Shown: positions 1-64,000 of the stretch, piece after piece
Layout of the letters: every line of letters begins with the position of its first letter
Numbering within the stretch: the first letter of the stretch is position 1
Source of the DNA: a virus
DNA length: 64,000 nt
Strand: one strand, 5' to 3'
IMG/VR virus record: IMGVR_UViG_3300027759_000003
Coordinates: 32,001-96,000 of that record
The notes under the pieces: generated by a model
Told to the model about the DNA's origin: nothing
The model's input: only the letters and a program-made list of their open reading frames with translations
Databases searched by the model: none
Position numbers and translations under genes: made by a program

Positions 1-159
1 GCATCTATACATATGGGGCAACCAAGAAAAGACGGGTTAATAACAAATAATATGACGCCTACGAACCAAGAGTTGACACGACGAATGGGAAAAGGTATAC
101 TTACATATACAAAGACAGATGACGGAAGGTATATTCCAATCTGGTCTGAAAACATTTAA
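1..159 (+). CDS. 3' end of a phage protein truncated by the window edge (...HMGQPRKDGLITNNMTP...DGRYIPIWSENI*)
   Basis: Frame 1 is open from base 1 to TAA at 157-159, directly upstream of the replication operon. Confidence 0.6.
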   Translation, partial: ASIHMGQPRKDGLITNNMTPTNQELTRRMGKGILTYTKTDDGRYIPIWSENI

Positions 160-178
160 AATAGAGAAAAGGTGGGGT

Positions 179-391
179 ATGGAAAACGATAATACAAAAG
201 TATCAGTAACTCTAGGATATACACTTAATCTGGGTAACTTCCAGTCTTTAAGAATTGATCTAGGGGTTGTTGACTCTAAGCGTGATGGTGAAAACTCAGA
301 TCAGGCTTTTGATAGAGTCTATAAGTTTGTTGAAGACAAACTAACTGAAAAAATTCAAGAGGCACAATTAGAGGCTGATAGCAAAGACTAA
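179..391 (+). CDS. Conserved phage hypothetical protein
   Basis: ATG at 179 after a G-rich RBS; VTLGYTLNLGNFQSLRID motif; coupled to the next gene. Confidence 0.7.
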   Translation: MENDNTKVSVTLGYTLNLGNFQSLRIDLGVVDSKRDGENSDQAFDRVYKFVEDKLTEKIQEAQLEADSKD

Positions 392-699
392 TGGCTGAAC
401 GCAAAGACCGCATGGCTTTGCTTAGTAGGTACAGCAAGTTACATACAGCAAAGTATGAGCAAAAGCCATCTTTAAATTTAAATGTAGAGCAATGGTCTGC
501 TGATGCCTTAGTAGAGTCCTATGGTATTTCTGGTTGTTATGATTTGCTAGAATATTATTTTAGTATTGCACAAGAACCAAGTTGGAATTACTTTGCATAT
601 AATGCAGAAAAGATTATTAACGGTAAACTAGATTTTGAAAAAGATACATTAGAACGAATAGAGCGAAGAAAGTTAGCAAGGAGGTGGCTCAGTGAATAA
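391..699 (+). CDS. Hypothetical protein, possibly helicase-loader-like by position
   Basis: 102-aa ORF overlapping both neighbours, immediately before DnaB. Confidence 0.6.
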   Translation: MAERKDRMALLSRYSKLHTAKYEQKPSLNLNVEQWSADALVESYGISGCYDLLEYYFSIAQEPSWNYFAYNAEKIINGKLDFEKDTLERIERRKLARRWLSE

Positions 700-1915
700 T
701 ACAGAAGCAAGAGTTATCTCAGCATTATTACAAGACAAACAAATGCACGTACTTCTACAGGCTAATGTTGAAAACCTTCTTAGGACTCATAATGATGTTT
801 GGAATTTTATAAGGTTGTATTTTGAAAATAATAGTGTAGTTCCTCCAACCTCTTTGGTTGTAGAAAAGTTTAGAGACTTCCAGCCAGTAGAGAATGTTGG
901 TGCAACTAAACACCATCTTGAAGAGTTACAGACTGAATACTTAAACGATAGCCTAAAGGATATTTTAAGATCTGCAGCAGGAGAAGTTCAAACTGGTAAT
1001 GGCACAGAAGCCCTTAATGGTCTTATTACAAAAACATCTGAACTAAAAAAGAATGCATCTGCCATACGTGATATTGATGCAACAGACCTAGAGTCTGCCG
1101 TTGCATATTTTGAAAAGATTAAAGAACAAAAAGAGACTGGTCAAATTGGAATTAAAACAGGTTTACCAGGATTTGATAACTACCTACCTTCTGGAATTAT
1201 GCCAGGACAACTAGGTGTCTTTTTGGCTTATCCTGGAATTGGTAAATCATGGCTAGCACTTTACTTTGCAGTCCAAGCATGGAAACAAGGTAAGTCTCCA
1301 TTAGTTATTTCTTTAGAAATGTCTGAGACAGAAGTTCGTAATCGTGTGTTTGCTATTATGGGTGAAGGTCTTTGGTCTCATCGCAAACTTAGCAATGGTG
1401 AAGTTGAAATTGATATGTTAAAGAATTGGCATAAAAATAAAATAGAAGGCAAACCAGAGTTTCATATTATATCTAATGATAGTGGTGGAGAAGTAAGCCC
1501 ATCTGTTATTCGTGGAAAGATTGATCAGTATAAACCAGACTTTATAATTGTAGACTATTTACAACTTATGGCTCCAAACCAAAAATCTGAGAATGAGACA
1601 GTTAGAATGAAAAACCTTTCTCGTGAATTAAAGTTAATGGCTATATCAGAAGAGGTTCCAATTATTGCTATTTCATCTGCTACGCCTGACGATGTAAAAG
1701 ATTTAAGCAGCGCACCAACACTTGGTCAGACTGCATGGTCTAGACAAATTGCTTACGATGCTGACTGGGTTATGGCATTAGGTCGTGCTACAAACAGTGA
1801 TATTATTGAATGTGTATTTAGAAAAAATCGTAACGGTTTTATGGGAGACTTTTTAGTACAAGTAGATTTTGACAAAGGTTATTACAGATATAAGGATTAC
1901 GAAGATGGTAAATAA
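692..1915 (+). CDS. dnaB: DnaB-like replicative helicase
   Basis: Walker A AYPGIGKS, SLEMSE, IIVDYLQLM, QIAYDADWV and KNRNG SF4 motifs. Confidence 0.95.
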   Translation: MNNTEARVISALLQDKQMHVLLQANVENLLRTHNDVWNFIRLYFENNSVVPPTSLVVEKFRDFQPVENVGATKHHLEELQTEYLNDSLKDILRSAAGEVQTGNGTEALNGLITKTSELKKNASAIRDIDATDLESAVAYFEKIKEQKETGQIGIKTGLPGFDNYLPSGIMPGQLGVFLAYPGIGKSWLALYFAVQAWKQGKSPLVISLEMSETEVRNRVFAIMGEGLWSHRKLSNGEVEIDMLKNWHKNKIEGKPEFHIISNDSGGEVSPSVIRGKIDQYKPDFIIVDYLQLMAPNQKSENETVRMKNLSRELKLMAISEEVPIIAISSATPDDVKDLSSAPTLGQTAWSRQIAYDADWVMALGRATNSDIIECVFRKNRNGFMGDFLVQVDFDKGYYRYKDYEDGK

Positions 1916-2828
1916 CATTTATAGTAAAGAACAAATACAAAGAGTGCTTAGTGGTGCAGGTATTGATGTTGAAGCAGAGTTTGGCAATGATTACATAATC
2001 TATTGTCCATATCATAATAACACTAGAACTCCTGCTGCCGAAGTTGCAAAAGATAGTGGATTGTTTTTTTGTTTTGGATGTCAAACAACTAAAAACCTTG
2101 AAGAATTTATCATGTTTGTAACTGGTAGAACTTATTTTGAAGCAGCACGGTATATAAAAAGCAAACAAACAGAAACTAATATTGAGAGTGTAATTAATAA
2201 AGCAATGTATGCTCCACCAGATTTTGTTCAGTATGACGAGGTGTTAATTAAAAGATTAAATAATCAGGCTCTAGAGTCTCCAAGAGCAATGAGATATTAT
2301 GCTGGAAGATACATAACAGAAGATTCAGTTAAAAAATTTGGACTTGGCTATTCAGAAAAACAAGATATGTTGACTATACCAGTTCACTCTCCAGATGGAT
2401 TAACACTTGGCTTTGTTGGTCGATCTGTAGAAGGTAAAGAGTTTAAAAATACTCCAGGACTTCCAAAAGGTAAAATATTGTTTAACTTACACAGGATTAA
2501 AGCATCCAGTATTGTGTATGTAGTTGAATCATCTTTTGATGCTATAAGGCTAGACCAAGTAGGATTCCCAGCAGTGGCAACTCTGGGGGCTAACGTATCT
2601 GCATCACAGATCAAACTGTTAGCAAAATACTTCAACAATGTTGTTCTTGTTGCAGACAATGACGAGGCTGGTTCAATAATGAAAGATAAGTTAATTGAAA
2701 AACTTGGCTCATTAGTGACCGTAATAAACATAGATAAAAAATATAAAGATATAGGCGATATGGATGATGAGGCAATTCGAAGCATAGAGTTTCAATTTGA
2801 CAAATCTATATCAACTATGTTAAACTAA
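1905..2828 (+). CDS. dnaG: DNA primase (CHC2 zinc finger + TOPRIM)
   Basis: CPYH...FFCFGC zinc finger; VVESSFDAI and ADNDEAG TOPRIM motifs; ATG at 1905 preferred. Confidence 0.93.
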   Translation: MVNNIYSKEQIQRVLSGAGIDVEAEFGNDYIIYCPYHNNTRTPAAEVAKDSGLFFCFGCQTTKNLEEFIMFVTGRTYFEAARYIKSKQTETNIESVINKAMYAPPDFVQYDEVLIKRLNNQALESPRAMRYYAGRYITEDSVKKFGLGYSEKQDMLTIPVHSPDGLTLGFVGRSVEGKEFKNTPGLPKGKILFNLHRIKASSIVYVVESSFDAIRLDQVGFPAVATLGANVSASQIKLLAKYFNNVVLVADNDEAGSIMKDKLIEKLGSLVTVINIDKKYKDIGDMDDEAIRSIEFQFDKSISTMLN

Positions 2829-2850
2829 TATAACAAACGAAGGAGAATAT

Positions 2851-3507
2851 ATGAGCGTAGTAAAGGGACTAAAAAATATAAATGCCCTGCTCGAAAAACC
2901 AAAATATGATGAAAACTCTCCAAAGGTAAGATGGTTAAAAATTGCCGATGGACAAGCAGTAAAAATCCGTTTCATTGAAGAACTAGATGAAGACTCTGCA
3001 AATTATAATGCAGACCGTGGTCTTGCTCTAGTCGTTAAGGAACATACAAATCCAAAAGACTACAAGCGCAAGGCTGTAGACACAATGGAATCAGAAGGTC
3101 GTGACTGGGCAGAAGAAATGCATCGCAAAGATGTAAAGGCTGGCTGGAGAGCACGTCTTCGTTTCTATTGCAATGTTTTAGTCGACGATGGCATTGAAGC
3201 ACCGTATGTGGCTATTTGGTCAATGGGTGTTAGCAAGCAATCAGCATTTAATACAATTCGTGAGTATGCACTTGAAACAGGTAGCATCTCAAACGTAGTC
3301 TGGAAAGTAAAGCGAAATGGTCAGGGTACTGAAACAAGTTACACAACCATTCCAGGTGCACCAGATACAGAACCATTTGACTGGTCAGCATTTAAGCCTT
3401 ATCCTCTTGAGTTAGCATTAAAGAAAATTCCTTATGCTGAACAAGAAGCATTCTACTTAGGCTTTGACGGTCCAACAACTTCATCTGCTACCAACGTAGA
3501 CTGGTAA
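2851..3507 (+). CDS. Single-stranded DNA-binding protein (phage type)
   Basis: Lies between primase and polymerase; KVKRNGQGTETSY motif; acidic/aromatic C-terminus (NVDW); strong AGGAG RBS. Confidence 0.75.
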   Translation: MSVVKGLKNINALLEKPKYDENSPKVRWLKIADGQAVKIRFIEELDEDSANYNADRGLALVVKEHTNPKDYKRKAVDTMESEGRDWAEEMHRKDVKAGWRARLRFYCNVLVDDGIEAPYVAIWSMGVSKQSAFNTIREYALETGSISNVVWKVKRNGQGTETSYTTIPGAPDTEPFDWSAFKPYPLELALKKIPYAEQEAFYLGFDGPTTSSATNVDW

Positions 3508-3510
3508 TAG

Positions 3511-6500
3511 ATGAACTATGTAGGCTTACATGTTCATACTCACTACTCCCTATTTGACGGCATAGCAACTCCACAAGAGTATGTAGACCGTGCTAGCAAG
3601 TTGGGTATGAACGCTCTTGCAATTACAGATCACGGTACACTTTCTGGTCACAGAGAGTTGTATCGTGCTGCAAAAGAAAAGGGTATTAAGCCAATCCTTG
3701 GTTTAGAAGGATACATGTGTGCAGATATATCTGATAAAAGAGATAAGTCTGAAAGAGAAGGTCAACAAGATCTTGTCTATAACCACATTGTCCTTCTAGC
3801 CAAGAACCAAAAAGGTTTGGAAAACCTTAACAAGATTAGTGAAATTGCATGGACAGATGGGTTTTTTAAAAAACCAAGGTTTGACTTTGAGATTCTTAAA
3901 AAGTATAAAGAAGGAATTATTGTAACCTCTGCTTGTCCTAGTAGCGTTATTGTTAAAGCACTGGAAGAGCAAGAGTTTGCAATTGCTAAAAAGAACATTA
4001 ACTGGTTTAAAGATAACTTTGGTAGCGATTACTATATTGAGGTTATGCCACACAACACACCAGAAATAAATAAATATCTTATTGAACTTGCTGATGAGTT
4101 TGATATAAAGGTTGTTGTTACACCAGACTGTCATCATTCAGATACATTGCAAAAAGAAATACAAGAATTTAAGTTAATTTTAAATACACATGGAAAAATA
4201 AACAAAGAAGCAACATACGAAAAGTCTAAAAAGAAAACAGATATGATGGAAAGACTTGACTATTTATACGGAGAAGACCGCCAAATAACATTTAATAAAT
4301 TTGATATCCATCTATTATCTTATGAAGAAATTAAGGCAGCAATGGAACTGCAGGGTATTGATCGACCAGACATATACTCAAACACAATACTTTTAGCAGA
4401 TACAGTAGAAGACTATGACATTAAAGATGGGCTAAATCTTTTACCAGTTCAATATAAAAACCCAGATCAAGAGTTAGCAAACTTAGCGTTTGCAGGACTT
4501 GAAAAATATCGGCTTACCGACAACTGGCTTGGAAATGATATTTATGAACAAAGACTTGACGAAGAGTTAGAAATTATTCGTAATAAAAAATTTGCACCAT
4601 ATTTTCTTGTAGTAAGCAATATGATTAATTGGGCTAAGAAAGAAGGTGTTTTAGTTGGTCCAGGTCGTGGATCATCTGCTGGTTCTTTAGTTTGTTATTT
4701 ACTTGGTATTACAACAATTGATCCAATAGAACATGGTCTTTTGTTTTTCCGTTTTATTAATCCAGAACGTAACGACTTTCCTGATATCGATACGGACATT
4801 CAAGATACTCGTCGTGATGAAGTAAAAGATTATTTAGTTAGACAGTATAGACACGTAGCATCTATTGCTACATTCCTTGAGTTTAAAGATAAAGGTGTTG
4901 TAAGAGATGTTGCACGAGTTTTAGATATACCATTAACAGATGTTAACAAAGTATTAAAGTTAGTCGATACTTGGGATGAATATTGTACCTCTAAAACTAC
5001 ACTGTGGTTTAGAGAAAAATATCCAGAGGTGGAGATTTATGGAGAACAATTACGTGGTCGTATTAGAGGTACTGGCATTCATGCTGCTGGTGTGGTTACT
5101 AGTAAGGATCCAATATTTAGGTATGCGCCATTGGAAACTCGCTCTTCTCCTGGATCCGATGATCGCATTCCTGTGGTTGGTGTTGATATGGAAGAGGCTG
5201 AAAAGATTGGTCTTATTAAAATTGACGCATTAGGTCTTAAAACTTTAAGCGTAGTAAAAGATGCTATTGATATGATTAAACAAAATCACTACAAAGACAT
5301 CGATCTTTTATCAATTGATATGGCAGATCCCAAAGTATATGAGATGCTTTCAGACGGGTATACAAAAGGTGTATTCCAGTGTGAAGCAACACCATATACA
5401 AACCTCTTAGTAAAAATGGGAGTAAAGAACTTTAATGAGTTGGCAGCATCAAATGCTTTAGTTCGTCCAGGTGCTATGAATACTATTGGTAAAGACTATA
5501 TTGCTCGTAAGCATGGTAAGCAGAATGTTTCCTATACCCACCAAATTATGAAAGAATTCACAGATGATACATATGGGTGTATCCTGTATCAAGAGCAAGT
5601 TATGCAGGCTTGTGTTCACCTAGGTGGAATGTCAATGTCTGATGCTGACAAGGTACGTAAAATTATTGGAAAGAAGAAAGATGCAAAAGAGTTCGATATT
5701 TATAAAGAACGTTTTATTACTGGCGCTTCTGCCTATATTGCTCCCAATCAGGCTCGTGATCTATGGCATGACTTTGAGGCGCATGCGGGATACTCGTTCA
5801 ACAAGTCTCATGCGGTTGCTTACTCTACGCTCTCGTATTGGACGGCGTGGTTAAAATACTACTATCCACTTGAGTTTATGTTTGCCCTTCTTAAAAATGA
5901 GAAGGATAAAGACGGTAGAACAGAATATCTAATTGAAGCAAAACGTATGGGCATATCAGTTAAACTACCTCATATAAATGATTCAGATCTTGATTTTAAA
6001 ATTGAAGGTAAGGGCATAAGGTTTGGGCTAACAGGAATTAAGTTTATTTCTAATAACATTGCTGAAAAATATATTGCTGCTCGTCCATTTAAAACATACA
6101 AAGAACTTGAAGAATTTACCTTTACAAAAGGTAATGGCGTAAACAGTAGAGCGCTTAACGCTCTTAGACTTATTGGTGCAGCAACCTTTGCCGATAATGA
6201 AAGAAACGATAGTGAGATTAAAGAAAATATTTATGAATACTTAAATTTACCAGAGTTTAACATAACAATTCCCTCACACTATTATGCATTTATTCAAGAC
6301 GTTGATTCATTTGAAGAAAAGGGATCATACATTTTAATGGGTATGGTTAAAACAATTAAACGAGGAAAGGGATGGTCACGAATTGAAATTCTTGACAAAA
6401 CTGGGAGTGTTGGTATATTTGATGAAGAAGCAACGACTATTGAGACGGGTCGTACTTATTTGGTTCTTGCTAATGATAATCGGATTGTCTCTGCAATTCC

Positions 6501-6798
6501 TGTTGATGAAATAAAAGAATCTTCAAATGCACTTGTTAAGTTTTTAGGTTACAAACAATTACCATATAGTGAAGAAGAAATGTTTGTAGTTTCTTTTAAA
6601 CCAAGAATTACAAAGGCTGGAAAGAAAATGGCTTCTTTAACTTTAGCAGATACGGCTAGAGACTTACACTCTGTTACAGTATTTCCTACTGCATTTCCTA
6701 AAGCATATATGCATATTGAAGAAGGTAAATCGTATAAATTTAGTTTTGGTAAAACCAAAGATGGAACCGTTATAATGGAGGATGTAAATGTCAGTTAG
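3511..6798 (+). CDS. dnaE: DNA polymerase III alpha subunit (DnaE-like)
   Basis: PHP domain HVHTHYSLFDG/AITDHG; GPGRGSSAGS, PDIDTD, HAAGVV, KIDALGL and YSFNKSH motifs. Confidence 0.97.
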   Translation: MNYVGLHVHTHYSLFDGIATPQEYVDRASKLGMNALAITDHGTLSGHRELYRAAKEKGIKPILGLEGYMCADISDKRDKSEREGQQDLVYNHIVLLAKNQKGLENLNKISEIAWTDGFFKKPRFDFEILKKYKEGIIVTSACPSSVIVKALEEQEFAIAKKNINWFKDNFGSDYYIEVMPHNTPEINKYLIELADEFDIKVVVTPDCHHSDTLQKEIQEFKLILNTHGKINKEATYEKSKKKTDMMERLDYLYGEDRQITFNKFDIHLLSYEEIKAAMELQGIDRPDIYSNTILLADTVEDYDIKDGLNLLPVQYKNPDQELANLAFAGLEKYRLTDNWLGNDIYEQRLDEELEIIRNKKFAPYFLVVSNMINWAKKEGVLVGPGRGSSAGSLVCYLLGITTIDPIEHGLLFFRFINPERNDFPDIDTDIQDTRRDEVKDYLVRQYRHVASIATFLEFKDKGVVRDVARVLDIPLTDVNKVLKLVDTWDEYCTSKTTLWFREKYPEVEIYGEQLRGRIRGTGIHAAGVVTSKDPIFRYAPLETRSSPGSDDRIPVVGVDMEEAEKIGLIKIDALGLKTLSVVKDAIDMIKQNHYKDIDLLSIDMADPKVYEMLSDGYTKGVFQCEATPYTNLLVKMGVKNFNELAASNALVRPGAMNTIGKDYIARKHGKQNVSYTHQIMKEFTDDTYGCILYQEQVMQACVHLGGMSMSDADKVRKIIGKKKDAKEFDIYKERFITGASAYIAPNQARDLWHDFEAHAGYSFNKSHAVAYSTLSYWTAWLKYYYPLEFMFALLKNEKDKDGRTEYLIEAKRMGISVKLPHINDSDLDFKIEGKGIRFGLTGIKFISNNIAEKYIAARPFKTYKELEEFTFTKGNGVNSRALNALRLIGAATFADNERNDSEIKENIYEYLNLPEFNITIPSHYYAFIQDVDSFEEKGSYILMGMVKTIKRGKGWSRIEILDKTGSVGIFDEEATTIETGRTYLVLANDNRIVSAIPVDEIKESSNALVKFLGYKQLPYSEEEMFVVSFKPRITKAGKKMASLTLADTARDLHSVTVFPTAFPKAYMHIEEGKSYKFSFGKTKDGTVIMEDVNVS

Positions 6799-7801
6799 TG
6801 TAGAAGATGTATTATCTCAATTAGATCCAAGACTTAGAAAACGACTTGGAACTGGCGAAGGTATTAGTTTTGATTATCAACCAACACCAAGTTTTGGATT
6901 AAACCGTGCCCTAGGCGGTGGACTACCATACGGTAGACAAGTCCTGGTATGGGGAAGTAAGTCATCGGCTAAGTCATCTATGTGTTTACAGATGATTGCT
7001 TTGGCGCAAGCAGAAGGCAAAGTTTGTGCATGGATTGATTCTGAAATGTCATACTCTGAGGATTGGGCAAAGAAATTAGGGGTTGATCCAACAAAATTAA
7101 TTTACTCTCAAGCAAGAACTATTAGCGATATGGTAGATGTTGGTGTTGGACTTATAAATGCTGGAGTGGATTTAATTGTCATTGACTCTATTACTTCTAT
7201 GCTTCCTGCTATATATTTTGAAAAAGATACAGATGAAATGAAGGCTTTAGAAAATACAAAACAGATTGGAGCGGAGTCTCGTGATTTTAGTAACGCTTGG
7301 AAAATGCTTAATTATGCAAATAATAAAGTTAAGCCAACTCTTTTGGTTCTTATTAGTCAAAGCCGTAACAATATTAGTGCTATGTATACTAGCCAGCAGC
7401 CTTCTGGTGGGCAGGCTACTAAATTCTATTCATCTTGTGTTATCAAGTTATTTTCCTCTGAGTCCGACAATCAGGCTATCAAAGGTAAGATTAAGGTTGG
7501 CGATAAACTCATTGAAGAAAAGATTGGTAGAAAGATTCGTTGGGAGTTACAATTTTCTAAAACGTCTCCTGGATTCCAATCTGGGGAATACGATTTCTAT
7601 TTCCGTGGAGATAATATTGGCATTGACGCTATTGGTGATCTTGTTGATACGGCTGAGTCAGTTGGTCTATTAAAAAGAACTGGAGCCTGGTATCAATTAG
7701 ATGACGGTACAAAGGTACAAGGAAGAGAAGGAATTATTAATAGAATAAAAGAAGATTTAGACTTACAACAACAATTAAGGACTAAACTAAGTAATGTCTA
7801 A
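6788..7801 (+). CDS. recA: RecA-like recombinase
   Basis: LGGGLPYGR, variant P-loop GSKSSAKS, WIDSE, VIDSIT, GGQATKFYSS and GAWY motifs. Confidence 0.9.
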   Translation: MSVSVEDVLSQLDPRLRKRLGTGEGISFDYQPTPSFGLNRALGGGLPYGRQVLVWGSKSSAKSSMCLQMIALAQAEGKVCAWIDSEMSYSEDWAKKLGVDPTKLIYSQARTISDMVDVGVGLINAGVDLIVIDSITSMLPAIYFEKDTDEMKALENTKQIGAESRDFSNAWKMLNYANNKVKPTLLVLISQSRNNISAMYTSQQPSGGQATKFYSSCVIKLFSSESDNQAIKGKIKVGDKLIEEKIGRKIRWELQFSKTSPGFQSGEYDFYFRGDNIGIDAIGDLVDTAESVGLLKRTGAWYQLDDGTKVQGREGIINRIKEDLDLQQQLRTKLSNV

Positions 7802-7976
7802 CAATTTTACAATATATCCAGGCAAGTTTCCATGCAAAACTTGTCAAGAAGAAGTTAATTCTTTAAGGTATTGGAGAGAAACTGGTGATGCAACCTGGAT
7901 GTGTTCTAAAAAACATATATCTAAAGTTGGGTTAATTCCACCAAAAAGAAAAAAGAAAGACTTTGCTAATGAGTGA
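7794..7976 (+). CDS. Small zinc-ribbon protein
   Basis: CKTC...CSKKH; coupled to recA. Confidence 0.6.
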   Translation: MSNNFTIYPGKFPCKTCQEEVNSLRYWRETGDATWMCSKKHISKVGLIPPKRKKKDFANE

Positions 7977-8259
7977 AAAAAGCGAGTCTAAAAGAATTGG
8001 GGCTAAACAACATAAAAACTCTGGTCGTAATAATAAAAAAGGCGATGCAACTTGGAGAAATTTTATAGTTGATTTTAAAGAAGTTGGAAAATCTTTTACA
8101 TTAAATAAAGATGTATGGGCTAAGGCTGTTACTGATTCAATAAAGTCGGGGATTGATAAGTCTCCAGCAATTGTTGTAATACTTGGAGAAGGTAATACAA
8201 AGGTAAGGCTTGCTATAATTGAAATGGATCTTTTAGAACAACTAACGGAGGGTAAGTAA
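7969..8259 (+). CDS. Putative Holliday junction resolvase (PD-(D/E)XK type)
   Basis: NSGR..KGD....FIVDFKE motif. Confidence 0.65.
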   Translation: MSEKSESKRIGAKQHKNSGRNNKKGDATWRNFIVDFKEVGKSFTLNKDVWAKAVTDSIKSGIDKSPAIVVILGEGNTKVRLAIIEMDLLEQLTEGK

Positions 8260-8260
8260 A

Positions 8261-8578
8261 ATGATAGAGCAAGTTAAACAAACAGGAACAACTATAGATA
8301 TGGTCAATGGTTTGACTGAGATTGCTGACTATATGAATGACGAAGAGTTAACAACCGCCTTAACAATGATTGCTAAATTAATCATTAAACCAGATGTTCC
8401 GTTTAATGTTGCTACTGTTGAAATTGTAAGACTTCAGGCAATTGCAGCAAAGATGTCATTCAAGGCAACCTGGATGGCTAATGTAGATAAAGGCGATAGG
8501 GCAAAGAAAAACATATATTTCACGGCAGCAGAATCAATTAACAACTTAGTGTCAGCACTTAAATACATAATACGCTAA
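8261..8578 (+). CDS. Conserved phage hypothetical protein
   Basis: GGAGG RBS; 105-aa helical ORF in the operon. Confidence 0.65.
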   Translation: MIEQVKQTGTTIDMVNGLTEIADYMNDEELTTALTMIAKLIIKPDVPFNVATVEIVRLQAIAAKMSFKATWMANVDKGDRAKKNIYFTAAESINNLVSALKYIIR

Positions 8579-8609
8579 CCTGGTATACTTATATAAACAA
8601 AGGATAAAA

Positions 8610-9455
8610 ATGAGTAAAAACTTACTAAAACAAATTATGATTAAAACAGATGAACCAAAACATAACGAAGATATTGGGTATACAGAAGGATTAGTAGACG
8701 CTATTCAACAAGGATATGTAGCAGATATTAAACCAAAGTTTACTAAGAAATATTCTTTTTCTCCATCAACACTTACTTATGGTGCTGGAGAGTGTGCAAG
8801 GTTTTGGTATCTTGCTTTTGATGGCGCAGTGTTTTATGATAATGCTGACCCATATGGTGTAGCAAATAGGACAAGTGGTTCTTTAAGCCATGATCGAATT
8901 CAAGATGCAATGATTAAAGCAGATATCTTAGATAAAAATATGGAGTTTGAAACAGAGCGTAAATATGGCAAACAAAAACATCCAGCATTAGAGTTTACAG
9001 TTAAGGTAGATGATCCTCCTATCTTTGGCTATGGAGATGTAATGCTTGACTATAAAGGTGAATCAATTCTTGGTGAAATTAAAACAATGCCAAACGATGG
9101 ATTTGAATATAAAAAAGCAAATAGAAAAGCAAAAGGCAAACACCTTATGCAATTACTAATGTATATGAAGGTATTAAAAAAAGATAAAGGTGTTTTAATT
9201 TATGAAAATAAAAATAATCATGAATTATTAACTTTGCCAGTATTAGTAAATGATGAATATCGTAACTGGGTTAATTACGCTTTTGACTGGATGAAACAAG
9301 TTCGCAAGGCTTGGACAGATAGAGATATTCCAGTAAAAACATATAGAGCAAACTCAAAAATTTGTAAAGTTTGTCCTATCCAAAAAGCCTGTGCAGAGGC
9401 AGAAGTAGGGGTTTTAAAAATTAAACCTCTTGAGGAATTAAGTGAAACTATGTGA
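8610..9455 (+). CDS. Cas4-like / PD-(D/E)XK exonuclease
   Basis: SPS...ECAR, GYGD...GEIKT, QLLMYM and a C-terminal CKVCP...C cluster. Confidence 0.85.
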   Translation: MSKNLLKQIMIKTDEPKHNEDIGYTEGLVDAIQQGYVADIKPKFTKKYSFSPSTLTYGAGECARFWYLAFDGAVFYDNADPYGVANRTSGSLSHDRIQDAMIKADILDKNMEFETERKYGKQKHPALEFTVKVDDPPIFGYGDVMLDYKGESILGEIKTMPNDGFEYKKANRKAKGKHLMQLLMYMKVLKKDKGVLIYENKNNHELLTLPVLVNDEYRNWVNYAFDWMKQVRKAWTDRDIPVKTYRANSKICKVCPIQKACAEAEVGVLKIKPLEELSETM

Positions 9456-9732
9456 TCGATGTGATAAGGCATTTAATCCCAAAGTAAGTTATCAAATTTA
9501 CTGCGGGATTGAGTGTAGAGACATTGCAACAAAAGATAAAATTGTGCAACGCTACCACATAACTCGTAGACAAAAAAGAATTGGCAAGGTAAGAAGATGC
9601 CTTGGTGGTTGTGGCGTAGACCTATCAATTTATAACGACTCTGGATTTTGTTCAAATTGTAATGTAAGTAAAAAAAATGTTGATAAAATGTTAAAACAAA
9701 TAAAGGGATTTTTTGATTATGAACAAGACTAA
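9442..9732 (+). CDS. Cys-rich zinc-binding protein
   Basis: CDRC, YCGIEC, CLGGC and CSNC motifs. Confidence 0.65.
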   Translation: MKLCDRCDKAFNPKVSYQIYCGIECRDIATKDKIVQRYHITRRQKRIGKVRRCLGGCGVDLSIYNDSGFCSNCNVSKKNVDKMLKQIKGFFDYEQD

Positions 9733-10309
9733 ATGGGGTGCAGCAGTGGAACCAAATAAAATATGTGCCATTGATGCTAGTACTAACAGTCTTGCTTTTG
9801 CGTTATTTGAAAATAAAAAACTTGGGACTATTGGAAAAATAAAATTTGAAGGTAATACTAATTATGAAAAAGTAATGGACGCTTGTGCTAAAACAAAAGC
9901 ATTTTTTGAATACTCTGGTGGATTTGAAGCAATAGTAATTGAACACACAGTCTTTATGAATAGTCCTAAGACTGCTGCAGATCTTGCATTGGTTCAAGGT
10001 GCACTGCTTGGTGCAGCAGGGCTAACTGGAACAAAACAAATAGGAACCGTAGCCCCAATTACCTGGCAAAACTATTTAGGAAATAAAAAATTAAGTAAAG
10101 AAGAACAACTAGAAATTAGATTAAAAAATCCTGGAAAATCAATCTCTTGGTATAAAACATTTGAACGGCAGATAAGAAAAGAAAGGACAATGAAATTAAT
10201 TGAAATCAACTATGATAAAATCATTAACGATAATGACGTTGCTGACGCTTGTGGTATCGGTCACTGGGCTATTAATAATTGGAATAAAGCAGTAGGAGGA
10301 ATAGAATAA
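9719..10309 (+). CDS. RuvC-like resolvase
   Basis: ICAIDASTNSLAFA, IVIEH and C-terminal DNDVADACGIG catalytic motifs. Confidence 0.8.
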   Translation: MNKTKWGAAVEPNKICAIDASTNSLAFALFENKKLGTIGKIKFEGNTNYEKVMDACAKTKAFFEYSGGFEAIVIEHTVFMNSPKTAADLALVQGALLGAAGLTGTKQIGTVAPITWQNYLGNKKLSKEEQLEIRLKNPGKSISWYKTFERQIRKERTMKLIEINYDKIINDNDVADACGIGHWAINNWNKAVGGIE

Positions 10310-10953
10310 TGCCAGAGTTAAATGCAAACATACCTCCCATAGAATGTTATGTGCGTGGAAACTATTTAAGGAATCAGTTAGATAGTCATGATAAGTATTT
10401 TCCATGTGTTATATTTGGTGTTGCTAGTATAAAAAGCAGAAGCCCTTTATTTCACATAATGATGGAAGATGGTGGGTTGTGGTGGAGATTACCAATTAGT
10501 GCATTTTGTACAAAACCTGGAGTTCCTGAAATAGACTTACACAATTTAGTTTTATGGAACGCTTTTAGTCATCACATATCTGTGACTAAATTTGAAAACC
10601 TTACAAACCTTAGAATGTCATACATCGATAGAACAAAAACAATGCATAAAGGTACTTACTTGTTTACTCTTGATTGGCATAACCCAGATAACAACGTAAT
10701 AGATGATGGATACTCTGAGAGTCCTTCTGAACATAAATGTGGACATGTAATACAAAGAGATGATGGAAACTTTGCTATTCAACCTAACAACAGAGTTCGC
10801 ATATACGAACCTTCTTTTACTTTAAAAAAGGACTATGTCATAGATAGAATAATTAATGATTATAAGTGGGACGTAGAAAATCAAGACAAGTGGACCTTAG
10901 AAGACAGTGATAGGTTTAATTATGATATTAATGAGACTGAGGTTGACAAATAA
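10309..10953 (+). CDS. Conserved phage hypothetical protein
   Basis: 214-aa ORF with RBS; YLFTLDW...EHKCGH...QPNNRV motifs. Confidence 0.65.
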   Translation: MPELNANIPPIECYVRGNYLRNQLDSHDKYFPCVIFGVASIKSRSPLFHIMMEDGGLWWRLPISAFCTKPGVPEIDLHNLVLWNAFSHHISVTKFENLTNLRMSYIDRTKTMHKGTYLFTLDWHNPDNNVIDDGYSESPSEHKCGHVIQRDDGNFAIQPNNRVRIYEPSFTLKKDYVIDRIINDYKWDVENQDKWTLEDSDRFNYDINETEVDK

Positions 10954-10957
10954 TCTT

Positions 10958-11113
10958 ATGACTGGTAAACTATATACAAGCGAGGTTTGGCTTCGTAAGA
11001 GATATCTTATAGATAAAAAATCTCCACAAGACATTGCCAAGGAGTGTGGGGCAAGCATAGAAACAATCTATGTATACCTTGCAAAATTTGGATTAAGGAA
11101 ATCAAAACGATGA
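10958..11113 (+). CDS. Small helix-turn-helix DNA-binding protein
   Basis: SPQDIAKECGASIETIYVYLAKFGL HTH pattern. Confidence 0.7.
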   Translation: MTGKLYTSEVWLRKRYLIDKKSPQDIAKECGASIETIYVYLAKFGLRKSKR

Positions 11114-11355
11114 GTAATAATTTAAACATTACGGTTGATCAAGTCAACCATCCTTTACACTACACGACTGATCCTAGTGGGGTTGAGTGTATACAAATTA
11201 CACGTCACCGCAATTTTAATATTGGAAATGCCTTTAAGTATTTGTGGAGAGCAGGACTTAAAGATGAACAAAAAACAATCCAAGATTTAGAAAAAGCAAT
11301 TTTTTATATTAAAGATGAGATTAATCGTTTAGAAGGAAAATATCATGTCAACTGA
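11110..11355 (+). CDS. DUF3310-family protein
   Basis: VNHPLHY...ECI...GNAFKYLWRAGLK...QDLEKAIFY signature. Confidence 0.85.
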   Translation: MSNNLNITVDQVNHPLHYTTDPSGVECIQITRHRNFNIGNAFKYLWRAGLKDEQKTIQDLEKAIFYIKDEINRLEGKYHVN

Positions 11356-11878
11356 AACAGAATTGGTTCAACATTTAGATGAAGTAAACAAAGTAGTTAC
11401 AGAATATTTAAAGGGTCAAGACCCAACAAAAATATCTAAAGAACTAGACATGCCTAGAACTCGTGTTGTTGCATTAATTAATGAGTGGAAAGTTATGGCA
11501 TCTGCTAATGATGCAATTCGTGCACGGGCTAAAGAAGCCCTTGCTGGAGCAGACACACACTATAGCAAACTTATTACAAAGGCTTATGAGGTTATTGATG
11601 AATCAAGTATGACAAATAACCTTAGTGCAAAGACTCAGGCTATCAAACTTGTTATGGATATTGAAAAATCTAGAATTGAAATGCTTCAAAAGGCTGGTTT
11701 GTTAGAAAATAAAGAACTTGCCGAAGAGATGGTTCAAATTGAAAGACGACAAGAAGTCCTTGTTGAAATACTTAGAGAGATTGCTTCTACGCATCCAGAA
11801 GTTCGTGATTTAATTATGCACAGACTTTCACAAATTGCAAAAGAAGGCGAAGTGATTACGATTGTCCAAGATGTTTAA
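11345..11878 (+). CDS. Putative terminase small subunit / HTH protein
   Basis: N-terminal HTH-like segment, helical, directly upstream of and overlapping TerL. Confidence 0.55.
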   Translation: MSTETELVQHLDEVNKVVTEYLKGQDPTKISKELDMPRTRVVALINEWKVMASANDAIRARAKEALAGADTHYSKLITKAYEVIDESSMTNNLSAKTQAIKLVMDIEKSRIEMLQKAGLLENKELAEEMVQIERRQEVLVEILREIASTHPEVRDLIMHRLSQIAKEGEVITIVQDV

Positions 11879-13646
11879 TGATTTTTTAGATGTACTAAAA
11901 GAAAATCAGTTTGATGAAAAACCAGTAGATGTTAAAACATTTGTTGAGTCATCTGACTATCTTGGTCAACCAACCTTGTCAGCAATCCAGTATGACATAG
12001 TTGAAGCAATGAGTCAGATATACAAGAAAGAAGATTTACAAGAACTTTATGGGTCTGTAGAAGGGGCTAGATACTATGACAAATATACAAAAAACGAAAT
12101 CATATTACAGTTGGGGAAGGGTAGCGGTAAAGATTTTACTTCCACTGTTGCTTGTGCTTACATTGTTTATAAGTTACTTTGTCTCAAAGACCCCGCAAGA
12201 TACTTCGGAAAACCAAGCGGGGATGCGATAGATTTAATTAACGTTGCCATTAACGCACAACAGGCTAAGAACGTTTTCTTTAAAGGTTTTAAAACAAAAA
12301 TTGAAAAATCTCCTTGGTTTGCAGGTAAGTATAATGCTAAGGCTGATAGTGTTGAGTTTGATAAATCAATCACTGTCTACTCTGGGCACTCAGAAAGAGA
12401 ATCTCATGAAGGTTTAAACTTGTTGCTTGCAGTACTTGATGAAATTTCTGGATTTGCTTCTGAGGTTGGAACTGGTAATGAACAAGGTAAGACTGCAGAA
12501 AATATTTATAAAGCATTTCGTGGATCGGTAGACTCTCGTTTTCCAGATCTTGGTAAGGTTGTTCTTCTTTCATTCCCTCGTTATCAAGGTGACTTTATTT
12601 CAAAACGGTATGAAGATGTAATTATGGAAAAAGAATCAATAGAAAAAAAACATACTTTTATTATGAATGAAGACTTACCACATAATGACCCAAACAATCA
12701 ATTTGAAATTACATGGGAAGAAGATCAAATTATTTCCTACAAAGTTCCAAGGGTATTAGCATTTAAAAGACCTACATGGGAAGTAAATCCAACAAGAAAG
12801 ATAGATGATTTTAAACTAGCATTTTATACAGACCTTGGTGATGCTATGATGCGTTTTGCATGTGTCCCAACGTATGCCTCAGATGCCTTCTTTAAACAAA
12901 AAGAAAAGTTAGAAAAATGTATGAATACAAGAAATCCAATAGATTCGTTTAAAAGGTTTGAAGAAACATTTAAACCAGATCCAGAAAAAATGTATTATAT
13001 CCATGCTGACCTTGCACAAAAACATGACAAGTGTGCTGTTGCTATTGCACATGTTGATAAATGGGTTAACATTCAAGTTATTAAAGATTATGAGCAGGTA
13101 GCCCCTATAGTTGTTGTTGACGCTGTTGTGTGGTGGGAACCAAGATCAGAAGGTCCAGTTAATTTATCTGAAGTAAAACAATGGATAATTAATTTACGCA
13201 GAGAAGGATTTAATATTGGCATGGTTTCTTTTGACCGCTGGCAATCATTTGATATTCAAAATGAACTACAGGCTGTTGGTATTAGAACAGAAACTGTTTC
13301 AGTTGCCAAAAAACATTATGAAGATTTAGCAATGATGATTTATGAAGAGCGAGTAGCAATTCCTATGATTCCATTATTGTTGGAAGAAATGTCAGAATTA
13401 AAAATTATGAAGGGCAACAAAGTAGATCACCCTCGTAAAAAATCCAAGGACTTAGCGGATGCGGTCTGCGGAGCGGTATTTGGGGCAATATCTCATACCC
13501 CAAAGAATAATAATACAGAAATTGAGGTCCATACCTGGAGTTCTGCAACTCGACTTGCAGAAAAACAGCAACGTATGGTAGAATTAGATAATCGGGAAAT
13601 GCCTAACGATGTTAAGGATTTTCTAGATAATTTAAACTTAATATAA
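11871..13646 (+). CDS. terL: Terminase large subunit
   Basis: Walker A LGKGSGKD, Walker B AVLDEISG, nuclease motifs HADLA..HD, SFDRWQS and DHPRKKSKDLADAV. Confidence 0.92.
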   Translation: MFNDFLDVLKENQFDEKPVDVKTFVESSDYLGQPTLSAIQYDIVEAMSQIYKKEDLQELYGSVEGARYYDKYTKNEIILQLGKGSGKDFTSTVACAYIVYKLLCLKDPARYFGKPSGDAIDLINVAINAQQAKNVFFKGFKTKIEKSPWFAGKYNAKADSVEFDKSITVYSGHSERESHEGLNLLLAVLDEISGFASEVGTGNEQGKTAENIYKAFRGSVDSRFPDLGKVVLLSFPRYQGDFISKRYEDVIMEKESIEKKHTFIMNEDLPHNDPNNQFEITWEEDQIISYKVPRVLAFKRPTWEVNPTRKIDDFKLAFYTDLGDAMMRFACVPTYASDAFFKQKEKLEKCMNTRNPIDSFKRFEETFKPDPEKMYYIHADLAQKHDKCAVAIAHVDKWVNIQVIKDYEQVAPIVVVDAVVWWEPRSEGPVNLSEVKQWIINLRREGFNIGMVSFDRWQSFDIQNELQAVGIRTETVSVAKKHYEDLAMMIYEERVAIPMIPLLLEEMSELKIMKGNKVDHPRKKSKDLADAVCGAVFGAISHTPKNNNTEIEVHTWSSATRLAEKQQRMVELDNREMPNDVKDFLDNLNLI

Positions 13647-13662
13647 ACTAACAAGGAGAATA

Positions 13663-15261
13663 ATGAATTCATTTAAGAAACTTGCCACAGTCTTGGCTGC
13701 AGCCTTGACACTTGGCGTGATGTCGGCACTTCCGACACAGGCTACAGTATATGCTGACGTTGTCACCATTGATGCCGTAGCAGATACAATTAATCCTGGT
13801 GAGACTGCAACAGCAGTAGTATCAGTATCATTTTTGGGAACAAGTATTGGAGATACCGTTTCGGTAATATCTGCAGTACTATCTGCCCCATCTACTGCTA
13901 GCGTTCCACAGTTTGCCGTTACAGAAACATCTAGCGCAACAGTGGCACTATCAGCAGACACAAAAACAGCAGCAGTATCTCCAGCAACTAATACTTCTGG
14001 TTATGTTACTGCAAAGTTGACATCATCATTTTATGTGCCTACCGTCGCTGGATCATATGTAGTTAGATTTATTCCTACATTGACTAGCGCATCTGGTTCA
14101 GTTACATCTGCTGCCATTACATGGACAGTTACTGTTACCGCTCCAGACCTTAAGGCATCAACTGCTTATACAACATCTTTTATTAATACTGGAGAAACAA
14201 TTTCAGCAACAACAGATGCTACTGTATATGCTTCAAAGACAGTCTCATCTGATGCAGCAGCAGTTATTGTTTTAACTCAAAAGAATGCTGTTAATGCTTC
14301 TGCTTCAGAATCTGTTACAGCAACAATTTCAGGAGCGGGTATGTTGGGGTATGGTACAAACCATACAACAATTAACGGTCTTGGTAGATCATTAGTTGTA
14401 CCTGCAGGAAACTACATTGGAGTATTCTCTGATGGAACATCTGGAGTAGGAACAATTACACTTACTTCACAGTCTGGAGCATTATTAGCAACAGAGAAAG
14501 TAACATTTTATGGTGACATTGCCAAAGTTGTTACAACTGTAAAGAAGCCAGCAATTGCTGTAGGTTCTAACGCAGACGCAATTTCTGCCGTAGCATATGA
14601 TGCTGCTGGCGTAGTTGTAGGAGCAGGAACACTAACAGTTACTTCAAATGATCTTACAGTAATCAGCAACTCAGCAACAACTGCTTCTATCTCTAATGGT
14701 GCAGCGTTGTTTTCTTTGGCTGGTGTTAAGACTGGTTCAGTAGGTGTAGTAGTAAAGAGTGGAACAATCTCTGCAGACACAGTTACTGTGCGTGTAGAGG
14801 CTGCCGTTGCTTCTATTAAGTTGGCTTTTGATAAAGCAAACTATGTAGCAGGAGAGCAAGCCACAATTACTCTTTCACCAGTTGATGCAACAGGTGCCGT
14901 ATTGTCTGGAAAGACATATGCTAGCCTACTTGCTTCTACAGGAATTACTACAAGTTATTCCTTTGGTGGATCAAGCGATACCATTACTGCAACATCTATT
15001 ACAACTGACGCAAATGGTGTAAAAACTTACAAAGTTTATATGCCATTATCTGCAGGAGCAGTTACTATCAGCGCAACTGGTGGAACTGATTTACCAGCAG
15101 CAGGTCAAGTAAAGGTGTCAGCATCTGCAACAGTAACTGATTCAGCATCACAAGCACTTGCTGCTGTGGCTGCATTAACTGTAACCGTTGCACAACTTAA
15201 GACATTAATCACAACCTTGACTAATCTTGTATTAAAGATTCAGAAAAAGGTTAAGGCTTAA
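13663..15261 (+). CDS. Exported Ala/Thr/Ser-rich Ig-like surface (S-layer-like) protein
   Basis: Sec signal peptide (MNSFKKLATVLAAALTLG...QA), beta-rich body, C-terminal amphipathic coil ending KIQKKVKA; own RBS and terminator. Confidence 0.7.
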   Translation: MNSFKKLATVLAAALTLGVMSALPTQATVYADVVTIDAVADTINPGETATAVVSVSFLGTSIGDTVSVISAVLSAPSTASVPQFAVTETSSATVALSADTKTAAVSPATNTSGYVTAKLTSSFYVPTVAGSYVVRFIPTLTSASGSVTSAAITWTVTVTAPDLKASTAYTTSFINTGETISATTDATVYASKTVSSDAAAVIVLTQKNAVNASASESVTATISGAGMLGYGTNHTTINGLGRSLVVPAGNYIGVFSDGTSGVGTITLTSQSGALLATEKVTFYGDIAKVVTTVKKPAIAVGSNADAISAVAYDAAGVVVGAGTLTVTSNDLTVISNSATTASISNGAALFSLAGVKTGSVGVVVKSGTISADTVTVRVEAAVASIKLAFDKANYVAGEQATITLSPVDATGAVLSGKTYASLLASTGITTSYSFGGSSDTITATSITTDANGVKTYKVYMPLSAGAVTISATGGTDLPAAGQVKVSASATVTDSASQALAAVAALTVTVAQLKTLITTLTNLVLKIQKKVKA

Positions 15262-15279
15262 CAACTCCTTATAAAAATT

Positions 15280-15309
15280 GAGGGTAGATTAATTTCTACC
15301 CTCTTTTTT
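15280..15309 (+). terminator. Rho-independent terminator
   Basis: GAGGGTAGA-ttaatt-TCTACCCTC followed by a T-tract. Confidence 0.85.
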
Positions 15310-15364
15310 ATTGCATAAAAATGGTATAATTACTAATATAATTACACATTGGAGAGCCTTATAA

Positions 15365-17971
15365 TTGACTAACCTTAAACGAAGACTAGTATTAGCCTTT
15401 GGGGTAGGGTTGTGTTTAACAATTTTTGGGATAATGGCTCCTGATCGTGCCCATGCTACAGAAAATCAAGAACAAGTTGTTGTAAGTCCCGCTCAACAAG
15501 CAGTTAATACAGCCCTTGCAACAGCCACTACAGAGGTTCAACAGGCTATTACAGCCACAGATACTGCCACTGCCACCATAGCCGTAGCAGTTTCTGAAAG
15601 AGTAGAGGCTCAGGCAGCGGTAGATACAGTAACAGCCACAATAGCAGTAGCACAATCAAATGTAGCCTTAGTAGACACAGCAACAGCCACAATTAGTTCT
15701 GTAGATTTATCTGTTACACCAATAGATCAAAGTTCTCAAATAGTTATAGATGCAAAAAATACAATTACAACAGCACAAACCTCCATAAATAATATTGACA
15801 CATTAACTGCACAGGTACAAATATCTGAAGCCGTTGCAGCAAAAACAACAGCAACAACAGCACAAGCCACCGCACAAACCGAACTAACTCAAGCCAACAT
15901 TGCAATTGATAATGCTCAAACAGCAGTAAATAATTTACAAGCCACCATTGGAACTAGCACTAATGTTCTTGCTGGCGTAGACGATGCTGGCGTTAAAATG
16001 AATCTTCCATTCGGAATGCAAATGGGTGGAACTTTATATAACAATGTATTTGTTGGGTCTAATGCAACCATAACATTTGGTGTTAACGAAGGTCCTAATT
16101 ATTATTCTACTCCAAGTGCACCATCCGTATCTATTGCTGGCTGGGACTGGACAACTTGGAGCACAGGAACTGGAATTACATATGCAACTACTGGAACAAG
16201 TTTAGATATTGCATGGGACCTTCGCCCTTATCCACAACAAGATGCTTCAACACAAATGGTTCAAGTAAGATTTAATGCTGATGTGAATCCCAATGATGGT
16301 GCTTGGATGGCAACTGTTAGTGCTAATGGACCAATACCTAATGGAGCAAGATTTAATTATAGAGAAACTACAAATGGAAATGTAAATAATATTGAGGATA
16401 TAAATTCTGGGTCAGGATTCAACGGACAAATAAGTCAAGGTGCAGCATTTACTCCATATGTAGACCCAAATACTTCAACAATTCAAGCAGCAGTAGATTC
16501 TGCAAATGCTACAATTGCACAGTTAAACTCAAGTCTTACTCCAGTAGTTGCTCAAAATACTACAAACACATCAGCAATAAATGCTATTAATACAACATCT
16601 TTAACTAATGCCGTAAACTCAGCGGTATCTAGTAAAACAAACTTACAAACACAATTAAATACAAATGCTCAAGAGTTAATTACAGCAATTAATACTCATA
16701 TTCCTACTCCAGCCCCAGTGTTATCAGAACCAGTAATTGAAGGAACGACAGTTGTTATTACGCCTGAATTGCCAGAAGGATACACAGCCAATACTTGGTT
16801 TTATCAAGTAATAACGAATGATCCAGATGCAGAAAACCCATATGAAGGTGGAACATATAATACAACTGGTGCTCCAGAATCTATTGAATTAACTGGTTTG
16901 ACAGAAGGCTCTACCTATACTGTTAGAGTTGCTAACTGGTCTGGACCTGTAAGTGAGTATACAGAGGTTGTTATTTCTATACCCGCACCAGAAGAAATTA
17001 TTATAGCCCCAGCCCCAGAGCCAGTTTTTATTTATGCGCCTGAACAAACCTTACCAGACGAGACCATTCCAACTGAAGAGGAGAATACAGAAACAGAAGA
17101 GATTCCTGTAGAGGAAATTCCTGTGGAAGAAATCCCTGTTGAAGAAGTGCCTTCTGAAGAAACTGAATCTCCCGAAACGGATACACCTGAATTTGATGAA
17201 TCTTCATCCAACGATGAACTAGAAAATATTCTTGAAGAAAATCAGGATTTTTTTGAAGAAATAGCACAAGATAATGATACCTTATCTGTAGAACAAATAC
17301 AAGACATAGTTAGTGATTTAGTTGCAGATAGTGGTTTAAATGCATCTGAAGTTGCAGAAGTATTAGAGGCAATTGCTCAGGGCGGAGAGGTATCTGAAGA
17401 AGTTGCTGCAGAAGTTTCATCTGTATTATCAGAGGGCGGACTAACAGAATCAGAAGCAGATTTTATTACAGAAATGCTTTCTGCAGATGGAGAAATAACA
17501 ACTGCAGAAGTTGTTAATTTGTCAGAGGCATTAAACGAAGACGGTAAGTTTACTTTAGTAGAAAAAGATTTAGTTGCAGACGTATTAGTATCATCAGCAG
17601 AGGGAGCACCAGTAACTGCTGCAAACATAGAATCGGCGGGACTTGAATATCGTGATCTTCCTCCTACAATTCCAGTAGAAGTAAGAGAAGATGCTAGCGG
17701 TAACCCTGTGGTTATTACTGCAGAGGTGGCTTCAGCATTGCTTGTATTAGAAAGTCCAGCAGCATTATTAGATGCGGTTGCTACTTGTTTTAATCCAGAT
17801 GAAGCAATTGAAGGTTTGACAGAAGAGCAAAAATGTGAGTTAGGTAAAGCCTTACTCAGCATGGGTGCTGACATGTCTATACCAGAACGTGAAAAAGCAG
17901 AAGATATTGTAGTTGTAACAATTATTGCTGGTCAATTAATTGTTGCTACTGCACCTAGAAGAAGGAGATAA
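15365..17971 (+). CDS. Large exported/membrane-anchored protein with coiled coils, an FN3-like domain and an acidic linker
   Basis: Signal peptide ending AHA; Ala/Thr coils; LTGLTEGSTYTVRVAN FN3 strand; EEIPV repeats; C-terminal hydrophobic segment + RRRR. Confidence 0.75.
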   Translation: MTNLKRRLVLAFGVGLCLTIFGIMAPDRAHATENQEQVVVSPAQQAVNTALATATTEVQQAITATDTATATIAVAVSERVEAQAAVDTVTATIAVAQSNVALVDTATATISSVDLSVTPIDQSSQIVIDAKNTITTAQTSINNIDTLTAQVQISEAVAAKTTATTAQATAQTELTQANIAIDNAQTAVNNLQATIGTSTNVLAGVDDAGVKMNLPFGMQMGGTLYNNVFVGSNATITFGVNEGPNYYSTPSAPSVSIAGWDWTTWSTGTGITYATTGTSLDIAWDLRPYPQQDASTQMVQVRFNADVNPNDGAWMATVSANGPIPNGARFNYRETTNGNVNNIEDINSGSGFNGQISQGAAFTPYVDPNTSTIQAAVDSANATIAQLNSSLTPVVAQNTTNTSAINAINTTSLTNAVNSAVSSKTNLQTQLNTNAQELITAINTHIPTPAPVLSEPVIEGTTVVITPELPEGYTANTWFYQVITNDPDAENPYEGGTYNTTGAPESIELTGLTEGSTYTVRVANWSGPVSEYTEVVISIPAPEEIIIAPAPEPVFIYAPEQTLPDETIPTEEENTETEEIPVEEIPVEEIPVEEVPSEETESPETDTPEFDESSSNDELENILEENQDFFEEIAQDNDTLSVEQIQDIVSDLVADSGLNASEVAEVLEAIAQGGEVSEEVAAEVSSVLSEGGLTESEADFITEMLSADGEITTAEVVNLSEALNEDGKFTLVEKDLVADVLVSSAEGAPVTAANIESAGLEYRDLPPTIPVEVREDASGNPVVITAEVASALLVLESPAALLDAVATCFNPDEAIEGLTEEQKCELGKALLSMGADMSIPEREKAEDIVVVTIIAGQLIVATAPRRRR

Positions 17972-17972
17972 A

Positions 17973-18149
17973 ATGAAAAAGTTAAAACAATGGGGTATGG
18001 CAGCCCTAAATGAGAACTTTACATTCCTGGGCTTCTTTGTAGCATGGGTGGTTTTAGAGGGCAGCGCAAAGACGGTAGTAGGGTATGTAACCCTAGCATC
18101 GGTAGCCATATGGTTTGCAACCATAGGAATTCGTAAAGAAGACGAATAA
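17973..18149 (+). CDS. Small two-TM membrane protein
   Basis: AGGAG RBS, ATG at 17973, two hydrophobic segments. Confidence 0.65.
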   Translation: MKKLKQWGMAALNENFTFLGFFVAWVVLEGSAKTVVGYVTLASVAIWFATIGIRKEDE

Positions 18150-18167
18150 GTTTGATATAATGGGAGT

Positions 18168-18374
18168 ATGTTAAAATTACGCATACTCCTACTATCAAGC
18201 ATCCTAGCATTAGGATTGTCTGGTTGTGGATATGATGGTCACTATAGATACCCATGCCAAAACCCAACAAACTGGGAATCAGCAGAATGCAAACCACCAA
18301 TTTGTACTGCTAACGGAGCATGTCCAGAAGACTTAACACAACTAGAAAAGGTGGAGGGAACACAGAATGGCTAA
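18168..18374 (+). CDS. Small Cys-rich lipoprotein in the lysis cassette
   Basis: Signal peptide with lipobox LSGC; RYPCQ...ECKPPICTANGACP. Confidence 0.7.
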   Translation: MLKLRILLLSSILALGLSGCGYDGHYRYPCQNPTNWESAECKPPICTANGACPEDLTQLEKVEGTQNG

Positions 18375-18774
18375 AGAAAGATTAACTCCTCAAGAGTTAG
18401 ATGCAAGATTAAAGTTTATCCTAGGAATTACTTTAGGATCAATTTTATTTATAACTGCAACAGGAATTATGTATGCTCTTATATTTGTTACACAACCGAT
18501 TACAGGACAATCAGAAAACGATAAAATGTTTTTTAACGTTCTTGGTAGCGTAGCAACATTTATTACAGGAACACTTGCTGGTCTTCTTATAGGATCATCT
18601 GGCGCTAAAGATGTTATGGCAGCACAGATTGCAAACAAAGAGGTTGATGCCAAAAATACAATGGCAGATAAAAAACTTGAATCAGAAATTGATGATGCTA
18701 AAGCACGTAGACTAAACAAGCCTGATGGAGCAATGCCAGAGGAACAACCTGTTGACGCAAATTGGGATAAATAA
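18367..18774 (+). CDS. Two-TM membrane protein (holin-like)
   Basis: Two long hydrophobic helices, charged C-terminus, directly upstream of the endolysin. Confidence 0.6.
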   Translation: MAKERLTPQELDARLKFILGITLGSILFITATGIMYALIFVTQPITGQSENDKMFFNVLGSVATFITGTLAGLLIGSSGAKDVMAAQIANKEVDAKNTMADKKLESEIDDAKARRLNKPDGAMPEEQPVDANWDK

Positions 18775-18776
18775 TA

Positions 18777-19352
18777 ATGGCGGAGCAAGGTACAGCAGCC
18801 CGTCTTATTGAAGTTGCTACTGCAGAAGTAGGAACTGTTGAAGGTCCTAAAGATAATGAAACCAAGTATGGTAAGTTTACTAAAGCAGACTTCCAACCAT
18901 GGTGCGGATCATTTGTTAATTGGTGTGGCAATGAGGCTGGAGTAAAAATTCCAAATACCGTCTATACTCCTGGTGGCGCACAAGCATTTAAAAAAGCAAA
19001 CTCATGGATTGACGGAGACTTAGCAGATCCAGAGCCAGGAGACATTGCATACTTTGATTTTCCATCTGACGGGGTAGATAGAATTAGTCACGTAGCAATA
19101 GTAGTAGCAGACAATGGGGATGGAACAGTTTGGTGTGTTGAAGGTAACACTTCTGGAGATCCTAAAGGTAGCCAACGTAATGGTGGAGAGGTTTGTAAAA
19201 AACTTCGTGCTTTTAAGAAAAATAAAAAAGGAATTATGGTTTCTATTGTAGGGTTTGGCAGACCTAAGTTTGGCTCTGCGCCTGCAGGTACTGCTAAAAA
19301 GGCTGCGGCTAAGCCTAAAACATGCTCAGCATGTGGTCAAATCATTAAATAA
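18777..19352 (+). CDS. CHAP-domain endolysin
   Basis: QPWCGSFVNW, PEPGDIAYF, SHVAIV and VEGNTS CHAP catalytic motifs. Confidence 0.9.
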   Translation: MAEQGTAARLIEVATAEVGTVEGPKDNETKYGKFTKADFQPWCGSFVNWCGNEAGVKIPNTVYTPGGAQAFKKANSWIDGDLADPEPGDIAYFDFPSDGVDRISHVAIVVADNGDGTVWCVEGNTSGDPKGSQRNGGEVCKKLRAFKKNKKGIMVSIVGFGRPKFGSAPAGTAKKAAAKPKTCSACGQIIK

Positions 19353-19417
19353 AGGTGTTTGACTAAGCAATAATCATTTGCTATACTTAAAGGGTATACT
19401 CTGAGGGGATTTTCTAT

Positions 19418-19942
19418 ATGACAGTCTTGGCTGTAGTTCGTCATGAAAATAAAATCTACATGGCTGGTGATCGTGGTGCCTCAGACGATAACACCATCCT
19501 TTCATTAACCTCTCCAAAAGTTTGGAAACTTGGTCCATATTTAATTGGATATGCTGGAGCGCTAGATGGTGAACGTATTCGTTATAATTTTAATCCATAT
19601 GTTCCAGATATAAAAGATTTAGATAAGTTTATGCAAACTAAGTTTATTAAACAACTTAGAGATTTTTATAATAACTGGTGGGTAGATACTACTAAAGAAG
19701 GTGATTTAGGTCTTATTATTTGTGTTAAAGGTCAAATATATGAACACAATGCTATTGATATGTCTTTATCTAAATATAATTTAGATTATTTAGCAATGGG
19801 TTCAGGTGCAGAATACGCTTACGGATATTTAAATGCTACAGAAAAATCTAAGGATCCTCGCAAAAGAGTTGTTGGAGCGGTAAATGCAGCAATAAAATTT
19901 AGTCCATCTTGCATGGGTCCAGTTGACGTGGTAAACATTTAA
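19418..19942 (+). CDS. Ntn-hydrolase peptidase (HslV / proteasome beta-like)
   Basis: Thr2 nucleophile (MTVLAV), MAGDRG, K in PKVWK, AMGSGAEYA. Confidence 0.8.
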   Translation: MTVLAVVRHENKIYMAGDRGASDDNTILSLTSPKVWKLGPYLIGYAGALDGERIRYNFNPYVPDIKDLDKFMQTKFIKQLRDFYNNWWVDTTKEGDLGLIICVKGQIYEHNAIDMSLSKYNLDYLAMGSGAEYAYGYLNATEKSKDPRKRVVGAVNAAIKFSPSCMGPVDVVNI

Positions 19943-19957
19943 GGGTATAATTTATAT

Positions 19958-20176
19958 ATGGCAAACTTTGACGATATATTAAAAGATTTACAAGATGAGT
20001 CATCAAGTCTTGATGAGTTTGAGATTTGGTTAACTAACGGAATTGAGCGGGGCTGGGTAACAGAACCGTTTTGCAACACTCATGAAGGAGATCCTTATAT
20101 GAGTGATGAAGAAGCACAAGAATGGGAAGAGGGCGGAGACCCTTGTCAAGTAGTAATTAAAATAAATAACAACTAA
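19958..20176 (+). CDS. Acidic hypothetical protein
   Basis: FCNTHEG...WEEGGDPC motif; upstream extended -10 promoter. Confidence 0.65.
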   Translation: MANFDDILKDLQDESSSLDEFEIWLTNGIERGWVTEPFCNTHEGDPYMSDEEAQEWEEGGDPCQVVIKINNN

Positions 20177-20189
20177 TAAAAGGGGTAAA

Positions 20190-21191
20190 ATGAAAAAAAT
20201 AGTGGTGGGAATTATAACTGTATTAGGTTTAACATTAATTCAATCACCTGCACATGCAGAGGTTTGTTCTACTGGAACTATTACCGTTTCTGGTATTAAT
20301 ACTTTTGGTCAACTTCCATGTACAGATCCTGGAACTGAGATTAATGTAACCGTTCGTGGTTTACATGATTATGGAGTTTCTGGTGGATTAACTGCCTATT
20401 GCTCATTTAATTACGTAAGGAGAAATTTAGGTACAGTTGAAAAACCTAATTGGTCAGCATCTACAAATACTGTTTGTGATCCAAAACCAACTCCTCCTGC
20501 ACCAACTCCTACGCCAGTGCCTACGCCAACTCCTACGCCAGTGCCTACGCCAACTCCTACGCCAGTGCCTACGCCAGTGCCAAGTGTTGAAACTAGGACG
20601 GTATCAACAGGTACATCGTCAACTTCATCAACAACTACAACTAATAACAATACAACAACCAATCAATTAAATGGTTATGCAGTAGTACATCCTACTGGAT
20701 ATGTATGTGGAGTTATTGTTGGTGGCTCATACTTTGCAGGAAATGATAAAACTATGACATCAGAGTATATGGGTTGTCCAGTAGGTAGTAAAATAATTTC
20801 ACAAACAAACGCATCTCCAGAAGGAAATGTTGCTGGATGGCATGGTCAAAATGTAACATATAATCAAAATCAATTTGCAATCAAAAATGATTCTGGAACT
20901 GTTACAACTACTATTCAAAATGGAGTAGCAACAGATTTGAACGGTAGAACTTGGGATACTGGTTCAGGTGCTTGTATTAGTCAATGTACTACAACAAGTA
21001 TTTCTGATACAACTACTGCAACTACTGATACTTCAACTGCTCAGTTAAGATCTTTTAATGCGGGTGAAGTTATTACTACAGAAAGTAAAGTTTTAGCACT
21101 TATTAAAAGTTATTTAGCAAATAATTCTTATAGTTCTGTATTAAATAGGCTTGGTAGAATTACAAGACAAATAGGTAATTTGTTCTTGTAA
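20190..21191 (+). CDS. Secreted protein with Pro/Thr linker
   Basis: Signal peptide ending AHA; (PTPTPV)n and Thr-rich linkers. Confidence 0.75.
   Translation: MKKIVVGIITVLGLTLIQSPAHAEVCSTGTITVSGINTFGQLPCTDPGTEINVTVRGLHDYGVSGGLTAYCSFNYVRRNLGTVEKPNWSASTNTVCDPKPTPPAPTPTPVPTPTPTPVPTPTPTPVPTPVPSVETRTVSTGTSSTSSTTTTNNNTTTNQLNGYAVVHPTGYVCGVIVGGSYFAGNDKTMTSEYMGCPVGSKIISQTNASPEGNVAGWHGQNVTYNQNQFAIKNDSGTVTTTIQNGVATDLNGRTWDTGSGACISQCTTTSISDTTTATTDTSTAQLRSFNAGEVITTESKVLALIKSYLANNSYSSVLNRLGRITRQIGNLFL
20502..20582 (+). repeat. Coding tandem repeat, 24-bp unit CCAACTCCTACGCCAGTGCCTACG x3+
   Basis: Exact repeats encoding PTPTPVPT. Confidence 0.9.
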
Positions 21192-21198
21192 TAGGCTT

Positions 21199-21274
21199 TG
21201 GGTTGTAACTCAGTTGGCAGAGTGAGGAACTGTTAATTCCTAAGTCGTAGGTTCGAATCCTACCAACCCAGCCA
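21199..21274 (+). tRNA. tRNA-Asn(GTT)
   Basis: Acceptor TGGGTTG/CAACCCA, anticodon arm AGGAA-ctGTTaa-TTCCT, GTTCGAATC T-loop, encoded CCA. Confidence 0.95.
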
Positions 21275-21275
21275 A

Positions 21276-21346
21276 GCGAATATTGCATAGTGGTAGTGCG
21301 TAACCTTGCCAAGGTTAATGTGCGAGTTCGATTCTCGCTATTCGCT
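21276..21346 (+). tRNA. tRNA-Gly(GCC)
   Basis: Acceptor GCGAATA/TATTCGC, anticodon arm TAACC-ttGCCaa-GGTTA, GTTCGATTC. Confidence 0.93.
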
Positions 21347-21350
21347 CTCT

Positions 21351-21422
21351 GTCCCTATCGTCTAGTGGTTAGGACAACACCCTTTCACGGTGTAAACGAG
21401 AGTTCAATTCTCTCTAGGGATA
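21351..21422 (+). tRNA. tRNA-Glu(TTC)
   Basis: Acceptor GTCCCTA/TAGGGAT, anticodon arm ACACC-ctTTCac-GGTGT, GTTCAATTC. Confidence 0.92.
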
Positions 21423-21423
21423 C

Positions 21424-21495
21424 GCCTCCTTAACTCAGGGGTAGAGTACCCGCCTTGTAAGCGGGTTGTCGTAGGTTCAAATCCTACAGGAGGCT
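21424..21495 (+). tRNA. tRNA-Thr(TGT)
   Basis: Acceptor GCCTCCT/AGGAGGC, anticodon arm CCCGC-ctTGTaa-GCGGG, GTTCAAATC. Confidence 0.93.
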
Positions 21496-21567
21496 CAATA
21501 AATGGTATAATAGGATTGTATCTGCCTACGGGGGATACATAAACTAACTCGCTGAAAAGGAGAAAAA

Positions 21568-21987
21568 ATGGTAAGTTCGTTTGCATTGGATCTTTTTAAG
21601 GATCCATTTTTTATTGGTTTCAATCGTGAATTGGACCGTTTAAGTACAGTACACAATCTAGCAACTCGTCAGGCATATCCGCCATACGATATCTTAAAAT
21701 TAGACGAAGATACATACAGATTATCTTTGGCTGTTGCTGGATTTTCAAAAACAGATATTAATGTTTCAGTAGATAATGGAACATTAATAATTAAAGGTGA
21801 AATAGTAGAAGTAACAGATGCTGAAGTTGTTCATAAGGGAATCGCTGCTCGTAAATTTACTCGCACATTTGCTCTTGGTGAATACATGGAAGTATCTAGT
21901 GCTGAACTTAAGGATGGCATGCTTACAGTTAATATTGTTCGTATTGTTCCTGAAGACAAGAAACCTAAAGTAATTAAAATAAAATAA
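21568..21987 (+). CDS. Small heat-shock protein (Hsp20/IbpA family)
   Basis: YPPYDI, LAVAGFSK, HKGIAARKFTRTFAL and AELKDGML motifs. Confidence 0.95.
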   Translation: MVSSFALDLFKDPFFIGFNRELDRLSTVHNLATRQAYPPYDILKLDEDTYRLSLAVAGFSKTDINVSVDNGTLIIKGEIVEVTDAEVVHKGIAARKFTRTFALGEYMEVSSAELKDGMLTVNIVRIVPEDKKPKVIKIK

Positions 21988-21991
21988 ATAA

Positions 21992-22020
21992 ACAACCTAG
22001 GCATGTTGTAAAACTGCCTA
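21992..22020 (+). ncRNA. Copy of a repeated H-type pseudoknot-like RNA motif (3' of hsp20)
   Basis: ACAAC-CTAGGCAT-GTTGT-AAAAC-TGCCTA: P1 ACAAC/GTTGT, P2 TAGGCA/TGCCTA. Confidence 0.55.
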
Positions 22021-22057
22021 TTATTTGATATACTTAGATATAACTATAGGAGAATTA

Positions 22058-22231
22058 ATGCCAAGATATGATTACAAATGCTCTGTTTGTTCTTCACAAA
22101 TTGAGTTTGAAAAAAAATTTGATGAAGAAAAATATCCAGTATGCTGTAATCAATCTATGCAAAGACTTTGGAGTGCTCCTACTGCAATTTTTAACGGTAG
22201 TGGATTTTATTCAACAGACAATAGAAAGTAG
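22058..22231 (+). CDS. FmdB-family zinc-ribbon protein
   Basis: MPRYDYKCSVC...FNGSGFYSTD signature. Confidence 0.88.
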   Translation: MPRYDYKCSVCSSQIEFEKKFDEEKYPVCCNQSMQRLWSAPTAIFNGSGFYSTDNRK

Positions 22232-22246
22232 CGATATAATAGTACT

Positions 22247-22504
22247 ATGACAAACATATTAAAAGATCATCCAAGCGTAAAGCCAAAACAATGGGTTTTA
22301 GATGCAAAAGATCGTTGTGATACATGCCAAGCACAAGCCTTAGTCAAAGTCAAAGGGGCTTCTGGAGAATTAATGTTTTGTAGTCATCACTACGATAAGA
22401 TAATGAATAACTCTGAGTCATATGCAAAGATGATGTCTTTCATGTTAGAGGTTCTTGATGAGCGTGAAAAGTTAGTTGAAAATAGAGCGATTGGGGCAGT
22501 GTAA
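22247..22504 (+). CDS. Hypothetical protein (DRCDxC...LMFCxHH family)
   Basis: Zn-binding motif seen in actinobacterial/phage small proteins. Confidence 0.7.
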   Translation: MTNILKDHPSVKPKQWVLDAKDRCDTCQAQALVKVKGASGELMFCSHHYDKIMNNSESYAKMMSFMLEVLDEREKLVENRAIGAV

Positions 22505-22911
22505 TGTATGAGTATTTTGTTAGAGAAGTAAAAAGTGTTGTTGATGGAGATACCATTGACGTAATTATTGATTTAGGGTTTGATATTTTATTTTCATCCC
22601 GTGTTCGTTTGGCTGGCATCGATACGCCAGAGTCACGTACAACAGACAAGGCTGAAAAGGCTCTTGGTCTTGAGGCTAAAGAATATTTAAAGAAACAGTT
22701 AAAGGATGCTAAGTCAGTTGTTATTCGTACAGAAAAAATGAATTCTTCTGAAAAATATGGACGTATTCTTGGTTGGATATATATTAATGGAGAATCAGAG
22801 TCTATTAATAATAAAATGATTAATGATGGATATGCTTGGGGATACCTTGGCGAAACCAAAATTAAAGATTTTGAAGTATTAAAAAAGGCTAGAGTAAAGT
22901 CTGGCAAATGA
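22504..22911 (+). CDS. Thermonuclease (SNase family)
   Basis: VVDGDTID, VRLAGIDTPE and EKYGRILG motifs. Confidence 0.92.
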   Translation: MYEYFVREVKSVVDGDTIDVIIDLGFDILFSSRVRLAGIDTPESRTTDKAEKALGLEAKEYLKKQLKDAKSVVIRTEKMNSSEKYGRILGWIYINGESESINNKMINDGYAWGYLGETKIKDFEVLKKARVKSGK

Positions 22912-23165
22912 AATCAATACTTTACTTTACGGCAGACTGGTGTCAGCCTTGTAAGAAAGTAAAGCCAATTGTTGAAGAATTAAATAGAGAATATTTTCCT
23001 GGTATTTTTCAAATAGTTGATGTAGATATAGAAAGTGAAATGGCTAAAACTTTTGAAATTCGTTCTGTGCCAACATTTATTTTATTTAAAGACGGTAAAG
23101 AAATTAATAAAATAATTGGATCACAGACCAAACAATCATTATTGGAGTTTATTGGAAATGAATAA
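22908..23165 (+). CDS. Thioredoxin
   Basis: FTADWCQPCK active site, RSVPTFILFKDG. Confidence 0.92.
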   Translation: MKSILYFTADWCQPCKKVKPIVEELNREYFPGIFQIVDVDIESEMAKTFEIRSVPTFILFKDGKEINKIIGSQTKQSLLEFIGNE

Positions 23166-23493
23166 CGAAGAAGAAAAAATAATTGAAAAACTTATTCTTG
23201 ATGGTGGATTAGAAACTGTAGGGGTTGACCAAGAAACTGGAGAACTTTTATACTCTTTTACTCCTAAGATTAAAAATCTTATGCCTAATTTATATAATGA
23301 GCACATAACAGATGTTAATTCTTGTGTTATGAAATTATGGGAAAAGGGGTTTTTAGAAATAGATTTCTTTGCTTCAGAACCCATTATTACCCTATCTGAA
23401 AAAGCCTTTGATCGTGATGCAGTAGAGGGTTTATCTAAAAAAGACAGGTGGAATCTTTTTGAAATCATACGGCTTTTGAATCCTAAAACCTGA
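23158..23493 (+). CDS. Hypothetical protein
   Basis: ATG at 23158 overlapping the thioredoxin stop. Confidence 0.6.
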   Translation: MNNEEEKIIEKLILDGGLETVGVDQETGELLYSFTPKIKNLMPNLYNEHITDVNSCVMKLWEKGFLEIDFFASEPIITLSEKAFDRDAVEGLSKKDRWNLFEIIRLLNPKT

Positions 23494-23522
23494 TATAATC
23501 TATATATAGCCTAGGAGGTTTT

Positions 23523-24326
23523 ATGTCAGTAAACGAAGATAAAAATGTGCCAATCTCAAAATCAATGGTAGCAGAGGGTGACTTTGTTATGTTTGTTCAT
23601 GAGGATGATGGCATTATGGCTGGTCGTATTGAATATGTTATGACTAATCCTGGTTTACTTGGTCTTCCTGGTTCTGAATACTCAATGGAATATGCTGAAG
23701 ATGACAAACCAGTTATTGTTCGTGCTTATAAAGAAGAAGATGGCGCATGGGAAGAACAGGCATATGTTTTTTATCATCGCATGTCAGAAGTTATAAAAAT
23801 TGAATCACTATCTGTTTCAGTTGACATGGTTGTAGAAATGGGATCAAATGGAACTGGTATTCCAACAATCCCATCGCAATCTGATATGGAAAACATGTAT
23901 GCTGTTCAGGTAAGCAAATCCTACAACTCAGATAATGAAGATGAAGACAAGTGGGACAATATGACAAAAGCATGTTGGGTTGGATATGAACAACGTGGCA
24001 TGAAAGAAAAAGGTGGACGCATGGTTCCTAATTGTGTTCCTGTTAACAAACTAAAAGAAATGGAAAATGAAATGGCAAAAGCAAAACCTAATTATGGAGA
24101 TTTTATTAAACCACGTAGGGGTGGATCAACACCATCAGATCCTAAACTATATGCAAGAGTTGTGCAAGCAGCAAAAGATAAGTTTGACGTTTATCCGTCT
24201 GCAGTAGCAAATTCTTGGGTAGTACAAGAATATAAGCGTCGTGGCGGTACATACAAATCAGAGTCACAATCTACAACAAAAAGTATTTGGGATGGATCTT
24301 TTAATCCTTTAAGGTTTGAAAAATAA
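23523..24326 (+). CDS. Multi-motif hypothetical protein (CWxGY...MVPNCVP motif; C-terminal DUF5872-like segment)
   Basis: AGGAGG RBS; KLYARV...KFDVYPSA.A..WVVQEYKRRGGTY. Confidence 0.65.
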   Translation: MSVNEDKNVPISKSMVAEGDFVMFVHEDDGIMAGRIEYVMTNPGLLGLPGSEYSMEYAEDDKPVIVRAYKEEDGAWEEQAYVFYHRMSEVIKIESLSVSVDMVVEMGSNGTGIPTIPSQSDMENMYAVQVSKSYNSDNEDEDKWDNMTKACWVGYEQRGMKEKGGRMVPNCVPVNKLKEMENEMAKAKPNYGDFIKPRRGGSTPSDPKLYARVVQAAKDKFDVYPSAVANSWVVQEYKRRGGTYKSESQSTTKSIWDGSFNPLRFEK

Positions 24327-24466
24327 TGACAAAGAAAAAAACAACAGCATTCAATCCTACACAAATAAAAAATGGTAGGATTGTTCGTTTAAGAAAAGAC
24401 GGTACCATAAAAACAGATCTTGGTCCGTATCCAAAAACAAAGGCAGGGGTAACTAATGGCAAATAA
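24326..24466 (+). CDS. Small basic protein (46 aa)
   Basis: Read by eye: MTKKKTTAFNPTQIKNGRIVRLRKDGTIKTDLGPY...; coupled start. Confidence 0.5.
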   Translation: MTKKKTTAFNPTQIKNGRIVRLRKDGTIKTDLGPYPKTKAGVTNGK

Positions 24467-24566
24467 AGAACAAAAAGGTAATGCTAATACAAAAAAAGAG
24501 CCTAAGATGACTCTTAAAGAAAAACGTGTTGCTAAACAACAAAAACGGGATAAGAAAAATGGCTGA
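24456..24566 (+). CDS. Small Lys-rich protein (36 aa)
   Basis: Read by eye: MANKEQKGNANTKKEPKMTLKEKRVAKQQKRDKKNG; G-rich RBS. Confidence 0.5.
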   Translation: MANKEQKGNANTKKEPKMTLKEKRVAKQQKRDKKNG

Positions 24567-24930
24567 TACATACACTCCTACTTCTGGTATGAAGGCTGCT
24601 GCTCGTCGTGCATTGAAGTGGAAAGAAGATGGTAAGGCAACTGGCGCAGGAACTCCAGTAGGCTGGGGTCGTGCAACTGATATTGTAAATGGATCAGCAA
24701 TGTCTCTTAGTACTGTTAAAAGAATGTTTTCTTTCTTTTCCCGTCACGAAGTAGATAAAAAAGGCAAAGGTTTTTATGATGGTCCAGAGTTCCCTTCTAA
24801 CGGCAGAATTATGTGGGATGCTTGGGGTGGTGATGCAGGATTTTCATGGAGCCGTGCAATTGTGGAAAGAGAAAAAAAACAAGTAGAAAAGGTTTGGGCA
24901 GATAGCCCATTTAATTTAAGGAAGGGGTAA
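24559..24930 (+). CDS. Conserved phage protein (domain often associated with head morphogenesis genes)
   Basis: GTPVGWGRA...TVKRMFSFFSRHE...IMWDAWGGDAGFSWS motif. Confidence 0.7.
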   Translation: MADTYTPTSGMKAAARRALKWKEDGKATGAGTPVGWGRATDIVNGSAMSLSTVKRMFSFFSRHEVDKKGKGFYDGPEFPSNGRIMWDAWGGDAGFSWSRAIVEREKKQVEKVWADSPFNLRKG

Positions 24931-24933
24931 AAA

Positions 24934-25092
24934 GTGGAGGACTTAACCATTGAAGAAGTAAAACAATTAGTTGTATTTTATAAACAAAAATCTTCAGATC
25001 TTGAGTTTAATTTATTGCAAATGCAAATAAAGTTAAATAGGACTATGTCTGTTGAAAATTCAGTAGAAGCAAAACCAGTAATTAAAAAGTAG
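24934..25092 (+). CDS. Small coiled-coil protein
   Basis: GTG start after AAGGGG; 52 aa read by eye. Confidence 0.5.
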   Translation: MEDLTIEEVKQLVVFYKQKSSDLEFNLLQMQIKLNRTMSVENSVEAKPVIKK

Positions 25093-25105
25093 ATTGGTCT
25101 GAATA

Positions 25106-25525
25106 ATGCAAGAGTTAATAGTCTTAGGCTTGACATTGGCTCTTGCTTGGTTTATACTTAGAGTAGGTAAAAGAAATAAAGAAAAACCTTTTTCTAGAAC
25201 TTTGCATAAACAAAGTGATACGCATAGGTTAATGAAATTATTTTTTTCCATGCCTATATCAAATAACCAGCAAAACCTTTCTCAATTGACAAAACATAAA
25301 GAAAAGGGTATGATTAAGGTTATTGTTTTAGGCAACGAAGCATATTGGATATCTAATCATATTTTTTATGTTGCAGAGGCTGTAGACGGTGAGGTACAAC
25401 GCCACACCGCTAAACCAATAGATACTAGTACTTTATCAAAAGGTGACTTAGATAAAATGCTTTTTATATTAGATAGTTTAAGGGATGGAAAAAGAGATGA
25501 TCGTGGCAGTTCAGGGCACAAGTGA
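25106..25525 (+). CDS. Hypothetical protein with N-terminal TM anchor
   Basis: 139-aa ORF in the operon. Confidence 0.6.
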   Translation: MQELIVLGLTLALAWFILRVGKRNKEKPFSRTLHKQSDTHRLMKLFFSMPISNNQQNLSQLTKHKEKGMIKVIVLGNEAYWISNHIFYVAEAVDGEVQRHTAKPIDTSTLSKGDLDKMLFILDSLRDGKRDDRGSSGHK

Positions 25526-25847
25526 GTTTAATGATTACAACGTATTCATTCGCTCTATGGGTGTTGCCATGTCAAACATGCATAAAGACGATACAGAGTT
25601 TGTAATTTACTCTGCTGGTCCTGCTAAAATAAATTCTTTTGTTTCTGAGTTTTCTAATTTATCTGAAAGAGGAATGAAAGCAAGAGGAAAAAAGATTAAA
25701 TTTTATAAAGTTGCTCCAGTTTGGATGCAAGAAAATTTAGATCAAATTAACTACTTTGCTTTCTTAAGTAAGCCTAATGAAAAAACTTCAAAATTAGTTT
25801 CAGAGGCACAGTTAAAAAATGTAGAAGTTGGTATATTTAAATACTAG
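25497..25847 (+). CDS. Hypothetical protein (possible SLOG/YspA-like fold)
   Basis: MIVAVQGT.EFNDY N-terminus resembles SLOG-type proteins. Confidence 0.5.
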   Translation: MIVAVQGTSEFNDYNVFIRSMGVAMSNMHKDDTEFVIYSAGPAKINSFVSEFSNLSERGMKARGKKIKFYKVAPVWMQENLDQINYFAFLSKPNEKTSKLVSEAQLKNVEVGIFKY

Positions 25848-25856
25848 GGGGTATTT

Positions 25857-26066
25857 ATGTTTATTAGAAGTTTGAATACTATGGAAAAAATTATTTCCAA
25901 AAATAATAATTTACTTTGGAATGGTTGGGATGTTATTGATTTAAAAGAATCTGACATTGCAAAAACATCTCCAATGGGTATTAGAGTTAAAGATAAGTGG
26001 TACATCCACAAAGTTTATTCTCCTGGTCGTAATGGGTGGGATATACCAAACAAGTATCGAGAGTAA
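25857..26066 (+). CDS. Hypothetical protein
   Basis: 69-aa ORF, LLWNGWDV motif, G-rich RBS. Confidence 0.6.
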   Translation: MFIRSLNTMEKIISKNNNLLWNGWDVIDLKESDIAKTSPMGIRVKDKWYIHKVYSPGRNGWDIPNKYRE

Positions 26067-26068
26067 TT

Positions 26069-26353
26069 ATGAAACAGCATTTATGGAAAGATGACGCAAT
26101 TTGTTTAGGTCTTGATACAAATATTTATTTTGATAAATATGAAGACAACGAATCTGGTAGGGCAATTGTTGATTCAATGTGCCAGCAATGTCCAGTAGCA
26201 AAAACATGCTTTGCAGTAGGCATCTCTGGTAAAGAGTGGGGTGTTTGGGGTGGAGTATATCTAGAAGGTGGAGAAGTATCTAGAGAGTTTAACAAGCATA
26301 AGACTAAAGAAGATTGGTCCAATACCTGGCAATCTTTAACAATGGAAAAATAA
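26069..26353 (+). CDS. whiB: WhiB-family Fe-S transcription factor
   Basis: W...AIC...FD...CQQCPV...C...EWGVWGG: four Cys plus the G(V)WGG turn. Confidence 0.92.
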   Translation: MKQHLWKDDAICLGLDTNIYFDKYEDNESGRAIVDSMCQQCPVAKTCFAVGISGKEWGVWGGVYLEGGEVSREFNKHKTKEDWSNTWQSLTMEK

Positions 26354-26586
26354 TGTATACAGATAAAATGAAAATGGCATTTCATTCTATTCCAGCCCCT
26401 AAAAATTTCAAGGTAGAAATTATTGATAACGAACATTTTATAACCATTAAGGCTAATGAGGATATGTTTATGCGTCTATTTGACACAGAGAAGCGACATG
26501 CTGTAGAATATATGGTAAGAGTAAAAAAGGCTTTAGAGGATAATGGGGCAATTGTAATGATTACTAGGGAGGCTATTAAAAAATGA
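26353..26586 (+). CDS. Hypothetical protein
   Basis: ATG at 26353 coupled to the whiB stop. Confidence 0.6.
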   Translation: MYTDKMKMAFHSIPAPKNFKVEIIDNEHFITIKANEDMFMRLFDTEKRHAVEYMVRVKKALEDNGAIVMITREAIKK

Positions 26587-27005
26587 AAGATGCTATTTTA
26601 ATATTTTCTATAGTGCTATCAGTGTCATTTGCTATATCCTATATGGCGGTTTTGCATCAATTAAGAAACCTTAAACTATCATTTGCTAAATTATTCTTAG
26701 AGAATATAACGCTAATTGATAATGCTGAAAAGTTACAATCTTCAAGAGAGTTATCTGAAAATGATATACATAGAGAAAATTTTATAAAGTTTTTATCTGA
26801 TTCTAGAGACTGGGCTTTTACTTATATAGAAGATGTTCAAAATGGTTTAACTAAGTTTGTTGAAGAAATTGATCCAAGCATTAACTATTTCTCAGATTTT
26901 AGTACAATGTCAGAAGGCAATCCATTACATAATGAGATGAAAATAATATCTAATGCCTATAAAGATTTAAAAAAGTTTTTACCAGAAAATGTAGAAGATA
27001 AATGA
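26583..27005 (+). CDS. Hypothetical protein with N-terminal TM
   Basis: 140-aa ORF, FIKFLSDSRDWAF motif. Confidence 0.6.
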   Translation: MKDAILIFSIVLSVSFAISYMAVLHQLRNLKLSFAKLFLENITLIDNAEKLQSSRELSENDIHRENFIKFLSDSRDWAFTYIEDVQNGLTKFVEEIDPSINYFSDFSTMSEGNPLHNEMKIISNAYKDLKKFLPENVEDK

Positions 27006-27160
27006 AAACTATACTTCTATCAACACTAACAGGTTTTGGGTGCGGTCTCGTGTTTGCTGCATTCAAATTGCCAGTACCAGCACCACCAGTTTTTGCGGGA
27101 GTCGCAGGAATTATTGGGATTTGGATTGGCTTTACAACAATGACACAAATTATATCCTAG
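27002..27160 (+). CDS. XapX/DUF1427-family small membrane protein (missing from the ORF track)
   Basis: MKTILLSTLTGFGCGLVFAAFKLPVPAPPVFAGVAGIIGIWIG matches the family signature. Confidence 0.8.
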   Translation: MKTILLSTLTGFGCGLVFAAFKLPVPAPPVFAGVAGIIGIWIGFTTMTQIIS

Positions 27161-27168
27161 GAGGAATA

Positions 27169-27435
27169 ATGAATAACTTAATTAATGATAAGACAAAGGC
27201 AATGCTAGCGTCATATGGTCGCTCAGTTCTTGCATCAGGTCTTGCACTATACATGGCAGGCGTAACAGATCCAAAGGATCTATGGGCTGCACTAGTTGCT
27301 GCTATAGCACCCGTTGCATTGAGAGCGCTCAATCCAAATGATAAAGCGTTTGGTATTTTACCTGATGCTGCTGAGGTTGCAAAGGCTTTAAAGGCTGCAA
27401 AAGCACCTTTAAAAAAGGCTGCTAAAAAGAAGTAA
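27169..27435 (+). CDS. Putative holin (actinophage type)
   Basis: AGGAGG RBS; two TM segments, LRALNPNDKAFG, Lys/Ala tail. Confidence 0.65.
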   Translation: MNNLINDKTKAMLASYGRSVLASGLALYMAGVTDPKDLWAALVAAIAPVALRALNPNDKAFGILPDAAEVAKALKAAKAPLKKAAKKK

Positions 27436-27452
27436 ACAATCTTCTATAAGAT

Positions 27453-27485
27453 AGCCAGTCTAGAAATAGGCTGGCTTTTCTTTTA
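27453..27485. terminator. Terminator between convergent operons
   Basis: AGCCAGTCTA-gaaa-TAGGCTGGCT followed by T-rich tract. Confidence 0.8.
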
Positions 27486-28520
27486 TTTGTTTATAATTTC
27501 TAAGTATTTTTGTTTTAATTTATCTATAGAAAAGTTTTCTAAACCAATTGATAATGCTTTTTCTTTAAATTCTTTTTTATTATTATTTTTAATATATCTA
27601 TCAACTATGTTTGCAAATTTATCTGGAACAATATTATAAATATCAACCATTGACTTTGTTCTAAATGATCCTATCTTTGTTGATTCTACTAACCAATCTT
27701 CAGGCAATATTGTATTATTTGGAGATACATTAGTCATAAAAACTGGCAGGGCACTCATAAGAGCCTCATTCATAGGTAAACAAAGACCAGCATACCTTCT
27801 AGGCAGAATCATTGCATCAAAGCCATCATACATGTCTTCCCTACTGGCTGGATTACCTATTTCAATCTTTACCCTAGAATCTTTACAGTTTGTATCAATT
27901 GGGGTTTGGGATTTAATTACTAATTCGTAATCTTCTTTAGAATGCTTGACCATCTCAAAAATACTTTCAGTTCCATTTCTATCTTTTGCAGCCTTTTTAC
28001 CAGCAATATGAAGTATACGGTTGTGATCTTTTGAAAGATTATTGTCTTTTGCTTTATTAAATAAAGACTCATTTGTTGGTGGTGGTAAATGAATTACATC
28101 ACATGCAGAGCCAAACCTTTCTTTTACTATGTCTATATTCCAAAGACTAGGAGATAGCAATACATCTGGTAATGACCAGTTAGGGTTTGTTAAGTTACCA
28201 AAAAGTTCGTAGTTGTATTGAAGAATAGTCTTTGTTCCTTGTTGCCTAGCAAGATCTACAAGGTCTAAATGATAAAAGGTTTCACAACTAATTACTACAT
28301 CAACATCTTTTAAAAACCAAATAATTTCTTTTGTTGTTGGCATACCTCCCCTAGTTGAGTAAAAATTATAACCTTCATACCATTCAGGATGCTGTTTATT
28401 TTTATTAAACGGGGCAGAGTCAATTAAAAGAATCTTATCAGGATTAAGCATATTAACTAACTCTCTAGTCTGATTGCCAAGACCAGTGTTGTCTGATCTT
28501 GCTATGATTCCTAGTCTCAT
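27483..28520 (-). CDS. Glycosyltransferase (GT-B, GT4-like)
   Basis: GLGNQT, ILPRRYAGLCLPMNEALMSALPV motifs. Confidence 0.8.
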   Translation of the reverse strand: MRLGIIARSDNTGLGNQTRELVNMLNPDKILLIDSAPFNKNKQHPEWYEGYNFYSTRGGMPTTKEIIWFLKDVDVVISCETFYHLDLVDLARQQGTKTILQYNYELFGNLTNPNWSLPDVLLSPSLWNIDIVKERFGSACDVIHLPPPTNESLFNKAKDNNLSKDHNRILHIAGKKAAKDRNGTESIFEMVKHSKEDYELVIKSQTPIDTNCKDSRVKIEIGNPASREDMYDGFDAMILPRRYAGLCLPMNEALMSALPVFMTNVSPNNTILPEDWLVESTKIGSFRTKSMVDIYNIVPDKFANIVDRYIKNNNKKEFKEKALSIGLENFSIDKLKQKYLEIINK

Positions 28521-29278
28521 TCTTTATACCCCCAAGTTTCATCGTCTACCGTAAATTTGCGGGTACCTTGACGACCATCTAAATGATAAGAACGTTTAAT
28601 GTTTTCTTCAGGATGATAAATCCAAAGTTTATGAGTCTCCCAACCTTCTTGATTAAACTCCCCATATGGAGATATATCATCTTGAATTGCTCCATGAAAT
28701 GTATCTTCTATAAAAAATTTATCTTTACATCTTGGAAGCACAATGTCTTTATAATATTGTTTTCTACTTAGATGTGGTCGTTGACTCCATTGTATAGTTT
28801 TCATAAACCCATCTTCTAAACCAAACATAAGGTGTTCGTGATCTTTTGGTATAAATGCTTCAAAATGAAAACGAATAGTATTTGCTTTATTGTATTCAAA
28901 CATGTCCAAACATTTATCCCAGTCTATAGGTGTGTCTGGAGTTAATGGAGCGTCTCCTTCAACATAAAGCAATAGTGGTGTTTTAATTTCATTAATTGTT
29001 TTACGCATCATGTTGGTTTGATGGCTATGCTCTTTAAATATAAAAGGTAATATGTTTTTATCTTCATGTAAACATTTCCACAAAATACGATTTTTGTATT
29101 CATCGTAATCTTTTTTACGATCTTGTTGTTCTTCCCTAAGACCATCTATTTGCATAATAATTTCGTTGTCTGGAAAATGAGCACGAACATCACTAATAGT
29201 TTGATCTATCATTTTTGTGCTTGGATGATCTGTAATTACAGAAGTAGCCATGACAATTGTTATATCTTTTTTATGCAT
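28517..29278 (-). CDS. Glycosyltransferase (GT-A-like)
   Basis: ITIVMATS..., TPLLLYVEGD, HLDGR motifs; within the GT operon. Confidence 0.65.
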   Translation of the reverse strand: MHKKDITIVMATSVITDHPSTKMIDQTISDVRAHFPDNEIIMQIDGLREEQQDRKKDYDEYKNRILWKCLHEDKNILPFIFKEHSHQTNMMRKTINEIKTPLLLYVEGDAPLTPDTPIDWDKCLDMFEYNKANTIRFHFEAFIPKDHEHLMFGLEDGFMKTIQWSQRPHLSRKQYYKDIVLPRCKDKFFIEDTFHGAIQDDISPYGEFNQEGWETHKLWIYHPEENIKRSYHLDGRQGTRKFTVDDETWGYKE

Positions 29279-30125
29279 TTACTTGCCTCATTAATTTAAT
29301 AAAAAGATCTCTTTTATATTTAATCCACCAACAAACAATCTGATGCATTTCAGATGTATAATTATTTAATAGTTCAGGTAACAAGTCAACCAAGTGATTC
29401 CAATTATCAACAGTTTTTACTGAATGATTATCTTCAAATACAAAATTAAAAAAATCTGTATTTTGCATTTTTGAGTCTAACTTATCTCCTATAGGCAAGC
29501 AAAGCATTTCAATTGCTTCATAAAATCTAAATGAATCAATAACCATCGCCCCGCTAGGGCAAGGAACAATCTTTGATAAAGACATTTTGTCATAGTATTG
29601 TTTTGGTTTTAGTCCTTCTGCAAAACCAGTAGTTGGATTATAAAAAGAATTAGGTATGTTAGGCATAACAGTTGCAAGTTCTTGTCTTCGTTGATGAGTT
29701 ATTTGTCCTGAAAAAAATACATCATATGATTTATCTTGATATTTTGGTAAATGTTTATGCAAATCTCTTGGCACACCCAACGCTAATTTATTATATTGCG
29801 AATGTTTTCTGTGCGGGTATTGAACCCAAATCTCAATATTTTTATGTTTTATTTTATCAACTTTAAATGTAGCACTTTCATCTCCAGTAATAAACAAAAT
29901 AACTCTATCTATCTTGTTTAACTCTTCAGATATTTGATCTTCATAGTCTACATTTTGTGGTCCAGGAATAACAACAAAGGCTCTATCTGTGTTAGGTAAG
30001 GTTGTTACCTTATCTGGTTTAATATTATTTTTATTAAAAAATTGTTTTAATAAACCGTAATCCCATTTATCAGCAGCACAGTCTTCTTGTTTAACTGAAT
30101 AAAGATATGCTTTAAGATCGCTCAT
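29271..30125 (-). CDS. Exostosin/GT47-like glycosyltransferase
   Basis: YDVFFSGQ, YYDKMSLSKIVPCPSG....SFRFYEAI motif. Confidence 0.7.
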   Translation of the reverse strand: MSDLKAYLYSVKQEDCAADKWDYGLLKQFFNKNNIKPDKVTTLPNTDRAFVVIPGPQNVDYEDQISEELNKIDRVILFITGDESATFKVDKIKHKNIEIWVQYPHRKHSQYNKLALGVPRDLHKHLPKYQDKSYDVFFSGQITHQRRQELATVMPNIPNSFYNPTTGFAEGLKPKQYYDKMSLSKIVPCPSGAMVIDSFRFYEAIEMLCLPIGDKLDSKMQNTDFFNFVFEDNHSVKTVDNWNHLVDLLPELLNNYTSEMHQIVCWWIKYKRDLFIKLMRQVNA

Positions 30126-30825
30126 AATATAAGTGTACTTCATGTTGATAGTCAAGCAATGTTTCTTTGTAGCCAATACCCTTAATAAACTGTCTTAAAT
30201 CATGCAAATATTCTTTCCAATACATCATCATAAATTCTGGGTGTCCAGATAGCCAAATCTTAGGTTTGTGCTCTCTAAGGACCCTTTCAGCCCCTCCTAG
30301 GACCCTCCATTCACTACCCTCAACATCAAGAGAAATTGCAGTAGGCGGCTTCATTCCTTTTTCATATACAAGCGTATCAATTTTTGTTTGACCATATTTA
30401 TCTGCTTCATACTGCAGTTCTTTAAATCCATGAGCAGCCTCAATAGGAGCATCTGCTTCTGGTGGAAACTCGCCATAATAAATACGTGCAAGTTTATTAT
30501 CTTTATCTGATGCAAACCCAGGAATACATGCAATTGGTTTTTCTAAATTATTAGCACTCCAAAGCAAAGGAAAGTGTGACCAAACCTTTGGATTAGGTTC
30601 AAATAAAACAACTTCTGCTCCCCACATTTGACATAGGGCAGGCATTTCTCCTTCTTCTGCTCCAACATAGTAAACAACATCGCCTTTACCAATATTTTCA
30701 TGCATTGATTTTAATCTAATTTTTTCCCAACCATGTGGTTGATACCATTCTGGTCTATCTGCACGATGCTTTGGTAACATTATTTCAAATTCCCCGTTAA
30801 CAGTAGCCTTAATCATTTCAGTCAT
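30112..30825 (-). CDS. FkbM-family methyltransferase
   Basis: VYYVGAEEG, VVLFEPNP and ISLDVEGSEWRVLGGA motifs. Confidence 0.85.
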   Translation of the reverse strand: MTEMIKATVNGEFEIMLPKHRADRPEWYQPHGWEKIRLKSMHENIGKGDVVYYVGAEEGEMPALCQMWGAEVVLFEPNPKVWSHFPLLWSANNLEKPIACIPGFASDKDNKLARIYYGEFPPEADAPIEAAHGFKELQYEADKYGQTKIDTLVYEKGMKPPTAISLDVEGSEWRVLGGAERVLREHKPKIWLSGHPEFMMMYWKEYLHDLRQFIKGIGYKETLLDYQHEVHLYYERS

Positions 30826-31705
30826 TTTGTATCCACTCTACTAATGATACCTTTGGTATCCATCCAGTTAGATCTTTAAACTTGGCGTTAGAGGCAAGAG
30901 TTTCTTGCACTTCACCAATTCTTGGCGGTATAAATTTAATATCATTTGAAATCATATTAGCAATATCAAGTATAGCGTAGTTACTTCCATACCCAATGTT
31001 ATATACTTCACCAAACCCACTTTTAACTTCAGATGCAAGTATGTTTGCTTGTACTACGTCTGATATATGGGTAAAATCTCTACGCTGAGAACCATCTCCA
31101 ACTACTGTTAGTGGCTTTGACTCATGATGTTGTTTAAAAAATAGTCCTATTACTGGTGCATACTGCCCCTTTAATGGTTGTCTATCTCCGTAAACATTAA
31201 AATATCTAAGCGATATAGTCTTTAATCCGTAAAGGTTGTGATAAACTCTTGCAAGGTTTTCACCAAAGACTTTAGCAGCAGAATATGGGGTTAATGGATC
31301 AGGTGATTGTGTTTCTTGGTTTGGAAGCAAAGCCTTTTTGCCATAAGAAGAGGATGTGCTTGAATAGATTAGTCTATCTACCTTGTTAACCCTGCAAAGT
31401 TCAAGAACATTGGCTGTTCCTACTGCGTTTGATTGAATAGATTTTTTTGGATTTAATATTGCTGGCTGTATTCTTGCATCAGATGCTACGTGAAATACGC
31501 AGTCAACATCTTTAAAGAGTGGTGCAATTAGGTCATAATCACAAATGTCATGCTTATAATTTTGTGCTTTATCATTCCAATAGAACTGCTCATGACATTC
31601 TGCAGACTCATCATCAATGCAAATAACATCGTGACCAAGACTAATTAACTTATCAACAAGGTTTGATCCAATAAAACCAGCACCACCAGTAACTAAATAT
31701 TTCAT
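30818..31705 (-). CDS. NAD-dependent nucleotide-sugar epimerase/dehydratase
   Basis: LVTGGAGFIGS, YSAAK, LRYFNVYG and RDFTHISDV motifs. Confidence 0.93.
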   Translation of the reverse strand: MKYLVTGGAGFIGSNLVDKLISLGHDVICIDDESAECHEQFYWNDKAQNYKHDICDYDLIAPLFKDVDCVFHVASDARIQPAILNPKKSIQSNAVGTANVLELCRVNKVDRLIYSSTSSSYGKKALLPNQETQSPDPLTPYSAAKVFGENLARVYHNLYGLKTISLRYFNVYGDRQPLKGQYAPVIGLFFKQHHESKPLTVVGDGSQRRDFTHISDVVQANILASEVKSGFGEVYNIGYGSNYAILDIANMISNDIKFIPPRIGEVQETLASNAKFKDLTGWIPKVSLVEWIQND

Positions 31706-32661
31706 TTTATGTTTAGAGTTTCTAATATGCTTGCCCATCTATGAACATATGTATGTTCTTTTTTAGTCCGCTCATGACCAGCAATCCTTATTTCTTCTCT
31801 GGTTAATCCATCTAAGATGTAGTAATCTATTTTTTGTTTAAGGTCTTCAAGATTACCATGCTCATAAAATATAATTTCTTTACCATCTTCAAAATATTTA
31901 TCAAGTCCTTTGATGCGGGGATAGATAGTAAAACCACCACGACCAGTGCTTTCAAATAGTCTATCGCTTGTATAGTATGGATAGTTAAAGTTTATGTTTA
32001 AACTATCACCTATGGCTACTTTGCTTCTTGCATAGATGCGATTAAGCGCTTCTCCACGCACAGTTCCAGTATCTCCATCGCCACCAACATGTAGGAATCT
32101 TTTACCGTATGTTTTTCGTAAGAAATCTATTAGTTGTGGACGGTATTTATGCTCATGGTGATACCCTTTGCTACCAACAAAAATTATGTCATGCTCAAAG
32201 TTGTGTGGATCGTAATCTTGATGAACGTAGCATTCTTTATCATATACACCAGCAGGTAAGAAATGTCCTTTAACTTCTGTATTTTCATTAAACCAATCAC
32301 ACATTAACTTATCTGTAGCAAAAAAGTGACCTATATTTGTGTAGAAATCATCATTCTTTAAATCTTTTTCACGCTCAATTCCAAACCACAAATCCAAGTG
32401 ATAAGTCATAGTTGGTATGCCAGCAGCCTTTAATTCTTTTAGTACATCAGTCATAGATCTAGATCCTGGAGTCTGCCATCTATGTGTGTGTACCCAGATA
32501 AATAGATTAGAGTTTAATGCTGCGTTTAATATTTCTGTGCTACCTGCTTTTTTTTCTTGCAGTTTTTTCACGGTATGCCCAAGAGATTCCAAAGACTTAG
32601 CATGATGATTCTCACTACTATAAGGCACTTCAAAGTTGCCTAGAAATACTATATTAGCCAA
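31702..32661 (-). CDS. Glycosyltransferase (CgeB / Glyco_trans_1_2-like)
   Basis: DIIFVGS, SDRLFESTGRGGF and HTYVHRW motifs. Confidence 0.8.
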   Translation of the reverse strand: MANIVFLGNFEVPYSSENHHAKSLESLGHTVKKLQEKKAGSTEILNAALNSNLFIWVHTHRWQTPGSRSMTDVLKELKAAGIPTMTYHLDLWFGIEREKDLKNDDFYTNIGHFFATDKLMCDWFNENTEVKGHFLPAGVYDKECYVHQDYDPHNFEHDIIFVGSKGYHHEHKYRPQLIDFLRKTYGKRFLHVGGDGDTGTVRGEALNRIYARSKVAIGDSLNINFNYPYYTSDRLFESTGRGGFTIYPRIKGLDKYFEDGKEIIFYEHGNLEDLKQKIDYYILDGLTREEIRIAGHERTKKEHTYVHRWASILETLNIK

Positions 32662-32732
32662 GGATCCCGCCCATTCTGTGTTTATAACAGTATACCAGAT
32701 TCTGATATACTTATAAGAAAGCGGGGTATTTG

Positions 32733-33422
32733 ATGGATTTTGTTTATATTTGTCGTGATGGAGAAAATGAAGAGTTAAGATACTCCATTAGGTCTGTCTT
32801 GCTTAGTTTTCCAGAGGCAAAGGTTTGGGTCGTAGGTGGAAAGCCAAAATGGTATTCTGGCAATCATGTTTTTTTAGAACAAAATGATAACAAATATGCT
32901 AATGCTGTAAATAATTTAAAGGCTGTTTGCGATACTTCAGATATATCTGATAATTTTATATTAATGAATGATGATTTTTTTATTATTAAAAAAATAGAAA
33001 CAATAGAACAATTTTACAATGGGCTGTTGTCTGAAAAAATAGATAAATTTACAAAGATTACTGGATCATCAATGTATATTAGAAAACTTATAACAACAAA
33101 CAATAAATTAAACAAGTTGGGGTTTACAAAGCCATTAGACTATGAGTTACACGTACCAATGCCAATGCATAAAGCGGGATTACTTTATATATTAAATGAA
33201 TATCCAGAATGTTTATGGAGATCAATGTATGGTAATTTATTTAATGTTGGGGGTAGTCAAATGGAAGATGTTAAAGTATATAAAAACAAAAGGCATGCTG
33301 CAAGATCAGCACAAATAACTAAAAATTCTATTTATTTATCAACAGAAGATACAGGTTTAACCATAATGGTTGATAATATATTTAAAGAATTACTAACAAA
33401 CCCTAGTCCTTACGAGCAGTAA
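32733..33422 (+). CDS. Stealth-like sugar-phosphotransferase/glycosyltransferase
   Basis: MDFVY...EELRYSIRS...KPKW...FILMNDDFF...HVPMP resemble Stealth conserved regions. Confidence 0.6.
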   Translation: MDFVYICRDGENEELRYSIRSVLLSFPEAKVWVVGGKPKWYSGNHVFLEQNDNKYANAVNNLKAVCDTSDISDNFILMNDDFFIIKKIETIEQFYNGLLSEKIDKFTKITGSSMYIRKLITTNNKLNKLGFTKPLDYELHVPMPMHKAGLLYILNEYPECLWRSMYGNLFNVGGSQMEDVKVYKNKRHAARSAQITKNSIYLSTEDTGLTIMVDNIFKELLTNPSPYEQ

Positions 33423-33424
33423 TC

Positions 33425-34207
33425 CTACTCCCAATCGGCTATTTGATTATAGGTAACAGAGTATTCTCCAGAGTATATTTCTGCATAGGAGATCATATCT
33501 TTGTTATATCGTGTTACAGTATTCTTATCTACTAAACCTGTTTTATATTTTTTACCATGCATAATTGGCAAATGTTTTATATTTTCTGATGCCAATGAAT
33601 TATTTAGTGCTTGTATATATCTAGTCTTGCCAAATTGTTTTGAAAGAAATGATTGTTTTGGATATTCTTTTTCTATCCACAGCCTTTCATTATGATCAGA
33701 AGGCTTTGGGTTTAACACTCTTTCTACTTCATTGTGATATATTCTTGTAGACCAACTCTTCATATTTCTTTCATAATTTATTAAATTTTTGTATGTAGAA
33801 TCTGCGTAAGCCATAAAATTCTTATCAAGATCAGACGTAGGTACACCAGTTGCAAATGTTATTAAAAAACAAGTAGCGTAAGGAAATTTATCCGTATATT
33901 TTATTACCTCAAAATGTAGGTTTGGATTAAAAGAATTAACAGAAATGTTGTCAGAAGTCAACCGCATATGGTTACCAATAGAGACAAACTCTGGCGTATT
34001 CATATCACAATCTACAAAAAGACAATCCTCTGGATTAATTCCATCAGCAATAGTTAAAATGTTTTTATCGTATGCCCCAACAACAACTGATCCATTGTAT
34101 CGATTAATTAACTTAGCAGTCATAAATCCATCAATATCGGGAGAAACAATTAATTTTTTAGAGTATTCTAATGTATCTAATATGCTGGTTTTTAAATTAA
34201 ATTCCAT
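33425..34207 (-). CDS. DHH-like phosphoesterase-fold protein
   Basis: SPDIDG, LFVD and GNH motifs in DHH order (degenerate). Confidence 0.45.
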   Translation of the reverse strand: MEFNLKTSILDTLEYSKKLIVSPDIDGFMTAKLINRYNGSVVVGAYDKNILTIADGINPEDCLFVDCDMNTPEFVSIGNHMRLTSDNISVNSFNPNLHFEVIKYTDKFPYATCFLITFATGVPTSDLDKNFMAYADSTYKNLINYERNMKSWSTRIYHNEVERVLNPKPSDHNERLWIEKEYPKQSFLSKQFGKTRYIQALNNSLASENIKHLPIMHGKKYKTGLVDKNTVTRYNKDMISYAEIYSGEYSVTYNQIADWE

Positions 34208-34469
34208 TATCTTCCATATACTTCAGCCGTTCCATTAGGGCCTGGTGCTCTGGATCATTTAGCATCTCTTCAATAGACTCTTTTATGTTTGGTCTTAACT
34301 TACTTAATGGTTCCACATACCTTGGATCTTTTGTGACGGTATAAAGAAGTGATCGTAATGCCTCACATTCATCATGCTTCCACCATGTATAGCAAACATC
34401 ATCTTCTATGTTGGGGCAAAGGTAGTACTGGTCTTTAATGGTTTGAATTATTTCTTCTGCATTCATCAT
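34197..34469 (-). CDS. Hypothetical protein
   Basis: 90-aa ORF coupled to the downstream gene. Confidence 0.55.
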   Translation of the reverse strand: MMNAEEIIQTIKDQYYLCPNIEDDVCYTWWKHDECEALRSLLYTVTKDPRYVEPLSKLRPNIKESIEEMLNDPEHQALMERLKYMEDNGI

Positions 34470-34544
34470 TAGTCCTTAGTCATAAAGAATATTGCTGCAA
34501 TAAAAATTATAAGAGCAGAAATTAAAGTGTTCTTAATAAAACTA

Positions 34545-34757
34545 TTAAATTTCATTTTGTCCCCTTGCTATGGCTGCAGATATTTCAAATGCTTTTGTTG
34601 TACGACGAGACTTATTAAGACCCTTAGCCTTCCAAAGATCGCTGGTGCCTTGAATATCTTGAGCAATCTGTTCACGAATTTCTTTAACAGTTTCCACAAT
34701 AAAATGCCAAATTTGTTCTTTGTGTTCATCTGATAGTTCTTCGGTCCAGTTACTCAT
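34545..34757 (-). CDS. Hypothetical protein
   Basis: VKEIREQIAQDI...AAIARG motif, GGGAG RBS. Confidence 0.6.
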   Translation of the reverse strand: MSNWTEELSDEHKEQIWHFIVETVKEIREQIAQDIQGTSDLWKAKGLNKSRRTTKAFEISAAIARGQNEI

Positions 34758-35494
34758 TTTCTTCTTCAAACTCCCTTAATGCGTTAGAATTGTTTAAACA
34801 AAATCCACAATCACCATTAACTAATCTATTATTACAACTGTTACAATAATCATTCATAAAAAGAATCAACTACCTTTGTCCATAGTTTCCAAAGACCAAG
34901 AGAAATTAAAAATGCAATAAATATACCAAGTAGTTTCCCCATATATCTAGTATATCAAACTATCTTAGATATAGTAAGTAGCCCATTTATTTTGTCCTTT
35001 TTCAAAAAGACTAGATATCTTAGCAAACATTCTTGCTCGTAATGCATGTTTTTTATCGTCAGCCCTAATCTCTTTAAGAAGAAAAAAGGTAAATACTGAT
35101 CCACAGATATTTCCTATGAACCTTAAGAATATATTGTTAGTCTTTTCTTTTCTAATAAATTTTTTCATATTTTTATTATACACCTAATTCCTTTTCTACC
35201 TTGCCCAAAATTCTATTTACCATAGCCTGTCTTTCGGCGGGATCTAAAGAAACCCCATTATCCATCTCAGTCATAGTAACAGCCATCTGGACTATATCTT
35301 CATACTTCATTTATGCTCCTTCATATGATTAGTTAAGGTTTGCGAAGCCATGCTAGACCTAGACTCTATCTCTTTTTTACACACTGAACAAATTATTATA
35401 CGAGCCATATATTCAGTATATCAAAGTTTGAGAGGTTTGTAAAGTCAAAATAATGGTATAATTTAGACATATACCACGGAGGTAATACCTTTTA

Positions 35495-36655
35495 ATGACT
35501 ACCAAGAGTTTTAAAACAGGCTTATCCTTAGCGGTTGGTAACGCAAGTGCTGCTATTCCCAATTCTCCTACTATTGGCACTGCTACTACAACAGGAGCAA
35601 CAACAGCAACTGTTACATATACCGCCGCAACTTTAGGTGCTCTTGGTTCTACATTTACCGCTACATCAAGTCCAGGATCTGTTACTGGAACTGGTTCTTC
35701 ACCTATTACGGTTAGTGGTTTGACTGGTGAAACAAATTATACTTTTACAGTCACCGCTACAAATTCTAATGGAACATCAGCAGCCTCTGCTGCAAGTAAT
35801 CAAATTACTACTGATGCAAATACAGTAGTTGCCGATATGCTAATAATTGCAGGTGGAGGAAGTGGTGGAGCATATATCTATGGTGGAGGTGGAGGTGCTG
35901 GTGGATATGTAGAATCAAATTCTTATACATTAAGTTTATCTACAAATTACTCAATAACTATTGGGGCAGGTGGTGCTGGTAATAAAAATAATAATGGCTC
36001 AAATGGAAGTAATACAACATTTGGTTCTATTTATACTGCTACTGGTGGTGGCGCTGGCGGAAGTTGGAACGCTGACAGAAACGGTCAAAATGGTGGTTCA
36101 GGTGGTGGCGGTGGTGAAAATAGTGGTTCTGGCAATGCAGGTTCTGCAACACAAGCAAGTTATGGTGGATTAGGTTTTGGTAATAATGGTGGAGTTTGGT
36201 CAGGCGGTTCTGCTGGTGGCGGTGGAGGTGCAGGTGGAATAGGCGGTGTTGGTGGAACAGGTTATGCAAACTCTGCAGGTGGTGTTGGTAAATCATCTTC
36301 TATAACTGGAACTGCTACATATCGTGCTGCTGGTGGTGGTGGTTCTTCTAATGGGGGTACACCCTATGCTCTTGGCGGCAATGGCGGAGGTGGAAACGGT
36401 AGTAAATGGTTTAATGCCTCGCCTTTTCTTAATGCAACTAGTGGAGATGCTAACACTGGTAGTGGTGGTGGCGGTGATAATACACAAACTGTTGGTGCAG
36501 GTGGTGGCAATGGAGGCTCAGGTATTGTTATTTTAAGATATTTAAATTCAAAAACAATTACAATAGGTGCAGGTCTAACAGGTAGCACAGCAATAGATGG
36601 TTCACATAAAGTAACCACAATAACTGCGGGTACTGGAAATGTGAGTTGGTCATAA
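35495..36655 (+). CDS. FN3 + glycine-rich domain protein (putative adhesin/virion appendage) 1
   Basis: SPITVSGLTGETNYTFTVTATN FN3; IIAGGGSGG...GGSGIVILRY Gly-rich domain. Confidence 0.8.
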   Translation: MTTKSFKTGLSLAVGNASAAIPNSPTIGTATTTGATTATVTYTAATLGALGSTFTATSSPGSVTGTGSSPITVSGLTGETNYTFTVTATNSNGTSAASAASNQITTDANTVVADMLIIAGGGSGGAYIYGGGGGAGGYVESNSYTLSLSTNYSITIGAGGAGNKNNNGSNGSNTTFGSIYTATGGGAGGSWNADRNGQNGGSGGGGGENSGSGNAGSATQASYGGLGFGNNGGVWSGGSAGGGGGAGGIGGVGGTGYANSAGGVGKSSSITGTATYRAAGGGGSSNGGTPYALGGNGGGGNGSKWFNASPFLNATSGDANTGSGGGGDNTQTVGAGGGNGGSGIVILRYLNSKTITIGAGLTGSTAIDGSHKVTTITAGTGNVSWS

Positions 36656-38640
36656 TGGCAATTAAAAGATTAGTTAATGACTCAAGTTTAGTAAATAGTT
36701 TTAGAGCCAGTAGAGGTCAATCTAGTGCAGCAATTCCTAATGCGCCTACTATTGGTACAGCAACTGCTGTTACTGGTACTACAGCAACTGTTACTTATAC
36801 CGCCGCAGTTTTAGGTGCTACAGCATCATCCTTTACAGCAACTTCTAATCCAGGATCATTAACAGGTACTGGTTCTTCACCTATAACGGTTAGTGGTTTA
36901 GATGGTGAAACAAATTATACTTTTACAGTTTATGCAACTAATGCAAATGGTAACTCAACGCAATCTGGTGCAAGTAATCAAATTACTACACCTGTTGCTA
37001 CTTTATCTGTTGATTACTTAGTTGTCGCTGGCGGCGGCGGTGGTGGTGTTGGTGGCGGTGGCGCTGGTGGATATAGAACTTCTGTTGGCTCTGGTCAAGG
37101 TTCTCCTTTAACTATATCATTAAATGCTGATTACACTGTTATAGTAGGTGCTGGTGGCGCTACTTCAACATCAGGTATTAATTCAGTATTTTCTACAATT
37201 ACATCTACTGGTGGTGGTAGAGGTGCAAGTGGAGTCTCTGTATTTGACGGTGGTTCAGGTGGTGGTGGTAGTAATGATGCTACTAATTATGGTTTAGGAA
37301 ACACTCCAGCAACTTCACCTTCACAAGGTAATAATGGTGGCTCAAGATTTAATGGACAAACTTCAGGCGGCGGCGGCGGTGCAGGTGCAGTAGGTGGTAA
37401 TGCAAGCAATTCTACTACTGGTGGCCATGGTGGTGATGGTGCTGCTAACTCTATTACTGGTTCTTCTGTAACTTATGCAGCAGGTGGTGGAGGTGGTGGT
37501 TGGGGTGGTGGTAGTTTTAACGTTTCTGGTGGTGGTAATGGTGGTAGTAGCGGTCTCGGCGGAAATGCTGAAAGAAACGGAGTCGTTGGGCAACCAGGAA
37601 CAGTAAATACTGGTAGTGGCGGTGGCGGCGGATATTGGGTAAATGGTTTAGGTACAGGCGGCTCAGGAATTGTTGTAGCCCGATACTCAGGCACTGTACA
37701 AAAAGCAAGTGGTGGAGTGGTTACTACATCAGGTGGAAATACAATTCACACATTTACCACATCTGGAAACTTTTTAACTTTATCATCTCCACTAGCAAAA
37801 GCAAGCGGTGGAGTTATATCTACTGATGGTACTTATTGGTATCACGCATTTTTATCTTCAGCAACATTTACTCCTACTCAATCATTAACTGCTGATGTAT
37901 TAGTAGTTGCTGGTGGTGGCGGAGGAGGTACTTCTGATTCTGATACTGGCGGCTCTGGCGGTGGTGGTGCAGGTGCGCTTCGTTATTTTGCTTCACAATC
38001 ATTAACCGCAACTGGATATTCTGTAACAGTTGGTGCTGGTGGTACTGCGGGTACAACAAGTAATGTTGGTACTAATGGTATAAATTCACAGTTTGGTTCT
38101 TTATCTGCTTCATCAGGTGGCGGTTGCGGTGGTGGTGGTAATTCCCCTGGATATGGTGGAAGTAATGGTGGTTCAGGTGGTGGTGGTAAATCTAATACAG
38201 GTAATAATGGGGCTGGAACTGGAACTACAGGTGGCAATAATGGCGGTGGTGGCAATAATGGCGGACAACGTGGTGGAGGTGGAGGTGGAGGAGCAGGTGC
38301 TGCTGGTACTGCTGGTGGATTTAGTGCGTCAGGTGCAGGTGGAATTGGGTTAAATACATATTCATCTTGGGCAAGTGCAACTGGAACTGGAGTAAGTGGT
38401 TATTATGCAGGCGGAGGCGGTGGCGGAGAAGGTGGTGCATCAGGTAATGGCGCTGGACTTGGTGGAACGGGTGGAGGAGGTCGAGGCAATTCACATACTT
38501 CTGGAATTGCTGGTGCAGCGGGAACTGCAAATACTGGCGGCGGTGGAGGTGGCGGCGGAGGCAGTGCAAGCGTTGGTGGTTTATACCCAACAGGAAATGC
38601 TGGCGGTAGCGGTATAGTAATTATAAGATATGCAGTCTAA
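36655..38640 (+). CDS. FN3 + two glycine-rich domains protein 2
   Basis: FN3 then two VVAGGGGGG...GGSGIV.RY domains; ATG at 36655 coupled to the previous stop. Confidence 0.8.
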   Translation: MAIKRLVNDSSLVNSFRASRGQSSAAIPNAPTIGTATAVTGTTATVTYTAAVLGATASSFTATSNPGSLTGTGSSPITVSGLDGETNYTFTVYATNANGNSTQSGASNQITTPVATLSVDYLVVAGGGGGGVGGGGAGGYRTSVGSGQGSPLTISLNADYTVIVGAGGATSTSGINSVFSTITSTGGGRGASGVSVFDGGSGGGGSNDATNYGLGNTPATSPSQGNNGGSRFNGQTSGGGGGAGAVGGNASNSTTGGHGGDGAANSITGSSVTYAAGGGGGGWGGGSFNVSGGGNGGSSGLGGNAERNGVVGQPGTVNTGSGGGGGYWVNGLGTGGSGIVVARYSGTVQKASGGVVTTSGGNTIHTFTTSGNFLTLSSPLAKASGGVISTDGTYWYHAFLSSATFTPTQSLTADVLVVAGGGGGGTSDSDTGGSGGGGAGALRYFASQSLTATGYSVTVGAGGTAGTTSNVGTNGINSQFGSLSASSGGGCGGGGNSPGYGGSNGGSGGGGKSNTGNNGAGTGTTGGNNGGGGNNGGQRGGGGGGGAGAAGTAGGFSASGAGGIGLNTYSSWASATGTGVSGYYAGGGGGGEGGASGNGAGLGGTGGGGRGNSHTSGIAGAAGTANTGGGGGGGGGSASVGGLYPTGNAGGSGIVIIRYAV

Positions 38641-38652
38641 CAAAGGAGAAAT

Positions 38653-38853
38653 ATGAAAAAAGATAACGCAACTAAAATAAAAGAAACAAAGACAACACAA
38701 TGTTTTAGTTATGAAATAACAATGTTAGTACACGTTATTTCTGATACCGAAACAAACGCTAAAGCACAATTAGACGAAAAAGGCGGTATTGTTACAAAAC
38801 GTAATGTACAATTAGTTAATAAATCAACTCTCTACGGAGAAGAAACGGAATAA
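38653..38853 (+). CDS. Small hypothetical protein (paralog of 43310-43471)
   Basis: AGGAG RBS; CFSYEITMLVH...LDEKGG motif. Confidence 0.65.
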   Translation: MKKDNATKIKETKTTQCFSYEITMLVHVISDTETNAKAQLDEKGGIVTKRNVQLVNKSTLYGEETE

Positions 38854-38855
38854 TC

Positions 38856-39197
38856 ATGGGTCACTATGCAAAAATAGAAGACGGAATTGTTACACAGGTA
38901 ATCGTTGCCGATGGACCAGACTGGTGTGAAAAAAACTTAGGTGGTGAATGGGTTCAAACCTCATACAACACACACGGTGGAGTTCATTCAGGCGGTAAAT
39001 TTGCTATCCACAAAAATTATGCAGGTATTGGATACACATTTGACGGTATTGGCTTTGCCGCACCTCAACCTTATCCATCTTGGACAAAAAATTTAAACAC
39101 ATACTTGTGGGAAGCACCAACCCCAATGCCAGTTGATGACAAAATCTATCGTTGGGATGAAGACACAACCTCTTGGGTTGAAGTAACACAAGAATAA
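38856..39197 (+). CDS. Conserved partner of glycine-rich proteins (putative fibre assembly/chaperone)
   Basis: MGHYAKIEDGIVTQVIVA...WVQTSYN...KNYAGIGYT...PQPYPSW...WEAPTPMP...WDE motif family. Confidence 0.75.
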   Translation: MGHYAKIEDGIVTQVIVADGPDWCEKNLGGEWVQTSYNTHGGVHSGGKFAIHKNYAGIGYTFDGIGFAAPQPYPSWTKNLNTYLWEAPTPMPVDDKIYRWDEDTTSWVEVTQE

Positions 39198-39212
39198 AAA
39201 AAAGGTATCTAA

Positions 39213-41174
39213 ATGGCAGCCAAAAGAGTAGTTACCAGTAGTAGTATAGCCAACAGTTTTAAGATGAGTGTTGGACAATCTTCTGCTGCCATTCCAAATT
39301 CCCCGACAATCGGCACTGCTACTGCTGTAACAGGAACTACTGCTACTGTTGCTTATACTGCTGCCGTATTAGGGGCTACAGCATCATCCTTTACTGCTAC
39401 ATCTAATCCAGGATCACTTACTGGTACTGGTTCTTCACCTATAACGGTTAGTGGTTTGACTGGTGAAACAAATTATACTTTTACAGTTTATGCAACTAAT
39501 GCAAATGGTAACTCAGCGCAATCTGGTGCAAGTAATCAAATTACTACTCCTACTGCAAACTTAATTATTGATGCTCTTGTTATTGCTGGCGGTGGTGGAG
39601 GTGGAAGTTATGGAACTAGTGGTGGCGGCGGCGCAGGCGGATTATTATATTTTAGTTCACAAACTCTATCTCCTGCATCTTATGTAATAACTGTTGGAGC
39701 AGGAGGTGCAGCAGCCACTAATGGATATGATTCACAATTTGGTGCGTTAACTTCGGCTATAGGTGGTGGAACAACTGGAACTAATGGTGGTTCTGGTGGT
39801 GGTGCTGGTGACACTGGTAACGCTGGCTCTGGTGTAGTTGGACAAGGAAACAACGGAGGATCTAGGGGTGGAAGCATTGGTTTAGGAGGAGGAGGTGGTG
39901 CAGGAGGTGCTGGCGGAAATGGTTCAGGTAATGGTGGTGTAGGTGGTGCTGGTGTAAACACATATTCATCTTGGGCATCTGCAACTTCTACAGGTGTATC
40001 TGGATATTACGCTGGCGGCGGCGGTGGCGCTGGCCATTATAGTCAACAGGTTGGAGGTGCAGGTGGTTCAGGTGGAGGTGGAAATGGTGGTTCTGCTGAC
40101 ACAGTTGCTGCTACTTCTGGAGTTGCAAATACAGGTTCAGGTGGTGGTGGTGGTGCATTTGCTGGTTATAGTCCTAGTCCACTTGGTGGTTCAGGTGGTT
40201 CAGGAATTGTTATAGTTCGTTATCAATCTGGTACACAAAAAGCATTAGGTGGAACAATTACAACATCTGGAGGATATTATTATCATACATTTACTGCATC
40301 AGGTATTTTTCAAACAGAGTATTCAGTAGCAAAAGCAACTGGCGGATCAATAAATACTGATGGTACTTATTGGTATCACACATTTACTGGTTCAGGTACA
40401 TTTACTCCTACTCAATCATTAACTGCTGATTATTTGGTAGTAGCAGGCGGCGGCGGTGGAGGAAACATGGGCGGTGGCGGCGGAGCAGGTGGACTTCGTT
40501 CTACTGTTACTGCAACAGGCGGTGGCGGTTCATTAGAATCATCAGTATCTTTAATTAACAATACAGCATACGCAATTTCTATTGGTGCAGGAGGAACTAG
40601 TTCAGTTCAACATAATATTTCTGGCGGTCAAGGTGTAAATTCATCAATTATTGGTGGAGCAATCTCTATTACATCTACAGGTGGCGGTGGTGGAGCAAGT
40701 TATGCTTCAAGCCCAAGTAGTGGTGGTTCAGGTGGCGGCGGCCAGCGTTCTAATGGTGCAGGAGCATCTGGAACACAATATCAGGGTTATGCAGGTGGTT
40801 CAGGTGGTGGATATAGCGGTGGTGATGATAGTCTTTCATCTGGCGGTGGCGGAGGCGGAGCAGGTACTATTGGTGGTTCATATAATTCTGGAATTACTAA
40901 AGCAGGTAATGGTGGTAACGGTGTTCAAATTACTGCATTATCAACACCAACTGGAACTGGTAAAGACAGTGGCTATTACGCAGGTGGTGGTGGAGGTGGT
41001 GGATATAACTCAACCGCTGGGTCTGCAGGTCTTGGTGGAGTAGCAGGTGTAACTGGTGGCAATAATGGTATATCTGGAACTCCAAATACTGGTAGTGGCG
41101 GTGGAGGTGGCGGTACTGGAAGAAATGGCGGACCAGGCGGTAGCGGTATAGTAATAATTAGGTATGCAGTCTAA
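39213..41174 (+). CDS. FN3 + two glycine-rich domains protein 3
   Basis: Same architecture as 36655-38640; nearly identical FN3 DNA. Confidence 0.8.
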   Translation: MAAKRVVTSSSIANSFKMSVGQSSAAIPNSPTIGTATAVTGTTATVAYTAAVLGATASSFTATSNPGSLTGTGSSPITVSGLTGETNYTFTVYATNANGNSAQSGASNQITTPTANLIIDALVIAGGGGGGSYGTSGGGGAGGLLYFSSQTLSPASYVITVGAGGAAATNGYDSQFGALTSAIGGGTTGTNGGSGGGAGDTGNAGSGVVGQGNNGGSRGGSIGLGGGGGAGGAGGNGSGNGGVGGAGVNTYSSWASATSTGVSGYYAGGGGGAGHYSQQVGGAGGSGGGGNGGSADTVAATSGVANTGSGGGGGAFAGYSPSPLGGSGGSGIVIVRYQSGTQKALGGTITTSGGYYYHTFTASGIFQTEYSVAKATGGSINTDGTYWYHTFTGSGTFTPTQSLTADYLVVAGGGGGGNMGGGGGAGGLRSTVTATGGGGSLESSVSLINNTAYAISIGAGGTSSVQHNISGGQGVNSSIIGGAISITSTGGGGGASYASSPSSGGSGGGGQRSNGAGASGTQYQGYAGGSGGGYSGGDDSLSSGGGGGGAGTIGGSYNSGITKAGNGGNGVQITALSTPTGTGKDSGYYAGGGGGGGYNSTAGSAGLGGVAGVTGGNNGISGTPNTGSGGGGGGTGRNGGPGGSGIVIIRYAV

Positions 41175-41233
41175 TAAATAATAAAATAATGATACAATGT
41201 TTTTATAACTTTGATTTTTTTGAAGGGATTTAA

Positions 41234-42760
41234 ATGGCAGTCAACAACCTAAATAAGGTAAAAATTCCAGGTACTGGAACTACTGCTGCCCGTCCATCTA
41301 ATCCTGCTGTAGGAGATACTTTTTATAACGGTACCCTCGGAAGATTAGAAATTTATACATCACAAGGATGGATGGCTTTAAATGCCCCAGCAGCAACCCC
41401 TACAGGTGTAACAGCAACAGACGCAGGTTCTGGCAGGGCATACAATAATGGCTCTGCATCAATAGCATTTACTCCAGCAACAGCAGGTGGTCTACCAACA
41501 TCATATGTAGTTACATCATCTCCTGGCTCCTATACTGCGACGGGATCAGTAAGTCCAATCATAGTATCAGGTCAACAATCTTCAACTCAATATACATATA
41601 CAGTAGTAGCAAGCAATGACTTTGGAACAGCAACATCTTCTGCATCTAGTGCAGTTACTGCAACTACCGTGCCACAGGCTCCTACAATTGGTGCTGTAAC
41701 TGGTGGAAATGCTTTAGCAACAGTTGCCTATACAGCAGGTGCAACTGGTGGTTTATCTAATACTTATACTGCTACATCATCTCCAGGTGGACTTACTGGT
41801 ACTGGTTCAAGTCCTATTACAGTTTCAGGATTAACTAATGGAACTTCATATACATTTACAGTAACAGCAACAAATGCTAACGGAACATCAGCAGCAAGTG
41901 CTGCAAGTAGTTCAGTAACTCCTGTTGCAGAAATTTTAGTTGATTACCTTGTACTTGCAGGAGGCGGTGGCGGAGGCGGAGGCGGTGGTGGTGCAGGTGG
42001 ATTGCGTTCTACTGTAACTGCAAGTGGTCGTGGTACCGCACCCGAATCCAATTTAACTTTATTACCTTCAACTAATTATGCGGTTACAGTTGGTGCTGGC
42101 GGTGCTGGTGTTCTGGGTTACGAAGGAACTGGTGCTGGTGGTGGCATCGGAGCAAACTCTGTATTTAGCACTATAACTTCTCTTGGTGGAGGCGGTGGCG
42201 GAAGCAACGCTAATTTTGGTACTAACGGTGGTTGTGGTGGTGGAGCGTGTTATTCATCAGGTCAGTCAGGTCCAGGAGCAGGAACTGCTGGTCAAGGATT
42301 TGATGGTGGTCAAGATACAGTTGATATTGCCCCATATCCTGGTGCTGGTGGTGGAGGAACTGGTCAAGCAGGACAAGTGCCCCTTACTGCATCTGTCCCT
42401 GGTCCTGGAGGTAATGGTACGGCTGTATCAATTACTGGTACATCAGTTACGTATGGCGGCGGAGGCGGAGGTGGAATATATCCTTACTCTTCTACTGGTG
42501 CTCCTGGTGGTACTGGCGGAGGCGGAAGTTCAAGTGGTGGAGTAGGTGGCGACGGTACTGTCAATCTTGGTGGTGGCGGTGGTGGAAATTCAAGAACTCA
42601 AACAGGTGGCAATGGCGGAGCAGGTGTAGTTATTCTTAGATACCCAGACACTTTTACAATTTCAATTGGAGCAGGTTTAACAGGAACTACAAGTTCACCA
42701 AGTGGCGGATACAAAAGAACAACATTAACTGCAGGTACTGGAAATGTGAGTTGGGCATAA
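41234..42760 (+). CDS. Two FN3 + glycine-rich domain protein 4
   Basis: N-terminal GTTAARPSNP..GDTFYN...LEIY fibre motif; two FN3; Gly-rich domain ending TAGTGNVSWA. Confidence 0.8.
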   Translation: MAVNNLNKVKIPGTGTTAARPSNPAVGDTFYNGTLGRLEIYTSQGWMALNAPAATPTGVTATDAGSGRAYNNGSASIAFTPATAGGLPTSYVVTSSPGSYTATGSVSPIIVSGQQSSTQYTYTVVASNDFGTATSSASSAVTATTVPQAPTIGAVTGGNALATVAYTAGATGGLSNTYTATSSPGGLTGTGSSPITVSGLTNGTSYTFTVTATNANGTSAASAASSSVTPVAEILVDYLVLAGGGGGGGGGGGAGGLRSTVTASGRGTAPESNLTLLPSTNYAVTVGAGGAGVLGYEGTGAGGGIGANSVFSTITSLGGGGGGSNANFGTNGGCGGGACYSSGQSGPGAGTAGQGFDGGQDTVDIAPYPGAGGGGTGQAGQVPLTASVPGPGGNGTAVSITGTSVTYGGGGGGGIYPYSSTGAPGGTGGGGSSSGGVGGDGTVNLGGGGGGNSRTQTGGNGGAGVVILRYPDTFTISIGAGLTGTTSSPSGGYKRTTLTAGTGNVSWA

Positions 42761-42809
42761 AGATTAATTAAATTGCCTTGTACCCTAAGATAGGGTATAA
42801 TATAGTAAT

Positions 42810-43148
42810 ATGAGTTTTAAACTTAAAAGCATAATCTGGGTACAATCTGCATTAATCGTAATACTTTCTGTGTTCATGCTTTTTATGGGAGGGGATTTAA
42901 AACAATCTCGTAAAATGACCTTAGATCAATCCAACTACTGTATAAGATATACCAGTGATATTATTGCAAGTAGCCGTCTTGATTTAATAAGAGAACAAGA
43001 TGCCCATAGTCGGACGGTAGATAAAGCAAACTCTGTAATAGATGACATTGTTAATAGATATAACTCACTTGTGGCACGGTATAACAAAAGCACTGGCGGA
43101 ACTAATTACGATCCCCTTAACACATACTCATATAGGATAAGACCTTGA
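42810..43148 (+). CDS. Membrane-anchored coiled-coil protein
   Basis: N-terminal TM; upstream GGGTATAAT promoter. Confidence 0.6.
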   Translation: MSFKLKSIIWVQSALIVILSVFMLFMGGDLKQSRKMTLDQSNYCIRYTSDIIASSRLDLIREQDAHSRTVDKANSVIDDIVNRYNSLVARYNKSTGGTNYDPLNTYSYRIRP

Positions 43149-43149
43149 T

Positions 43150-43320
43150 ATGTGCCCTAACTGTAATTCTACACTAATCCCAATAATCTATGGCTATGTT
43201 AATCCCAAGTATGTGGATATGCATAAGCAAGGTTTGATATTGTTAGTATCTAAAACTTATCATACCAAACAAGATCCCAACTGGCACTGTGGGGTTTGTA
43301 TGGAGTCTTTTAACCTTTAA
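43150..43320 (+). CDS. Small zinc-ribbon protein
   Basis: Read by eye: MCPNC...PIIYGY...WHCGVC. Confidence 0.6.
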   Translation: MCPNCNSTLIPIIYGYVNPKYVDMHKQGLILLVSKTYHTKQDPNWHCGVCMESFNL

Positions 43321-43471
43321 TCAGCGGTACTGAGTCAATAAGAGTTACCTTACGACTACTTACATACCCACCATTCTTTTCTAATGTTTCTGCTGCTTTT
43401 GGCTCGGAATCTGAAAGTAAATGAATAATCATCTCTACTTTATAGGTATAACAAACTGTATCTTCTTCCAT
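43310..43471 (-). CDS. Small protein, paralog of 38653-38853
   Basis: Read by eye: MEEDTVCYTYKVEMIIHLLSDSEPKAAETLEKNGGYVSSRKVTL. Confidence 0.6.
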   Translation of the reverse strand: MEEDTVCYTYKVEMIIHLLSDSEPKAAETLEKNGGYVSSRKVTLIDSVPLIKG

Positions 43472-44091
43472 ATTATCTCCCTCCTGCATTTGCCAAGGCT
43501 TGGGCTATGATACGCTGCCTAACATCTTCTTGGCTTCTTTCAAATTTAGACATACTGTGATATGGTTTGTTAGCCATACGCTTTTTGTTCTTGGCATACC
43601 GTCTTAGTTTTCGCTGGGAAATAATCGCATTGTTTTTTTTCATATTATAAGTGTATCACGCTTTGAGTTCGGCGGCAAATAGGAGGTAACAAACCTTCCC
43701 CTGCCCGACACGGGCAATAGCGGTTAATATTACAGGTATGCCTGATTTAAGAAATCATCTGCCCAAAAGGAAGCAAGGGATTCATCCCCAATATCATTAA
43801 AGTAATAACGATTTTTTTCAATGCTGTATGTCCACCCTTTCCAAAGATTAACATCTTCTTCTGCCCAAGTAAGGTTTGTATCCATTAATTCATGCATTTC
43901 GATACCTCCAGTTTAGCAGAGTATAAACAAACTCTCCGTACCACTTATTAGAACAACGTCTAATACCCTTTTCCCCATAATGATCGTACATGAATAAGGT
44001 TAATCTAACCTTATCCTTTGTCCTAATAAACCTTCCGCAATTAATACAGGATTGAAAGATATACTGGTTAATTGGTTTGTCATAATCTACA

Positions 44092-44460
44092 TTACCCATT
44101 GTGCCACTTCCAATTTGATATAAAACCTTTATCTTGTTCATTTAATTCAACCCAAAGATTAACATTTTTATTGACCACTGGTAAACCACCACTTTCATCT
44201 GATTTTCTAGCCTTTGCCTTTTGTTTGGGTACAAAGGTTTTATTATATTTTTTACGTTGTTTTTTATTTAATTTATGAGTTTTGACATGAGTGTCAGGAG
44301 CGCTAGGATCTGGAGCAATTAAAGGTTTGTTATAAACAGGTCTAGACCAGTTAGCAGGTGTCCCAAAGGCAGTAGCCTCAATAGCGGATTTACTTCTATT
44401 AAGGCTAGCCCTTGCTCGTTCTTCTGCTTCAGACCAATCTATTTCTTTTTTAGATTTCAT
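44092..44460 (-). CDS. Basic hypothetical protein
   Basis: 122-aa ORF in a leftward cluster. Confidence 0.5.
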   Translation of the reverse strand: MKSKKEIDWSEAEERARASLNRSKSAIEATAFGTPANWSRPVYNKPLIAPDPSAPDTHVKTHKLNKKQRKKYNKTFVPKQKAKARKSDESGGLPVVNKNVNLWVELNEQDKGFISNWKWHNG

Positions 44461-44695
44461 TATTAATAAGCAGGTTCAAATGATTCAAAAGCCTTTGGAA
44501 AGTAACTTTGAATTATTTTATGAACTTTGTCGTTTTCAATATAGAAAAGTCCACCTGATTTTTCATTGCTAAACATTTCTTGCATTATTTCATGTATCAT
44601 TTCTGTTGTCATAGTTTTCCCCTTTGTTTACATTAAGCATACCACAAATCGGCGGGAATAGCAAGAAGGATCGTAATATCACAGGTAGTAAACAG

Positions 44696-45316
44696 TTATA
44701 TCTTTTTAATCCAATATTGATGGTTCATAGCCATTGTTTCTATTTGATTTTTGTATTTTTCAACAAATGACAAAATAGCAGTTCTAGGTCTTAGATGAGC
44801 AGGTTTTTCATCACCCCAAGAGTAGTCATCAAATGACATGATTCCACCAGCCTTTAGTAATGGCCAAGACAGTTCGGCATCACTTAATACGCTGCTGGCA
44901 ACATGATCTGCATCAATATAAATAAAATCATAGGTGTTATTTTTGGTGTTTTCAGCATTTAAAAAATCAAAGGTCGTGGATCTTTTACTATGAACACGAG
45001 GAGAAAATTGTTCCATCCTACTTAAATATAATTGATAGACATCTTCAAAGTCATAATTATCATGAACATCGCTTTCAGCAGATGATCCTAGCCAAGTATC
45101 AACATCTGTTAAATGTGAGGTTTCATGGGTTAATACATTTTTCATTAACCATTTGCTTGTGTCTCCAGTAAAAACACCTAATTGAAGATAATTTAAGTTA
45201 GGCTTATCTTTATACTCAGACAAGAATTCTTCAAAGTTATATTTGCCTGTATATGAAAACCAATTAGGATAGTGACCTTTACCAAACCTTGATCCCAGCC
45301 AACCAGTATTAGACAT
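44696..45316 (-). CDS. Class I SAM-dependent methyltransferase (Methyltransf_24-like)
   Basis: YLQLGVFTG, DVDTW, YDFIYIDADH and LKAGGIMSFDDY motifs. Confidence 0.88.
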   Translation of the reverse strand: MSNTGWLGSRFGKGHYPNWFSYTGKYNFEEFLSEYKDKPNLNYLQLGVFTGDTSKWLMKNVLTHETSHLTDVDTWLGSSAESDVHDNYDFEDVYQLYLSRMEQFSPRVHSKRSTTFDFLNAENTKNNTYDFIYIDADHVASSVLSDAELSWPLLKAGGIMSFDDYSWGDEKPAHLRPRTAILSFVEKYKNQIETMAMNHQYWIKKI

Positions 45317-45339
45317 AAACTTATTGTATCCTATTTTTG

Positions 45340-46070
45340 GCGGGTACAGAAGGAGTATCGTAATCCCCAGTGTAATAACAAACCTTATATCCCCATAGCC
45401 CCATATCCCAGATAGCCAGATATGTCTGGTTTGGGAACCAACGAGATGGTTAAATACCGTCGCAAATAGGGCTTGGAAGGCTTTTAAATAGGTGGTTTGG
45501 AGGTTTGGTATGAAAGATAATCCTTACTGACATTTTTTAGATTGGGTTAGAATGGAGGAAAGTGGAGCATAGTGGGGGATTGGGCGATTTTATAGATGGC
45601 GTCGTAATCCTCTGGCGGCCAAACCTCCCTATCCCAAACCTTCCTATCTCCATATGCGGCATGCATTATATACCCAAAAGCAAGGTTTGTCAAGTAAAAA
45701 ACCCCTATAAAAACATAACAAAAAAGTTATAAAAGTATTAAAAAACCAGGGAAAAAGTATAGAAAGGTTTGGTAATTATGGGAATAGTTTGTATAAATCT
45801 GGGATTTTTTTTGCCCCTTCGTAATGTGTTATTATACTATCAATCAGCGCCGCCACGGGCGGCAGAAATGGGCGGGGATAAAAAGATATACCCATACCCC
45901 TAGTATAAGAGAGATGAATCTGGAAAATATTTCAAACCTTCGTAATGTCTTTTTAGAAAATAAGGTTTGGAAGGTTTGGCTATCAATGGGGAAAATATTT
46001 TGATGGATCGTAATGTCTTTTTCGTAAATAAGGTTTGGAGGTTTGGTAATTGATACCGGGTTTTTCCTAT
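45340..46070. repeat. Non-coding region dense in AGGTTTG/CAAACCT and TCGTAAT motifs
   Basis: About 730 bp with no ORF of 60 aa or more; roughly a dozen (A)GGTTTG-type and about six TCGTAA(T) copies. Confidence 0.6.
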
Positions 46071-46187
46071 GCTGGTAGGCGATCTTTAATTAAGTTAGCA
46101 ATGATGTTGTGTGCCTGGTCCACTTCATGTAGAGAGCCAGACCATAGCAACTGTTGGGCTTTAAGTAACTGTTCATCTAAATAGTTA

Positions 46188-46472
46188 TTACTCAGTTCCA
46201 TTGTTCTTCTCCTCTGCACTCTCAAAGACCTCATCTAAATCAGAGAAGCCAGTATCCTCTAGGTTTAACCCTGCTAAGAATAGTGCCCATGTTTCTGTTA
46301 TATACCGTGCCCCGTCATCTGCTACCTCACAAAGGTTCTCAGAAACAAAGTAAGCAAGCGGTAGCCCTAAGTCATTAAACTCTATGAAGTCTTTAAACTC
46401 TTCATCATCTTTATATACGGAATAAAGTTTTCCTAAAATCTCACATACATTACGGAAGTCGGTCACTATCAT
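46188..46472 (-). CDS. Hypothetical protein
   Basis: FIEFNDLGLPLAY motif; true start may be slightly downstream. Confidence 0.65.
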   Translation of the reverse strand: MIVTDFRNVCEILGKLYSVYKDDEEFKDFIEFNDLGLPLAYFVSENLCEVADDGARYITETWALFLAGLNLEDTGFSDLDEVFESAEEKNNGTE

Positions 46473-46683
46473 ACCCCAATCTGTTTTGCTCTATCTTGTC
46501 CTCTTGGAACTTAGCACTTTCTAATACTTCTAATGACCTGCGATAAATTAAATAAGGAGTTGCCCTAGCCAAATAATAGCCAACCTTTTCTAAGTCAAGG
46601 TAAAAGTCAGATAGCAATTTGCCAATTCCAACCGCAACCTTTTCCTCATTGGTCTGTCGCTTTACTCTGTTAATACGATACAT
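46450..46683 (-). CDS. Hypothetical protein
   Basis: G-rich RBS; 77 aa. Confidence 0.6.
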   Translation of the reverse strand: MYRINRVKRQTNEEKVAVGIGKLLSDFYLDLEKVGYYLARATPYLIYRRSLEVLESAKFQEDKIEQNRLGYDSDRLP

Positions 46684-46757
46684 GAAACCCCTATCTAAAT
46701 TATACCAAAGGAAAAGGGAGAGCGCAACCCACCACAGTTAACGCCCTCCCCATATTG

Positions 46758-47156
46758 CTAGCGAGAGGTGACCCCAACCTCCGCTGATGAAGCCCCCACA
46801 GTGGAGAGAGCACTGCTGGGCAAATTATAAGTAATAAAACTATCAATGTCTTTGTGGTCTACACCATCATGACTAATAGTATTATCTGTGAGATCGATTA
46901 ATATTGGATGGTCCGCAAACCCTAAGTCATTAGGATTGCAGGCATAGATACCAAACCCTGTTTCCTCCAAGATGGAGTCTTGCATCAAATAACTAATAGC
47001 CATGCGGGTATAGTATTCTGTATCACCTTTACGTACCGCTGCATGCTGCAGGGCCTGAGCAAGATCTTGATACATGCTGTCTTCACCCCAATGGCTATAC
47101 AGCGCTACTGCTAGATCCTCTGATTGTTTAAATATGAATGTACAACGTGCTCCCAT
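46758..47156 (-). CDS. Conserved phage early protein (MGAR...LYSHWG family)
   Basis: MGARC..., ALYSHWG and YYTRMAISYL motifs. Confidence 0.7.
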   Translation of the reverse strand: MGARCTFIFKQSEDLAVALYSHWGEDSMYQDLAQALQHAAVRKGDTEYYTRMAISYLMQDSILEETGFGIYACNPNDLGFADHPILIDLTDNTISHDGVDHKDIDSFITYNLPSSALSTVGASSAEVGVTSR

Positions 47157-47301
47157 TATGCATCCGTCCTTTCAGGTATGATTGATATTTGGTTTGTTAT
47201 CTCATTAAAGATATCGTTCTCGTCTTCGGTGTCAGTCTCATATTCAAAATTCATATAAGTACCTGTTGGCTCAAAGATTATTTCAACATCCCATGTAGCC
47301 A

Positions 47302-47619
47302 TTATAGGTCCCCTTCAAAATCGATTACAACTTTAGAAACTCTGCCGTCATCGTTCATCTGAACATATACTGGATATAGCCCATCGCCATAACCTGTATT
47401 AAATACTACTGCCGTGCCATTACCTAACTCGCCATATGAATTAGCAAGGGTAGTAGCACTAGCACCATGATAAGAGTATTGACCTTCTTTGCCGTCAATA
47501 TTCCAATCATCATTTTTGTTGGTATCCCAATTATCAATATAGCATGGGTCGCCTACCATGGCCTGACCGCTATCAACTGCAAAATGTCCTGCTAAGATTA
47601 AATCTTTTGTTTTTATCAT
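47302..47619 (-). CDS. DUF4241-like protein
   Basis: VDSGQAMVGDPCY and TGYGDGLYPVY motifs. Confidence 0.7.
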   Translation of the reverse strand: MIKTKDLILAGHFAVDSGQAMVGDPCYIDNWDTNKNDDWNIDGKEGQYSYHGASATTLANSYGELGNGTAVVFNTGYGDGLYPVYVQMNDDGRVSKVVIDFEGDL

Positions 47620-47628
47620 TAGGTCTCC

Positions 47629-48192
47629 TTAGAAGTGGAAGTCAACTGGTACTAGATATTGTCTCACGGCTCGATCAGGTTTGTCAAGTCGCTCATCTAA
47701 ATACTCGAATTCAGAGACATGTTCTTGAAGGTCGTAAAACCCACTGTCGGATGTCCAAGAGCCCATGAGCATTTCTGCTGCTTGTTTAATAGAATAAACA
47801 TTCATTAGGGTATCTCCGTTCCAGGGACCCCTGCCACCCTCTGAAGCATAGTCGACCATTTGACTAATAAACTTATCAGTCTTAATCTCTACTATGTTCC
47901 TGTTCATGGTTTGAGAGCGGAACCTTAAGATATCCTTAACTACTTCTTGGAACTTTTCTTTATTTTCAGCATAGCCAATAACATCAGTAGGGTCATCGTT
48001 ATAACCCCCCATAAGGTTGTTTTCGCTTTTTTTGTTGGCATTAGTACTCCACCTTCCTCCACCTACGACGTGCCAATCTGACCAGTCTGCTAGGCGATAT
48101 CCGTCTTCGTTTGATTGCAGGCTTACAACAACTTTGTCAAAAGCCTCTTGCTTGCTATCTGCTTCAACTGCTATATAGTGTAGGGTATGCAC
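47629..48192 (-). CDS. Hypothetical protein
   Basis: WSDWHVVGGGRW...YLVPVDFHF motif family. Confidence 0.7.
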   Translation of the reverse strand: MHTLHYIAVEADSKQEAFDKVVVSLQSNEDGYRLADWSDWHVVGGGRWSTNANKKSENNLMGGYNDDPTDVIGYAENKEKFQEVVKDILRFRSQTMNRNIVEIKTDKFISQMVDYASEGGRGPWNGDTLMNVYSIKQAAEMLMGSWTSDSGFYDLQEHVSEFEYLDERLDKPDRAVRQYLVPVDFHF

Positions 48193-48515
48193 TATTCGTC
48201 CCTTCCCTCAATTAGTTGTATCTGATAGTACTGTTTGTCATCGTAGGGCACGGTAGTTACAAAGTAACCAATCCTATTAACCATATGCATACCGTCACAG
48301 ATATAAGTTCCACCGTCATCTCCGTCACAGTAAGTCCAAACAGTATTAGGATGTAGAAACACATGGTCTCTAACAAACTCTACCTCGTCACCATATGTCT
48401 CAAACATATAGCCGTGCTCACCGTCATTGAATGAGGCATTCTCGTCTAAATGGTTTGGTATAGGCTTGAACTGTTTAAACCATTCATCCTCTGTAAGTTT
48501 TACTAACTTGGGCAT
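48192..48515 (-). CDS. Hypothetical protein
   Basis: MFETYGDE...VWT...VNRIGYFVT motif family. Confidence 0.7.
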   Translation of the reverse strand: MPKLVKLTEDEWFKQFKPIPNHLDENASFNDGEHGYMFETYGDEVEFVRDHVFLHPNTVWTYCDGDDGGTYICDGMHMVNRIGYFVTTVPYDDKQYYQIQLIEGRDE

Positions 48516-48584
48516 TGGGCTTCTTTCTCTAGGGTTCTTAATACAATTTTACTACGAACTGGGAAAAATTACAAGGTATCGTAA

Positions 48585-48600
48585 GGTGATCTACATCACA
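48585..48600. promoter_or_regulatory. CRP/GlxR-type box upstream of a leftward sigma70 promoter (48546-48574)
   Basis: GGTGA-TCTACA-TCACA; promoter TTGTAA-17-TAAAAT on the minus strand. Confidence 0.6.
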
Positions 48601-49316
48601 CTGCTTTGGCTTGCTCCCCAATAGGTTTGAGGGTTCTCTTCAAGAAGTCCCCTAATACTATTAATAACCTCTTCGTCAGACATGATCTCTCCGTCTGTGT
48701 TTATAAGTTCCATAATCTTATCTATGATCTCACCGTGGTCCATTAGTCTTCATCCTCATCTTCATCAATTACATATGCAACATTAGACTGACCCTCGTGA
48801 AATGAAGGTGGGTCTTGCCATATACCCCAAGATAAAGAACTATCAGATAGGCCCTCTGACACTAAGTCTCCACCAAATTGCGATGAATATGTTTTAGTCA
48901 CATTACCCATAGTATGTGTTCTCATCTATGTAACCTTCTGCTAACAAACCTTCAAAGAAGTCCCATATGGTTAATAGGCCTTGCTTTACTTTTGGGTCGG
49001 TAGCGGAATCAATAGCAACAGTTAAACTATTACCAAATTCTTGTATATCCTTGTATGTATAACCTAACATTATCTATCATACTCCTTAATCAAATTCATC
49101 GCAAAGTGAAGACAACAATCGCAGTCTCCATTATTCATGCTATATATAAAGTCAAAATGTTCAGAGTTGTCCTCATATATATTCATTATTAGGCCGTCTA
49201 TGGTTAGTGGTTTGTTAATTGTGGTCATGTTAATATTTTACAGGAAACTGGGGAAAAAGTCAATCTTTCTTAATGAAACAATCATGTGTTATTATTTAAA
49301 GAAAGAAAACCCGGAG

Positions 49317-49390
49317 CGGCTCTGATGGGACTTGAACCCACGATCTCTACCGTGACAGGGTAGCGCATTAACCAACTATGCTACAGAACC
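49317..49390 (-). tRNA. tRNA-Asp(GTC)
   Basis: Minus strand GGTTCTG...CTACC-ctGTCac-GGTAG...GGTTCAAGTCC...CAGAGCC. Confidence 0.93.
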
Positions 49391-49395
49391 AATGG

Positions 49396-49425
49396 TGAGC
49401 AGTTTTAAATCATGCTCAGGATTTT
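49396..49425 (-). ncRNA. Repeated pseudoknot-like RNA motif copy (between DUF932 and tRNA-Asp)
   Basis: AAATC-CTGAGCAT-GATTT-AAAAC-TGCTCA. Confidence 0.55.
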
Positions 49426-49428
49426 TTA

Positions 49429-50445
49429 CTAAACTAGTTGCAAAGTTTTTTGCACAACAGTTAGCAAACGATTTTTTTCTGCATTAGTTGCAGGGTCAAA
49501 TCCAGAAGCAGCAGCAAACATGCTTTCGCCATTTGCACTACGAGATGAACGATACCAGTCTAAACGCTCAGTAAGTGCATTAAATGCGCCCCAAGCATTA
49601 CCAGCAATCATGCCATTAAAATCACCAGTATAAATATCGTTAATCATATTTACCTTGTTTTCCCATTTCTTGATTGCACCCTTAGTATCTAATTCAGGTT
49701 TTGGATAAGCAGCAAGAATAATATCATTGAAATCTTTCGCTGATATTTCTTTTTGTATCATAGCATGAGCCATCTTGTCGAATTCGTCCATGTATGAGTT
49801 AGCCATACCTAGTGCTTGACGAGCAACAGCAACCTTGCCATTGGCAGTTTGTGTATGACGGATTTTGAAAGATTGCTTGACGCCATCTTTTTTCTTAGTA
49901 CGATTGAGTGCAACATTAAGAGTGTTAGCGCACACAACACGAACGGGAGTGATAGAAGCCTGAATTGCAATAGAGCCATCATGGCTAGTGTTAATAAGCA
50001 AATAAGTTTTAACCTTATCCGCAACACCATTTGGGTCTAATACAGTTTCACGCTCTAAAGCAAGAGAGCCAAATACTACACGACCACCCTTAAGAGAGCC
50101 AGCAGTTTCCCAACGACCTCCACCATCAAGAATGTTATCGCCAAATGCAAATAACTCTTCATTTTGTAGTGGTGTGTATCGCTCACCAACAATTCCCAAA
50201 ACATCAGTTTGAGATTTATCAGTTGGGTTTGTACGAACAACATATTGATATTGTTTGTCAGATACTAAACTAGATGGGATTTCTAAATCCTCTAGTCTAA
50301 CATTCCAATTATTTAAGTTAGCAGCAACAAGCATTTCACTTGTATTTTTTTCAGTATCAAATACTGTGCCAAGATTGTGCCATGCAGGCTCTCTAAATGA
50401 AGCAAAACTTGCTACGCCATTTTGAGTTTCTAAATCATGAGCCAT
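49429..50445 (-). CDS. DUF932/DUF945-family phage protein
   Basis: PAWHNLG, YTPLQNEE, WETAGSL.GG, NTSHDGS and TPVRVVCANTL motifs. Confidence 0.88.
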   Translation of the reverse strand: MAHDLETQNGVASFASFREPAWHNLGTVFDTEKNTSEMLVAANLNNWNVRLEDLEIPSSLVSDKQYQYVVRTNPTDKSQTDVLGIVGERYTPLQNEELFAFGDNILDGGGRWETAGSLKGGRVVFGSLALERETVLDPNGVADKVKTYLLINTSHDGSIAIQASITPVRVVCANTLNVALNRTKKKDGVKQSFKIRHTQTANGKVAVARQALGMANSYMDEFDKMAHAMIQKEISAKDFNDIILAAYPKPELDTKGAIKKWENKVNMINDIYTGDFNGMIAGNAWGAFNALTERLDWYRSSRSANGESMFAAASGFDPATNAEKNRLLTVVQKTLQLV

Positions 50446-50471
50446 TTTTATCCTTTCGGTTGTTTTAACTA

Positions 50472-50500
50472 AGTTTAGCAGTCATGACAGCCAATGTCAA
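50472..50500 (-). promoter_or_regulatory. Consensus sigma70/SigA promoter for DUF932
   Basis: TTGACA-17 bp-TAAACT with extended TG. Confidence 0.8.
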
Positions 50501-50576
50501 ATAGGATTGGGGAAAATGGTTTAATCTTCTTAATTGGTATAAATCGGACATTTCGGGCGGGGCCGGGTTTTTGTTA

Positions 50577-50606
50577 GGGCCAGTTTTACGTCTTGGCCCA
50601 CGACGT
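50577..50606 (-). ncRNA. Repeated pseudoknot-like RNA motif copy (covariant variant)
   Basis: ACGTC-GTGGGCCAA-GACGT-AAAAC-TGGCCC. Confidence 0.5.
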
Positions 50607-50662
50607 TGATAGCCCCCTATCAAATTTAAGCGGTCCCTGCAGCGGATGCTACAGATCTCTTA

Positions 50663-51127
50663 TTAGTTCTCCTCAAGTGACACATCGTCTACAGTTAAGT
50701 CAGCGTCATAGTCATATGAACTTAATTCTGCATCAATGGTTACACTGCTTAGATCAAAGTCTTCAATCTCATCCAATGGGATGTTAATAGTTCCACTGAA
50801 TGTAACGGTGCCGTATACACTCATTTGCTTTACAGGATTAAGATTAAAGTGTTGTGTTAGCGCTTTTAAAACTTCTTCTTTAGAATAGTTTGGGTCATAC
50901 CATTCAGGAATTTGATCTTCAAGCCATGAGATGTCTAAACGACGCTCTGCTGCTAGATTGGCATTAGTTCTGCCTTGATGTAGTTCCCATTCAAGATCAG
51001 TAACTTTATCAGTCATGAATGTAGGGCTTTCAGGTGCTGCATAGGTGTCAGGTATAGCCTTGTAGGTTACAAGTAGGTTAGGATTGTATGGAACAGATAA
51101 CTGCTCCTGTGTCATTACTTCGCTCAT
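50663..51127 (-). CDS. Acidic hypothetical early protein
   Basis: ATG at 51127 after AAGGA; promoter TTGCAT-17-TATTAT at 51153-51181. Confidence 0.65.
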   Translation of the reverse strand: MSEVMTQEQLSVPYNPNLLVTYKAIPDTYAAPESPTFMTDKVTDLEWELHQGRTNANLAAERRLDISWLEDQIPEWYDPNYSKEEVLKALTQHFNLNPVKQMSVYGTVTFSGTINIPLDEIEDFDLSSVTIDAELSSYDYDADLTVDDVSLEEN

Positions 51128-51262
51128 TAGGGGTTCCTTTTCTGTTAATACAATAATATCATCAAGATTGTGGGAATGCAAGTTCAGTTCTTAATTAGTC
51201 TCACATAATGAGATGTGATTTAGATCACGCTGCCCCGGATTTTTGCGGGGGGCAATTAAAGA

Positions 51263-51292
51263 TGAGCAGTTTAGAACTCATGCTCAGGAGTC
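51263..51292 (-). ncRNA. Repeated pseudoknot-like RNA motif copy
   Basis: GACTC-CTGAGCAT-GAGTT-CTAAAC-TGCTCA. Confidence 0.55.
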
Positions 51293-51342
51293 TTATCTCA
51301 GGAATAACTTAGCAATTAAGCCAAGTGCTTATCAGAGATAAA

Positions 51343-51513
51343 TTATTTAGTTGTGCTTACCATAGCAAGGCGTCTTGCGCCATTTGCTAATTGTAAGGAT
51401 ACTCTAGTGGTCTTAGAGTTGATAGGTGAGAACTTTACAATTCTACCTGTGATACCTGTTTTGCTTGTGGTGAATAAATCACCTAGTTGGTATGTGTATC
51501 CGCCTAGTGTCAT
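51343..51513 (-). CDS. Small SH3/KOW-like beta protein (paralog of 52112-52282)
   Basis: Read by eye: MTLGGYTYQLGDLFTTSKTGITGRIVKFSPINSKTTRVSLQL; promoter TTGACT-17-TATACT at 51550-51578. Confidence 0.65.
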   Translation of the reverse strand: MTLGGYTYQLGDLFTTSKTGITGRIVKFSPINSKTTRVSLQLANGARRLAMVSTTK

Positions 51514-51595
51514 GATTTTCCTTTTCTGTTGTGGTGGTTTGTTATATTAAGTATAACATTTTTGGGGGGGCAAGTCAAGAACCCCCCCAATACTA

Positions 51596-52018
51596 TTAGA
51601 GATAACGAGCAATAGCGTTATATGTGCTAGTGCTAACTGTTTCCTCGTCCGTCATTTTAAGGATACGGATAGCGTTCTCAAGTTCCTCTTTCATTTCACG
51701 ATAAGTATGAGCATGGATTTGCTCAAAATTACGCTCAGGCTCTTTGGGAAAGTCTGCCTCATCTGTGATTAAATCAAAATCAACATTAAGGGTTTTGTTC
51801 CAAGAACGATAGTTAGTGCGTAGGTTTTCAGCCTTTGAGATGTTAGCAGTAGCAAACTTAGCAACTTCTTTGCGCCATTTATCTACTTGCTTTTGGAACT
51901 TTGCTTCCAGTTCATCTTGATTTGTGTAGTCAGCATTTACTTGTGCTAACTTTGTTTCTAAGGCTTTGATAACCTTAGCAGTAGCGATTTTTACGCTGAT
52001 GGGTTTGCTTCTTGCCAT
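51596..52018 (-). CDS. Hypothetical early protein
   Basis: 140-aa ORF ending NAIRILKMTDEETVSTSTYNAIARYL. Confidence 0.7.
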   Translation of the reverse strand: MARSKPISVKIATAKVIKALETKLAQVNADYTNQDELEAKFQKQVDKWRKEVAKFATANISKAENLRTNYRSWNKTLNVDFDLITDEADFPKEPERNFEQIHAHTYREMKEELENAIRILKMTDEETVSTSTYNAIARYL

Positions 52019-52065
52019 TTGGTTTGTTTCCGTTTCTGTTGGTGAGTTTGATGGGGGTATTAAGT

Positions 52066-52092
52066 TGAGCAGTTTCTCGTCATGCTCAGGAC
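52066..52092 (-). ncRNA. Repeated pseudoknot-like RNA motif copy
   Basis: GTC-CTGAGCAT-GAC-GAGAAAC-TGCTCA preceded by hairpin TTAGCC-tagt-GGCTAA. Confidence 0.55.
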
Positions 52093-52111
52093 TTTAGCCA
52101 CTAGGCTAAGA

Positions 52112-52282
52112 TTAAGCGTTCTTTGCTGTCCAAGTTGTCCAGCGAGTTGAGCCATTAACATCTAACTTAACTCTAACTGTGTTCTTGTTAGTTGGCACAA
52201 TTTCGGTAATAGTTCCTACTACCTTTGATTTTTGTGATGTGTAGGTGTCGCCTACCTTGTATGTTGCGTTTGCTACGGACAT
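52112..52282 (-). CDS. Small SH3/KOW-like beta protein
   Basis: AGGAG RBS; YKVGDTYTSQKSKVVGTITEI...VRVKLDV. Confidence 0.65.
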   Translation of the reverse strand: MSVANATYKVGDTYTSQKSKVVGTITEIVPTNKNTVRVKLDVNGSTRWTTWTAKNA

Positions 52283-52377
52283 GGTTCTCCTTCTTGTTGG
52301 TTTTTGCTTACTGTATAAGTCTAACATTTTTTGGTCAAAAATACAAATTATCTCATGGATAATCTCATATATTGAGA

Positions 52378-52393
52378 TGTGAGATATATCACA
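52378..52393. promoter_or_regulatory. CRP/GlxR-type box (perfect)
   Basis: TGTGA-GATATA-TCACA. Confidence 0.7.
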
Positions 52394-52467
52394 CTTAATG
52401 CCCCATGCCTGAGAATAGGATATATAAGAATATAAGTGATAATACTATTAGTATCTCCATATGCCCC

Positions 52468-53196
52468 TTATTTCTTAGATGATGAAAAGACTATGTCGCT
52501 CTTAGAGTATACACACAAACCGCAAGATACGCAAGCCGAGCCAGCGCTTGAGATAAGTGGAATGGCTTTTAGGTTTTCAGGGCACTTAGCACCAGGTCGA
52601 TTAAATAACTCCTTCATATCTGCCTGACCTATTGCAAAATTCTGTGCAAGGTATGCAAGGCGTATCCCATGATCTTTCTTTAAATTAACGCCTATCTGCT
52701 TATTCTCGCTGTCTGTTGAATAGTATAAGGATAGATTAGGAATATCCTTTAGCATTACCGCTGCAGGCTGTACCCTTGTATATACCCAGAATTTTATATC
52801 TGTATTGTTAAGGATGATTTGTTTCCATGCTTTGGTGTACGTGTCATTAAAGAAATCACCGTCCCAATGAATACGAAATAACAATGACGCATTTTTCTTT
52901 TCACAATCTTTTTTAAAATCATTAATCATATTCTGCAATAGATCAATCATAGTCGATTCGTCAGCGTCTTTTAATAATTCCCAATTATGTATTAGGTTTG
53001 CCTTTACGGCTTTGTAAAGTTTTTCAAGTTTTCCTGCGTAGCAAACACTTTCACAAACACTAGTGGCACCAGGGCATGAATAATTCTTTCCAGCGGGAAG
53101 ACCGAACGTGTTTGCAATTGCGGCTTGCTTTCCATTTTTTGTAACAAGATTAGCAACCTTTCTGTCAAATGATCTTTTTAATTGTGGTGTTGTCAT
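52468..53196 (-). CDS. Gp88-family phage protein
   Basis: FGLPAGKNYSCPGATSVCESVCYA, FRIHWDGDF, WVYTR and C-terminal CVSCGLC. Confidence 0.8.
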   Translation of the reverse strand: MTTPQLKRSFDRKVANLVTKNGKQAAIANTFGLPAGKNYSCPGATSVCESVCYAGKLEKLYKAVKANLIHNWELLKDADESTMIDLLQNMINDFKKDCEKKNASLLFRIHWDGDFFNDTYTKAWKQIILNNTDIKFWVYTRVQPAAVMLKDIPNLSLYYSTDSENKQIGVNLKKDHGIRLAYLAQNFAIGQADMKELFNRPGAKCPENLKAIPLISSAGSACVSCGLCVYSKSDIVFSSSKK

Positions 53197-53299
53197 ATAA
53201 ATATTTTAGCAGAATGTGGAGAAAATATCAAGTGTACGTAAGGTACAAAACGGACAAATCGGGCAGGGCCGGGTTTTTCTGCGGGGAAGTGCAGAAAAA

Positions 53300-53533
53300 T
53301 TATTCTAAGTGAACATACCAATCATAGTATTCATTATCAACTAACTGAGCGGTATCTTTTTCACCAAACTCATTTTGATACTCTGCATACCAAAAGTATT
53401 GGTCAGGATCAGATTCAATAGAAAGTATTTCAACTACCTCATCATTGTATCCAATAAAATCTCCAACCATCATCATAGAAGGTTTGAGAATATCTATTTT
53501 CTTTAATTCCATGTTCATCATTGTAGCAGCCAT
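53300..53533 (-). CDS. Hypothetical early protein
   Basis: GAGG RBS; 77 aa. Confidence 0.55.
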   Translation of the reverse strand: MAATMMNMELKKIDILKPSMMMVGDFIGYNDEVVEILSIESDPDQYFWYAEYQNEFGEKDTAQLVDNEYYDWYVHLE

Positions 53534-53618
53534 TTATTCAGCCTCAATTTCTGCTAGGGTTTCCCATAGAATAGGTTCTAGAATTTTTGCAACCTGATCT
53601 AATTTATCTTGCAAGTCT

Positions 53619-53915
53619 TTACTCATATAAGTCCTCATCTGCTGGCTCAATGAACCACTCTAGGTGTGCGTGTGATACCAATGCGCTGGCGGTAGTCCAA
53701 GTGTTGCCCTTCCAACTAATTTGAAAGCCATCAACAACTGGTAATTCTATTCTACGAGAATAATCCTCCTCATAGTATGCGTCAATAGCCTCAATACATG
53801 GCTGAACCATTACTGTTGGTATTGGTGGATAATGATTACCTTGTAAGTGATACTTTAATTGTGTTTCTAGGTCTAGCGTTGTATCTGCTAAACCTATTGC
53901 TGTTATGCTTCCCAT
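53619..53915 (-). CDS. Hypothetical early protein
   Basis: HLQGNHYPP...PCIEAI...HAHLEWF motif family. Confidence 0.7.
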   Translation of the reverse strand: MGSITAIGLADTTLDLETQLKYHLQGNHYPPIPTVMVQPCIEAIDAYYEEDYSRRIELPVVDGFQISWKGNTWTTASALVSHAHLEWFIEPADEDLYE

Positions 53916-54139
53916 TATTTAATTACGACCTCTCCGTTAGTGTAGAAGGTTTTAGTATACATCTTACCTGTTGGGTCAGACAAATTATAGGTTGCGTATT
54001 CTTTAGCAAAGCCATAGTCCACGCATTTATCCCAAGCCCTAACTGCTTCTAGCATATCGCTAACTCGCAGGGTATGAATTAACTCTCCATCATATGAAGT
54101 AGTAAGTGAATAAGTATATTCCATTAGTTTAGTTTCCAA
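53915..54139 (-). CDS. Hypothetical early protein
   Basis: AWDKCVDYG.AKEYATYNL motif; coupled to the downstream gene. Confidence 0.6.
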   Translation of the reverse strand: METKLMEYTYSLTTSYDGELIHTLRVSDMLEAVRAWDKCVDYGFAKEYATYNLSDPTGKMYTKTFYTNGEVVIK

Positions 54140-54313
54140 TCCATTAGTTCGTCAGCAGATATAGCGTAAGGATTACACTCGCAAGGCTCACTATCAAAGT
54201 CTACATTATTTCCTTGATATATCCAACCATAGCCGTAGCAGTATTCGTGCTCTAGTATATCCATTAGTGCTTCTTTTACTTTACCCATTTGTTCCTTCTT
54301 TCTTTATATCTTT

Positions 54314-54335
54314 ATCCTATCAGATACAACTGACA
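54314..54335 (-). promoter_or_regulatory. PafBC-type (RecA-NDp) promoter
   Basis: TGTCAG-N10-TAGGAT. Confidence 0.6.
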
Positions 54336-54435
54336 AAATCCAATTAGACGCCTTAATCTGGGGAATTTAGGGTGTGATCTTAACCACACGTAAAGGTCAT
54401 GTATAGATTGCGACACGCCGCCTGCGCCGGGTTTT

Positions 54436-54451
54436 TCGAACAAATGTTTGA
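54436..54451. promoter_or_regulatory. Actinobacterial LexA (SOS) box-like site
   Basis: TCGAAC-AAAT-GTTTGA, one mismatch to TCGAAC-N4-GTTCGA. Confidence 0.45.
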
Positions 54452-54476
54452 GCAGTTTTTATTCTTGCTCAGGAAT
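54449..54476 (-). ncRNA. Repeated pseudoknot-like RNA motif copy
   Basis: ATTC-CTGAGCAA-GAAT-AAAAAC-TGCTCA. Confidence 0.55.
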
Positions 54477-54482
54477 TTTTAT

Positions 54483-54629
54483 TTATACTTTAAATGCTTT
54501 ACGCAATTCATTTCGCAATCTGCGAATTTCTTTTTGTTGTGCAATATTTTGTTTCCAAAATAAACCCATAACAGTTAAGCAACCAAGTAGCGCAATTATT
54601 ATTGCAATCACATCTAAATTAGTTATCAT
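54483..54629 (-). CDS. Small single-TM protein
   Basis: Read by eye: MITNLDVIAIIIALLGCLTVMGLFWKQN... Confidence 0.55.
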   Translation of the reverse strand: MITNLDVIAIIIALLGCLTVMGLFWKQNIAQQKEIRRLRNELRKAFKV

Positions 54630-54634
54630 TTGTT

Positions 54635-54844
54635 TTACCCCTTCCACATTTCAGAGCCAACAGGAATTAAACCAATTTCATCAATTCCGCAAGCCTTTTC
54701 AAATCTTGCAAAATCAAAGTTTTCATTATCTGATTGAAACCAATCCGCAAATTCTTGAATTAAATCTTCATAAGTATTTTGTGGAATTTCATCTACAAAA
54801 CTTTTTAGAATGTTTGCGGTTTTGATGTAGTCTTTTCTAGTCAT
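54635..54844 (-). CDS. Hypothetical early protein (MTRKDY...NFD..RF..AC family)
   Basis: Recognisable small phage protein motif. Confidence 0.7.
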   Translation of the reverse strand: MTRKDYIKTANILKSFVDEIPQNTYEDLIQEFADWFQSDNENFDFARFEKACGIDEIGLIPVGSEMWKG

Positions 54845-54992
54845 TAGTCAGCCTCTTTCGTAGTAAATAAAGTGCCTAGTGCAAAGTTTTTACATTCGCA
54901 CTTTTCTACATCATAGGCAAGATTATCTCCCCAAAAAATATAACCTGCGCCATTACATTCATCACACTTAAAAGTCATTACGCTACTAATCA

Positions 54993-55178
54993 TTATGCTA
55001 ACGCCTTTCCTCTAAGTGTGCCACGAACACCCAACACATCACAAGCAATTTTTACAGATACGCCAACAGGTAATTGGTTTGGGTAAGTGTTTATGAATTG
55101 AGCAACCGCACCCTGAGAAGGTAGGTTGATATTTTTTACAGCACCATTAAAGGTTTCTAGTTTTACAGTATAAGTCAT
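54993..55178 (-). CDS. Small early protein (paralog of 57173-57367)
   Basis: VKLETFNG...FINTYPNQLPVGVSV. Confidence 0.65.
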   Translation of the reverse strand: MTYTVKLETFNGAVKNINLPSQGAVAQFINTYPNQLPVGVSVKIACDVLGVRGTLRGKALA

Positions 55179-55211
55179 TTCTGACCACCTTTCGTTTTTG
55201 TTTGAGTTATT

Positions 55212-55233
55212 ATTCTATCAATTATCGCTGACA
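55212..55233 (-). promoter_or_regulatory. PafBC-type (RecA-NDp) promoter
   Basis: TGTCAG-N10-TAGAAT; perfect CRP box at 55262-55277. Confidence 0.62.
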
Positions 55234-55382
55234 TTTTCCAATTATAGGGGGTGTGTTGGAGTGTGAGTTGCCTCACATCTCCTTTATATTAGCCTGATGA
55301 TAAGCAAGGGTTATCTCCTCGCCATACTCGGCTACTAGGTCGGCATAGACCTCATCTAGATAGTTAAGGTAATCAGACATTA

Positions 55383-55583
55383 TTAACCTACCTGAACCGC
55401 TACGGTGCGGAAAGTATTGTTAATGCGACCTTCATCTATTTCTACAAAATAGGCTTCAGTATTATCACCATACCAAAGAGCACCCTTAGATTTTTCTGCG
55501 GAAATAATTGTTCCGTCAGTTAAGGATTTAGATGAATAAGATTTACCAATTAGCAAATCTTCTATTGTGTATAAGTTAGCCAT
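55383..55583 (-). CDS. Small early protein
   Basis: MANLYTIEDLLIGKSY...; RBS and promoter upstream. Confidence 0.65.
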   Translation of the reverse strand: MANLYTIEDLLIGKSYSSKSLTDGTIISAEKSKGALWYGDNTEAYFVEIDEGRINNTFRTVAVQVG

Positions 55584-55620
55584 TGTTAGCCACTTCCTTT
55601 CGTTATTTTCTTACTCCGTA

Positions 55621-55642
55621 AGTCTATCAGAATTAACAGACA
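55621..55642 (-). promoter_or_regulatory. PafBC-type promoter (variant TGTCTG)
   Basis: TGTCTG-N10-TAGACT; perfect CRP box 55691-55706; DnaA box 55718-55726. Confidence 0.55.
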
Positions 55643-56229
55643 TTTACAACCTACTAGCCAGTAATCTCAAATAATAAGACGCTCAAACTGTGTGAGAAAA
55701 ATCACATCGTACGTAAGTTATCCACAGGCTGTGGACGACACGCCATGCGTGCCGGGTTTTTTGCAGAGTTTTTATTTCTGCAAAAATTTTTTATTAGTTA
55801 AATTTATCTAATAAAATTTGTTTAACAATTTCTAATTGCGCTTCGGTTAAATTAGTTAATTCAACTGCGTTTTCAAATTGCTTAGTTATGCTTTCTGTAT
55901 TATTTTGCATTTTTATGTTTTACCTTTCTACTATATTTTTTTTTATTTGGAATTGGTGTTGCCGCATTACTACGGCGCAATTCTTGAATACGAATAATTT
56001 TGTTTTTTATTTCTTTTAACATTTTATTATTCCCAACAATTAGAGCAAGTAATTATATCTTGCTCATCAAAAAATTCGCTAGAAACTTTTTCATTACATA
56101 GACGACAATTAAGAGTTATCATTTATATTCTCCTTTTAAGATAAGTTCATCTAGCATTTTTGCTAGAGGGTCTATCTGCTCGTCAGCAAGATAGTTAGTT
56201 AATTCTAAATCTTTTACAAAGTTTATCAT

Positions 56230-56403
56230 TTACTTACCTACCTTCCATGAAGACCAATAAGATAGCAATTCGCTATCCTCAATATAGTGAGAATAAATAT
56301 TCTGCTCACAATTTTCGCAGAAACTATATTTCATATCATTTACGATAGATGTCGCTAATAGATTAGCGGTGTGCTTACACACTTTGTTTAGTAGTGAATT
56401 CAT
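56230..56403 (-). CDS. First leftward early gene, small Cys-containing protein
   Basis: Read by eye: MNSLLNKVCKH...SFCENCEQNI...WSSWKVGK; AAGGA RBS. Confidence 0.55.
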   Translation of the reverse strand: MNSLLNKVCKHTANLLATSIVNDMKYSFCENCEQNIYSHYIEDSELLSYWSSWKVGK

Positions 56404-56455
56404 TTTGAATTCCTTTCTTTAAGAGATTTACTTATTGTTCAATCTTTATACTAGA

Positions 56456-56477
56456 AGTATAACAGCGACCACTGACA
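56456..56477 (-). promoter_or_regulatory. PafBC-type (RecA-NDp) promoter
   Basis: aTGTCAGTGgtcgctgtTATACT matches tTGTCRgtg-N8-TAnnnT / TGTCRG-N10-TAnnnT. Confidence 0.65.
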
Positions 56478-56489
56478 TTTACTGACCAG

Positions 56490-56850
56490 TAGGTAGGACA
56501 AAACGGACATTGTGTCTTGTGATGTAGGTCATGTGGATAACTTGAGCGTGAAATGGGTATGTGATCTACGTCATGTGGATAACCCTCTCAGACACACCCG
56601 ACCGAGCCGGGTTGCATGTCCGATATGTCCGATATGTCGTGTGGTATATATCACTAATTACATGCGTGTTATTTACGGCGTGTCGTGTTGACTTTTGGGG
56701 TTATCCCTGCTATAATTCCATTATAGAAAATTAAATATAGAATTATTTAGGGGCGTGAGCCTAGCAAGTAAATGTGAGACAAATCACAGTGAGCCTAGCA
56801 AATAACCCCCCCTAAATTGTCAGCCCCCCCTGCTAGAATTGCAGGTATAG
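56490..56850. promoter_or_regulatory. Divergent regulatory hub (CRP boxes, DnaA boxes, sigma70 and PafBC promoters)
   Basis: CRP-like boxes 56518, 56560, 56640, 56773; TGTGGATAA 56532 and 56574; TTGACT-17-TATAAT 56688-56716; TGTCAG-N10-TAGAAT 56818-56839. Confidence 0.7.
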
Positions 56851-56880
56851 AAAGAAAGTCTCTTGAAAGGAGAACTACAA

Positions 56881-57036
56881 ATGATAAACAATAACCCTAA
56901 CAATCCCCTTATTTCGGATATTAGAAAAGCCCAACAGGCTCGCTATGACCGAGAGGATCAGAGTATCCTTGAAGCGTTAAATCAGGCTAACGCCTATCTA
57001 TCTGCTCAATACAATTTAGATGAGGAGGTTAAGTAG
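56881..57036 (+). CDS. First rightward early gene, small protein
   Basis: AGGAG RBS; 51 aa read by eye. Confidence 0.55.
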   Translation: MINNNPNNPLISDIRKAQQARYDREDQSILEALNQANAYLSAQYNLDEEVK

Positions 57037-57038
57037 TT

Positions 57039-57176
57039 ATGGAACTATTTTTAGACTTAGATGGTTTTGGTTTATATGCCGAGAGCATTGCCTTAGCAGT
57101 AGAGATACCAACATGGTTGTTGGTTGGCACTATTGCGTTCATTTATTCAATTAAATTGATTAGGAGAGACAAGTGA
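57039..57176 (+). CDS. Small membrane protein
   Basis: GAGGAGG RBS; 45 aa with a C-terminal TM segment. Confidence 0.55.
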   Translation: MELFLDLDGFGLYAESIALAVEIPTWLLVGTIAFIYSIKLIRRDK

Positions 57177-57367
57177 TACCAGTAAAACTAACAACAGTTA
57201 ACGGCTCGGTGGCAGACATGCCATTTACAAGCAAAGAAAAAATACTAGAGTTTATTGATCAATACTCTAACGCATTACCAATTGGCACAGCAGTAAACAT
57301 TGACGCACCGCTAGTTGGTATTCACTCAGGTTGGATACAAGGACGCAAGGCTACTGCTAACGCATAG
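57173..57367 (+). CDS. Small early protein (paralog of 54993-55178)
   Basis: VKLTTVNG...FIDQYSNALPIGTAV. Confidence 0.65.
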   Translation: MIPVKLTTVNGSVADMPFTSKEKILEFIDQYSNALPIGTAVNIDAPLVGIHSGWIQGRKATANA

Positions 57368-57373
57368 ACTATA

Positions 57374-57410
57374 TGGTGAGCATGCCTGCAGTGTGCTCAC
57401 TATTTTTTTT
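57374..57410 (+). terminator. Rho-independent terminator
   Basis: TGGTGAGCATGC-ctgca-GTGTGCTCACTA followed by a long T-tract. Confidence 0.85.
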
Positions 57411-58363
57411 TATTATATTATTTTTAAACATGTATCGTACATCTAAGAAAAATATTCAGATTTTGTCAAAATGAAAATTTTTTCAGATTTCCAGGGTATA
57501 GGGTATAATCAATATATGTGCCAACACGTATATAGATACACAGGTTCTGGGCTATGCGGATATTGTGGTTTGGAAACTCATGATCCTGATTGGGTCAAGA
57601 TAAATAAAATATACGCAGAGTACAAAGAAAAAGTCGGGTACTTCTACAATTCGACAACCTGGTGGTCTATATGATAGAATATATGGATGCATTTACTAGG
57701 ACTAGAAATTCGACGGGATCGTAGAGAAAAACAATACTCTATGAAGACCTGTTTTGGCTGTGGCAAAATACTCTGGGTAGCCAAAGCAAACATCAGAGCA
57801 TATAACTATTGCGGTAGTTGTAAGTAATGCCATTCTTAGAAAACCTCGAAACCTCCATAGCCGATGATGATGGTATGCCCAATAACGAAAAAGTTATAAA
57901 CAATGGTTTGGCATTAAAAGTTTTTGAAGAAGAGGTTTGTGATCATTGTTCTTGCAAAACCACGGTAACTAATGAAATGATTGAATCCCAAACCTCATTT
58001 GAGGAATAATGAATTACTTAGTTCACACAGATCCATACAATCACTTAGATAGAGGTTTGTTAATTCTTGCAATTTTGGCAGGTATAACAATTATCGCCTG
58101 GTATTTTAAAAGATAACCACCTGGTTATTTATTATATTTATTAAACAACCTTATTACACCATACCCCATACACACACATATACCAAACCACAGTATTCCC
58201 ATATATCAATTATATCACTATAGCCGCATAGAAGGTTTGACAGTTACTACACCATAGTGACTATGTATTAGTCATATTAGGTGGGAGAAGGTTTGTTATC
58301 TCTATTTTTCGGCTTCGTTAATTCCCGCCGAAATTTAAAATAAATAATGTTATAATTGGATTC

Positions 58364-58588
58364 ATGACAACTCAAGACTGGGCAGGAATGATTTTAACTT
58401 TATTGTCCATAATTGCAATTGTTGGAGTGGGCGTAAGATGGATTGTTAAAAAATACGTAGAAGATATTGTTTACGAAATGAAGCCCAATAATGGATCCTC
58501 GATGAAGGACCAAATTACAAGATTAGAAGAGAAGACTGAAAAAATTTTTGACTTAATGATCGAACATTTAAAAAATCATTCTAAATAA
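58364..58588 (+). CDS. Small membrane protein (TM + coiled coil)
   Basis: N-terminal TM; KPNNGSSMKDQITRLE motif; leaderless-type start after TGTTATAAT. Confidence 0.7.
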   Translation: MTTQDWAGMILTLLSIIAIVGVGVRWIVKKYVEDIVYEMKPNNGSSMKDQITRLEEKTEKIFDLMIEHLKNHSK

Positions 58589-58786
58589 CTATATATAAAG
58601 ATATCTTAAAAACCTATTTACAGTATATTCTTTTCTTTATATATTTTAAGTATACACCATAACTTCTGGATTTTTCGAACTTTATGCCAAACCTTTATAA
58701 CGGTTCAATAACAATTTTTATATATCTGGATTATAACGATTTGTTATAAATATAATGTGTGTTAATATATAATGTTATAATTTGAG

Positions 58787-58834
58787 TGCTGCCCCTAGGT
58801 TGCCCCCACCCCCCACTGCGCCTAGGGGTTAGCA
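58787..58834 (+). ncRNA. Candidate small hairpin RNA with a C-rich loop
   Basis: TGCTGCCCCTAGGT...GCCTAGGGGTTAGCA stem starting at the predicted TSS of TGTTATAAT (58773-58781). Confidence 0.4.
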
Positions 58835-58858
58835 TATTTTATGGTATAATCAAATATT

Positions 58859-59260
58859 ATGTGCGTATCTACAATTGAAAAATATGGCGCAACACCAGCC
58901 AACATACAGTGGACAGTAGTCCGTGGAGATAGTGCAACCCTAAAGGTAGAGTTTTTTGAAGATGACGAAACCACACCATACGACACCTCAGACTGGACAT
59001 ATAGCGCTACATCCTATGATTCCAATGGAGATGTTTTAGATGAACTTATTACTACCCCCGAAGATGGGTATGTTGAAATTTTTGCTCCAGCAAGTATTAC
59101 TGAAAATTGGGGTGGTACTAAATACCGCTCAATTGTTGCCGAACTACAGTTTGATTTACAAATAGTAATTGAGGGCGGTAGTGGTCAAAATGCAGACACC
59201 GTATGGACTCCAGTAATTGGAACCATATGTGTACTAGGTGATATAACTCCAGGTCTATAA
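58859..59260 (+). CDS. Virion accessory protein (BppU/LtfC-like beta-sandwich)
   Basis: VVRGDSATLKV...FDLQI...GTICVLGDIT pattern. Confidence 0.6.
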   Translation: MCVSTIEKYGATPANIQWTVVRGDSATLKVEFFEDDETTPYDTSDWTYSATSYDSNGDVLDELITTPEDGYVEIFAPASITENWGGTKYRSIVAELQFDLQIVIEGGSGQNADTVWTPVIGTICVLGDITPGL

Positions 59261-59353
59261 TGCCAATAGTAAAAATATCAGCAAAAAAAGATAACCTTCC
59301 ACCAATTGTTAAAATTGGTAAAAAAGTATTTAAAGTAAAGAAATAACTCTGCC

Positions 59354-60085
59354 ATGGCTAAAAGCATGGACTTCCCAGACGTTTCAAAAAAGAAAAAATA
59401 CTCCGAAGCAGTACAAGGCACCCAAGAATTAAATACACAGTATATTGCTGTTCCTGGAATCCAAGGTGAAAAAGGTGAAACTGGACCAAAGGGTGAAAAA
59501 GGTGATCAAGGTATACAAGGTTTAAAAGGAGAAAAAGGGGATAGAGGTCCCGAAGGTCCACAAGGACAGCGAGGAGAGCCAGGTAAGGGTGCAGAAGGCT
59601 ATGACAGCGTATCTGGTCAATATCCAGGATGGGCATATTATAGGAATAAAAATTTAAGTGAAGTTAGGCTTGGTCCAGAAAGAGGGGATGACGGATGGGT
59701 ATCTATAAATTTTATGAAAGACGAAGAAACATCTAATGAGATCTATATGCCAATCGGTGCAAATACTTTATGGAATAATGAATCAAAAAATTTTAACTTT
59801 AAAGCCTTAAAAATTGGAGCAAAGGTAGATGTAAGATATGACTTTACTATAACTACTTATATGAATAATACAGAGGTTTGGGCTAGGTTATTTGTTCCAG
59901 ATTATAGCAACTCTCCAATAGGATATGTTTCAACTCTAAAATATCAATACTCATACGATATGTCATATAACCAAACCATATATCTAGATGCTCAAAGAAT
60001 TAGAACACTAGGTGGAGCAATTCAATTCAGGGCAGATAATGAAAGTAATATAGTTCTAAATGGTATCTATATTGCTGTTTGTTAA
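59354..60085 (+). CDS. Collagen-like (Gly-X-Y) virion protein
   Basis: About 15 Gly-X-Y triplets followed by a globular domain. Confidence 0.8.
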   Translation: MAKSMDFPDVSKKKKYSEAVQGTQELNTQYIAVPGIQGEKGETGPKGEKGDQGIQGLKGEKGDRGPEGPQGQRGEPGKGAEGYDSVSGQYPGWAYYRNKNLSEVRLGPERGDDGWVSINFMKDEETSNEIYMPIGANTLWNNESKNFNFKALKIGAKVDVRYDFTITTYMNNTEVWARLFVPDYSNSPIGYVSTLKYQYSYDMSYNQTIYLDAQRIRTLGGAIQFRADNESNIVLNGIYIAVC

Positions 60086-60109
60086 TGGTATAATGGATCA
60101 GGAGGACTA

Positions 60110-60451
60110 ATGGCATTTCCAGGCAGTTATAGTTTTAGTTATTACCGTGGCGACACATCTCAATTTGTGGTTCGACCTAAAACAACGGATGGTTCAGCCT
60201 TTGATTTAACAGGTTATACTGCCGCTTTTACAATTGCAAATCAATCAGGACCAAGCGGTACTCAAACTGCTGCTGTTACAGTTGTTAATACAACAACAGA
60301 CATTGTAACATGCACAATTACTCCAGCAATTGGAAGAACACTTTCAGCAGGAACTTATGTCTATGACGTTCAAATTACAAACGGAACACAAATTTATACA
60401 CTACTTGCTGGATCAATTACAGTAACCAATGATATTACTGGTGCAGTATAA
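60110..60451 (+). CDS. Virion accessory protein (BppU/LtfC-like)
   Basis: YRGDT...FDLTGYT...YVYDVQI...LLAGSITVTNDIT pattern. Confidence 0.7.
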   Translation: MAFPGSYSFSYYRGDTSQFVVRPKTTDGSAFDLTGYTAAFTIANQSGPSGTQTAAVTVVNTTTDIVTCTITPAIGRTLSAGTYVYDVQITNGTQIYTLLAGSITVTNDITGAV

Positions 60452-61038
60452 TGCCTGATGTTTTATTAAACAATGACGACATTACAGTTCTTGGTCCCCC
60501 AGAAGTTGTAGAACTTCTTGTAGATATTGGACCAACAGGAACTCGTGGAAGTCAAACATTTGTTGGAATAGGAGATCCCAACACTATTGAAATTGGACAA
60601 ACCCCACTACTAAATGATTTATACATTAATACCTCTCCAGGTGCAGATTATGGATATTTATATCAATACGTATCTCAACCTGGAGGAAATACCTGGATTG
60701 AAGTTTTAGAATTAAATCCAACAATCTATTCAGTTAATCACACAACAACTTATGTCAATGGAGTTGCACAGATTGTGATTCCTATTTCAAATATTACCTC
60801 TGAAACATCACTAACTGCTAGTAACTTCAGTGTTCAATTTAGTATTGTTAATGATAATCCAGTTGCAGCCTCTATGAGCATACCCGCACTTGCTGGAAAC
60901 AATCAAAATTTAGTTATAAACTTTAAAGCAGTTGAGCATAGAACAGATGTAGATTCTGGCCCATATGGAGATTGGGCGGTTTTAGAGGGAGAAGTAACAA
61001 CACATTTATTTATAACAATTTTAGATGAGGAGTCTTAG
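60451..61038 (+). CDS. Putative virion structural protein
   Basis: VDIGPTGTRGS...GDP motif; in a structural operon. Confidence 0.6.
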   Translation: MPDVLLNNDDITVLGPPEVVELLVDIGPTGTRGSQTFVGIGDPNTIEIGQTPLLNDLYINTSPGADYGYLYQYVSQPGGNTWIEVLELNPTIYSVNHTTTYVNGVAQIVIPISNITSETSLTASNFSVQFSIVNDNPVAASMSIPALAGNNQNLVINFKAVEHRTDVDSGPYGDWAVLEGEVTTHLFITILDEES

Positions 61039-61075
61039 TCTATATCTTTATGATATAATTCTAATGAGGTGATAT

Positions 61076-61804
61076 ATGGCAGCAGAATCAATAGGTACGT
61101 TAGTACCAACTAAAATTCCAGGATTATCAGATCCTGCCGACATACAAGCAGCACTGCGTTTATATCACTATGGAGATTATACATATACTACATCAAACTC
61201 TAATACAGCAAACCTTGTAAATCCATCTATTGCTTATACAATTAATAGTTTACAAAGTCAGATAACTGCAATTGATCTTTCAACTGCACTACTAAAAACA
61301 GACTTTGCTGCTAAAGGTGATCTACTTTCTGCTTCAGCAAATGACACATTATCTATTTTATCTGTTGGAAGTAATGGAACAGTTTTAACAGCCAACTCAG
61401 CAACAGCATCAGGTTTAGCCTGGACAACACCAGATGTTACACTTACTAATAGTGCAACACTAACTAATAAAACTTTAACTGCTCCAGTTATAAATCTTTC
61501 AATTAATCCACAAACAGTTGCCTATGAACTTGTTCTTGCCGATAATGGAAAAATGGTTGAGGTGTCAAGTGCTTCTGCAGTTACCTTGTCAATTCCAACA
61601 AACGCCAACCAAGCATTTGCAACAGGTGCACAAATTACAATTTTACAAACAAGCACGGGACAGGTAACTATTGCAGCAACTACTCCAGGAACTACAACTG
61701 TAAACGGAACTCCAGGATTAAAATTAAGAGCACAATGGTCATCTGCCGTATGTATTAAACGTGCTACTGACTCTTGGGTTGTTCTTGGAGACTTAGTTGC
61801 ATAA
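61076..61804 (+). CDS. Putative tail-fibre-like structural protein
   Basis: AKGDLL...LSVGSNGTVLTANSATASGLAW repeat and C-terminal YELVLADNGK...LRAQWSSA...WVVLGDL domain. Confidence 0.7.
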   Translation: MAAESIGTLVPTKIPGLSDPADIQAALRLYHYGDYTYTTSNSNTANLVNPSIAYTINSLQSQITAIDLSTALLKTDFAAKGDLLSASANDTLSILSVGSNGTVLTANSATASGLAWTTPDVTLTNSATLTNKTLTAPVINLSINPQTVAYELVLADNGKMVEVSSASAVTLSIPTNANQAFATGAQITILQTSTGQVTIAATTPGTTTVNGTPGLKLRAQWSSAVCIKRATDSWVVLGDLVA

Positions 61805-62379
61805 TGTCAAGACTAGGACCCGTATCATCTTCTGCTGGTCGTAAACCAGGAACACCAACAATTGGGTCTGCAACTGCTGGCGATGGTCAAGCAAGTGTAA
61901 CATTTACAGCACCAACATATTTAGGTAAACCAAATTCTTCTTTAACTTATACAGTAGTTTCATCTCCTAGTTCAATTTCTAATACTGGATCTGGATCACC
62001 AATTACAGTTACTGGATTATCAAATGGAACATCTTATAGTTTTACAGTAAAGTTAAGTAATACTGTTTTAGATTCTGAGTTTTCATCAGCAAGCAATAAC
62101 GTTTCTCCAGCAGGAGCAGCACCACCACCCCCACCTCCTCCTCCCCCACCACCCGTAACGCCACCACCTGTAACGCCGCCACCTGCGACGCCACCACCTG
62201 CGACGCCACCACCTGCGACGCCACCACCTGCGACGCCACCACCTGCGACGCCACCACCTGTTCAAAACAAATCTTGTACTACACAAGATGTTATTAATGG
62301 TCTATGCTATCCAAGCGGATGTTGTGGTGGTGTTCGTGGAGGACAGTGTGGATATACAACAACTTGTAATTATGGATAA
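61804..62379 (+). CDS. FN3 + proline-rich (extensin-like) protein with Cys-rich tip
   Basis: FN3 (SPITVTGLSNGTSYSFTV), poly-Pro run, (PPP[V/A]T)n repeats, Cys-rich C-terminus. Confidence 0.8.
   Translation: MSRLGPVSSSAGRKPGTPTIGSATAGDGQASVTFTAPTYLGKPNSSLTYTVVSSPSSISNTGSGSPITVTGLSNGTSYSFTVKLSNTVLDSEFSSASNNVSPAGAAPPPPPPPPPPPVTPPPVTPPPATPPPATPPPATPPPATPPPATPPPVQNKSCTTQDVINGLCYPSGCCGGVRGGQCGYTTTCNYG
62146..62260 (+). repeat. Coding tandem repeat, 15-bp unit CCACCACCTGCGACG
   Basis: About 7 near-exact units encoding PPP(A/V)T. Confidence 0.9.
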
Positions 62380-62412
62380 GATAAGATATACTTTTAATAA
62401 GGAGAAAAATAT

Positions 62413-62778
62413 ATGGTAACAGATGCTTCAATTGATTATATTTATAGCCCAGAAATTCCAGGCATAGGGGTTGCCTTTGTTATTGATAGAGAGGTTTTGT
62501 ATACTGCTCCAGTCTGGGCTACATTTGGACAAAAATTATTAGACGCTACAGAATTTAGAGATGTCTCATCTGAATATATAGAACATAATGGTATGACAAT
62601 AGAAATATTAATAGATGATCAAGTAGTAGAAACATGGCAAACCACAGAGTATGTAGGTTCAATTTTACTTTCAAATCCATTAATATTAGATTTATCAAAA
62701 TATGAAAATGGCGGATATGTAGAAGATTTAAAGGCTAGTTTTGACGGTGTAAAATTTATTATTAAAACAGGGGAATAA
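62413..62778 (+). CDS. Hypothetical protein
   Basis: AGGAG RBS; AFVID.EV...SILLSNP motif. Confidence 0.65.
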   Translation: MVTDASIDYIYSPEIPGIGVAFVIDREVLYTAPVWATFGQKLLDATEFRDVSSEYIEHNGMTIEILIDDQVVETWQTTEYVGSILLSNPLILDLSKYENGGYVEDLKASFDGVKFIIKTGE

Positions 62779-62779
62779 T

Positions 62780-63004
62780 ATGAGTAAGTGGTCAGAGTAT
62801 AAAGAAAAAAATGGATCAACTCCACTGGATTTTTTAAATCCAAGAACTAACCGTGTTAGTGATGAAGTTGCAAAATCAAGACTTGATATATGCATATCTT
62901 GCCCAGAATTAATACAAATTACAAAACAATGTAAAAAATGTAGATGTTTTATGACAGCAAAAACAAAAATTGAAGCATCCAGATGCCCAATAGGAAAATG
63001 GTAA
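62780..63004 (+). CDS. Small Cys-rich protein
   Basis: RLDICISCPEL...QCKKCRCFM..KTK....CPIGKW. Confidence 0.75.
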   Translation: MSKWSEYKEKNGSTPLDFLNPRTNRVSDEVAKSRLDICISCPELIQITKQCKKCRCFMTAKTKIEASRCPIGKW

Positions 63005-63960
63005 TGAATAAGATTTATGTTTCAATAGCATCTTATCGAGATCCATATTTACAAAGTACAATAGATTCACTTTTTCTTGAAGCAGATAATCCAGAAAATA
63101 TAACAGTTGGATGTTTTATACATGCTTTAAAAAATGAAATTAAAGATTTAAGCCTAAAAAAAACATATAACAATAAAGTTAAATATGAAATTGAGCAGGC
63201 TGGTACAGTTTTTAGCGTTACCGCTTGTAGAAATCGTTGTTTAAAATGGCTTGACAGTACTTATAAATACACCTTACAAGTAGACTCTCATTCAAGATTT
63301 GATAAAGGATGGGATACAAAATTAATTAATATTATAGAGTCTACAGGTGATAATAAAGCAATACTTAGCGGTGCGTTACCAGTTTTTGATATTTTAGAAG
63401 ATGGCACAGAAGAAAAAAAACAACAAGATTATCCAGTTTCATTTACTGTGCATACTGACACAACCAAAGAGAATATTTTGCATTCCTACGACCTATCTCC
63501 AAGGGGAATAGTTTTACAAACACTTGAAAACAAGGAATACGCTATTGATTGGTATTTAACTGGACATTTTATTTTTTCTTTAAGTGATTATTTTAAAAAA
63601 ATTCCACAACCAGACTGGGTTTTATTTTGGGGAGAAGAAGTTTTAAACGGTGTTAGAGCCTTTACTGCTGGATATAACGTTTATATTCCAAAAAATGTAC
63701 CAATTTATCATTTGTATTCTGATAGAATAAAAAGACCAAGATTAGTTCAAGATTTTCCAGAAAAATATTTTTTATTAAGAGACTATACAACAGACAGAAT
63801 TATTGATATACTAATAGGTAAAGATATTAAAGAAAATGATATTTTTTATGAAAGAAGTATAGAAAGTTTTTATAACTACGTTGGTTATAATTTAGGAGAA
63901 TTATTTGATTCTTGGAGAAATTGGAGAAAAGAGTTAATTGATAAGGGGAGAAATGAATAA
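63004..63960 (+). CDS. GT60-like GlcNAc transferase (Skp1 hydroxyproline GlcNAc-T family)
   Basis: IYVSIASYRDP...TI.SLF..ADNPENITVG, LQVDSHSRF.KGWD, FWGEE...VRAFTAGY and YHLY motifs. Confidence 0.8.
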   Translation: MNKIYVSIASYRDPYLQSTIDSLFLEADNPENITVGCFIHALKNEIKDLSLKKTYNNKVKYEIEQAGTVFSVTACRNRCLKWLDSTYKYTLQVDSHSRFDKGWDTKLINIIESTGDNKAILSGALPVFDILEDGTEEKKQQDYPVSFTVHTDTTKENILHSYDLSPRGIVLQTLENKEYAIDWYLTGHFIFSLSDYFKKIPQPDWVLFWGEEVLNGVRAFTAGYNVYIPKNVPIYHLYSDRIKRPRLVQDFPEKYFLLRDYTTDRIIDILIGKDIKENDIFYERSIESFYNYVGYNLGELFDSWRNWRKELIDKGRNE

Positions 63961-64000
63961 AGCAAAAACGTTTAAAAATTTTATTTTAAAAAAAGATTGT
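63953..64000 (+). CDS. 5' end of a gene truncated by the window edge (MNKAKTFKNFILKKDC...)
   Basis: AGGGGAG RBS; ATG overlaps the GT60 stop region; open to the window end. Confidence 0.5.
   Translation, partial: MNKAKTFKNFILKKDC

Follow-up and report, generated by a model that had tools for sequence, protein, structure and literature searches.

The window, that is, the whole 64,000-nucleotide stretch of DNA that was analysed, belongs to a phage record of 109,757 bp with terminal repeats. It contains seven copies of a small element, each folding by itself, at the mRNA level, into an H-type pseudoknot of 26-30 nt. Six of them had been pointed out in a first-pass annotation and all lie where it had placed them, except that the copy starting at 49396 ends at 49424 instead of 49425; a divergent one (c7) makes the total seven. 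The copies and adjacent features are listed below, with segments written as P1/L1/P2a/L2/P1'/L3/P2b.

c1, 21992-22020, plus strand: ACAAC/C/TAGGCA/T/GTTGT/AAAAC/TGCCTA; P1 21992-21996/22005-22009, L1 C 21997, P2 21998-22003/22015-22020, L3 AAAAC; 3' of hsp20, stop codon end at 21987, 8 nt from the closing C; next start codon 22058
c2, 49396-49424, minus strand: AAATC/C/TGAGCA/T/GATTT/AAAAC/TGCTCA; 3' of a DUF932 gene (49429-50445), 8 nt from the end of its TAG to the closing C; followed by CCAUU and tRNA-Asp
tRNA-Asp (GTC), 49316-49390, minus strand: first base 5 nt past c2
c3, 50577-50606, minus strand: ACGTC/GT/GGGCCA/A/GACGT/AAAAC/TGGCCC; a variant with an L1 of 2 nt (GU) and P2 GGGCCA/UGGCCC; 60 nt past the stop of a 172-aa ORF, with two hairpins intervening
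Predicted sigma-70-like promoter, 50500-50472: downstream of c3
c4, 51263-51292, minus strand: GACTC/C/TGAGCA/T/GAGTT/CTAAAC/TGCTCA; L3 1 nt above the usual length; 54 nt past the stop of a 56-aa ORF
c5, 52066-52092, minus strand: GTC/C/TGAGCA/T/GAC/GAGAAAC/TGCTCA; P1 of 3 bp; intercistronic, 21 nt from the stop to the P1-closing base, with a 6-bp hairpin (-8 kcal/mol) upstream; next start 52018
c6, 54449-54476, minus strand: ATTC/C/TGAGCA/A/GAAT/AAAAAC/TGCTCA; 9 nt from the stop end of a 54-aa ORF to the closing C; a AAAAACCCGGC box next
c7, 55762-55787, minus strand: ATT/TT/TGCAGA/-/AAT/AAAAAC/TCTGCA; stop end of a 38-aa ORF (55794-55910) 8 nt from the last P1a base; a AAAAACCCGGC box and then three hairpins downstream

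All seven copies are in sense orientation relative to the flanking genes, with gaps of 8-60 nt from the stop codon, and none has a U-tract, as had been noted at first reading for six of them; c2 is the copy described there as lying a few nucleotides before tRNA-Asp. Extra hairpins occupy the longer stop-to-knot gaps of c3, c4 and c5. Since the interval between c2 and the tRNA is too small for a promoter, tRNA-Asp is probably co-transcribed through the knot; no promoter-like site was seen between c5 and the next start. At c3, c6 and c7 further G+C-rich elements lie downstream, with the promoter-like site beyond them in c3. In that context a need for a 3' cap or a 5' shield is not obvious, which counts against the roadblock and end-cap function considered below. 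The fixed-geometry pattern CCTRRRYAWGNNNNNAAACTRYYYA gives 4 matches in the window and 0 in 100 dinucleotide-preserving shuffles, while a loose descriptor alone is uninformative (about 5 matches per shuffled genome). The remainder of the 109.7-kb genome holds no additional convincing copy.

About 300 or more further instances were found in IMG/VR and prokaryote genomes; the loci concerned number at least 119 in IMG/VR, and the genome contigs likewise at least 119. Genome matches listed include Saccharibacteria, Anaerolineae, Lactobacillaceae, Nocardia, cyanobacteria and two contigs of Methanobrevibacter. The knot belongs to a large family carried by phages, prophages and other mobile elements in many phyla. 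Genes adjoining it are unrelated in function: in a Lacticaseibacillus prophage it separates the minor-capsid gene from the scaffold gene, and in a Ligilactobacillus contig it lies 3' of a weakly Mu F-like gene. ORF clustering of the listed knot-bearing loci gave no protein family in common beyond this phage's own relatives. No Rfam family matches the knot, and our literature search found no published description of it in phages. The family is thus uncatalogued in Rfam, and its nearest published relative is coremin.

The consensus, NNNC-C-URRRYA-W-GNNN-NNWAAAC-URYYYA, comprises a P1 of 3 strictly paired bp closed by C-G (with a fourth pair in ~70% of listed instances), a single C as L1 across the groove of a 6-bp P2, and an L3 ending 3' in the invariant AAAC; P1' and L3 together take up 10 nt in most listed instances. 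The commonest geometry accounts for 189 listed instances; in these, each of the three inner P1 pairs is Watson-Crick at a rate of 98-100%, and a position shows up to 4 pair types. The inner two of these pairs were absent from every search pattern, and the closing pair was demanded only in the genome scan; in the IMG/VR search, which left it free, 155 of the 159 non-redundant listed instances have C-G there. For P2, 47 instances were picked by a non-consensus 5' strand, blind to the 3' strand, and all 47 carry the compensating 3' strand with all five inner pairs formed (20-32 of 47 in shuffled controls). Lone non-Watson-Crick P2 pairs are G-U or U-G in 31 cases and A-C or C-A in 2; therefore it is the sense-strand RNA that folds, and both a dsDNA palindrome and the antisense strand are excluded. 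The covariation score is 0.456 on alignment A1, whose members were chosen for pairing; shuffles give 0.157, and slid partners no more than 0.111. The proposal that both helices of a sense-strand H-type pseudoknot covary is thus borne out by the P1 pairing and the P2 compensation, and the invariance claimed for AAAC holds in all seven copies and in the wider instance set. As the instance sets were collected by sequence patterns, conservation of the patterned positions is overstated. P2 stays U-R-R-R-Y-A, mostly UGAGCA, across phyla, and a purely mechanical block would leave this conservation unexplained.

The knot sits at gene and RNA boundaries. The distance from the end of a stop codon to the P1-closing pair is 8-9 nt in 41% of listed instances; stop triplets peak at offsets 8 (68/289) and 9 (52/289; other nearby offsets, 10-26), with no closer-in excess. 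The upstream ORF ends at a median of 11 nt on the sense strand, against 135 nt for the antisense equivalent. The strongest signal upstream of P1 is the stop-codon A, all columns there being at or below 0.3 bits, and neither a conserved slippery sequence nor an extended frame is present near the knots. On the other side, same-strand tRNAs, DUF2800 RNAs and a hammerhead start 0-12 nt past the knot: a tRNA follows within 3-12 nt in 23 listed loci, the DUF2800 RNA (RF02960) begins at the adjoining nucleotide in 6, and at one locus (L134) a type III hammerhead lies directly 3'. A tRNA ends just before the knot in only one listed locus; at least one copy, in S-CRM01, lies 3' of a tRNA and not of an ORF. 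Transcription evidently runs through the knot, because the tRNAs sit 3-12 nt downstream. Intrinsic terminators and REP-type 3' stabiliser hairpins likewise lie on the sense strand right past stops, and can shield upstream mRNA from 3' exonucleases. In contrast to them, the knot is not a plain hairpin, lacks a U-tract, is conserved in sequence across phyla and has tRNAs 3-12 nt downstream. Hairpins of at least 4 bp starting 0-3 nt past the knot occur in 12% of listed instances and in 18% of shuffles, and the 30 nt downstream are less structured than controls.

Although Rfam holds no matching family, and the first reading could match the knot to none, a close published relative exists. Coremin, or xrRNA-C, is found in BNYVV RNA3/5, cucumoviruses and many other eukaryotic RNA viruses, which use it against RNA-degrading enzymes and ribosomes (PMC6546385, PMC10520033). 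Its sequence, GUC-CGAA-GAC-GUUAAAC-UAC, has a sequence-specific loop-closing C-G, requires a pyrimidine at loop position 1 and contains essential A16-A20 (AAACU); activity is lost on deletion of one spacer base (PMC6546385). Coremin also blocks scanning ribosomes (PMC10520033). Both elements have a 3-4-bp first stem with a sequence-specific closing C-G, a pyrimidine (C in the phages) as first loop base, final loop bases A and then A/U/G, and an AAACU that is invariant or essential. Stem 3' strand and spacer add up to 10 nt in coremin (GAC+GUUAAAC), the commonest phage length, and many phage copies, reading ...GUC-C-...-GAC-GUUAAAC-U..., equal coremin outside the loop. The usual site of both is just past the last ORF. 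However, the coremin loop has 4-8 nt (YGAD/YGNNAD) in non-canonical contact with CUAC, whereas the phage loop forms the 6-bp Watson-Crick P2. Coremin hosts are eukaryotes with Xrn1; phages or bacteria are not mentioned in the coremin papers (PMC10520033, PMC10321173). Coremin further requires a hairpin, hp2, directly downstream for Xrn1 resistance, and the phage family lacks it. The absence of hp2 counts against the roadblock function proposed below, and so does the host range, since for many of the listed hosts no 5'-3' exonuclease is known.

Watson-Crick variants of coremin come closer in architecture. Folded as an H-type knot, they stall Xrn1 and, without any need for hp2, stimulate -1 frameshifting; they were found via a frameshifting screen in E. 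coli (PMC10321173) and can therefore impede bacterial ribosomes. The corresponding xrRNA-WCC, known from two eukaryotic RNA viruses (Sanxia picorna-like virus 5 and an alphachrysovirus) and the laboratory screen, is, like the phage element, a true H-type knot built on the coremin scaffold with a single-base L1, which in xrRNA-WCC is not substitutable, and the natural SPlV5 copy begins 8 nt past the last ORF (PMC10321173). It differs in having an S2 of 3 bp and G as L1, compared with 6 bp and C, and it still requires hp2 for Xrn1 resistance (PMC10321173). In a further system, a flaviviral xrRNA halts bacterial RNase J1 in vitro (PMC5760640).

As the knot shares the critical nucleotides of coremin (xrRNA-C/WCC), we propose that it could be a protein-independent mechanical roadblock and end-cap at the cistron boundaries of long phage transcripts, and we give this explanation about an even chance of being right. 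Among the functions suggested in the first-pass annotation, the block is thus favoured by the likeness to coremin and the placement at RNA boundaries. As has been suggested for coremin, the P1 minor groove probably receives the AAAC of L3, and the P2 groove the L1 C. With the 8-9-nt spacing, a ribosome positioned at the stop codon would have the knot right up against its mRNA entrance, so that termination would need no unwinding, while ribosomes failing to terminate would be halted. Processive RNases would be halted as well, and RNA on one side of the knot could outlive cutting or decay of the other. Sites with a tRNA or hammerhead a few nucleotides downstream suit this idea well: once RNase P has cut at the tRNA, or the hammerhead has cleaved itself, the upstream message would end 3' in the knot.

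The same spacing, with its sharp lower bound, could also mean that the knot acts on the terminating ribosome, by tuning termination or recycling, blocking re-initiation and scanning after termination, or stimulating recoding at the stop. Frameshift-stimulating knots lie at that distance from their slippery sites. Those of luteoviruses (BWYV, PLRV), 5-8 nt past the A site of the ribosome, are likewise compact and H-type, with the L1 C in the S2 groove and an A-rich L2 in the S1 minor groove. They have an S2 of 3 bp and lie in overlapping ORFs behind a slippery heptamer, whereas the phage knots lie past stops and have neither a slippery site nor an extension frame. The BWYV knot does not stall Xrn1 (PMC10321173). 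Stimulation of -1 frameshifting by coremin and its Watson-Crick variants, and the blocking of scanning ribosomes by coremin, speak for a device acting on the ribosome (PMC10321173, PMC10520033). Nevertheless, the distance to the stop is greater for three of the seven copies here and for over half of all instances, and the S-CRM01 copy follows a tRNA. We consider an action on termination unlikely, and it overlaps the roadblock explanation without being exclusive of it. Binding or cutting by a conserved cellular enzyme, punctuating polycistronic phage RNA, we regard as rather doubtful. Across phyla there is hardly any variation in the P2 sequence, L1 C, closing C-G or AAAC, which goes beyond what stability appears to demand; the occurrence in bacteria and Methanobrevibacter points to a universal partner, and the knot lies exactly at the borders of tRNAs, DUF2800 RNA and the hammerhead. 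P2 (6 bp) stacked on P1 (3-4 bp) would give 9-10 bp, a possible mimic of the tRNA acceptor/T-arm, comparable to the TYMV tRNA-like structure, for reading by RNase P or RNase Z. CCA follows the knot in 18 of 159 listed IMG/VR instances, but mainly in one group of related loci where tRNA-Asp lies downstream of it; in the others the knot is followed by C, A or U, without any discriminator-like pattern. RNase P prefers U(-1) and G(+1), while the would-be site has C and U. The alternative partner, a widely shared phage protein, found no candidate in the ORF clustering, and a tRNA or hammerhead directly beside the knot suggests another source for the cut.

At phage gene boundaries, hammerhead and twister ribozymes share the knot's niche between genes in arrays of phages or prophages, often several per operon (PMC3088659; Weinberg 2015, via PMC5737381). 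This niche, common to hammerheads in phage-like gene arrays, and the highly conserved pseudoknot nucleotides across several phyla, the Breaker-lab criterion for 'sophisticated' RNAs (PMC5737381), would suit a new self-cleaving ribozyme or other catalytic RNA. The knot lacks the hammerhead catalytic core, having CUGAGCA and not CUGANGA, no Rfam ribozyme model matches it, it has no defined cleavage site, its close relative coremin is a stable blocker and not a cleaver, and a neighbouring hammerhead would be redundant. The knot is only ~28 nt long, and we know of no natural self-cleaving class that small. Catalysis is therefore very improbable in our opinion. We think it still less credible that the knot is a ligand-binding aptamer of preQ1-I or SAM-II architecture, with which it shares the H-type fold and an A-rich L3 ending in AAC: SAM-II, the best Rfam alignment, reaches 13 bits where the gathering score is 44, which is noise, the neighbouring genes are functionally unrelated, and one phage carries seven copies. 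A riboswitch is further disfavoured because the anchor is the upstream stop codon and not the ribosome-binding site of a downstream gene. In the preQ1 family a C before P1' reads the ligand, while the base here is U or A. Equally hard to credit is a DNA-level recombination site or cassette boundary moving small genes between phages. Many small unrelated accessory ORFs are flanked by the knot in a compact spacing, and unrelated phages carry it, but it is strictly sense-strand, tolerates G-U and not A-C (31 vs 2), and has two crossing helices that covary, which fits a folded single strand of sense polarity, in practice RNA. The knot could nevertheless serve secondarily as a homology patch for recombination.

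The virus record, 109,757 bp long with direct terminal repeats, carries seven copies of the pseudoknot ("the knot", 26-30 nt) in the window, which covers bases 32001-96000 and has a G+C content of 36.8%. All six copies claimed by the first-pass annotation could be read, each with the anatomy ascribed to it: a stem P1, the first strand of a second stem (P2a) in its loop, the returning strand P1', a linker rich in A whose last bases are AAAC, and P2b. The count had to be raised by one, since a descriptor scan of the whole genome added a divergent seventh copy; nothing else convincing was found in that scan. The copies are:

21992-22020, plus strand, knot c1
49396-49424, minus strand, knot c2
50577-50606, minus strand, knot c3
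51263-51292, minus strand, knot c4
52066-52092, minus strand, knot c5
54449-54476, minus strand, knot c6
55762-55787, minus strand, knot c7 (the divergent copy)

A fixed-geometry pattern, CCTRRRYAWGNNNNNAAACTRYYYA, matched the window 4 times and 100 shuffles not at all. A candidate at 39250-39274 (minus strand) and five other loose-descriptor matches were rejected, being without the C of loop L1, the C-G closure and the URRRYA form; the loose descriptor yields about 5 such matches per shuffled genome. The closing pair of P1 is C-G in 6/7 copies and U-A in c7. As had been proposed, every window copy is sense to its flanking genes, none is followed by a U-tract, and a tRNA-Asp gene adjoins one of them, starting 5 nt past c2. 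This tRNA-Asp is solitary, 28 kb from and on the opposite strand to a cluster of four tRNA genes lying back to back (Asn, Gly, Glu and Thr; 21199-21496, plus strand) just upstream of hsp20. The distance from the stop codon to the closing base of P1 is 8-9 nt in c1, c2, c6 and c7. Copies c3-c5 depart from this usual spacing, with extra, ordinary hairpins intervening between stop codon and knot:

50607-50662, minus strand, two hairpins before c3
51293-51342, minus strand, hairpin before c4
52093-52114, minus strand, hairpin before c5 (UUAGCC-UAGU-GGCUAA, -8 kcal/mol, z = -3.1)

The H-type fold put forward in the first-pass annotation is borne out by covariation in both stems. The consensus reads NNNC-C-URRRYA-W-GNNN-NNW-AAAC-URYYYA. 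In the commonest geometry, represented by 189 instances, Watson-Crick pairing holds at the three inner P1 positions in 98-100%, and about 70% have a fourth pair. At the second position the pair is U-A in 110, A-U in 55 and C-G in 19, and at the third it is G-C in 102, A-U in 42, U-A in 23 and C-G in 21. The inner two pairs were absent from every search pattern, and the closing pair was demanded by the genome pattern only; left free in the IMG/VR search, it is C-G in 155/159 non-redundant instances among the matches listed. For P2, we chose instances on P1, L1, AAAC and a non-consensus P2a, leaving P2b out of the choice. All 47 formed five of five inner pairs with their own P2b, compared with 20-32 of 47 after partner shuffling; UGGACA/UGUCCA, UAGACA/UGUCUA, UAAAUA/UAUUUC and, in the window, UAGGCA/UGCCUA are compensated examples. 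Lone non-Watson-Crick pairs in P2 are G-U or U-G in 31 cases and A-C or C-A in 2, so the sense strand is the one that folds and a double-stranded DNA operator is excluded. Alignment A1, in which AAAC and the next U are invariant, has 95.8% of its cells paired, double changes at 8/10 pairs and a covariation score of 0.456 against 0.157 for shuffles and at most 0.111 for slid partners. Since A1 was preselected for pairing, the weight is carried by the unbiased P1 and P2 tests. The knot is structured and widespread, and the covariation is unusually clean for so small an RNA; the fold, strand, conservation and placement of the knot are direct observations.

The exact pattern with the commonest P2, CTGAGCAW-N3-12-AAACTGCTCA, has at least 135 instances in at least 119 IMG/VR loci, and a stricter pattern was found in at least 119 contigs of prokaryote genomes. 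Among the matches listed, P1 reaches 3 bp or more in about 108/119 genome contigs, and the genomes include Saccharibacteria, Anaerolineae, Omnitrophota, Lactobacillaceae, Clostridia, Bacteroidota, Actinomycetota, cyanobacteria, several proteobacterial classes and two Methanobrevibacter contigs. The surroundings are phage-like or mobile at the loci inspected. The knot lies between a minor-capsid and a scaffold gene in a Lacticaseibacillus prophage, and in a Ligilactobacillus contig the gene before it has a weak Mu F-like match; the cyanomyovirus S-CRM01 has at least two knots, one before tRNA-Asp and one after tRNA-Tyr. Both Methanobrevibacter knots (L138:377-402 and L156:1893-1918, from two rumen assemblies) are well formed, with a 4-bp P1, and are followed by an oligo-U run and then by a gene encoding ArdC-N and IrrE/M78 domains. 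The family thus seems to extend to archaeal mobile elements, unless these contigs are mis-binned. About 38 IMG/VR loci among the matches listed belong to relatives of this phage, with a common DUF932 gene and the knot directly behind it. In this phage the DUF932 region also contains a GP88-family gene. The nearest cultured relatives of the DUF932 protein are Streptomyces phages of about 130 kb (about 52% identity), the nearest being NootNoot (52%), which has no knot at the corresponding site and an ordinary hairpin there instead. A low-G+C actinobacterium is a plausible host.

The knot is anchored to the stop codon upstream. Among 289 instances, stop triplets show sharp peaks at distances of 8 nt (68 instances) and 9 nt (52) from the closing C, with 10-26 at neighbouring offsets and no excess closer to it, and the nearest upstream ORF end lies at a median of 11 nt in sense and 135 nt in antisense. 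In the ribosome, about 11 nt separate the mRNA helicase site from the first base of the P site. We infer that the gap of 5-6 nt between stop codon and P1 would place the knot just outside a ribosome with the stop codon in its A site, the closest approach at which it would not be unwound.

Downstream, no fixed partner was found. The 6 nt 3' of the knot are G-poor, and about 30% of instances have a Shine-Dalgarno-like site plus start codon beginning 10-40 nt away; in the others it lies much further off. Among the matches listed, a same-strand tRNA (Asp, Arg, Leu, Ser, Asn or Glu) begins 3-12 nt past the knot at 23 loci, compared with one locus with a tRNA just upstream. Where a structured RNA follows, it starts at once. 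In six gut-type Firmicutes contigs the base next to the knot is the first base of a DUF2800 RNA (Rfam RF02960, 121-157 bits), and a Polynucleobacter MAG contig, L134, combines knot and hammerhead:

L198:912-1071, DUF2800 RNA after a knot
L151:5432-5592, DUF2800 RNA after a knot
L163:5051-5208, DUF2800 RNA after a knot
L200:1598-1754, DUF2800 RNA after a knot
L227:3467-3621, DUF2800 RNA after a knot
L219:1-137, DUF2800 RNA after a knot
L134:7541-7620, minus strand, array of knot and hammerhead at one gene boundary

The knot may set the 5' end of the DUF2800 RNA, or may be part of a longer unit than the Rfam model spans. A variant knot (7620-7593) comes first along the minus strand of L134, and then a type III hammerhead (7595-7541, 50.5 bits), a 51-aa ORF and another knot (7350-7323). 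As the hammerhead directly follows the knot, the two work side by side at one gene boundary.

The closest likeness is to coremin (xrRNA-C), which reads GUC-CGAA-GAC-GUUAAAC-UAC followed by a second hairpin, hp2 (PMC6546385). Coremin needs a sequence-specific loop-closing C-G, a pyrimidine at loop base 1 and A16-A20 (AAACU); U13/U14 are tolerant, and deletion of one spacer base abolishes activity (PMC6546385). It also blocks scanning ribosomes, and octaloops were tolerated in one published construct (PMC10520033). Outside the loop, the coremin scaffold matches the phage consensus base for base, and many phage copies read GUC-C...GAC-GUUAAAC-U just as coremin does. The phage knot has the 3-4-bp first stem with C-G closure, as well as a counterpart of coremin's spacer, which in coremin is length-sensitive, contains the essential AAACU and measures 10 nt from the 3' strand of the stem to C18; P1' plus L3 measures 10 nt in 121/159 IMG/VR instances among the matches listed. 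It differs from coremin in its 6-bp P2 and in its loop, an 8-nt C-URRRYA-W instead of YGAD or YGNNAD, which agrees at its first position (Y) and its final two (A followed by A/U) and departs at position 2, where U replaces G. In 304 instances no coremin-type hp2 was found after the knot: a hairpin of at least 4 bp starts 0-3 nt past it in 12%, where shuffles have 18% and sites at +100 nt have 25%. The 30 nt past the knot also fold less stably than the controls, with a mean folding energy of -2.3 kcal/mol compared with -3.2 and -3.6.

The Watson-Crick variants called xrRNA-WCC, which came out of a frameshifting screen in E. coli, are true H-type knots that stall Xrn1 and stimulate -1 frameshifting; their hp2 is needed for Xrn1 resistance and dispensable for frameshifting, and a natural copy lies 8 nt past the last ORF of a picorna-like virus (PMC10321173). 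The phage knot shares their antiparallel Watson-Crick second stem and 1-nt L1, with 6 bp (47/47 compensated) and a single C where xrRNA-WCC has 3 bp and a G. We therefore regard it as a novel variant of the coremin kind, outside the defined coremin family. The two later coremin papers do not mention phages or bacteria (0 occurrences; PMC10520033, PMC10321173). A full-text query with the sequence of the motif itself matched primers by coincidence and nothing else, and in the literature on pseudoknots with prophage, stop codon, xrRNA, RNase J or phage we found no description of the knot in phages. A genome-language-model preprint, considered as a prior description, deals with other RNAs.

By analogy with these elements, the most likely reading is that the knot is a compact triple-stranded obstacle, probably protein-independent, which would halt non-terminating ribosomes as well as processive RNases and so give the RNA to one side of it a stable end. 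As a 3' cap, it would end the upstream message once RNase P had cut a few bases downstream. The 23:1 asymmetry of the tRNAs fits this, as do the hammerhead and DUF2800 cases provided that cleavage takes place at those points. These observations would suit a 5' shield protecting the RNA downstream as well, and it has been reported that a flaviviral xrRNA stops bacterial RNase J1 in vitro (PMC5760640). We favour the tie to the upstream cistron because the knot is anchored to the upstream stop. In its boldest form the proposal is that a protein-independent element of about 28 nt, the first natural xrRNA counterpart in prokaryotes, halts ribosomes and processive RNases (RNase J, scanning RNase E or 3' exonucleases) at gene boundaries in phages of many bacterial phyla and in some archaeal elements, and that the critical nucleotides it has in common with coremin, a motif of RNA viruses of plants, fungi and invertebrates, reflect common descent or striking convergence. 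We hold this form tentatively and consider it rather unlikely as a whole. A knot that blocked bacterial RNases or ribosomes would be a very compact, portable, host-independent device setting mRNA ends and insulating neighbours, and a ready-made 28-nt part to stabilise or insulate synthetic operons. Such a block would account for the way in which many phages shape their long transcripts with no terminators, and would carry the idea of xrRNAs over from RNA viruses of eukaryotes to DNA phages; one would then ask why identical critical bases recur in both.

A roadblock leaves unaccounted for both the constancy of the P2 sequence across phyla and the absence of hp2, and other readings were weighed against it. 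In one, a universal enzyme (RNase P, for example) would recognise the knot as a signal. A TYMV-type tRNA-like acceptor arm or RNase P substrate appears unlikely, since its 3' strand would be followed by a discriminator base and CCA: CCA follows the knot in 18/159 IMG/VR instances among the matches listed, many of them upstream of tRNAs, and within the window only at c2. A dedicated translation-termination device is another of these readings. The knot is not a Rho-independent terminator, because it has no U-tract and the tRNAs behind it (3-12 nt, 23 loci among the matches listed) are too close for promoters of their own; the sole terminator-like site overlapping a copy, 55758-55786 at c7, is on the opposite strand.

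The first-pass annotation had recognised no known family, and Rfam 15 agrees: searches at gathering scores over the whole window, and at E<=10 over 5.4 kb and 71 nt, returned tRNAs and noise only. An aptamer was weighed, and riboswitches in general are ruled out by position and gene context. The best alignment, to SAM-II (RF01726), scored 13.0 bits (E = 1.9, 71-nt search) against a threshold of 44 bits. PreQ1-I (RF00522) gave no match at E<=10 on 5.4 kb or 71 nt, and is rejected also because the knot is anchored to upstream stop codons and its neighbouring genes are unrelated to queuosine. As to a small ribozyme, hammerhead, pistol, twister and hatchet had no Rfam match in the window, and the knot's CUGAGCA has C where the hammerhead core CUGANGA requires G. 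At the DNA level a recombination site was weighed, and a double-stranded palindrome or operator, TGAGCA-N11-TGCTCA, is ruled out by the G-U bias (31 vs 2) and the P1 covariation.

An 11-mer box recurs near the knots of this phage:

50562-50572, minus strand, exact AAAAACCCGGC
53268-53278, minus strand, exact AAAAACCCGGC
54426-54436, minus strand, exact AAAAACCCGGC
55751-55761, minus strand, exact AAAAACCCGGC
46055-46065, minus strand, AAAAACCCGGC with one mismatch

The chance expectation is 0.76 matches with one mismatch allowed. Three copies lie 4-12 nt past c3, c6 and c7, and the fourth exact copy follows a plain hairpin. After c3, c6 and c7 there are further G+C-rich elements and probably a promoter, and neither a cap nor a shield is obviously needed there. 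About 20 G+C-rich bases, falling into two sequence types, come after each copy of the box. On the plus strand the box resembles the GCCGGGTTTTT tail of a terminator, and it may serve as a terminator, antisense or bidirectional, or as a site for a protein.

Follow-up and report, generated by a model that had tools for sequence, protein, structure and literature searches.

CCGG is confined to repeated, lineage-specific border words between early genes in a phage genome otherwise free of it

The window, the 64-kb stretch analysed here, belongs to a 109,757-bp viral genome from lake-water metagenomes and contains an early region with a series of co-oriented minus-strand genes, among them a DUF932 gene and a GP88-family gene, together with a tRNA-Asp (Table 1). 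Read on the coding strand, each unit of this region has the same order: genes, a 3' RNA structure, an A/T run, a short border word, operator-type boxes, a promoter and then the next genes. All eight borders have a gene-end hairpin or pseudoknot, an A/T run and a promoter-like site, and the word lies 5 to 25 nt from the 3' structure and at a variable 27 to 40 nt from the promoter hexamer. The predicted pseudoknot before word 3 shows compensatory changes across relatives. The hairpins in the window carry the U-run on their 5' side and the A-run on their 3' side. A canonical terminator reading is not supported in this genome: terminator-like scores arose at only two of the eight borders, both on the antisense strand. 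A regular expression for the pseudoknot proved too strict (47 sense versus 12 antisense matches) and was dropped, and noncoding counts were ignored because the 50-aa ORF mask, applied to both strands, over-calls coding sequence. An Rfam E-value scan of 44-58.5 kb returned the tRNA-Asp only, and megablast of the region against isolated phages gave no match.

Table 1 Features of the early region, in window coordinates; motifs of words are given on the coding strand.
Feature	Position	Strand	Description
Border word 1	46056..46065	(-)	AAAAACCCGG
Border word 2, inverted	49306..49314	(+)	CCGGGTTTT on the coding (minus) strand; two bases 3' of tRNA-Asp
tRNA-Asp	49316..49390		
DUF932 gene	49429..50445	(-)	Query for fetching relatives; homologue is gene 2-3 within the terminal repeat of Streptomyces BE1 phages
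Sigma-70-like promoter	50472..50500	(-)	TTGACA-17-TAAACT; serves the unit after word 3
Border word 3	50563..50572	(-)	AAAAACCCGG; upstream of the DUF932 gene
Gene-end RNA structure before word 3	50577..50606	(-)	Helices ACGUC/GACGU and GGGCCA/UGGCCC interleaved, UAAAAC linker; H-type pseudoknot topology
Hairpin	50607..50622	(-)	UGAUAG-GGGG-CUAUCA, directly past the upstream stop codon; UAGUAG-GGGG-CUACUA in relatives
Border word 4	51235..51244	(-)	AAAAATCCGG
GP88-family gene	52468..53196	(-)	Homologues in BE1 terminal repeats and the right arm of Cluster A mycobacteriophages
Border word 5	53269..53278	(-)	AAAAACCCGG; upstream of the GP88-family gene
Border word 6	54427..54436	(-)	AAAAACCCGG, then GGCGTGTCG
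Gene-end RNA structure before word 6	54450..54476	(-)	Same pseudoknot type; AUUC/GAAU and GAGCA/UGCUC
Border word 7	55752..55762	(-)	AAAAAACCCGG, then an 8-bp hairpin/inverted repeat ending in GGCGTGTCG
Extended hairpin before word 7	55758..55786	(-)	U5-GCAGA...UCUGC-A5; border-region A-run pairs with upstream U-run
Border word 8	56607..56613	(-)	AACCCGG; where leftward and rightward genes diverge
Direct repeats	56617..56639	(+)	TGTCCGATA twice plus TGTCG; beside border word 8

An earlier, sequence-only reading had proposed that CCGG seems to be missing from the genome except for about one copy per early module. An exact search bore this out: the window contains eight copies (at 46056, 49311, 50563, 51235, 53269, 54427, 55752 and 56607) and none beyond them, compared to 50.9 +/- 7.1 in dinucleotide-preserving shuffles, and the positions, the intergenic siting and the inverted copy that had been described were all recovered. 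The same eight are the only copies in the whole genome, where a maximal-order Markov model predicts 85.6 (z = -10.7). All eight are located inside one 10.6-kb early region, between ORFs of the minus-strand series or adjoining the tRNA-Asp; with one copy fixed, the probability that the other seven lie equally close is ~8e-8. Other short palindromes are purged from the genome as well, with observed/expected counts of 0/343 for AGCT, 0/56 for CGCG and 31/134 for GGCC, and GTAC and CATG are also low. CGCG is never present, the GC-rich border cores included, and GGCC is over-represented in the early region, which holds 11 of the 31 copies. Eight relatives likewise show depletion of short palindromes against Markov expectation. 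The avoided set differs among related phages; G003 and G008 do not avoid AGCT, and TCGA is absent from G004, G007 and G008 and occurs 61 times in G000 (88 expected).

Each CCGG is held by one copy of the repeated border word, AAAAACCCGG(C) on the coding strand. The copies read as five CCGGGTTTTT, one CCGGATTTTT and one CCGGGTTGC, with the word beside the tRNA inverted. The word is asymmetric in this genome, with no inverted repeat, and seven of the eight CCGG sites have the same orientation relative to the A/T run. Natural variants of word 4 with an insertion inside CCGG are found in two lake metagenome runs. As assembled contigs, 35-41% of the words are present in 20 lake-water metagenome runs; the contigs of four of these runs were fragmented.

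Comparison with 81 related early regions revealed that the position of the element is conserved. The number of CCGG copies per locus is bimodal, either 0 or 7-10: about one CCGG per border is present in 31 loci and 50 have none. The CCGG-type loci are spread over at least 7-9 separate clades, and the gene tree calls for at least 9 changes between the two states. Among four whole CCGG-type genomes, three (G000, G001 and G003) have no CCGG outside the borders and G002 has 11 extra copies. The hexamer around CCGG is specific to the lineage, being CCCGGC in this genome, CCCGGG in L059 and GCCGGC in L076 and L033. In zero-CCGG lineages these border positions are occupied by CCCGAG/CTCGGG, TCGA, CCWGG or further words. 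An unbiased scan for words enriched in the early region relative to elsewhere recovered AACCCGG (7/0 in G000), GCCCGG (8/0 in G002), CCCGAG/CTCGGG (8/0 in G004 and G007, 5/0 in G008) and TTTTCGA (9/2 in G005). The G005 genome as a whole is poor in TCGA (27 copies, 89 expected), and eight of these copies fill the border slot that CCGG holds in the related CCGG-type locus L076. In close pairs, flanks of 85-90% identity surround cores that each carry local edits, such as CCGG versus CCGAGG. A YCGR core common to all lineages was rejected, as it is absent from the CCWGG (L006), GCGCCAG (L058) and GGGGCGGGG (L041) lineages; the GC-island classifier is noisy because CCCGGG also matches CYCGRG.

The two genomes G000 and G001 share all eight sites over 62.5 kb of aligned sequence at 6% divergence (4-11% locally), with no new CCGG elsewhere versus about 16 expected. 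A deficit of CCGG gains is also seen against zero-state relatives, and gain in G002 is near the neutral rate (8 observed versus 9.5 expected). Divergence between G000 and G001 is mosaic, and therefore the absent gains may reflect import from a CCGG-free gene pool instead of selection within the lineage.

Cultured Streptomyces phages of the BE1 group share this layout, and their terminal repeats alone contain a CCG-SSS-CGG inverted repeat, in 5-11 copies. In phage Bmoc, GCCGCCCCGGC occurs 11 times per terminal repeat, 11 of 11 on one strand, and not at all in the ~110 kb unique region; GTCCG-SSS-CGGAC occurs five times per repeat in NootNoot and eight times in Mildred21, and in neither outside the repeats. 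The BE1 word forms a 5-bp stem and a 3-nt loop directly behind a canonical terminator hairpin and T-run. Its arms co-vary (GGCCG/CGGCC versus GTCCG/CGGAC) and its spacer flips between orthologous sites. The right arm, CGGACA, does not vary in NootNoot and Mildred21, and the left arm is often unpaired with it. The half-site of the TGTCCGATA repeats beside word 8 corresponds to the arms of these Streptomyces-phage words, and no obvious word was found in BillNye, which belongs to another subfamily. As judged from these sequences, the element appears to predate the purge.

Our data thus show a genome-wide purge, a fixed border position, lineage-specific words confined to the early region and parallel local edits of those words. 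Since relatives keep the border word but change its letters, the element matters and not CCGG itself. The proposal that an otherwise purged palindrome is deliberately kept at the borders therefore stands in part: the survivors are non-random and their position is conserved, but CCGG is not the signal, as 50 of the 81 relatives have none.

We propose, with a probability of roughly 0.55 for the reading as a whole, that the eight copies are survivors of a restriction-type purge of the genome and that they survive because each is embedded in the short GC-rich border word (here AAAAACCCGGC) of a repeated boundary module, a constrained cis-element of early-gene borders that would be read by a regulator and rewritten in concert by lineages. 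Recognition is probably by protein; a putative regulator of every early unit may read the word as double-stranded DNA, in the manner of an operator or stoperator. Restriction pressure on the word would force joint rewriting of all copies, from CCGG to TCGA, CCCGAG/CTCGGG or CCWGG, and such concerted rewriting would account for relatives with either about eight CCGG or none. A Pfam search of 20 small early ORFs returned no DNA-binding domain, and no convincing co-variation of a gene family with word type was detected; the sole candidate is a 198-aa orphan, without a Pfam or PHROG match, found only in three CYCGRG-type genomes, a small number. The asymmetry of the word in this genome, its variable spacing, the mosaic divergence of G000 and G001, the 11 extra copies in G002 and the lack of an obvious word in BillNye also weigh against the reading.

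The word could instead act in RNA, as a small GC hairpin behind the gene-end structure that attenuates read-through or shields the 3' ends of early messages, with CCGG a mere part of its stem or loop. The stem-loop right behind the BE1 terminator, with its compensatory arm changes, points in this direction, as does border 7 of the window, which forms an 8-bp hairpin starting in CCGG, and the stem-loops of T4-type PeSL (promoter-early stem-loop) cassettes contain polyG/polyC tracts and terminate transcription (PMC2839356). However, folding of 61 borders from eight genomes gives a mean z-score of just -0.57, and the pairing probability of the word is about 0.5, with differing partners. A local hairpin containing the word is weak and inconsistent across borders, the few terminator-like scores in the window are antisense, and the constant right arm in NootNoot and Mildred21 often lacks a pairing left arm. 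We consider an RNA-level role unlikely.

Recombination cassettes of the PeSL type are similarly improbable as an explanation. In this view, early genes would be reshuffled, and the word kept uniform within each genome, by ectopic exchange and gene conversion among the repeated borders, which would give the all-or-none pattern with no reader protein. Several observations fit: the window's DUF932 gene clusters with a zero-CCGG clade and its borders match the L014 clade, divergence is mosaic as described above, three 24-mers of identical sequence lie at separate borders of one locus (L074), and the lengths of the cassettes between borders vary among lineages. Intergenic blocks, about 20% of the sequence, contain 36-50% of the ends of high-identity HSPs, and 12.5% of these ends lie within 20 nt of a CCGG versus 2.8% under a uniform spread. 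When intergenic sequence alone serves as the null, however, the word shows no significant enrichment (p = 0.16), and the enrichment is just 1.4-fold when all relatives are included. The suggestion that breakpoints map to the CCGG sites was thus not upheld; homology breaks are enriched in intergenic blocks and not at the word itself. Sister pairs have homologous flanks with small core edits and no replacement of modules, and joints in metagenome contigs are short-sided and unreliable.

That CCGG itself is the signal, as the target of a specific nickase, nuclease or methyltransferase or as a step signal for DNA entry, is very improbable. The sites are exclusive to unit borders, nearly all in one orientation to the A/T run, and the eight persist with CCGG still absent elsewhere. 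However, the 50 relatives without CCGG retain the border architecture with other words, and the hexamer context varies between CCGG-type lineages. Searches for C5 and N4/N6 DNA methyltransferases (PF00145 and PF01555) were negative in five genomes and positive in 9/14 and 13/14 controls, which speaks against the methylation site that the sequence-only reading had suggested; a 206-aa Methyltransf_24 protein is a generic SAM methyltransferase. Least plausible, and already disfavoured, is a neutral leftover in which GC-rich spacers are where CCGG most easily persists or re-emerges once restriction pressure lapses: by our own estimate a 12-nt GC-only run is likely to include CCGG, gain in G002 is near neutral and GGCC is enriched in the early region, but counts are bimodal and not graded, the word has a fixed slot directly behind the A/T run, G000 and G001 keep all eight sites despite their local divergence and CGCG is absent even from GC-rich cores.

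The boundary element resembles several known systems. PeSL cassettes of T4-type phages are terminator/promoter units between short early genes (PMC2839356, PMC4122927). Both are small composite units, repeated between functionally uncharacterised short early genes in mosaic early regions, and both place a GC-rich polyG/polyC element beside an AT-rich tract and an early promoter. Unlike in PeSL, a predicted pseudoknot-type gene-end RNA precedes the element here, its most sharply conserved part is a short lineage-specific word, and the array is limited to one early block (the terminal repeat in cultured relatives); a canonical terminator stem-loop as in PeSL, not supported in this genome, is present in the BE1 relatives. 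The stoperators of Cluster A mycobacteriophages are 13-14-bp asymmetric sites bound by the immunity repressor and found genome-wide in these temperate phages (PMC6550527, PMC9283540). Like them, the border words are short, intergenic, lineage-specific repeats, mostly in one orientation to transcription and differing between related phages, and early genes such as the gp88 family are shared with Cluster A. In contrast to stoperators, they number 5-11 copies in the early region or terminal repeat only, and the BE1 versions are largely inverted repeats.

The lineage-dependent, genome-wide depletion of 4-bp palindromes (AGCT, CGCG, CCGG, TCGA and GGCC) is typical of restriction-site avoidance. Unlike in plain avoidance, the residual sites are non-random: each early unit has them in a single defined slot, where other words replace them in a concerted manner. 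In phage T5, the long terminal repeat is the pre-early (first-step-transfer) region, and sites retained elsewhere in the genome are missing from this DNA, which enters first. The present phages are like T5 in that early DNA is linked with restriction and, in the BE1 relatives, in having a terminal repeat of roughly 10 kb with an array of small early genes; here, unlike in T5, the early block keeps eight sites and the rest of the genome has none. BE1 repeats have been compared with those of T5 and SPO1 (PMC5764925).

A broader and more tentative extension of our reading is that host restriction may be chasing this phage family over an indispensable cis-element, the one site from which a palindrome could not simply be purged, with all 8-11 copies and the putative reader protein rewritten together. 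CCGG would come first in the order and TCGA second, followed by CCCGAG/CTCGGG, a hybrid that escapes both. The words would then form a moving regulatory code, and the purged palindromes would record each lineage's hosts.

This locus is an apparently clear natural case of restriction avoidance set against regulatory constraint, in which the purge stops at a repeated early-gene boundary element and lineages resolve the conflict by parallel rewriting of every copy. The element, for which we found no description, is a lineage-specific GC-rich word present once per early unit and only in the early block or terminal repeat. Abundant uncultured lake phages have it in common with the Streptomyces BE1 phages, which are in culture and make bench tests feasible. 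Should there be a reader protein, the family would hold a set of orthogonal word-and-protein pairs, and past restriction pressure from hosts would be readable from phage genomes.

The tetranucleotide CCGG occurs eight times in the window by exact search, compared with 50.9 +/- 7.1 times in dinucleotide-preserving shuffles, and both the scarcity and the coordinates reported by the sequence-only reading proved correct. The viral genome to which the window belongs (G000; 109,757 bp, of which the window is bases 32001–96000) contains CCGG nowhere but at the same eight sites, where a maximal-order Markov model predicts 85.6 copies (z = -10.7). All eight fall within 10.6 kb, between ORFs of a series of small minus-strand genes or 2 bases past tRNA-Asp, consistent with the intergenic placement that had been proposed. 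Other palindromes are also purged from G000, namely AGCT (0 observed/343 expected), CGCG (0/56) and GGCC (31/134), and GTAC and CATG are low. The joint depletion of CCGG, AGCT, CGCG and GGCC is a signature of restriction-site avoidance. The purged set varies by lineage across G000 and eight related genomes that we compared whole (G001–G008): AGCT is missing from seven of the nine and common in G003 and G008, TCGA is missing from G004, G007 and G008, and CGCG is zero or almost zero in all nine.

On the coding (minus) strand the parts of every early unit follow one another in the same order: first the genes and a gene-end RNA structure, then an A-run (replaced by a T-run in some lineages) and the word that contains CCGG, AAAAACCCGG(C) in G000, and finally a set of boxes and a promoter-like site ahead of the next genes. 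The boxes are of operator type and comprise TGTCCG repeats, GGCGTGTCG, GTGATC inverted repeats and TTATCCACA pairs. Perfect DnaA-box words (TTATCCACA) are restricted, within the window, to early regulatory blocks, and pairs of them directly follow the border word in the related loci L059, L064 and L011 and in G005. The A-run frequently pairs with an upstream U-run and thus forms a longer gene-end hairpin; on neither strand does this have the layout of a hairpin-then-U terminator. A terminator-like score was obtained at only two of eight borders, both times on the antisense strand.

The gene-end structure is built of two helices that interleave and that show many compensatory changes among 80 relatives; its topology is that of an H-type pseudoknot. 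The compact form has the layout S1a-CU-S2a-N-S1b-UAAAAC-S2b. Compensatory pairs across relatives are ACGUC/GACGU, ACAUC/GAUGU and GGAC/GUCC in one helix and GGCCA/UGGCC, GGACA/UGUCC and GAGCA/UGCUC in the other. The topology and A-rich linker are reminiscent of the preQ1-I aptamer; Rfam returned no match for the element.

Features of the window and its relatives (window positions unless a related locus is named)
Feature	Position	Strand	Remark
DnaA-box words TTATCCACA	56532-56540, 56574-56582	minus	perfect matches
DnaA-box word TTATCCACA	55718-55726	plus	perfect match
TGTCCG half-site direct repeats	56617-56639	plus	at divergence point
TGTCCG half-site as CGGACA	50545, 53251, 56504		single, after several border words
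Gene-end RNA element	50577-50606, 54450-54476, 55758-55786	minus	H-type pseudoknot topology
Gene-end RNA element in relatives	L006-L085, about 160-110 nt upstream of DUF932 start		
phrog_2295 ORFs	35495-42760		four consecutive, 386-664 aa
GP88-family protein	52468-53196	minus	
198-aa orphan ORF	L102:14140-14736	minus	in G004

Among isolates, Streptomyces phages in the family Stanwilliamsviridae come closest, with a protein identity of about 53%. Through the DUF932 gene we obtained 394 uncultured relatives. Matching public sequencing runs are lake-water metagenomes. Among the best 80 of the 394 loci the CCGG count per locus is bimodal, either 0 or 7–10; with the window included, 31 loci are of the CCGG type and 50 of the zero type. 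The DUF932 gene tree requires at least nine changes of state, seven of which are forced by well-supported branches. The border position of CCGG is conserved in relatives, with about one copy per border in the 31 CCGG-type loci (window included), inside a lineage-specific hexamer: CCCGGC in G000, CCCGGG at 8/8 borders of L059 and GCCGGC in L076 and L033. Zero-type loci hold CCAGG, CCGAGG, CTCGGG and similar words at homologous positions. CCGG as such is dispensable and is probably not itself the signal that it was suggested to be. In close pairs of opposite state the flanks are 85–90% identical and each core carries small parallel edits, for example GCGGGGCCGGC versus GCGGGGCCGAGGC; L058, in the same comparison, has GCGCCAG as its border word. 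Natural variants in metagenome contigs disrupt the CCGG at 51235.

The whole genomes gave the same picture. G001 and G003 each contain eight CCGG, every one at a border, and G002 has eight at borders and 11 elsewhere. CCGG and TCGA are both absent from G004, G007 and G008, in which CCCGAG/CTCGGG occurs exclusively in the early region (exactly eight times each in G004 and G007, five in G008); complete loss of TCGA goes together with this border word. G005 has no CCGG and 27 TCGA against 89 expected, eight of the surviving TCGA occupying the border slot, where it reads ...AAAAATTTT-TCGA-CAC... and the CCGG-type L076, from the same well-supported clade, reads ...AAAAATTTT-CCGG-CAC.... An unbiased scan for 5–7-mers enriched in the early region recovered the same words without prior choice. 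The slot therefore holds a short word that is rich in GC and often a CG-centred palindrome, lineage-specific in identity and otherwise rare or absent across its genome.

For aligned genome pairs, lineage-specific gains of every tetranucleotide were compared with the expectation from the observed substitution matrix. Against zero-type relatives, G000 gained 2–3 CCGG, all at borders, versus 15–29 expected. G000 and G001 (62.5 kb aligned, 6.0% divergence) share all eight border CCGG, and no new CCGG was seen versus about 16 expected in each direction. This deficit is like that of AGCT and CGCG, control GC-rich words being gained at 0.5–1.0 of expectation; in G002 the CCGG gain rate is about neutral. 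Divergence between G000 and G001 is mosaic (0.4% to 22% per 2.5 kb), and import from a CCGG-free gene pool, rather than change within the lineage, may account for part of it. Imported or not, eight border CCGG persisted and none appeared elsewhere.

Border words are also present in cultured Streptomyces phages of the BE1 group, whose terminal repeats are about 11 kb long with 20–25 ORFs (PMC5764925). Their early proteins include ParB-like and Lsr2-like ones as well as orphans. In phage Bmoc about 20 small genes, all on one strand, lie within the terminal repeat, and the second of them is the DUF932 homologue. Almost all intergenic gaps in the Bmoc repeat contain a terminator hairpin (GGCCCC-TTCG-GGGGCC), a T-run, GGCCG-CCC-CGGCC and a promoter, in several cases with a CGGACA motif before the promoter. 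Each Bmoc repeat has 11 copies of GCCGCCCCGGC, all on the same strand, and the ~110 kb unique region has none. GTCCG-SSS-CGGAC is found five times per repeat in NootNoot and eight times in Mildred21, with no copy outside the repeats of either. From phage to phage the two arms change together, and the 3-bp spacer is flipped at orthologous sites; every BE1 version contains CCGG. The window's TGTCCG repeats share their half-site with the right arm, CGGACA, and are identical to the arms of the NootNoot/Mildred21 palindrome TGTCCG-SSS-CGGACA. BillNye, from another subfamily, has no obvious word.

What keeps the CCGG sites in place is their location in a conserved, lineage-specific border element, and this element is older than the purge. 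We favor, at a probability of about 0.55, a site in double-stranded DNA that a regulator of every early unit reads and that is rewritten in concert under restriction pressure. By Pfam, none of 20 small early ORFs contains a DNA-binding domain, and no gene family shows convincing co-variation with the type of word. Next to the early region of G004 lies an orphan ORF of 198 aa that has homologues in G007 and in G008; it is confined to the three genomes with purged TCGA and the CCCGAG/CTCGGG word, and has no match in Pfam or PHROG. A role of the word in recombination or gene conversion is less likely: high-identity HSP ends are enriched in intergenic blocks, as the suggestion of a breakpoint would have it, and lie within 20 nt of CCGG 4.5-fold more often than under a uniform null, but the word itself does not exceed the intergenic null (p = 0.16). 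An RNA-hairpin role is about as likely as recombination; over 61 borders in eight genomes, a stable local hairpin does not consistently include the word (mean z -0.57, pairing probability about 0.5). As to the proposed methylation site, five genomes encode no C5 or N4/N6 DNA methyltransferase.

No description of the border element turned up in the papers searched. Among known systems it most resembles the PeSL cassettes of T4-type phages in anatomy (PMC2839356, PMC4122927) and, in being an intergenic word that differs by lineage, the stoperators of Cluster A mycobacteriophages (PMC6550527); each has at least one defining feature that the element lacks, and we therefore class it with neither.

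Elsewhere in the window, four consecutive large ORFs all match phrog_2295, a PHROG of unknown function. They occupy a block whose G+C content is raised (0.43–0.45 against about 0.35), a pattern that suggests a paralogous array, possibly of tail fibre or receptor-binding genes.

Since homologues of DUF932 and of the GP88-family gene sit, with some 20 small genes, in the ~11-kb BE1 repeat, assembly may have collapsed a long terminal repeat into the early block of the window (about 44000–57000), in which case the record's 72-bp 'DTR' would be just an assembly overlap. The window's GP88-family protein is about 50% identical to products of early genes in the right arm of Cluster A mycobacteriophages (L5 gp88, D29). 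Early genes of this kind link the lake phages, the Streptomyces BE1 phages and the mycobacteriophages.

Follow-up and report, generated by a model that had tools for sequence, protein, structure and literature searches.

Phased CRP-type boxes and PafBC-like promoters recur in ordered early-region cassettes of a lake actinophage

Introduction

What are the short motifs that recur between the early genes of a phage for, and which proteins read them? The question is raised by an uncultured lake phage of actinobacteria with a genome of 109,757 bp, from which we analysed a stretch of 64,000 nucleotides (the window). An earlier note on this DNA had proposed that the spacers at 48540-56850 form a combinatorial sensor of host state, with sites for CRP, PafBC, LexA, DnaA and WhiA. 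The best explanation of our results is that the phage is a lytic freshwater actinobacteriophage of ~110 kb and that 48546-56839 would be its early region. An actinobacterial host is indicated by the WhiB that the phage encodes, by the leaderless starts of its early region, and by a DnaE 55% identical to that of Streptomyces phages. We found no earlier published description of such an architecture in the literature.

Results

The spacers are ordered regulatory cassettes, as the motif maps support. Between 48546 and 56839 there are 11 leftward and 2 rightward promoter cassettes made of recurring parts. The minus-strand map matches, to the base, the modules and order of parts described in the earlier note, and each module that it had called partial (48546-48600, 50472-50606, 51153-51292, 52318-52393 and 53203-53280) also ends on a good promoter. 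Core promoters fall into two classes. Class 1 is the ordinary TTGAC-17-TAnnnT. Class 2, the -26 type, has no -35 element and reads AAATGTCAG-N7-TGn-TAnnnT, with a GTC triplet at -27..-25; five copies lie within 2.5 kb (54314-56839).

Sequence reading and motif maps place a divergent control region with P1, PR1 and PR2 at 56404-56862, flanked by the leftward early genes on one side and the rightward ones on the other. On the plus strand, PR1 (56675-56716) has the 11-mer ACGGCGTGTCG (56675-56685) 2 nt 5' of a rightward promoter, TTGACT-17-TATAAT with a TG extension (56688-56716). PR2 (56773-56839, plus strand) pairs a perfect CRP-type box (56773-56788) with the -26-type promoter TGTCAG-N10-TAGAAT (56818-56839), the box lying 53.5 bp upstream of the -10. 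On the minus strand, P1 (56456-56612) carries two TTATCCACA boxes (56582-56574 and 56540-56532), each fused to CATGA-N6-TCACA, then TGTCCG (56509-56504) and the -26-type promoter TGTCAGTG-N8-TATACT (56477-56456).

The remaining cassettes are all on the minus strand; distances run from box centre to -10. P2 (55621-55762) is composed of AAACCCGG (55759-55752), GGCGTGTCG (55744-55736, containing GGCGTGTC at 55744-55737), TGTGGATAA (55726-55718), a perfect CRP-type box (55706-55691) and a -26-type promoter (55642-55621) at 72.5 bp. P3 (55212-55277) has a perfect box (55277-55262) that overlaps the upstream gene's stop codon, 52.5 bp from the -26-type promoter TGTCAG-N10-TAGAAT (55233-55212); this module and the two rightward promoters were absent from the earlier note. 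P4 (54314-54476) begins with a pseudoknot or hairpin (54475-54450), an SOS-like box with one mismatch (54451-54436) and AAACCCGG (54434-54427), continues with GGCGTGTCG (54419-54411, containing GGCGTGTC at 54419-54412), and ends with a one-mismatch CRP-type box (54388-54373) 61.5 bp from a -26-type promoter (54335-54314).

P5 (53203-53280) combines AAACCCGG, TGTCCG (53256-53251) and TTGATA-17-TAAAAT; its transcript would be leaderless, because an ATG follows 6 nt after the -10. P6 (52318-52393) joins a perfect box (52393-52378) to TTGTAT-17-TAGACT at 62.5 bp, and P7 (51550-51578) is TTGACT-17-TATACT without a CRP-type box. P8 (51153-51292) consists of a pseudoknot (51290-51264), AAATCCGG, a one-mismatch box (51229-51214) and TTGCAT-17-TATTAT at 63.5 bp, and P9 (50472-50606) of AAACCCGG, TGTCCG (50550-50545) and TTGACA-17-TAAACT. 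The P10 region (49235-49423) holds a pseudoknot (49422-49397), a tRNA-Asp gene (49390-49316) and TTGACT-17-TAAAAT before a leaderless ATG at 49228. P11 (48546-48600) places a one-mismatch box (48600-48585) 41.5 bp from TTGTAA-17-TAAAAT.

How specific is the CRP-type palindrome to this region? Allowing up to one mismatch, the window has 8 copies of TGTGA-N6-TCACA where 2.8 are expected, and all but one fall within 48585-56788 (four perfect, three with one mismatch). All four perfect copies of the genome fall within 52378-56788, and each of five near-complete relatives has all its perfect copies inside ~10 kb. The earlier note had named enrichment and conservation in related phages as the check on its proposal. 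Both were found for this palindrome, which reaches 0.74 copies per kb in 80 related loci, ~17 times the ~0.04 per kb that chance would give, a raw count that overstates independence because the loci are mutually related. Of the cultured relatives, the Streptomyces phages BillNye and Paradiddles are not enriched in the box. In a 39.3-kb WhiB phage whose early region is not homologous, four CRP-type boxes fall within 1.2 kb, in one case at 41.5 bp from a -10, and three tandem DnaA-type boxes adjoin them.

The family logo, drawn from 367 non-identical instances, is aTGTGAT.TA.ATCACA, and it is informative at positions that the search did not select (T5 64%, T7 58%, A8 68%, A10 66%, A-1 52%). It fits the CRP/GlxR sequence TGTGAT-CTAG-ATCACA and not the Rex sequence TGTGAA..TTCACA. 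Rex operators have the same TGTGA/TCACA cores, and several small actinobacterial genomes hold more than one Crp-type HTH match, so we considered whether Rex, a second CRP/FNR paralogue or another host regulator binds the boxes, in which case the signal would be redox or something else rather than cAMP. However, in the logo TGTGA is followed by T and TCACA is preceded by A, where Rex sites have A and T, and Rex is a repressor whereas phased upstream positions suggest activation. We regard this reading as improbable.

A strict promoter lies downstream of 301 of the 367 family boxes, and the distances from box centre to -10 are almost exclusively 41.5, 52.5, 61.5-64.5 and 71.5-73.5 bp, with the gaps between them empty. 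Phased boxes precede 46 different downstream gene clusters, and in orthologous units the distance from box to promoter shifts by whole helical turns. Phasing is well supported both for the seven boxes in the window (Rayleigh R 0.89, p ~9e-4) and across the 46 gene clusters (R 0.58, p < 1e-5). Box centres thus lie on one helix face, in 10-11 bp steps upstream of the core promoter with clusters around 41.5, 52.5, 62.5 and 72.5 bp, as at class I promoters; this is the geometry of a putative class-I-type activator that would touch RNA polymerase. Together with the enrichment and the extended consensus, this phase with the promoters supports the Crp/GlxR-type sites of the earlier note.

The class I promoters of E. 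coli CAP and the Crp/GlxR sites of actinobacteria share with the phage boxes the 16-bp TGTGA-N6-TCACA and the preferences for TGTGAT..ATCACA and a central TA, and their sites too are spaced by about a helical turn on the 5' side of the core promoter. Most phage cassettes of both classes carry one such palindrome, centred ~53.5, 64.5, 74.5 or 84.5 bp 5' of the predicted start site, 2-3 bp off the E. coli optima of -61.5, -71.5 and -82.5. What sets the phage boxes apart from class I CRP promoters is their place on a lytic phage, their presence in nearly every early cassette and their use with promoters that have or lack a -35 element; a host CRP-family protein is the candidate binder.

The palindromes could instead be operators of a small dimeric phage regulator, perhaps encoded in the first leftward operon, that turns delayed-early units on or later off; the CRP-consensus match would then be coincidence or mimicry. 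P1, presumably the first promoter, has boxes matching the consensus in one half only, while downstream units and PR2 have perfect ones, and a cascade through a small protein of the P1 operon is therefore conceivable. The early proteins are orphans in which several zinc-ribbon-like CxxC pairs occur. Arrays of phage-repressor sites are known in actinophages, as the conserved inverted repeats of phiC31 and the stoperators of L5, which likewise put many copies of one short site across the intergenic DNA of one region. Yet those sites, bound by a phage repressor, act by promoter overlap or by blocking elongation, whereas the lake phage boxes do not overlap the core promoter as operators would but lie upstream of it in helical phase, as expected of an activator, and no repressor gene was detected. 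A search of the phage showed neither an HTH nor a Crp-type domain, the match to the CRP/GlxR consensus extends to spacer and flank positions that were not selected for, and the 39-kb phage repeats both the boxes and their spacing in its non-homologous early region. On balance a phage regulator seems unlikely.

Phasing also bears on the idea that the sites are mainly decoys, with which the replicating phage would soak up host regulators and rewire host transcription. There are 4 perfect boxes in 4.4 kb of phage DNA against 0-2 per genome in five small, taxonomically unassigned actinobacterial genomes. But a sponge needs neither strict helical phasing nor box-to-promoter distances conserved to whole turns, and we give the decoy reading the least credence of all.

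The -26-type promoters are also a family trait. Across 863 kb from the family, the gene strand has 404 matches to TGTCAG-N10-TANNNT and the opposite strand 41, and a logo anchored only on GTC-N12-TANNNT recovers T-1 (87%), A+3 (71%), G+4 (79%) and the extended -10 TG. The published PafBC motif is tGTCgg(N10)tA(N3)T at -28..-23, with GTC strictly conserved (PMC8635444). PafBC-dependent (RecA-NDp) sigma adaptation promoters (PMC8635444, PMC11804915) share with the phage class the missing -35 and a GTC at -27..-25, 12 nt before TAnnnT, and the overall motif tGTCnG-N10-TAnnnT matches; a PafBC of the host would be the candidate reader. The phage promoters differ in having TGTCAG rather than tGTCgg, a strong AAA leader, the extended -10 TG and, in many cases, a spacer rich in C. 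The PafBC sites of the earlier note therefore stand in part: PafBC-type promoters exist, with TGTCAG at -28..-23 of the core promoter, but the words GGCGTGTC and TGTCCG, although conserved, are not at the PafBC position, and their reading as PafBC sites is not supported.

T4 middle promoters (MotA/AsiA sigma appropriation) likewise have a specific box in place of the -35 and a normal -10, a likening to PafBC promoters made in PMC8635444 itself. T4, however, supplies its own adaptor proteins; none was found in the lake phage, where the elements are present from the first promoters on. A WYL domain is present in 172 of 201 sampled Actinomycetota genomes, a sample including eight unpublished genomes (G003, G020, G050, G084, G090, G122, G149 and G175). 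Of the 29 genomes without a WYL-domain gene, those listed are mostly small, at 1.3-1.8 Mb. In small low-GC actinobacterial genomes, neither the -26 pattern (17 searched) nor the 10-mer CGGCGTGTCG (12 searched) is enriched.

Do LexA, DnaA and WhiA also contribute? The actinobacterial DnaA box is TT[A/G]TCCACA, and the similar 9-mer TTATCCACA has three of its four perfect genome copies in 55718-56582. The family holds 76+36 copies against 4 expected, while the count in the lake phage genome alone (4 versus 1.7 expected) is not significant. Support for DnaA sites is thus moderate, since TTATCCACA is clustered in the early region and conserved in the family, but only two cassettes there carry it; because it always overlaps a CATGA-N6-TCACA half-site, it could be part of a composite operator. 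LexA fared worse. The box in P4 is the only SOS-like one in the whole genome at up to one mismatch, and perfect TCGAAC-N4-GTTCGA has just 2 copies in 863 kb of family DNA. Nor do the counts favour WhiA: GACAC occurs 630 times forward and 583 times reverse in the same 863 kb, neither enriched nor strand-biased, and is conserved only within the 11-mer CGACACGCCGT.

That all five regulators each read their own site in each cassette and jointly compute host state is therefore very improbable. CRP-type boxes, PafBC-type promoters and TTATCCACA do exist and are conserved, and some relatives share SOS-like GAAC-N4-GTTC palindromes at two orthologous positions; the five-input sensor is nonetheless an over-reading of a rich promoter grammar, because LexA and WhiA are unsupported and DnaA is moderate.

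Other words are conserved too. ACGGCGTGTCG occupies a fixed position at -48..-38, and of 76 unique family instances of this 11-mer, 40 have their first base at -48. This word, ATGTCCGWTT and TTATCCACA may bind factors not nameable from sequence. The window also has five perfect copies of AAAAACCCGG, all on the minus strand, four within 48540-56850 and one at 46056. Among relatives only the closest have it, and this lineage-specific word looks like an antisense terminator tail rather than a supported regulator site.

At gene ends, an H-type RNA pseudoknot with two interleaved helices is well supported as a predicted structure by covariation. Across 58 sequences, 96.9% of cells are paired against 85.6% after shuffling, with 53 double changes against 10.2; one pair occurs as AU 38, UA 14, GC 4 and CG 1 times. 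The motif has no Rfam match. An extra copy lies at a gene 3' end at 52067-52092 on the minus strand.

Discussion

Who reads the sites? Searches of the phage detected neither a Crp-type HTH nor a WYL domain, sigma region 4 or integrase, and host factors are therefore the likeliest readers. A Pfam search of 30 early proteins gave no DNA-binding domain, although such a fold could hide among these orphans. The first promoters of all, P1 and PR2, already use the elements described above.

We propose that the early region comprises about 12 short transcription units, every one of them behind a promoter cassette of its own that host RNA polymerase would read, and that the conserved pseudoknot and terminator elements insulate the units. 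A host CRP-family protein would most likely bind the boxes and adjust early transcription to the cAMP level or energy state of the host, and a host PafBC-like adaptor, or some equivalent, may license the -26 promoters. We hold this explanation as a whole, with host-read cassettes of two promoter classes, CRP-family activation, PafBC-like licensing and insulated units, with moderate confidence.

Cyanophage promoters with NtcA sites are alike in placing sites for a CRP-family regulator of the host's nutrient status before phage genes. NtcA is a CRP-family protein, and its sites in cyanophage promoters are GTA-N8-TAC; they differ from the lake phage boxes in host phylum and consensus. To our knowledge, no phased arrays spanning an entire early region are described for them. 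With CRP-type boxes on one helix face and promoters shaped like those of the DNA-damage activator PafBC, the lake phage probably couples the onset of its programme to the physiology of its host.

Promoter architecture of the early region

Window positions 48540-56850 had been read in an earlier note as a sensor built from sites for five regulators (CRP, PafBC, LexA, DnaA and WhiA). Reading the minus strand (48400-57100) and making a motif map reproduced the order and coordinates of its modules; every listed module stood, but the note had missed P3 and both rightward promoters. The early region counts 11 leftward and 2 rightward promoters. The leftward cassettes, on the minus strand, have the last base of the -10 at 56456 (P1), 55621 (P2), 55212 (P3), 54314 (P4), 53203 (P5), 52318 (P6), 51550 (P7), 51153 (P8), 50472 (P9), 49235 (P10) and 48546 (P11), and the plus-strand promoters PR1 and PR2 lie at 56688-56716 and 56818-56839. 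Terminator-like hairpins with T runs occur on the plus strand at 55739-55751, 55758-55786 and 50552-50567. They are oriented against the early genes and may block antisense read-through from plus-strand genes on the left.

CRP-type boxes lie in helical phase with the promoters

A search for the palindrome TGTGA-N6-TCACA that tolerated up to one mismatch gave 8 boxes in the window, where 2.8 would be expected; seven of them fall within 48585-56788. The genome has four perfect copies, each of them within 52378-56788. We retrieved 80 related IMG/VR loci via the GP88-like gene at 52468-53196, and in these family loci boxes occur at a density of 0.74 per kb, about 17-fold the chance level. They precede 46 different gene clusters, and in each of five near-complete relatives all perfect boxes are confined to about 10 kb. 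The cultured Streptomyces relatives BillNye and Paradiddles showed no box enrichment. The search pattern left the spacer positions free, and the logo from 367 non-identical boxes reads aTGTGAT.TA.ATCACA. These unselected positions match the CRP/GlxR preference and are unlike those of the Rex operator.

Placement relative to the promoter is also constrained. A strict promoter lies downstream of 301 of the 367 boxes. Measured from the centre of the box to where the -10 begins, the spacing is nearly always 41.5, 52.5, 61.5-64.5 or 71.5-73.5 bp. Boxes in the window sit at 41.5, 52.5, 53.5, 61.5, 62.5, 63.5 and 72.5 bp (Rayleigh test, R 0.89, p ~9e-4). Between orthologous promoters the box position shifts by full turns of the helix (such as 52.5 versus 62.5, or 51.5/61.5/71.5), which argues for selection on the helix face. 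The placement is that of an activator site and not of an operator overlapping the promoter.

Core promoters and the PafBC motif

Two classes of core promoter are present, TTGAC-17-TAnnnT and a -35-less class, AAATGTCAG-N7-TGn-TAnnnT, which we call -26 promoters. Five of the latter (P1, P2, P3, P4 and PR2) lie within 54314-56839. In the 863 kb of family DNA searched, the gene strand has 404 copies of TGTCAG-N10-TANNNT and the other strand 41, and a logo anchored on GTC-N12-TANNNT alone gave T-1 (87%), A+3 (71%), G+4 (79%) and a TG extension. The published PafBC motif, tGTCgg(N10)tA(N3)T, likewise has no -35 element, and its strictly conserved GTC is read by PafB at -28 to -23 (PMC8635444); single-stranded DNA activates PafBC (PMC11804915). 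The match between core promoter and published motif therefore lends real support to a PafBC-type reading of the -26 promoters. What fits is the core geometry, not the GGCGTGTC and TGTCCG words to which the earlier note had attached PafBC. In family -26 promoters a C run (TGTCAGACCCCCCTGCTATACT) often separates TGTCAG from the extended -10, and in the window PR2 is bordered by G7/C7 runs.

Other conserved words

Ranking 9-mers across 43 diverse loci gave the 11-mer ACGGCGTGTCG as the top-ranked, most over-represented family word (z ~79). In 40 of its 76 unique cases the first base falls precisely at -48, and a TTGAC -35 follows after two bases; elsewhere the word adjoins a CRP-type box. One copy lies upstream of PR1 (56675-56685, plus strand), and shorter copies (GGCGTGTCG) occur in the P2 and P4 cassettes. 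A further word, ATGTCCG[AT]TT, follows the CRP-type box at variable positions ahead of the core promoter. Another top-scoring 9-mer, GTTCGTGTT, proved to be coding sequence and was rejected.

The remaining regulators of the five fared less well. Support for the proposed DnaA sites is moderate: GTTATCCACATGA is a perfect DnaA-type box fused to a CATGA-N6-TCACA half-site, three of its four genome copies lie within 55718-56582 and the word is kept in the family. LexA is left with a single box in the genome, carrying one mismatch (54451-54436), and the WhiA word GACAC is not enriched in the 863 kb of family DNA. Nor is AAAAACCCGG a shared cassette part, being present only in the closest relatives. 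We rejected it as a regulator site; read on the plus strand it is GGGTTTTT after a GC-rich stem, and it resembles the tail of a terminator directed against the early genes. In the divergent control region of some relatives (e.g. L066, L075), two TTGCTAGGCTCA repeats enclose a perfect TCGAAC-N4-GTTCGA; in the present genome the CRP-type box 56773-56788 occupies that place.

A pseudoknot at gene ends

The element described as a hairpin, TCCTGAGCA..AAACTGCTC, consists of two interleaved helices, an H-type pseudoknot of about 26 nt with the motif N-TCC-T-GAGCA-N-GA-N'..AAAC-TGCTC. Its minus-strand copies (54475-54450, 52092-52067, 51290-51264 and 49422-49397) stand at gene 3' ends, before promoter cassettes. 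The pseudoknot has formal support from strong covariation. Across 58 distinct family copies, 96.9% of cells pair versus 85.6% when shuffled, with 53 double changes versus 10.2. One pair varies among AU, UA, GC and CG, and the four window copies show all four combinations. Rfam gave no match for it. The early region contains a lone tRNA-Asp(GTC) (49316-49390, minus strand) with a pseudoknot on one side and P10 on the other; the remaining four tRNAs are grouped at 21199-21496.

The phage and its likely host

The virus record (109,757 bp, 72-bp terminal repeat, G+C ~36%), whose bases 32001-96000 make up the window, encodes a DnaE-type polymerase with 55% identity to those of Streptomyces phages of Stanwilliamsviridae, a DnaB-like helicase and a WhiB protein. 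On the minus strand read over 48400-57100, the starts of two genes, at 53196 (the GP88-like gene) and 49228, fall 6 nt past the -10 hexamer; at least two phage genes therefore have leaderless starts. Leaderless transcripts are typical of actinobacteria. Together, the DnaE similarity, helicase, WhiB and leaderless starts point to an actinobacterial host. A WhiB-based search of genome contigs for that host returned just five loci, of which three close WhiB matches look like mis-binned phage contigs in MAGs. At 35495-42760, four paralogous genes with fn3 and glycine-rich domains stand out as an island of ~45% G+C against 36% for the genome; they probably encode fibre proteins.

Who reads these sites? 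Six-frame searches of the whole genome detected no tyrosine integrase, WYL domain, sigma region 4 or Crp-type HTH, and 30 early proteins yielded no Pfam DNA-binding domain. A cascade may instead be driven by a small product of the P1 operon. We favour a host factor, because such domains are missing from the phage, even the first promoters make use of the elements, the geometry is activator-like, and an independent phage with a non-homologous early region bears the same boxes. That phage, G209 (L251/L252), is a complete WhiB phage of 39.3 kb and 46% G+C whose early region is non-homologous to the present one; it packs four CRP-type boxes into 1.2 kb, and for one of these the spacing to a -10 is 41.5 bp. 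At 20510-21800 it also carries three tandem TGTGGATAA DnaA-type boxes beside CRP-type boxes and divergent promoters. The two phages share a parts list and differ in genome type.

Several results temper this host-factor reading. A WYL-domain (PafBC-type) gene is missing in 29 of 201 sampled Actinomycetota genomes, a tally that took in unpublished G003, G020, G050, G084, G090, G122, G149 and G175, and most of the WYL-less genomes listed are 1.3-1.8 Mb. The cultured Streptomyces relatives, in which the boxes are not enriched, also weigh against certainty. The -26 pattern was not enriched in 17 small actinobacterial genomes. In the subsets of these searched, the 10-mer CGGCGTGTCG was raised in G004 only, in coding-like GC-rich DNA, and each genome had 0-2 perfect CRP-type boxes. 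Upstream regions of recA gave one RecA-NDp-like match (G022) and one SOS-like match (G176).

A possible multi-input code

We propose, tentatively and with low confidence, that the early promoters of these abundant lake phages are wired as a multi-input code, in which infection starts from promoters that answer two host alarm or physiology regulators together. A cAMP-receptor-type host activator would bind the upstream boxes that lie in phase with the promoter, an ssDNA-activated PafBC adaptor would act at the -26 element, further unnamed factors would read the 11-mer ACGGCGTGTCG at its fixed position (-48 to -38), and the new pseudoknot would insulate every transcription unit. In the literature we found no phage described as having arrays of CRP-type or PafBC-type promoters, and such a code, if true, would be undescribed for any lytic phage. 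Both the orphan 11-mer and the pseudoknot are new, follow clear positional rules and are directly testable. If host CRP and PafBC do read the early promoters, these would serve as natural, compact test cases for actinobacterial class-I-type activation and sigma adaptation. In that case the strength with which infection starts would be set by the energy state of the host and its single-stranded-DNA alarm, and a dominant freshwater phage group would thereby link lake carbon status to viral lysis.
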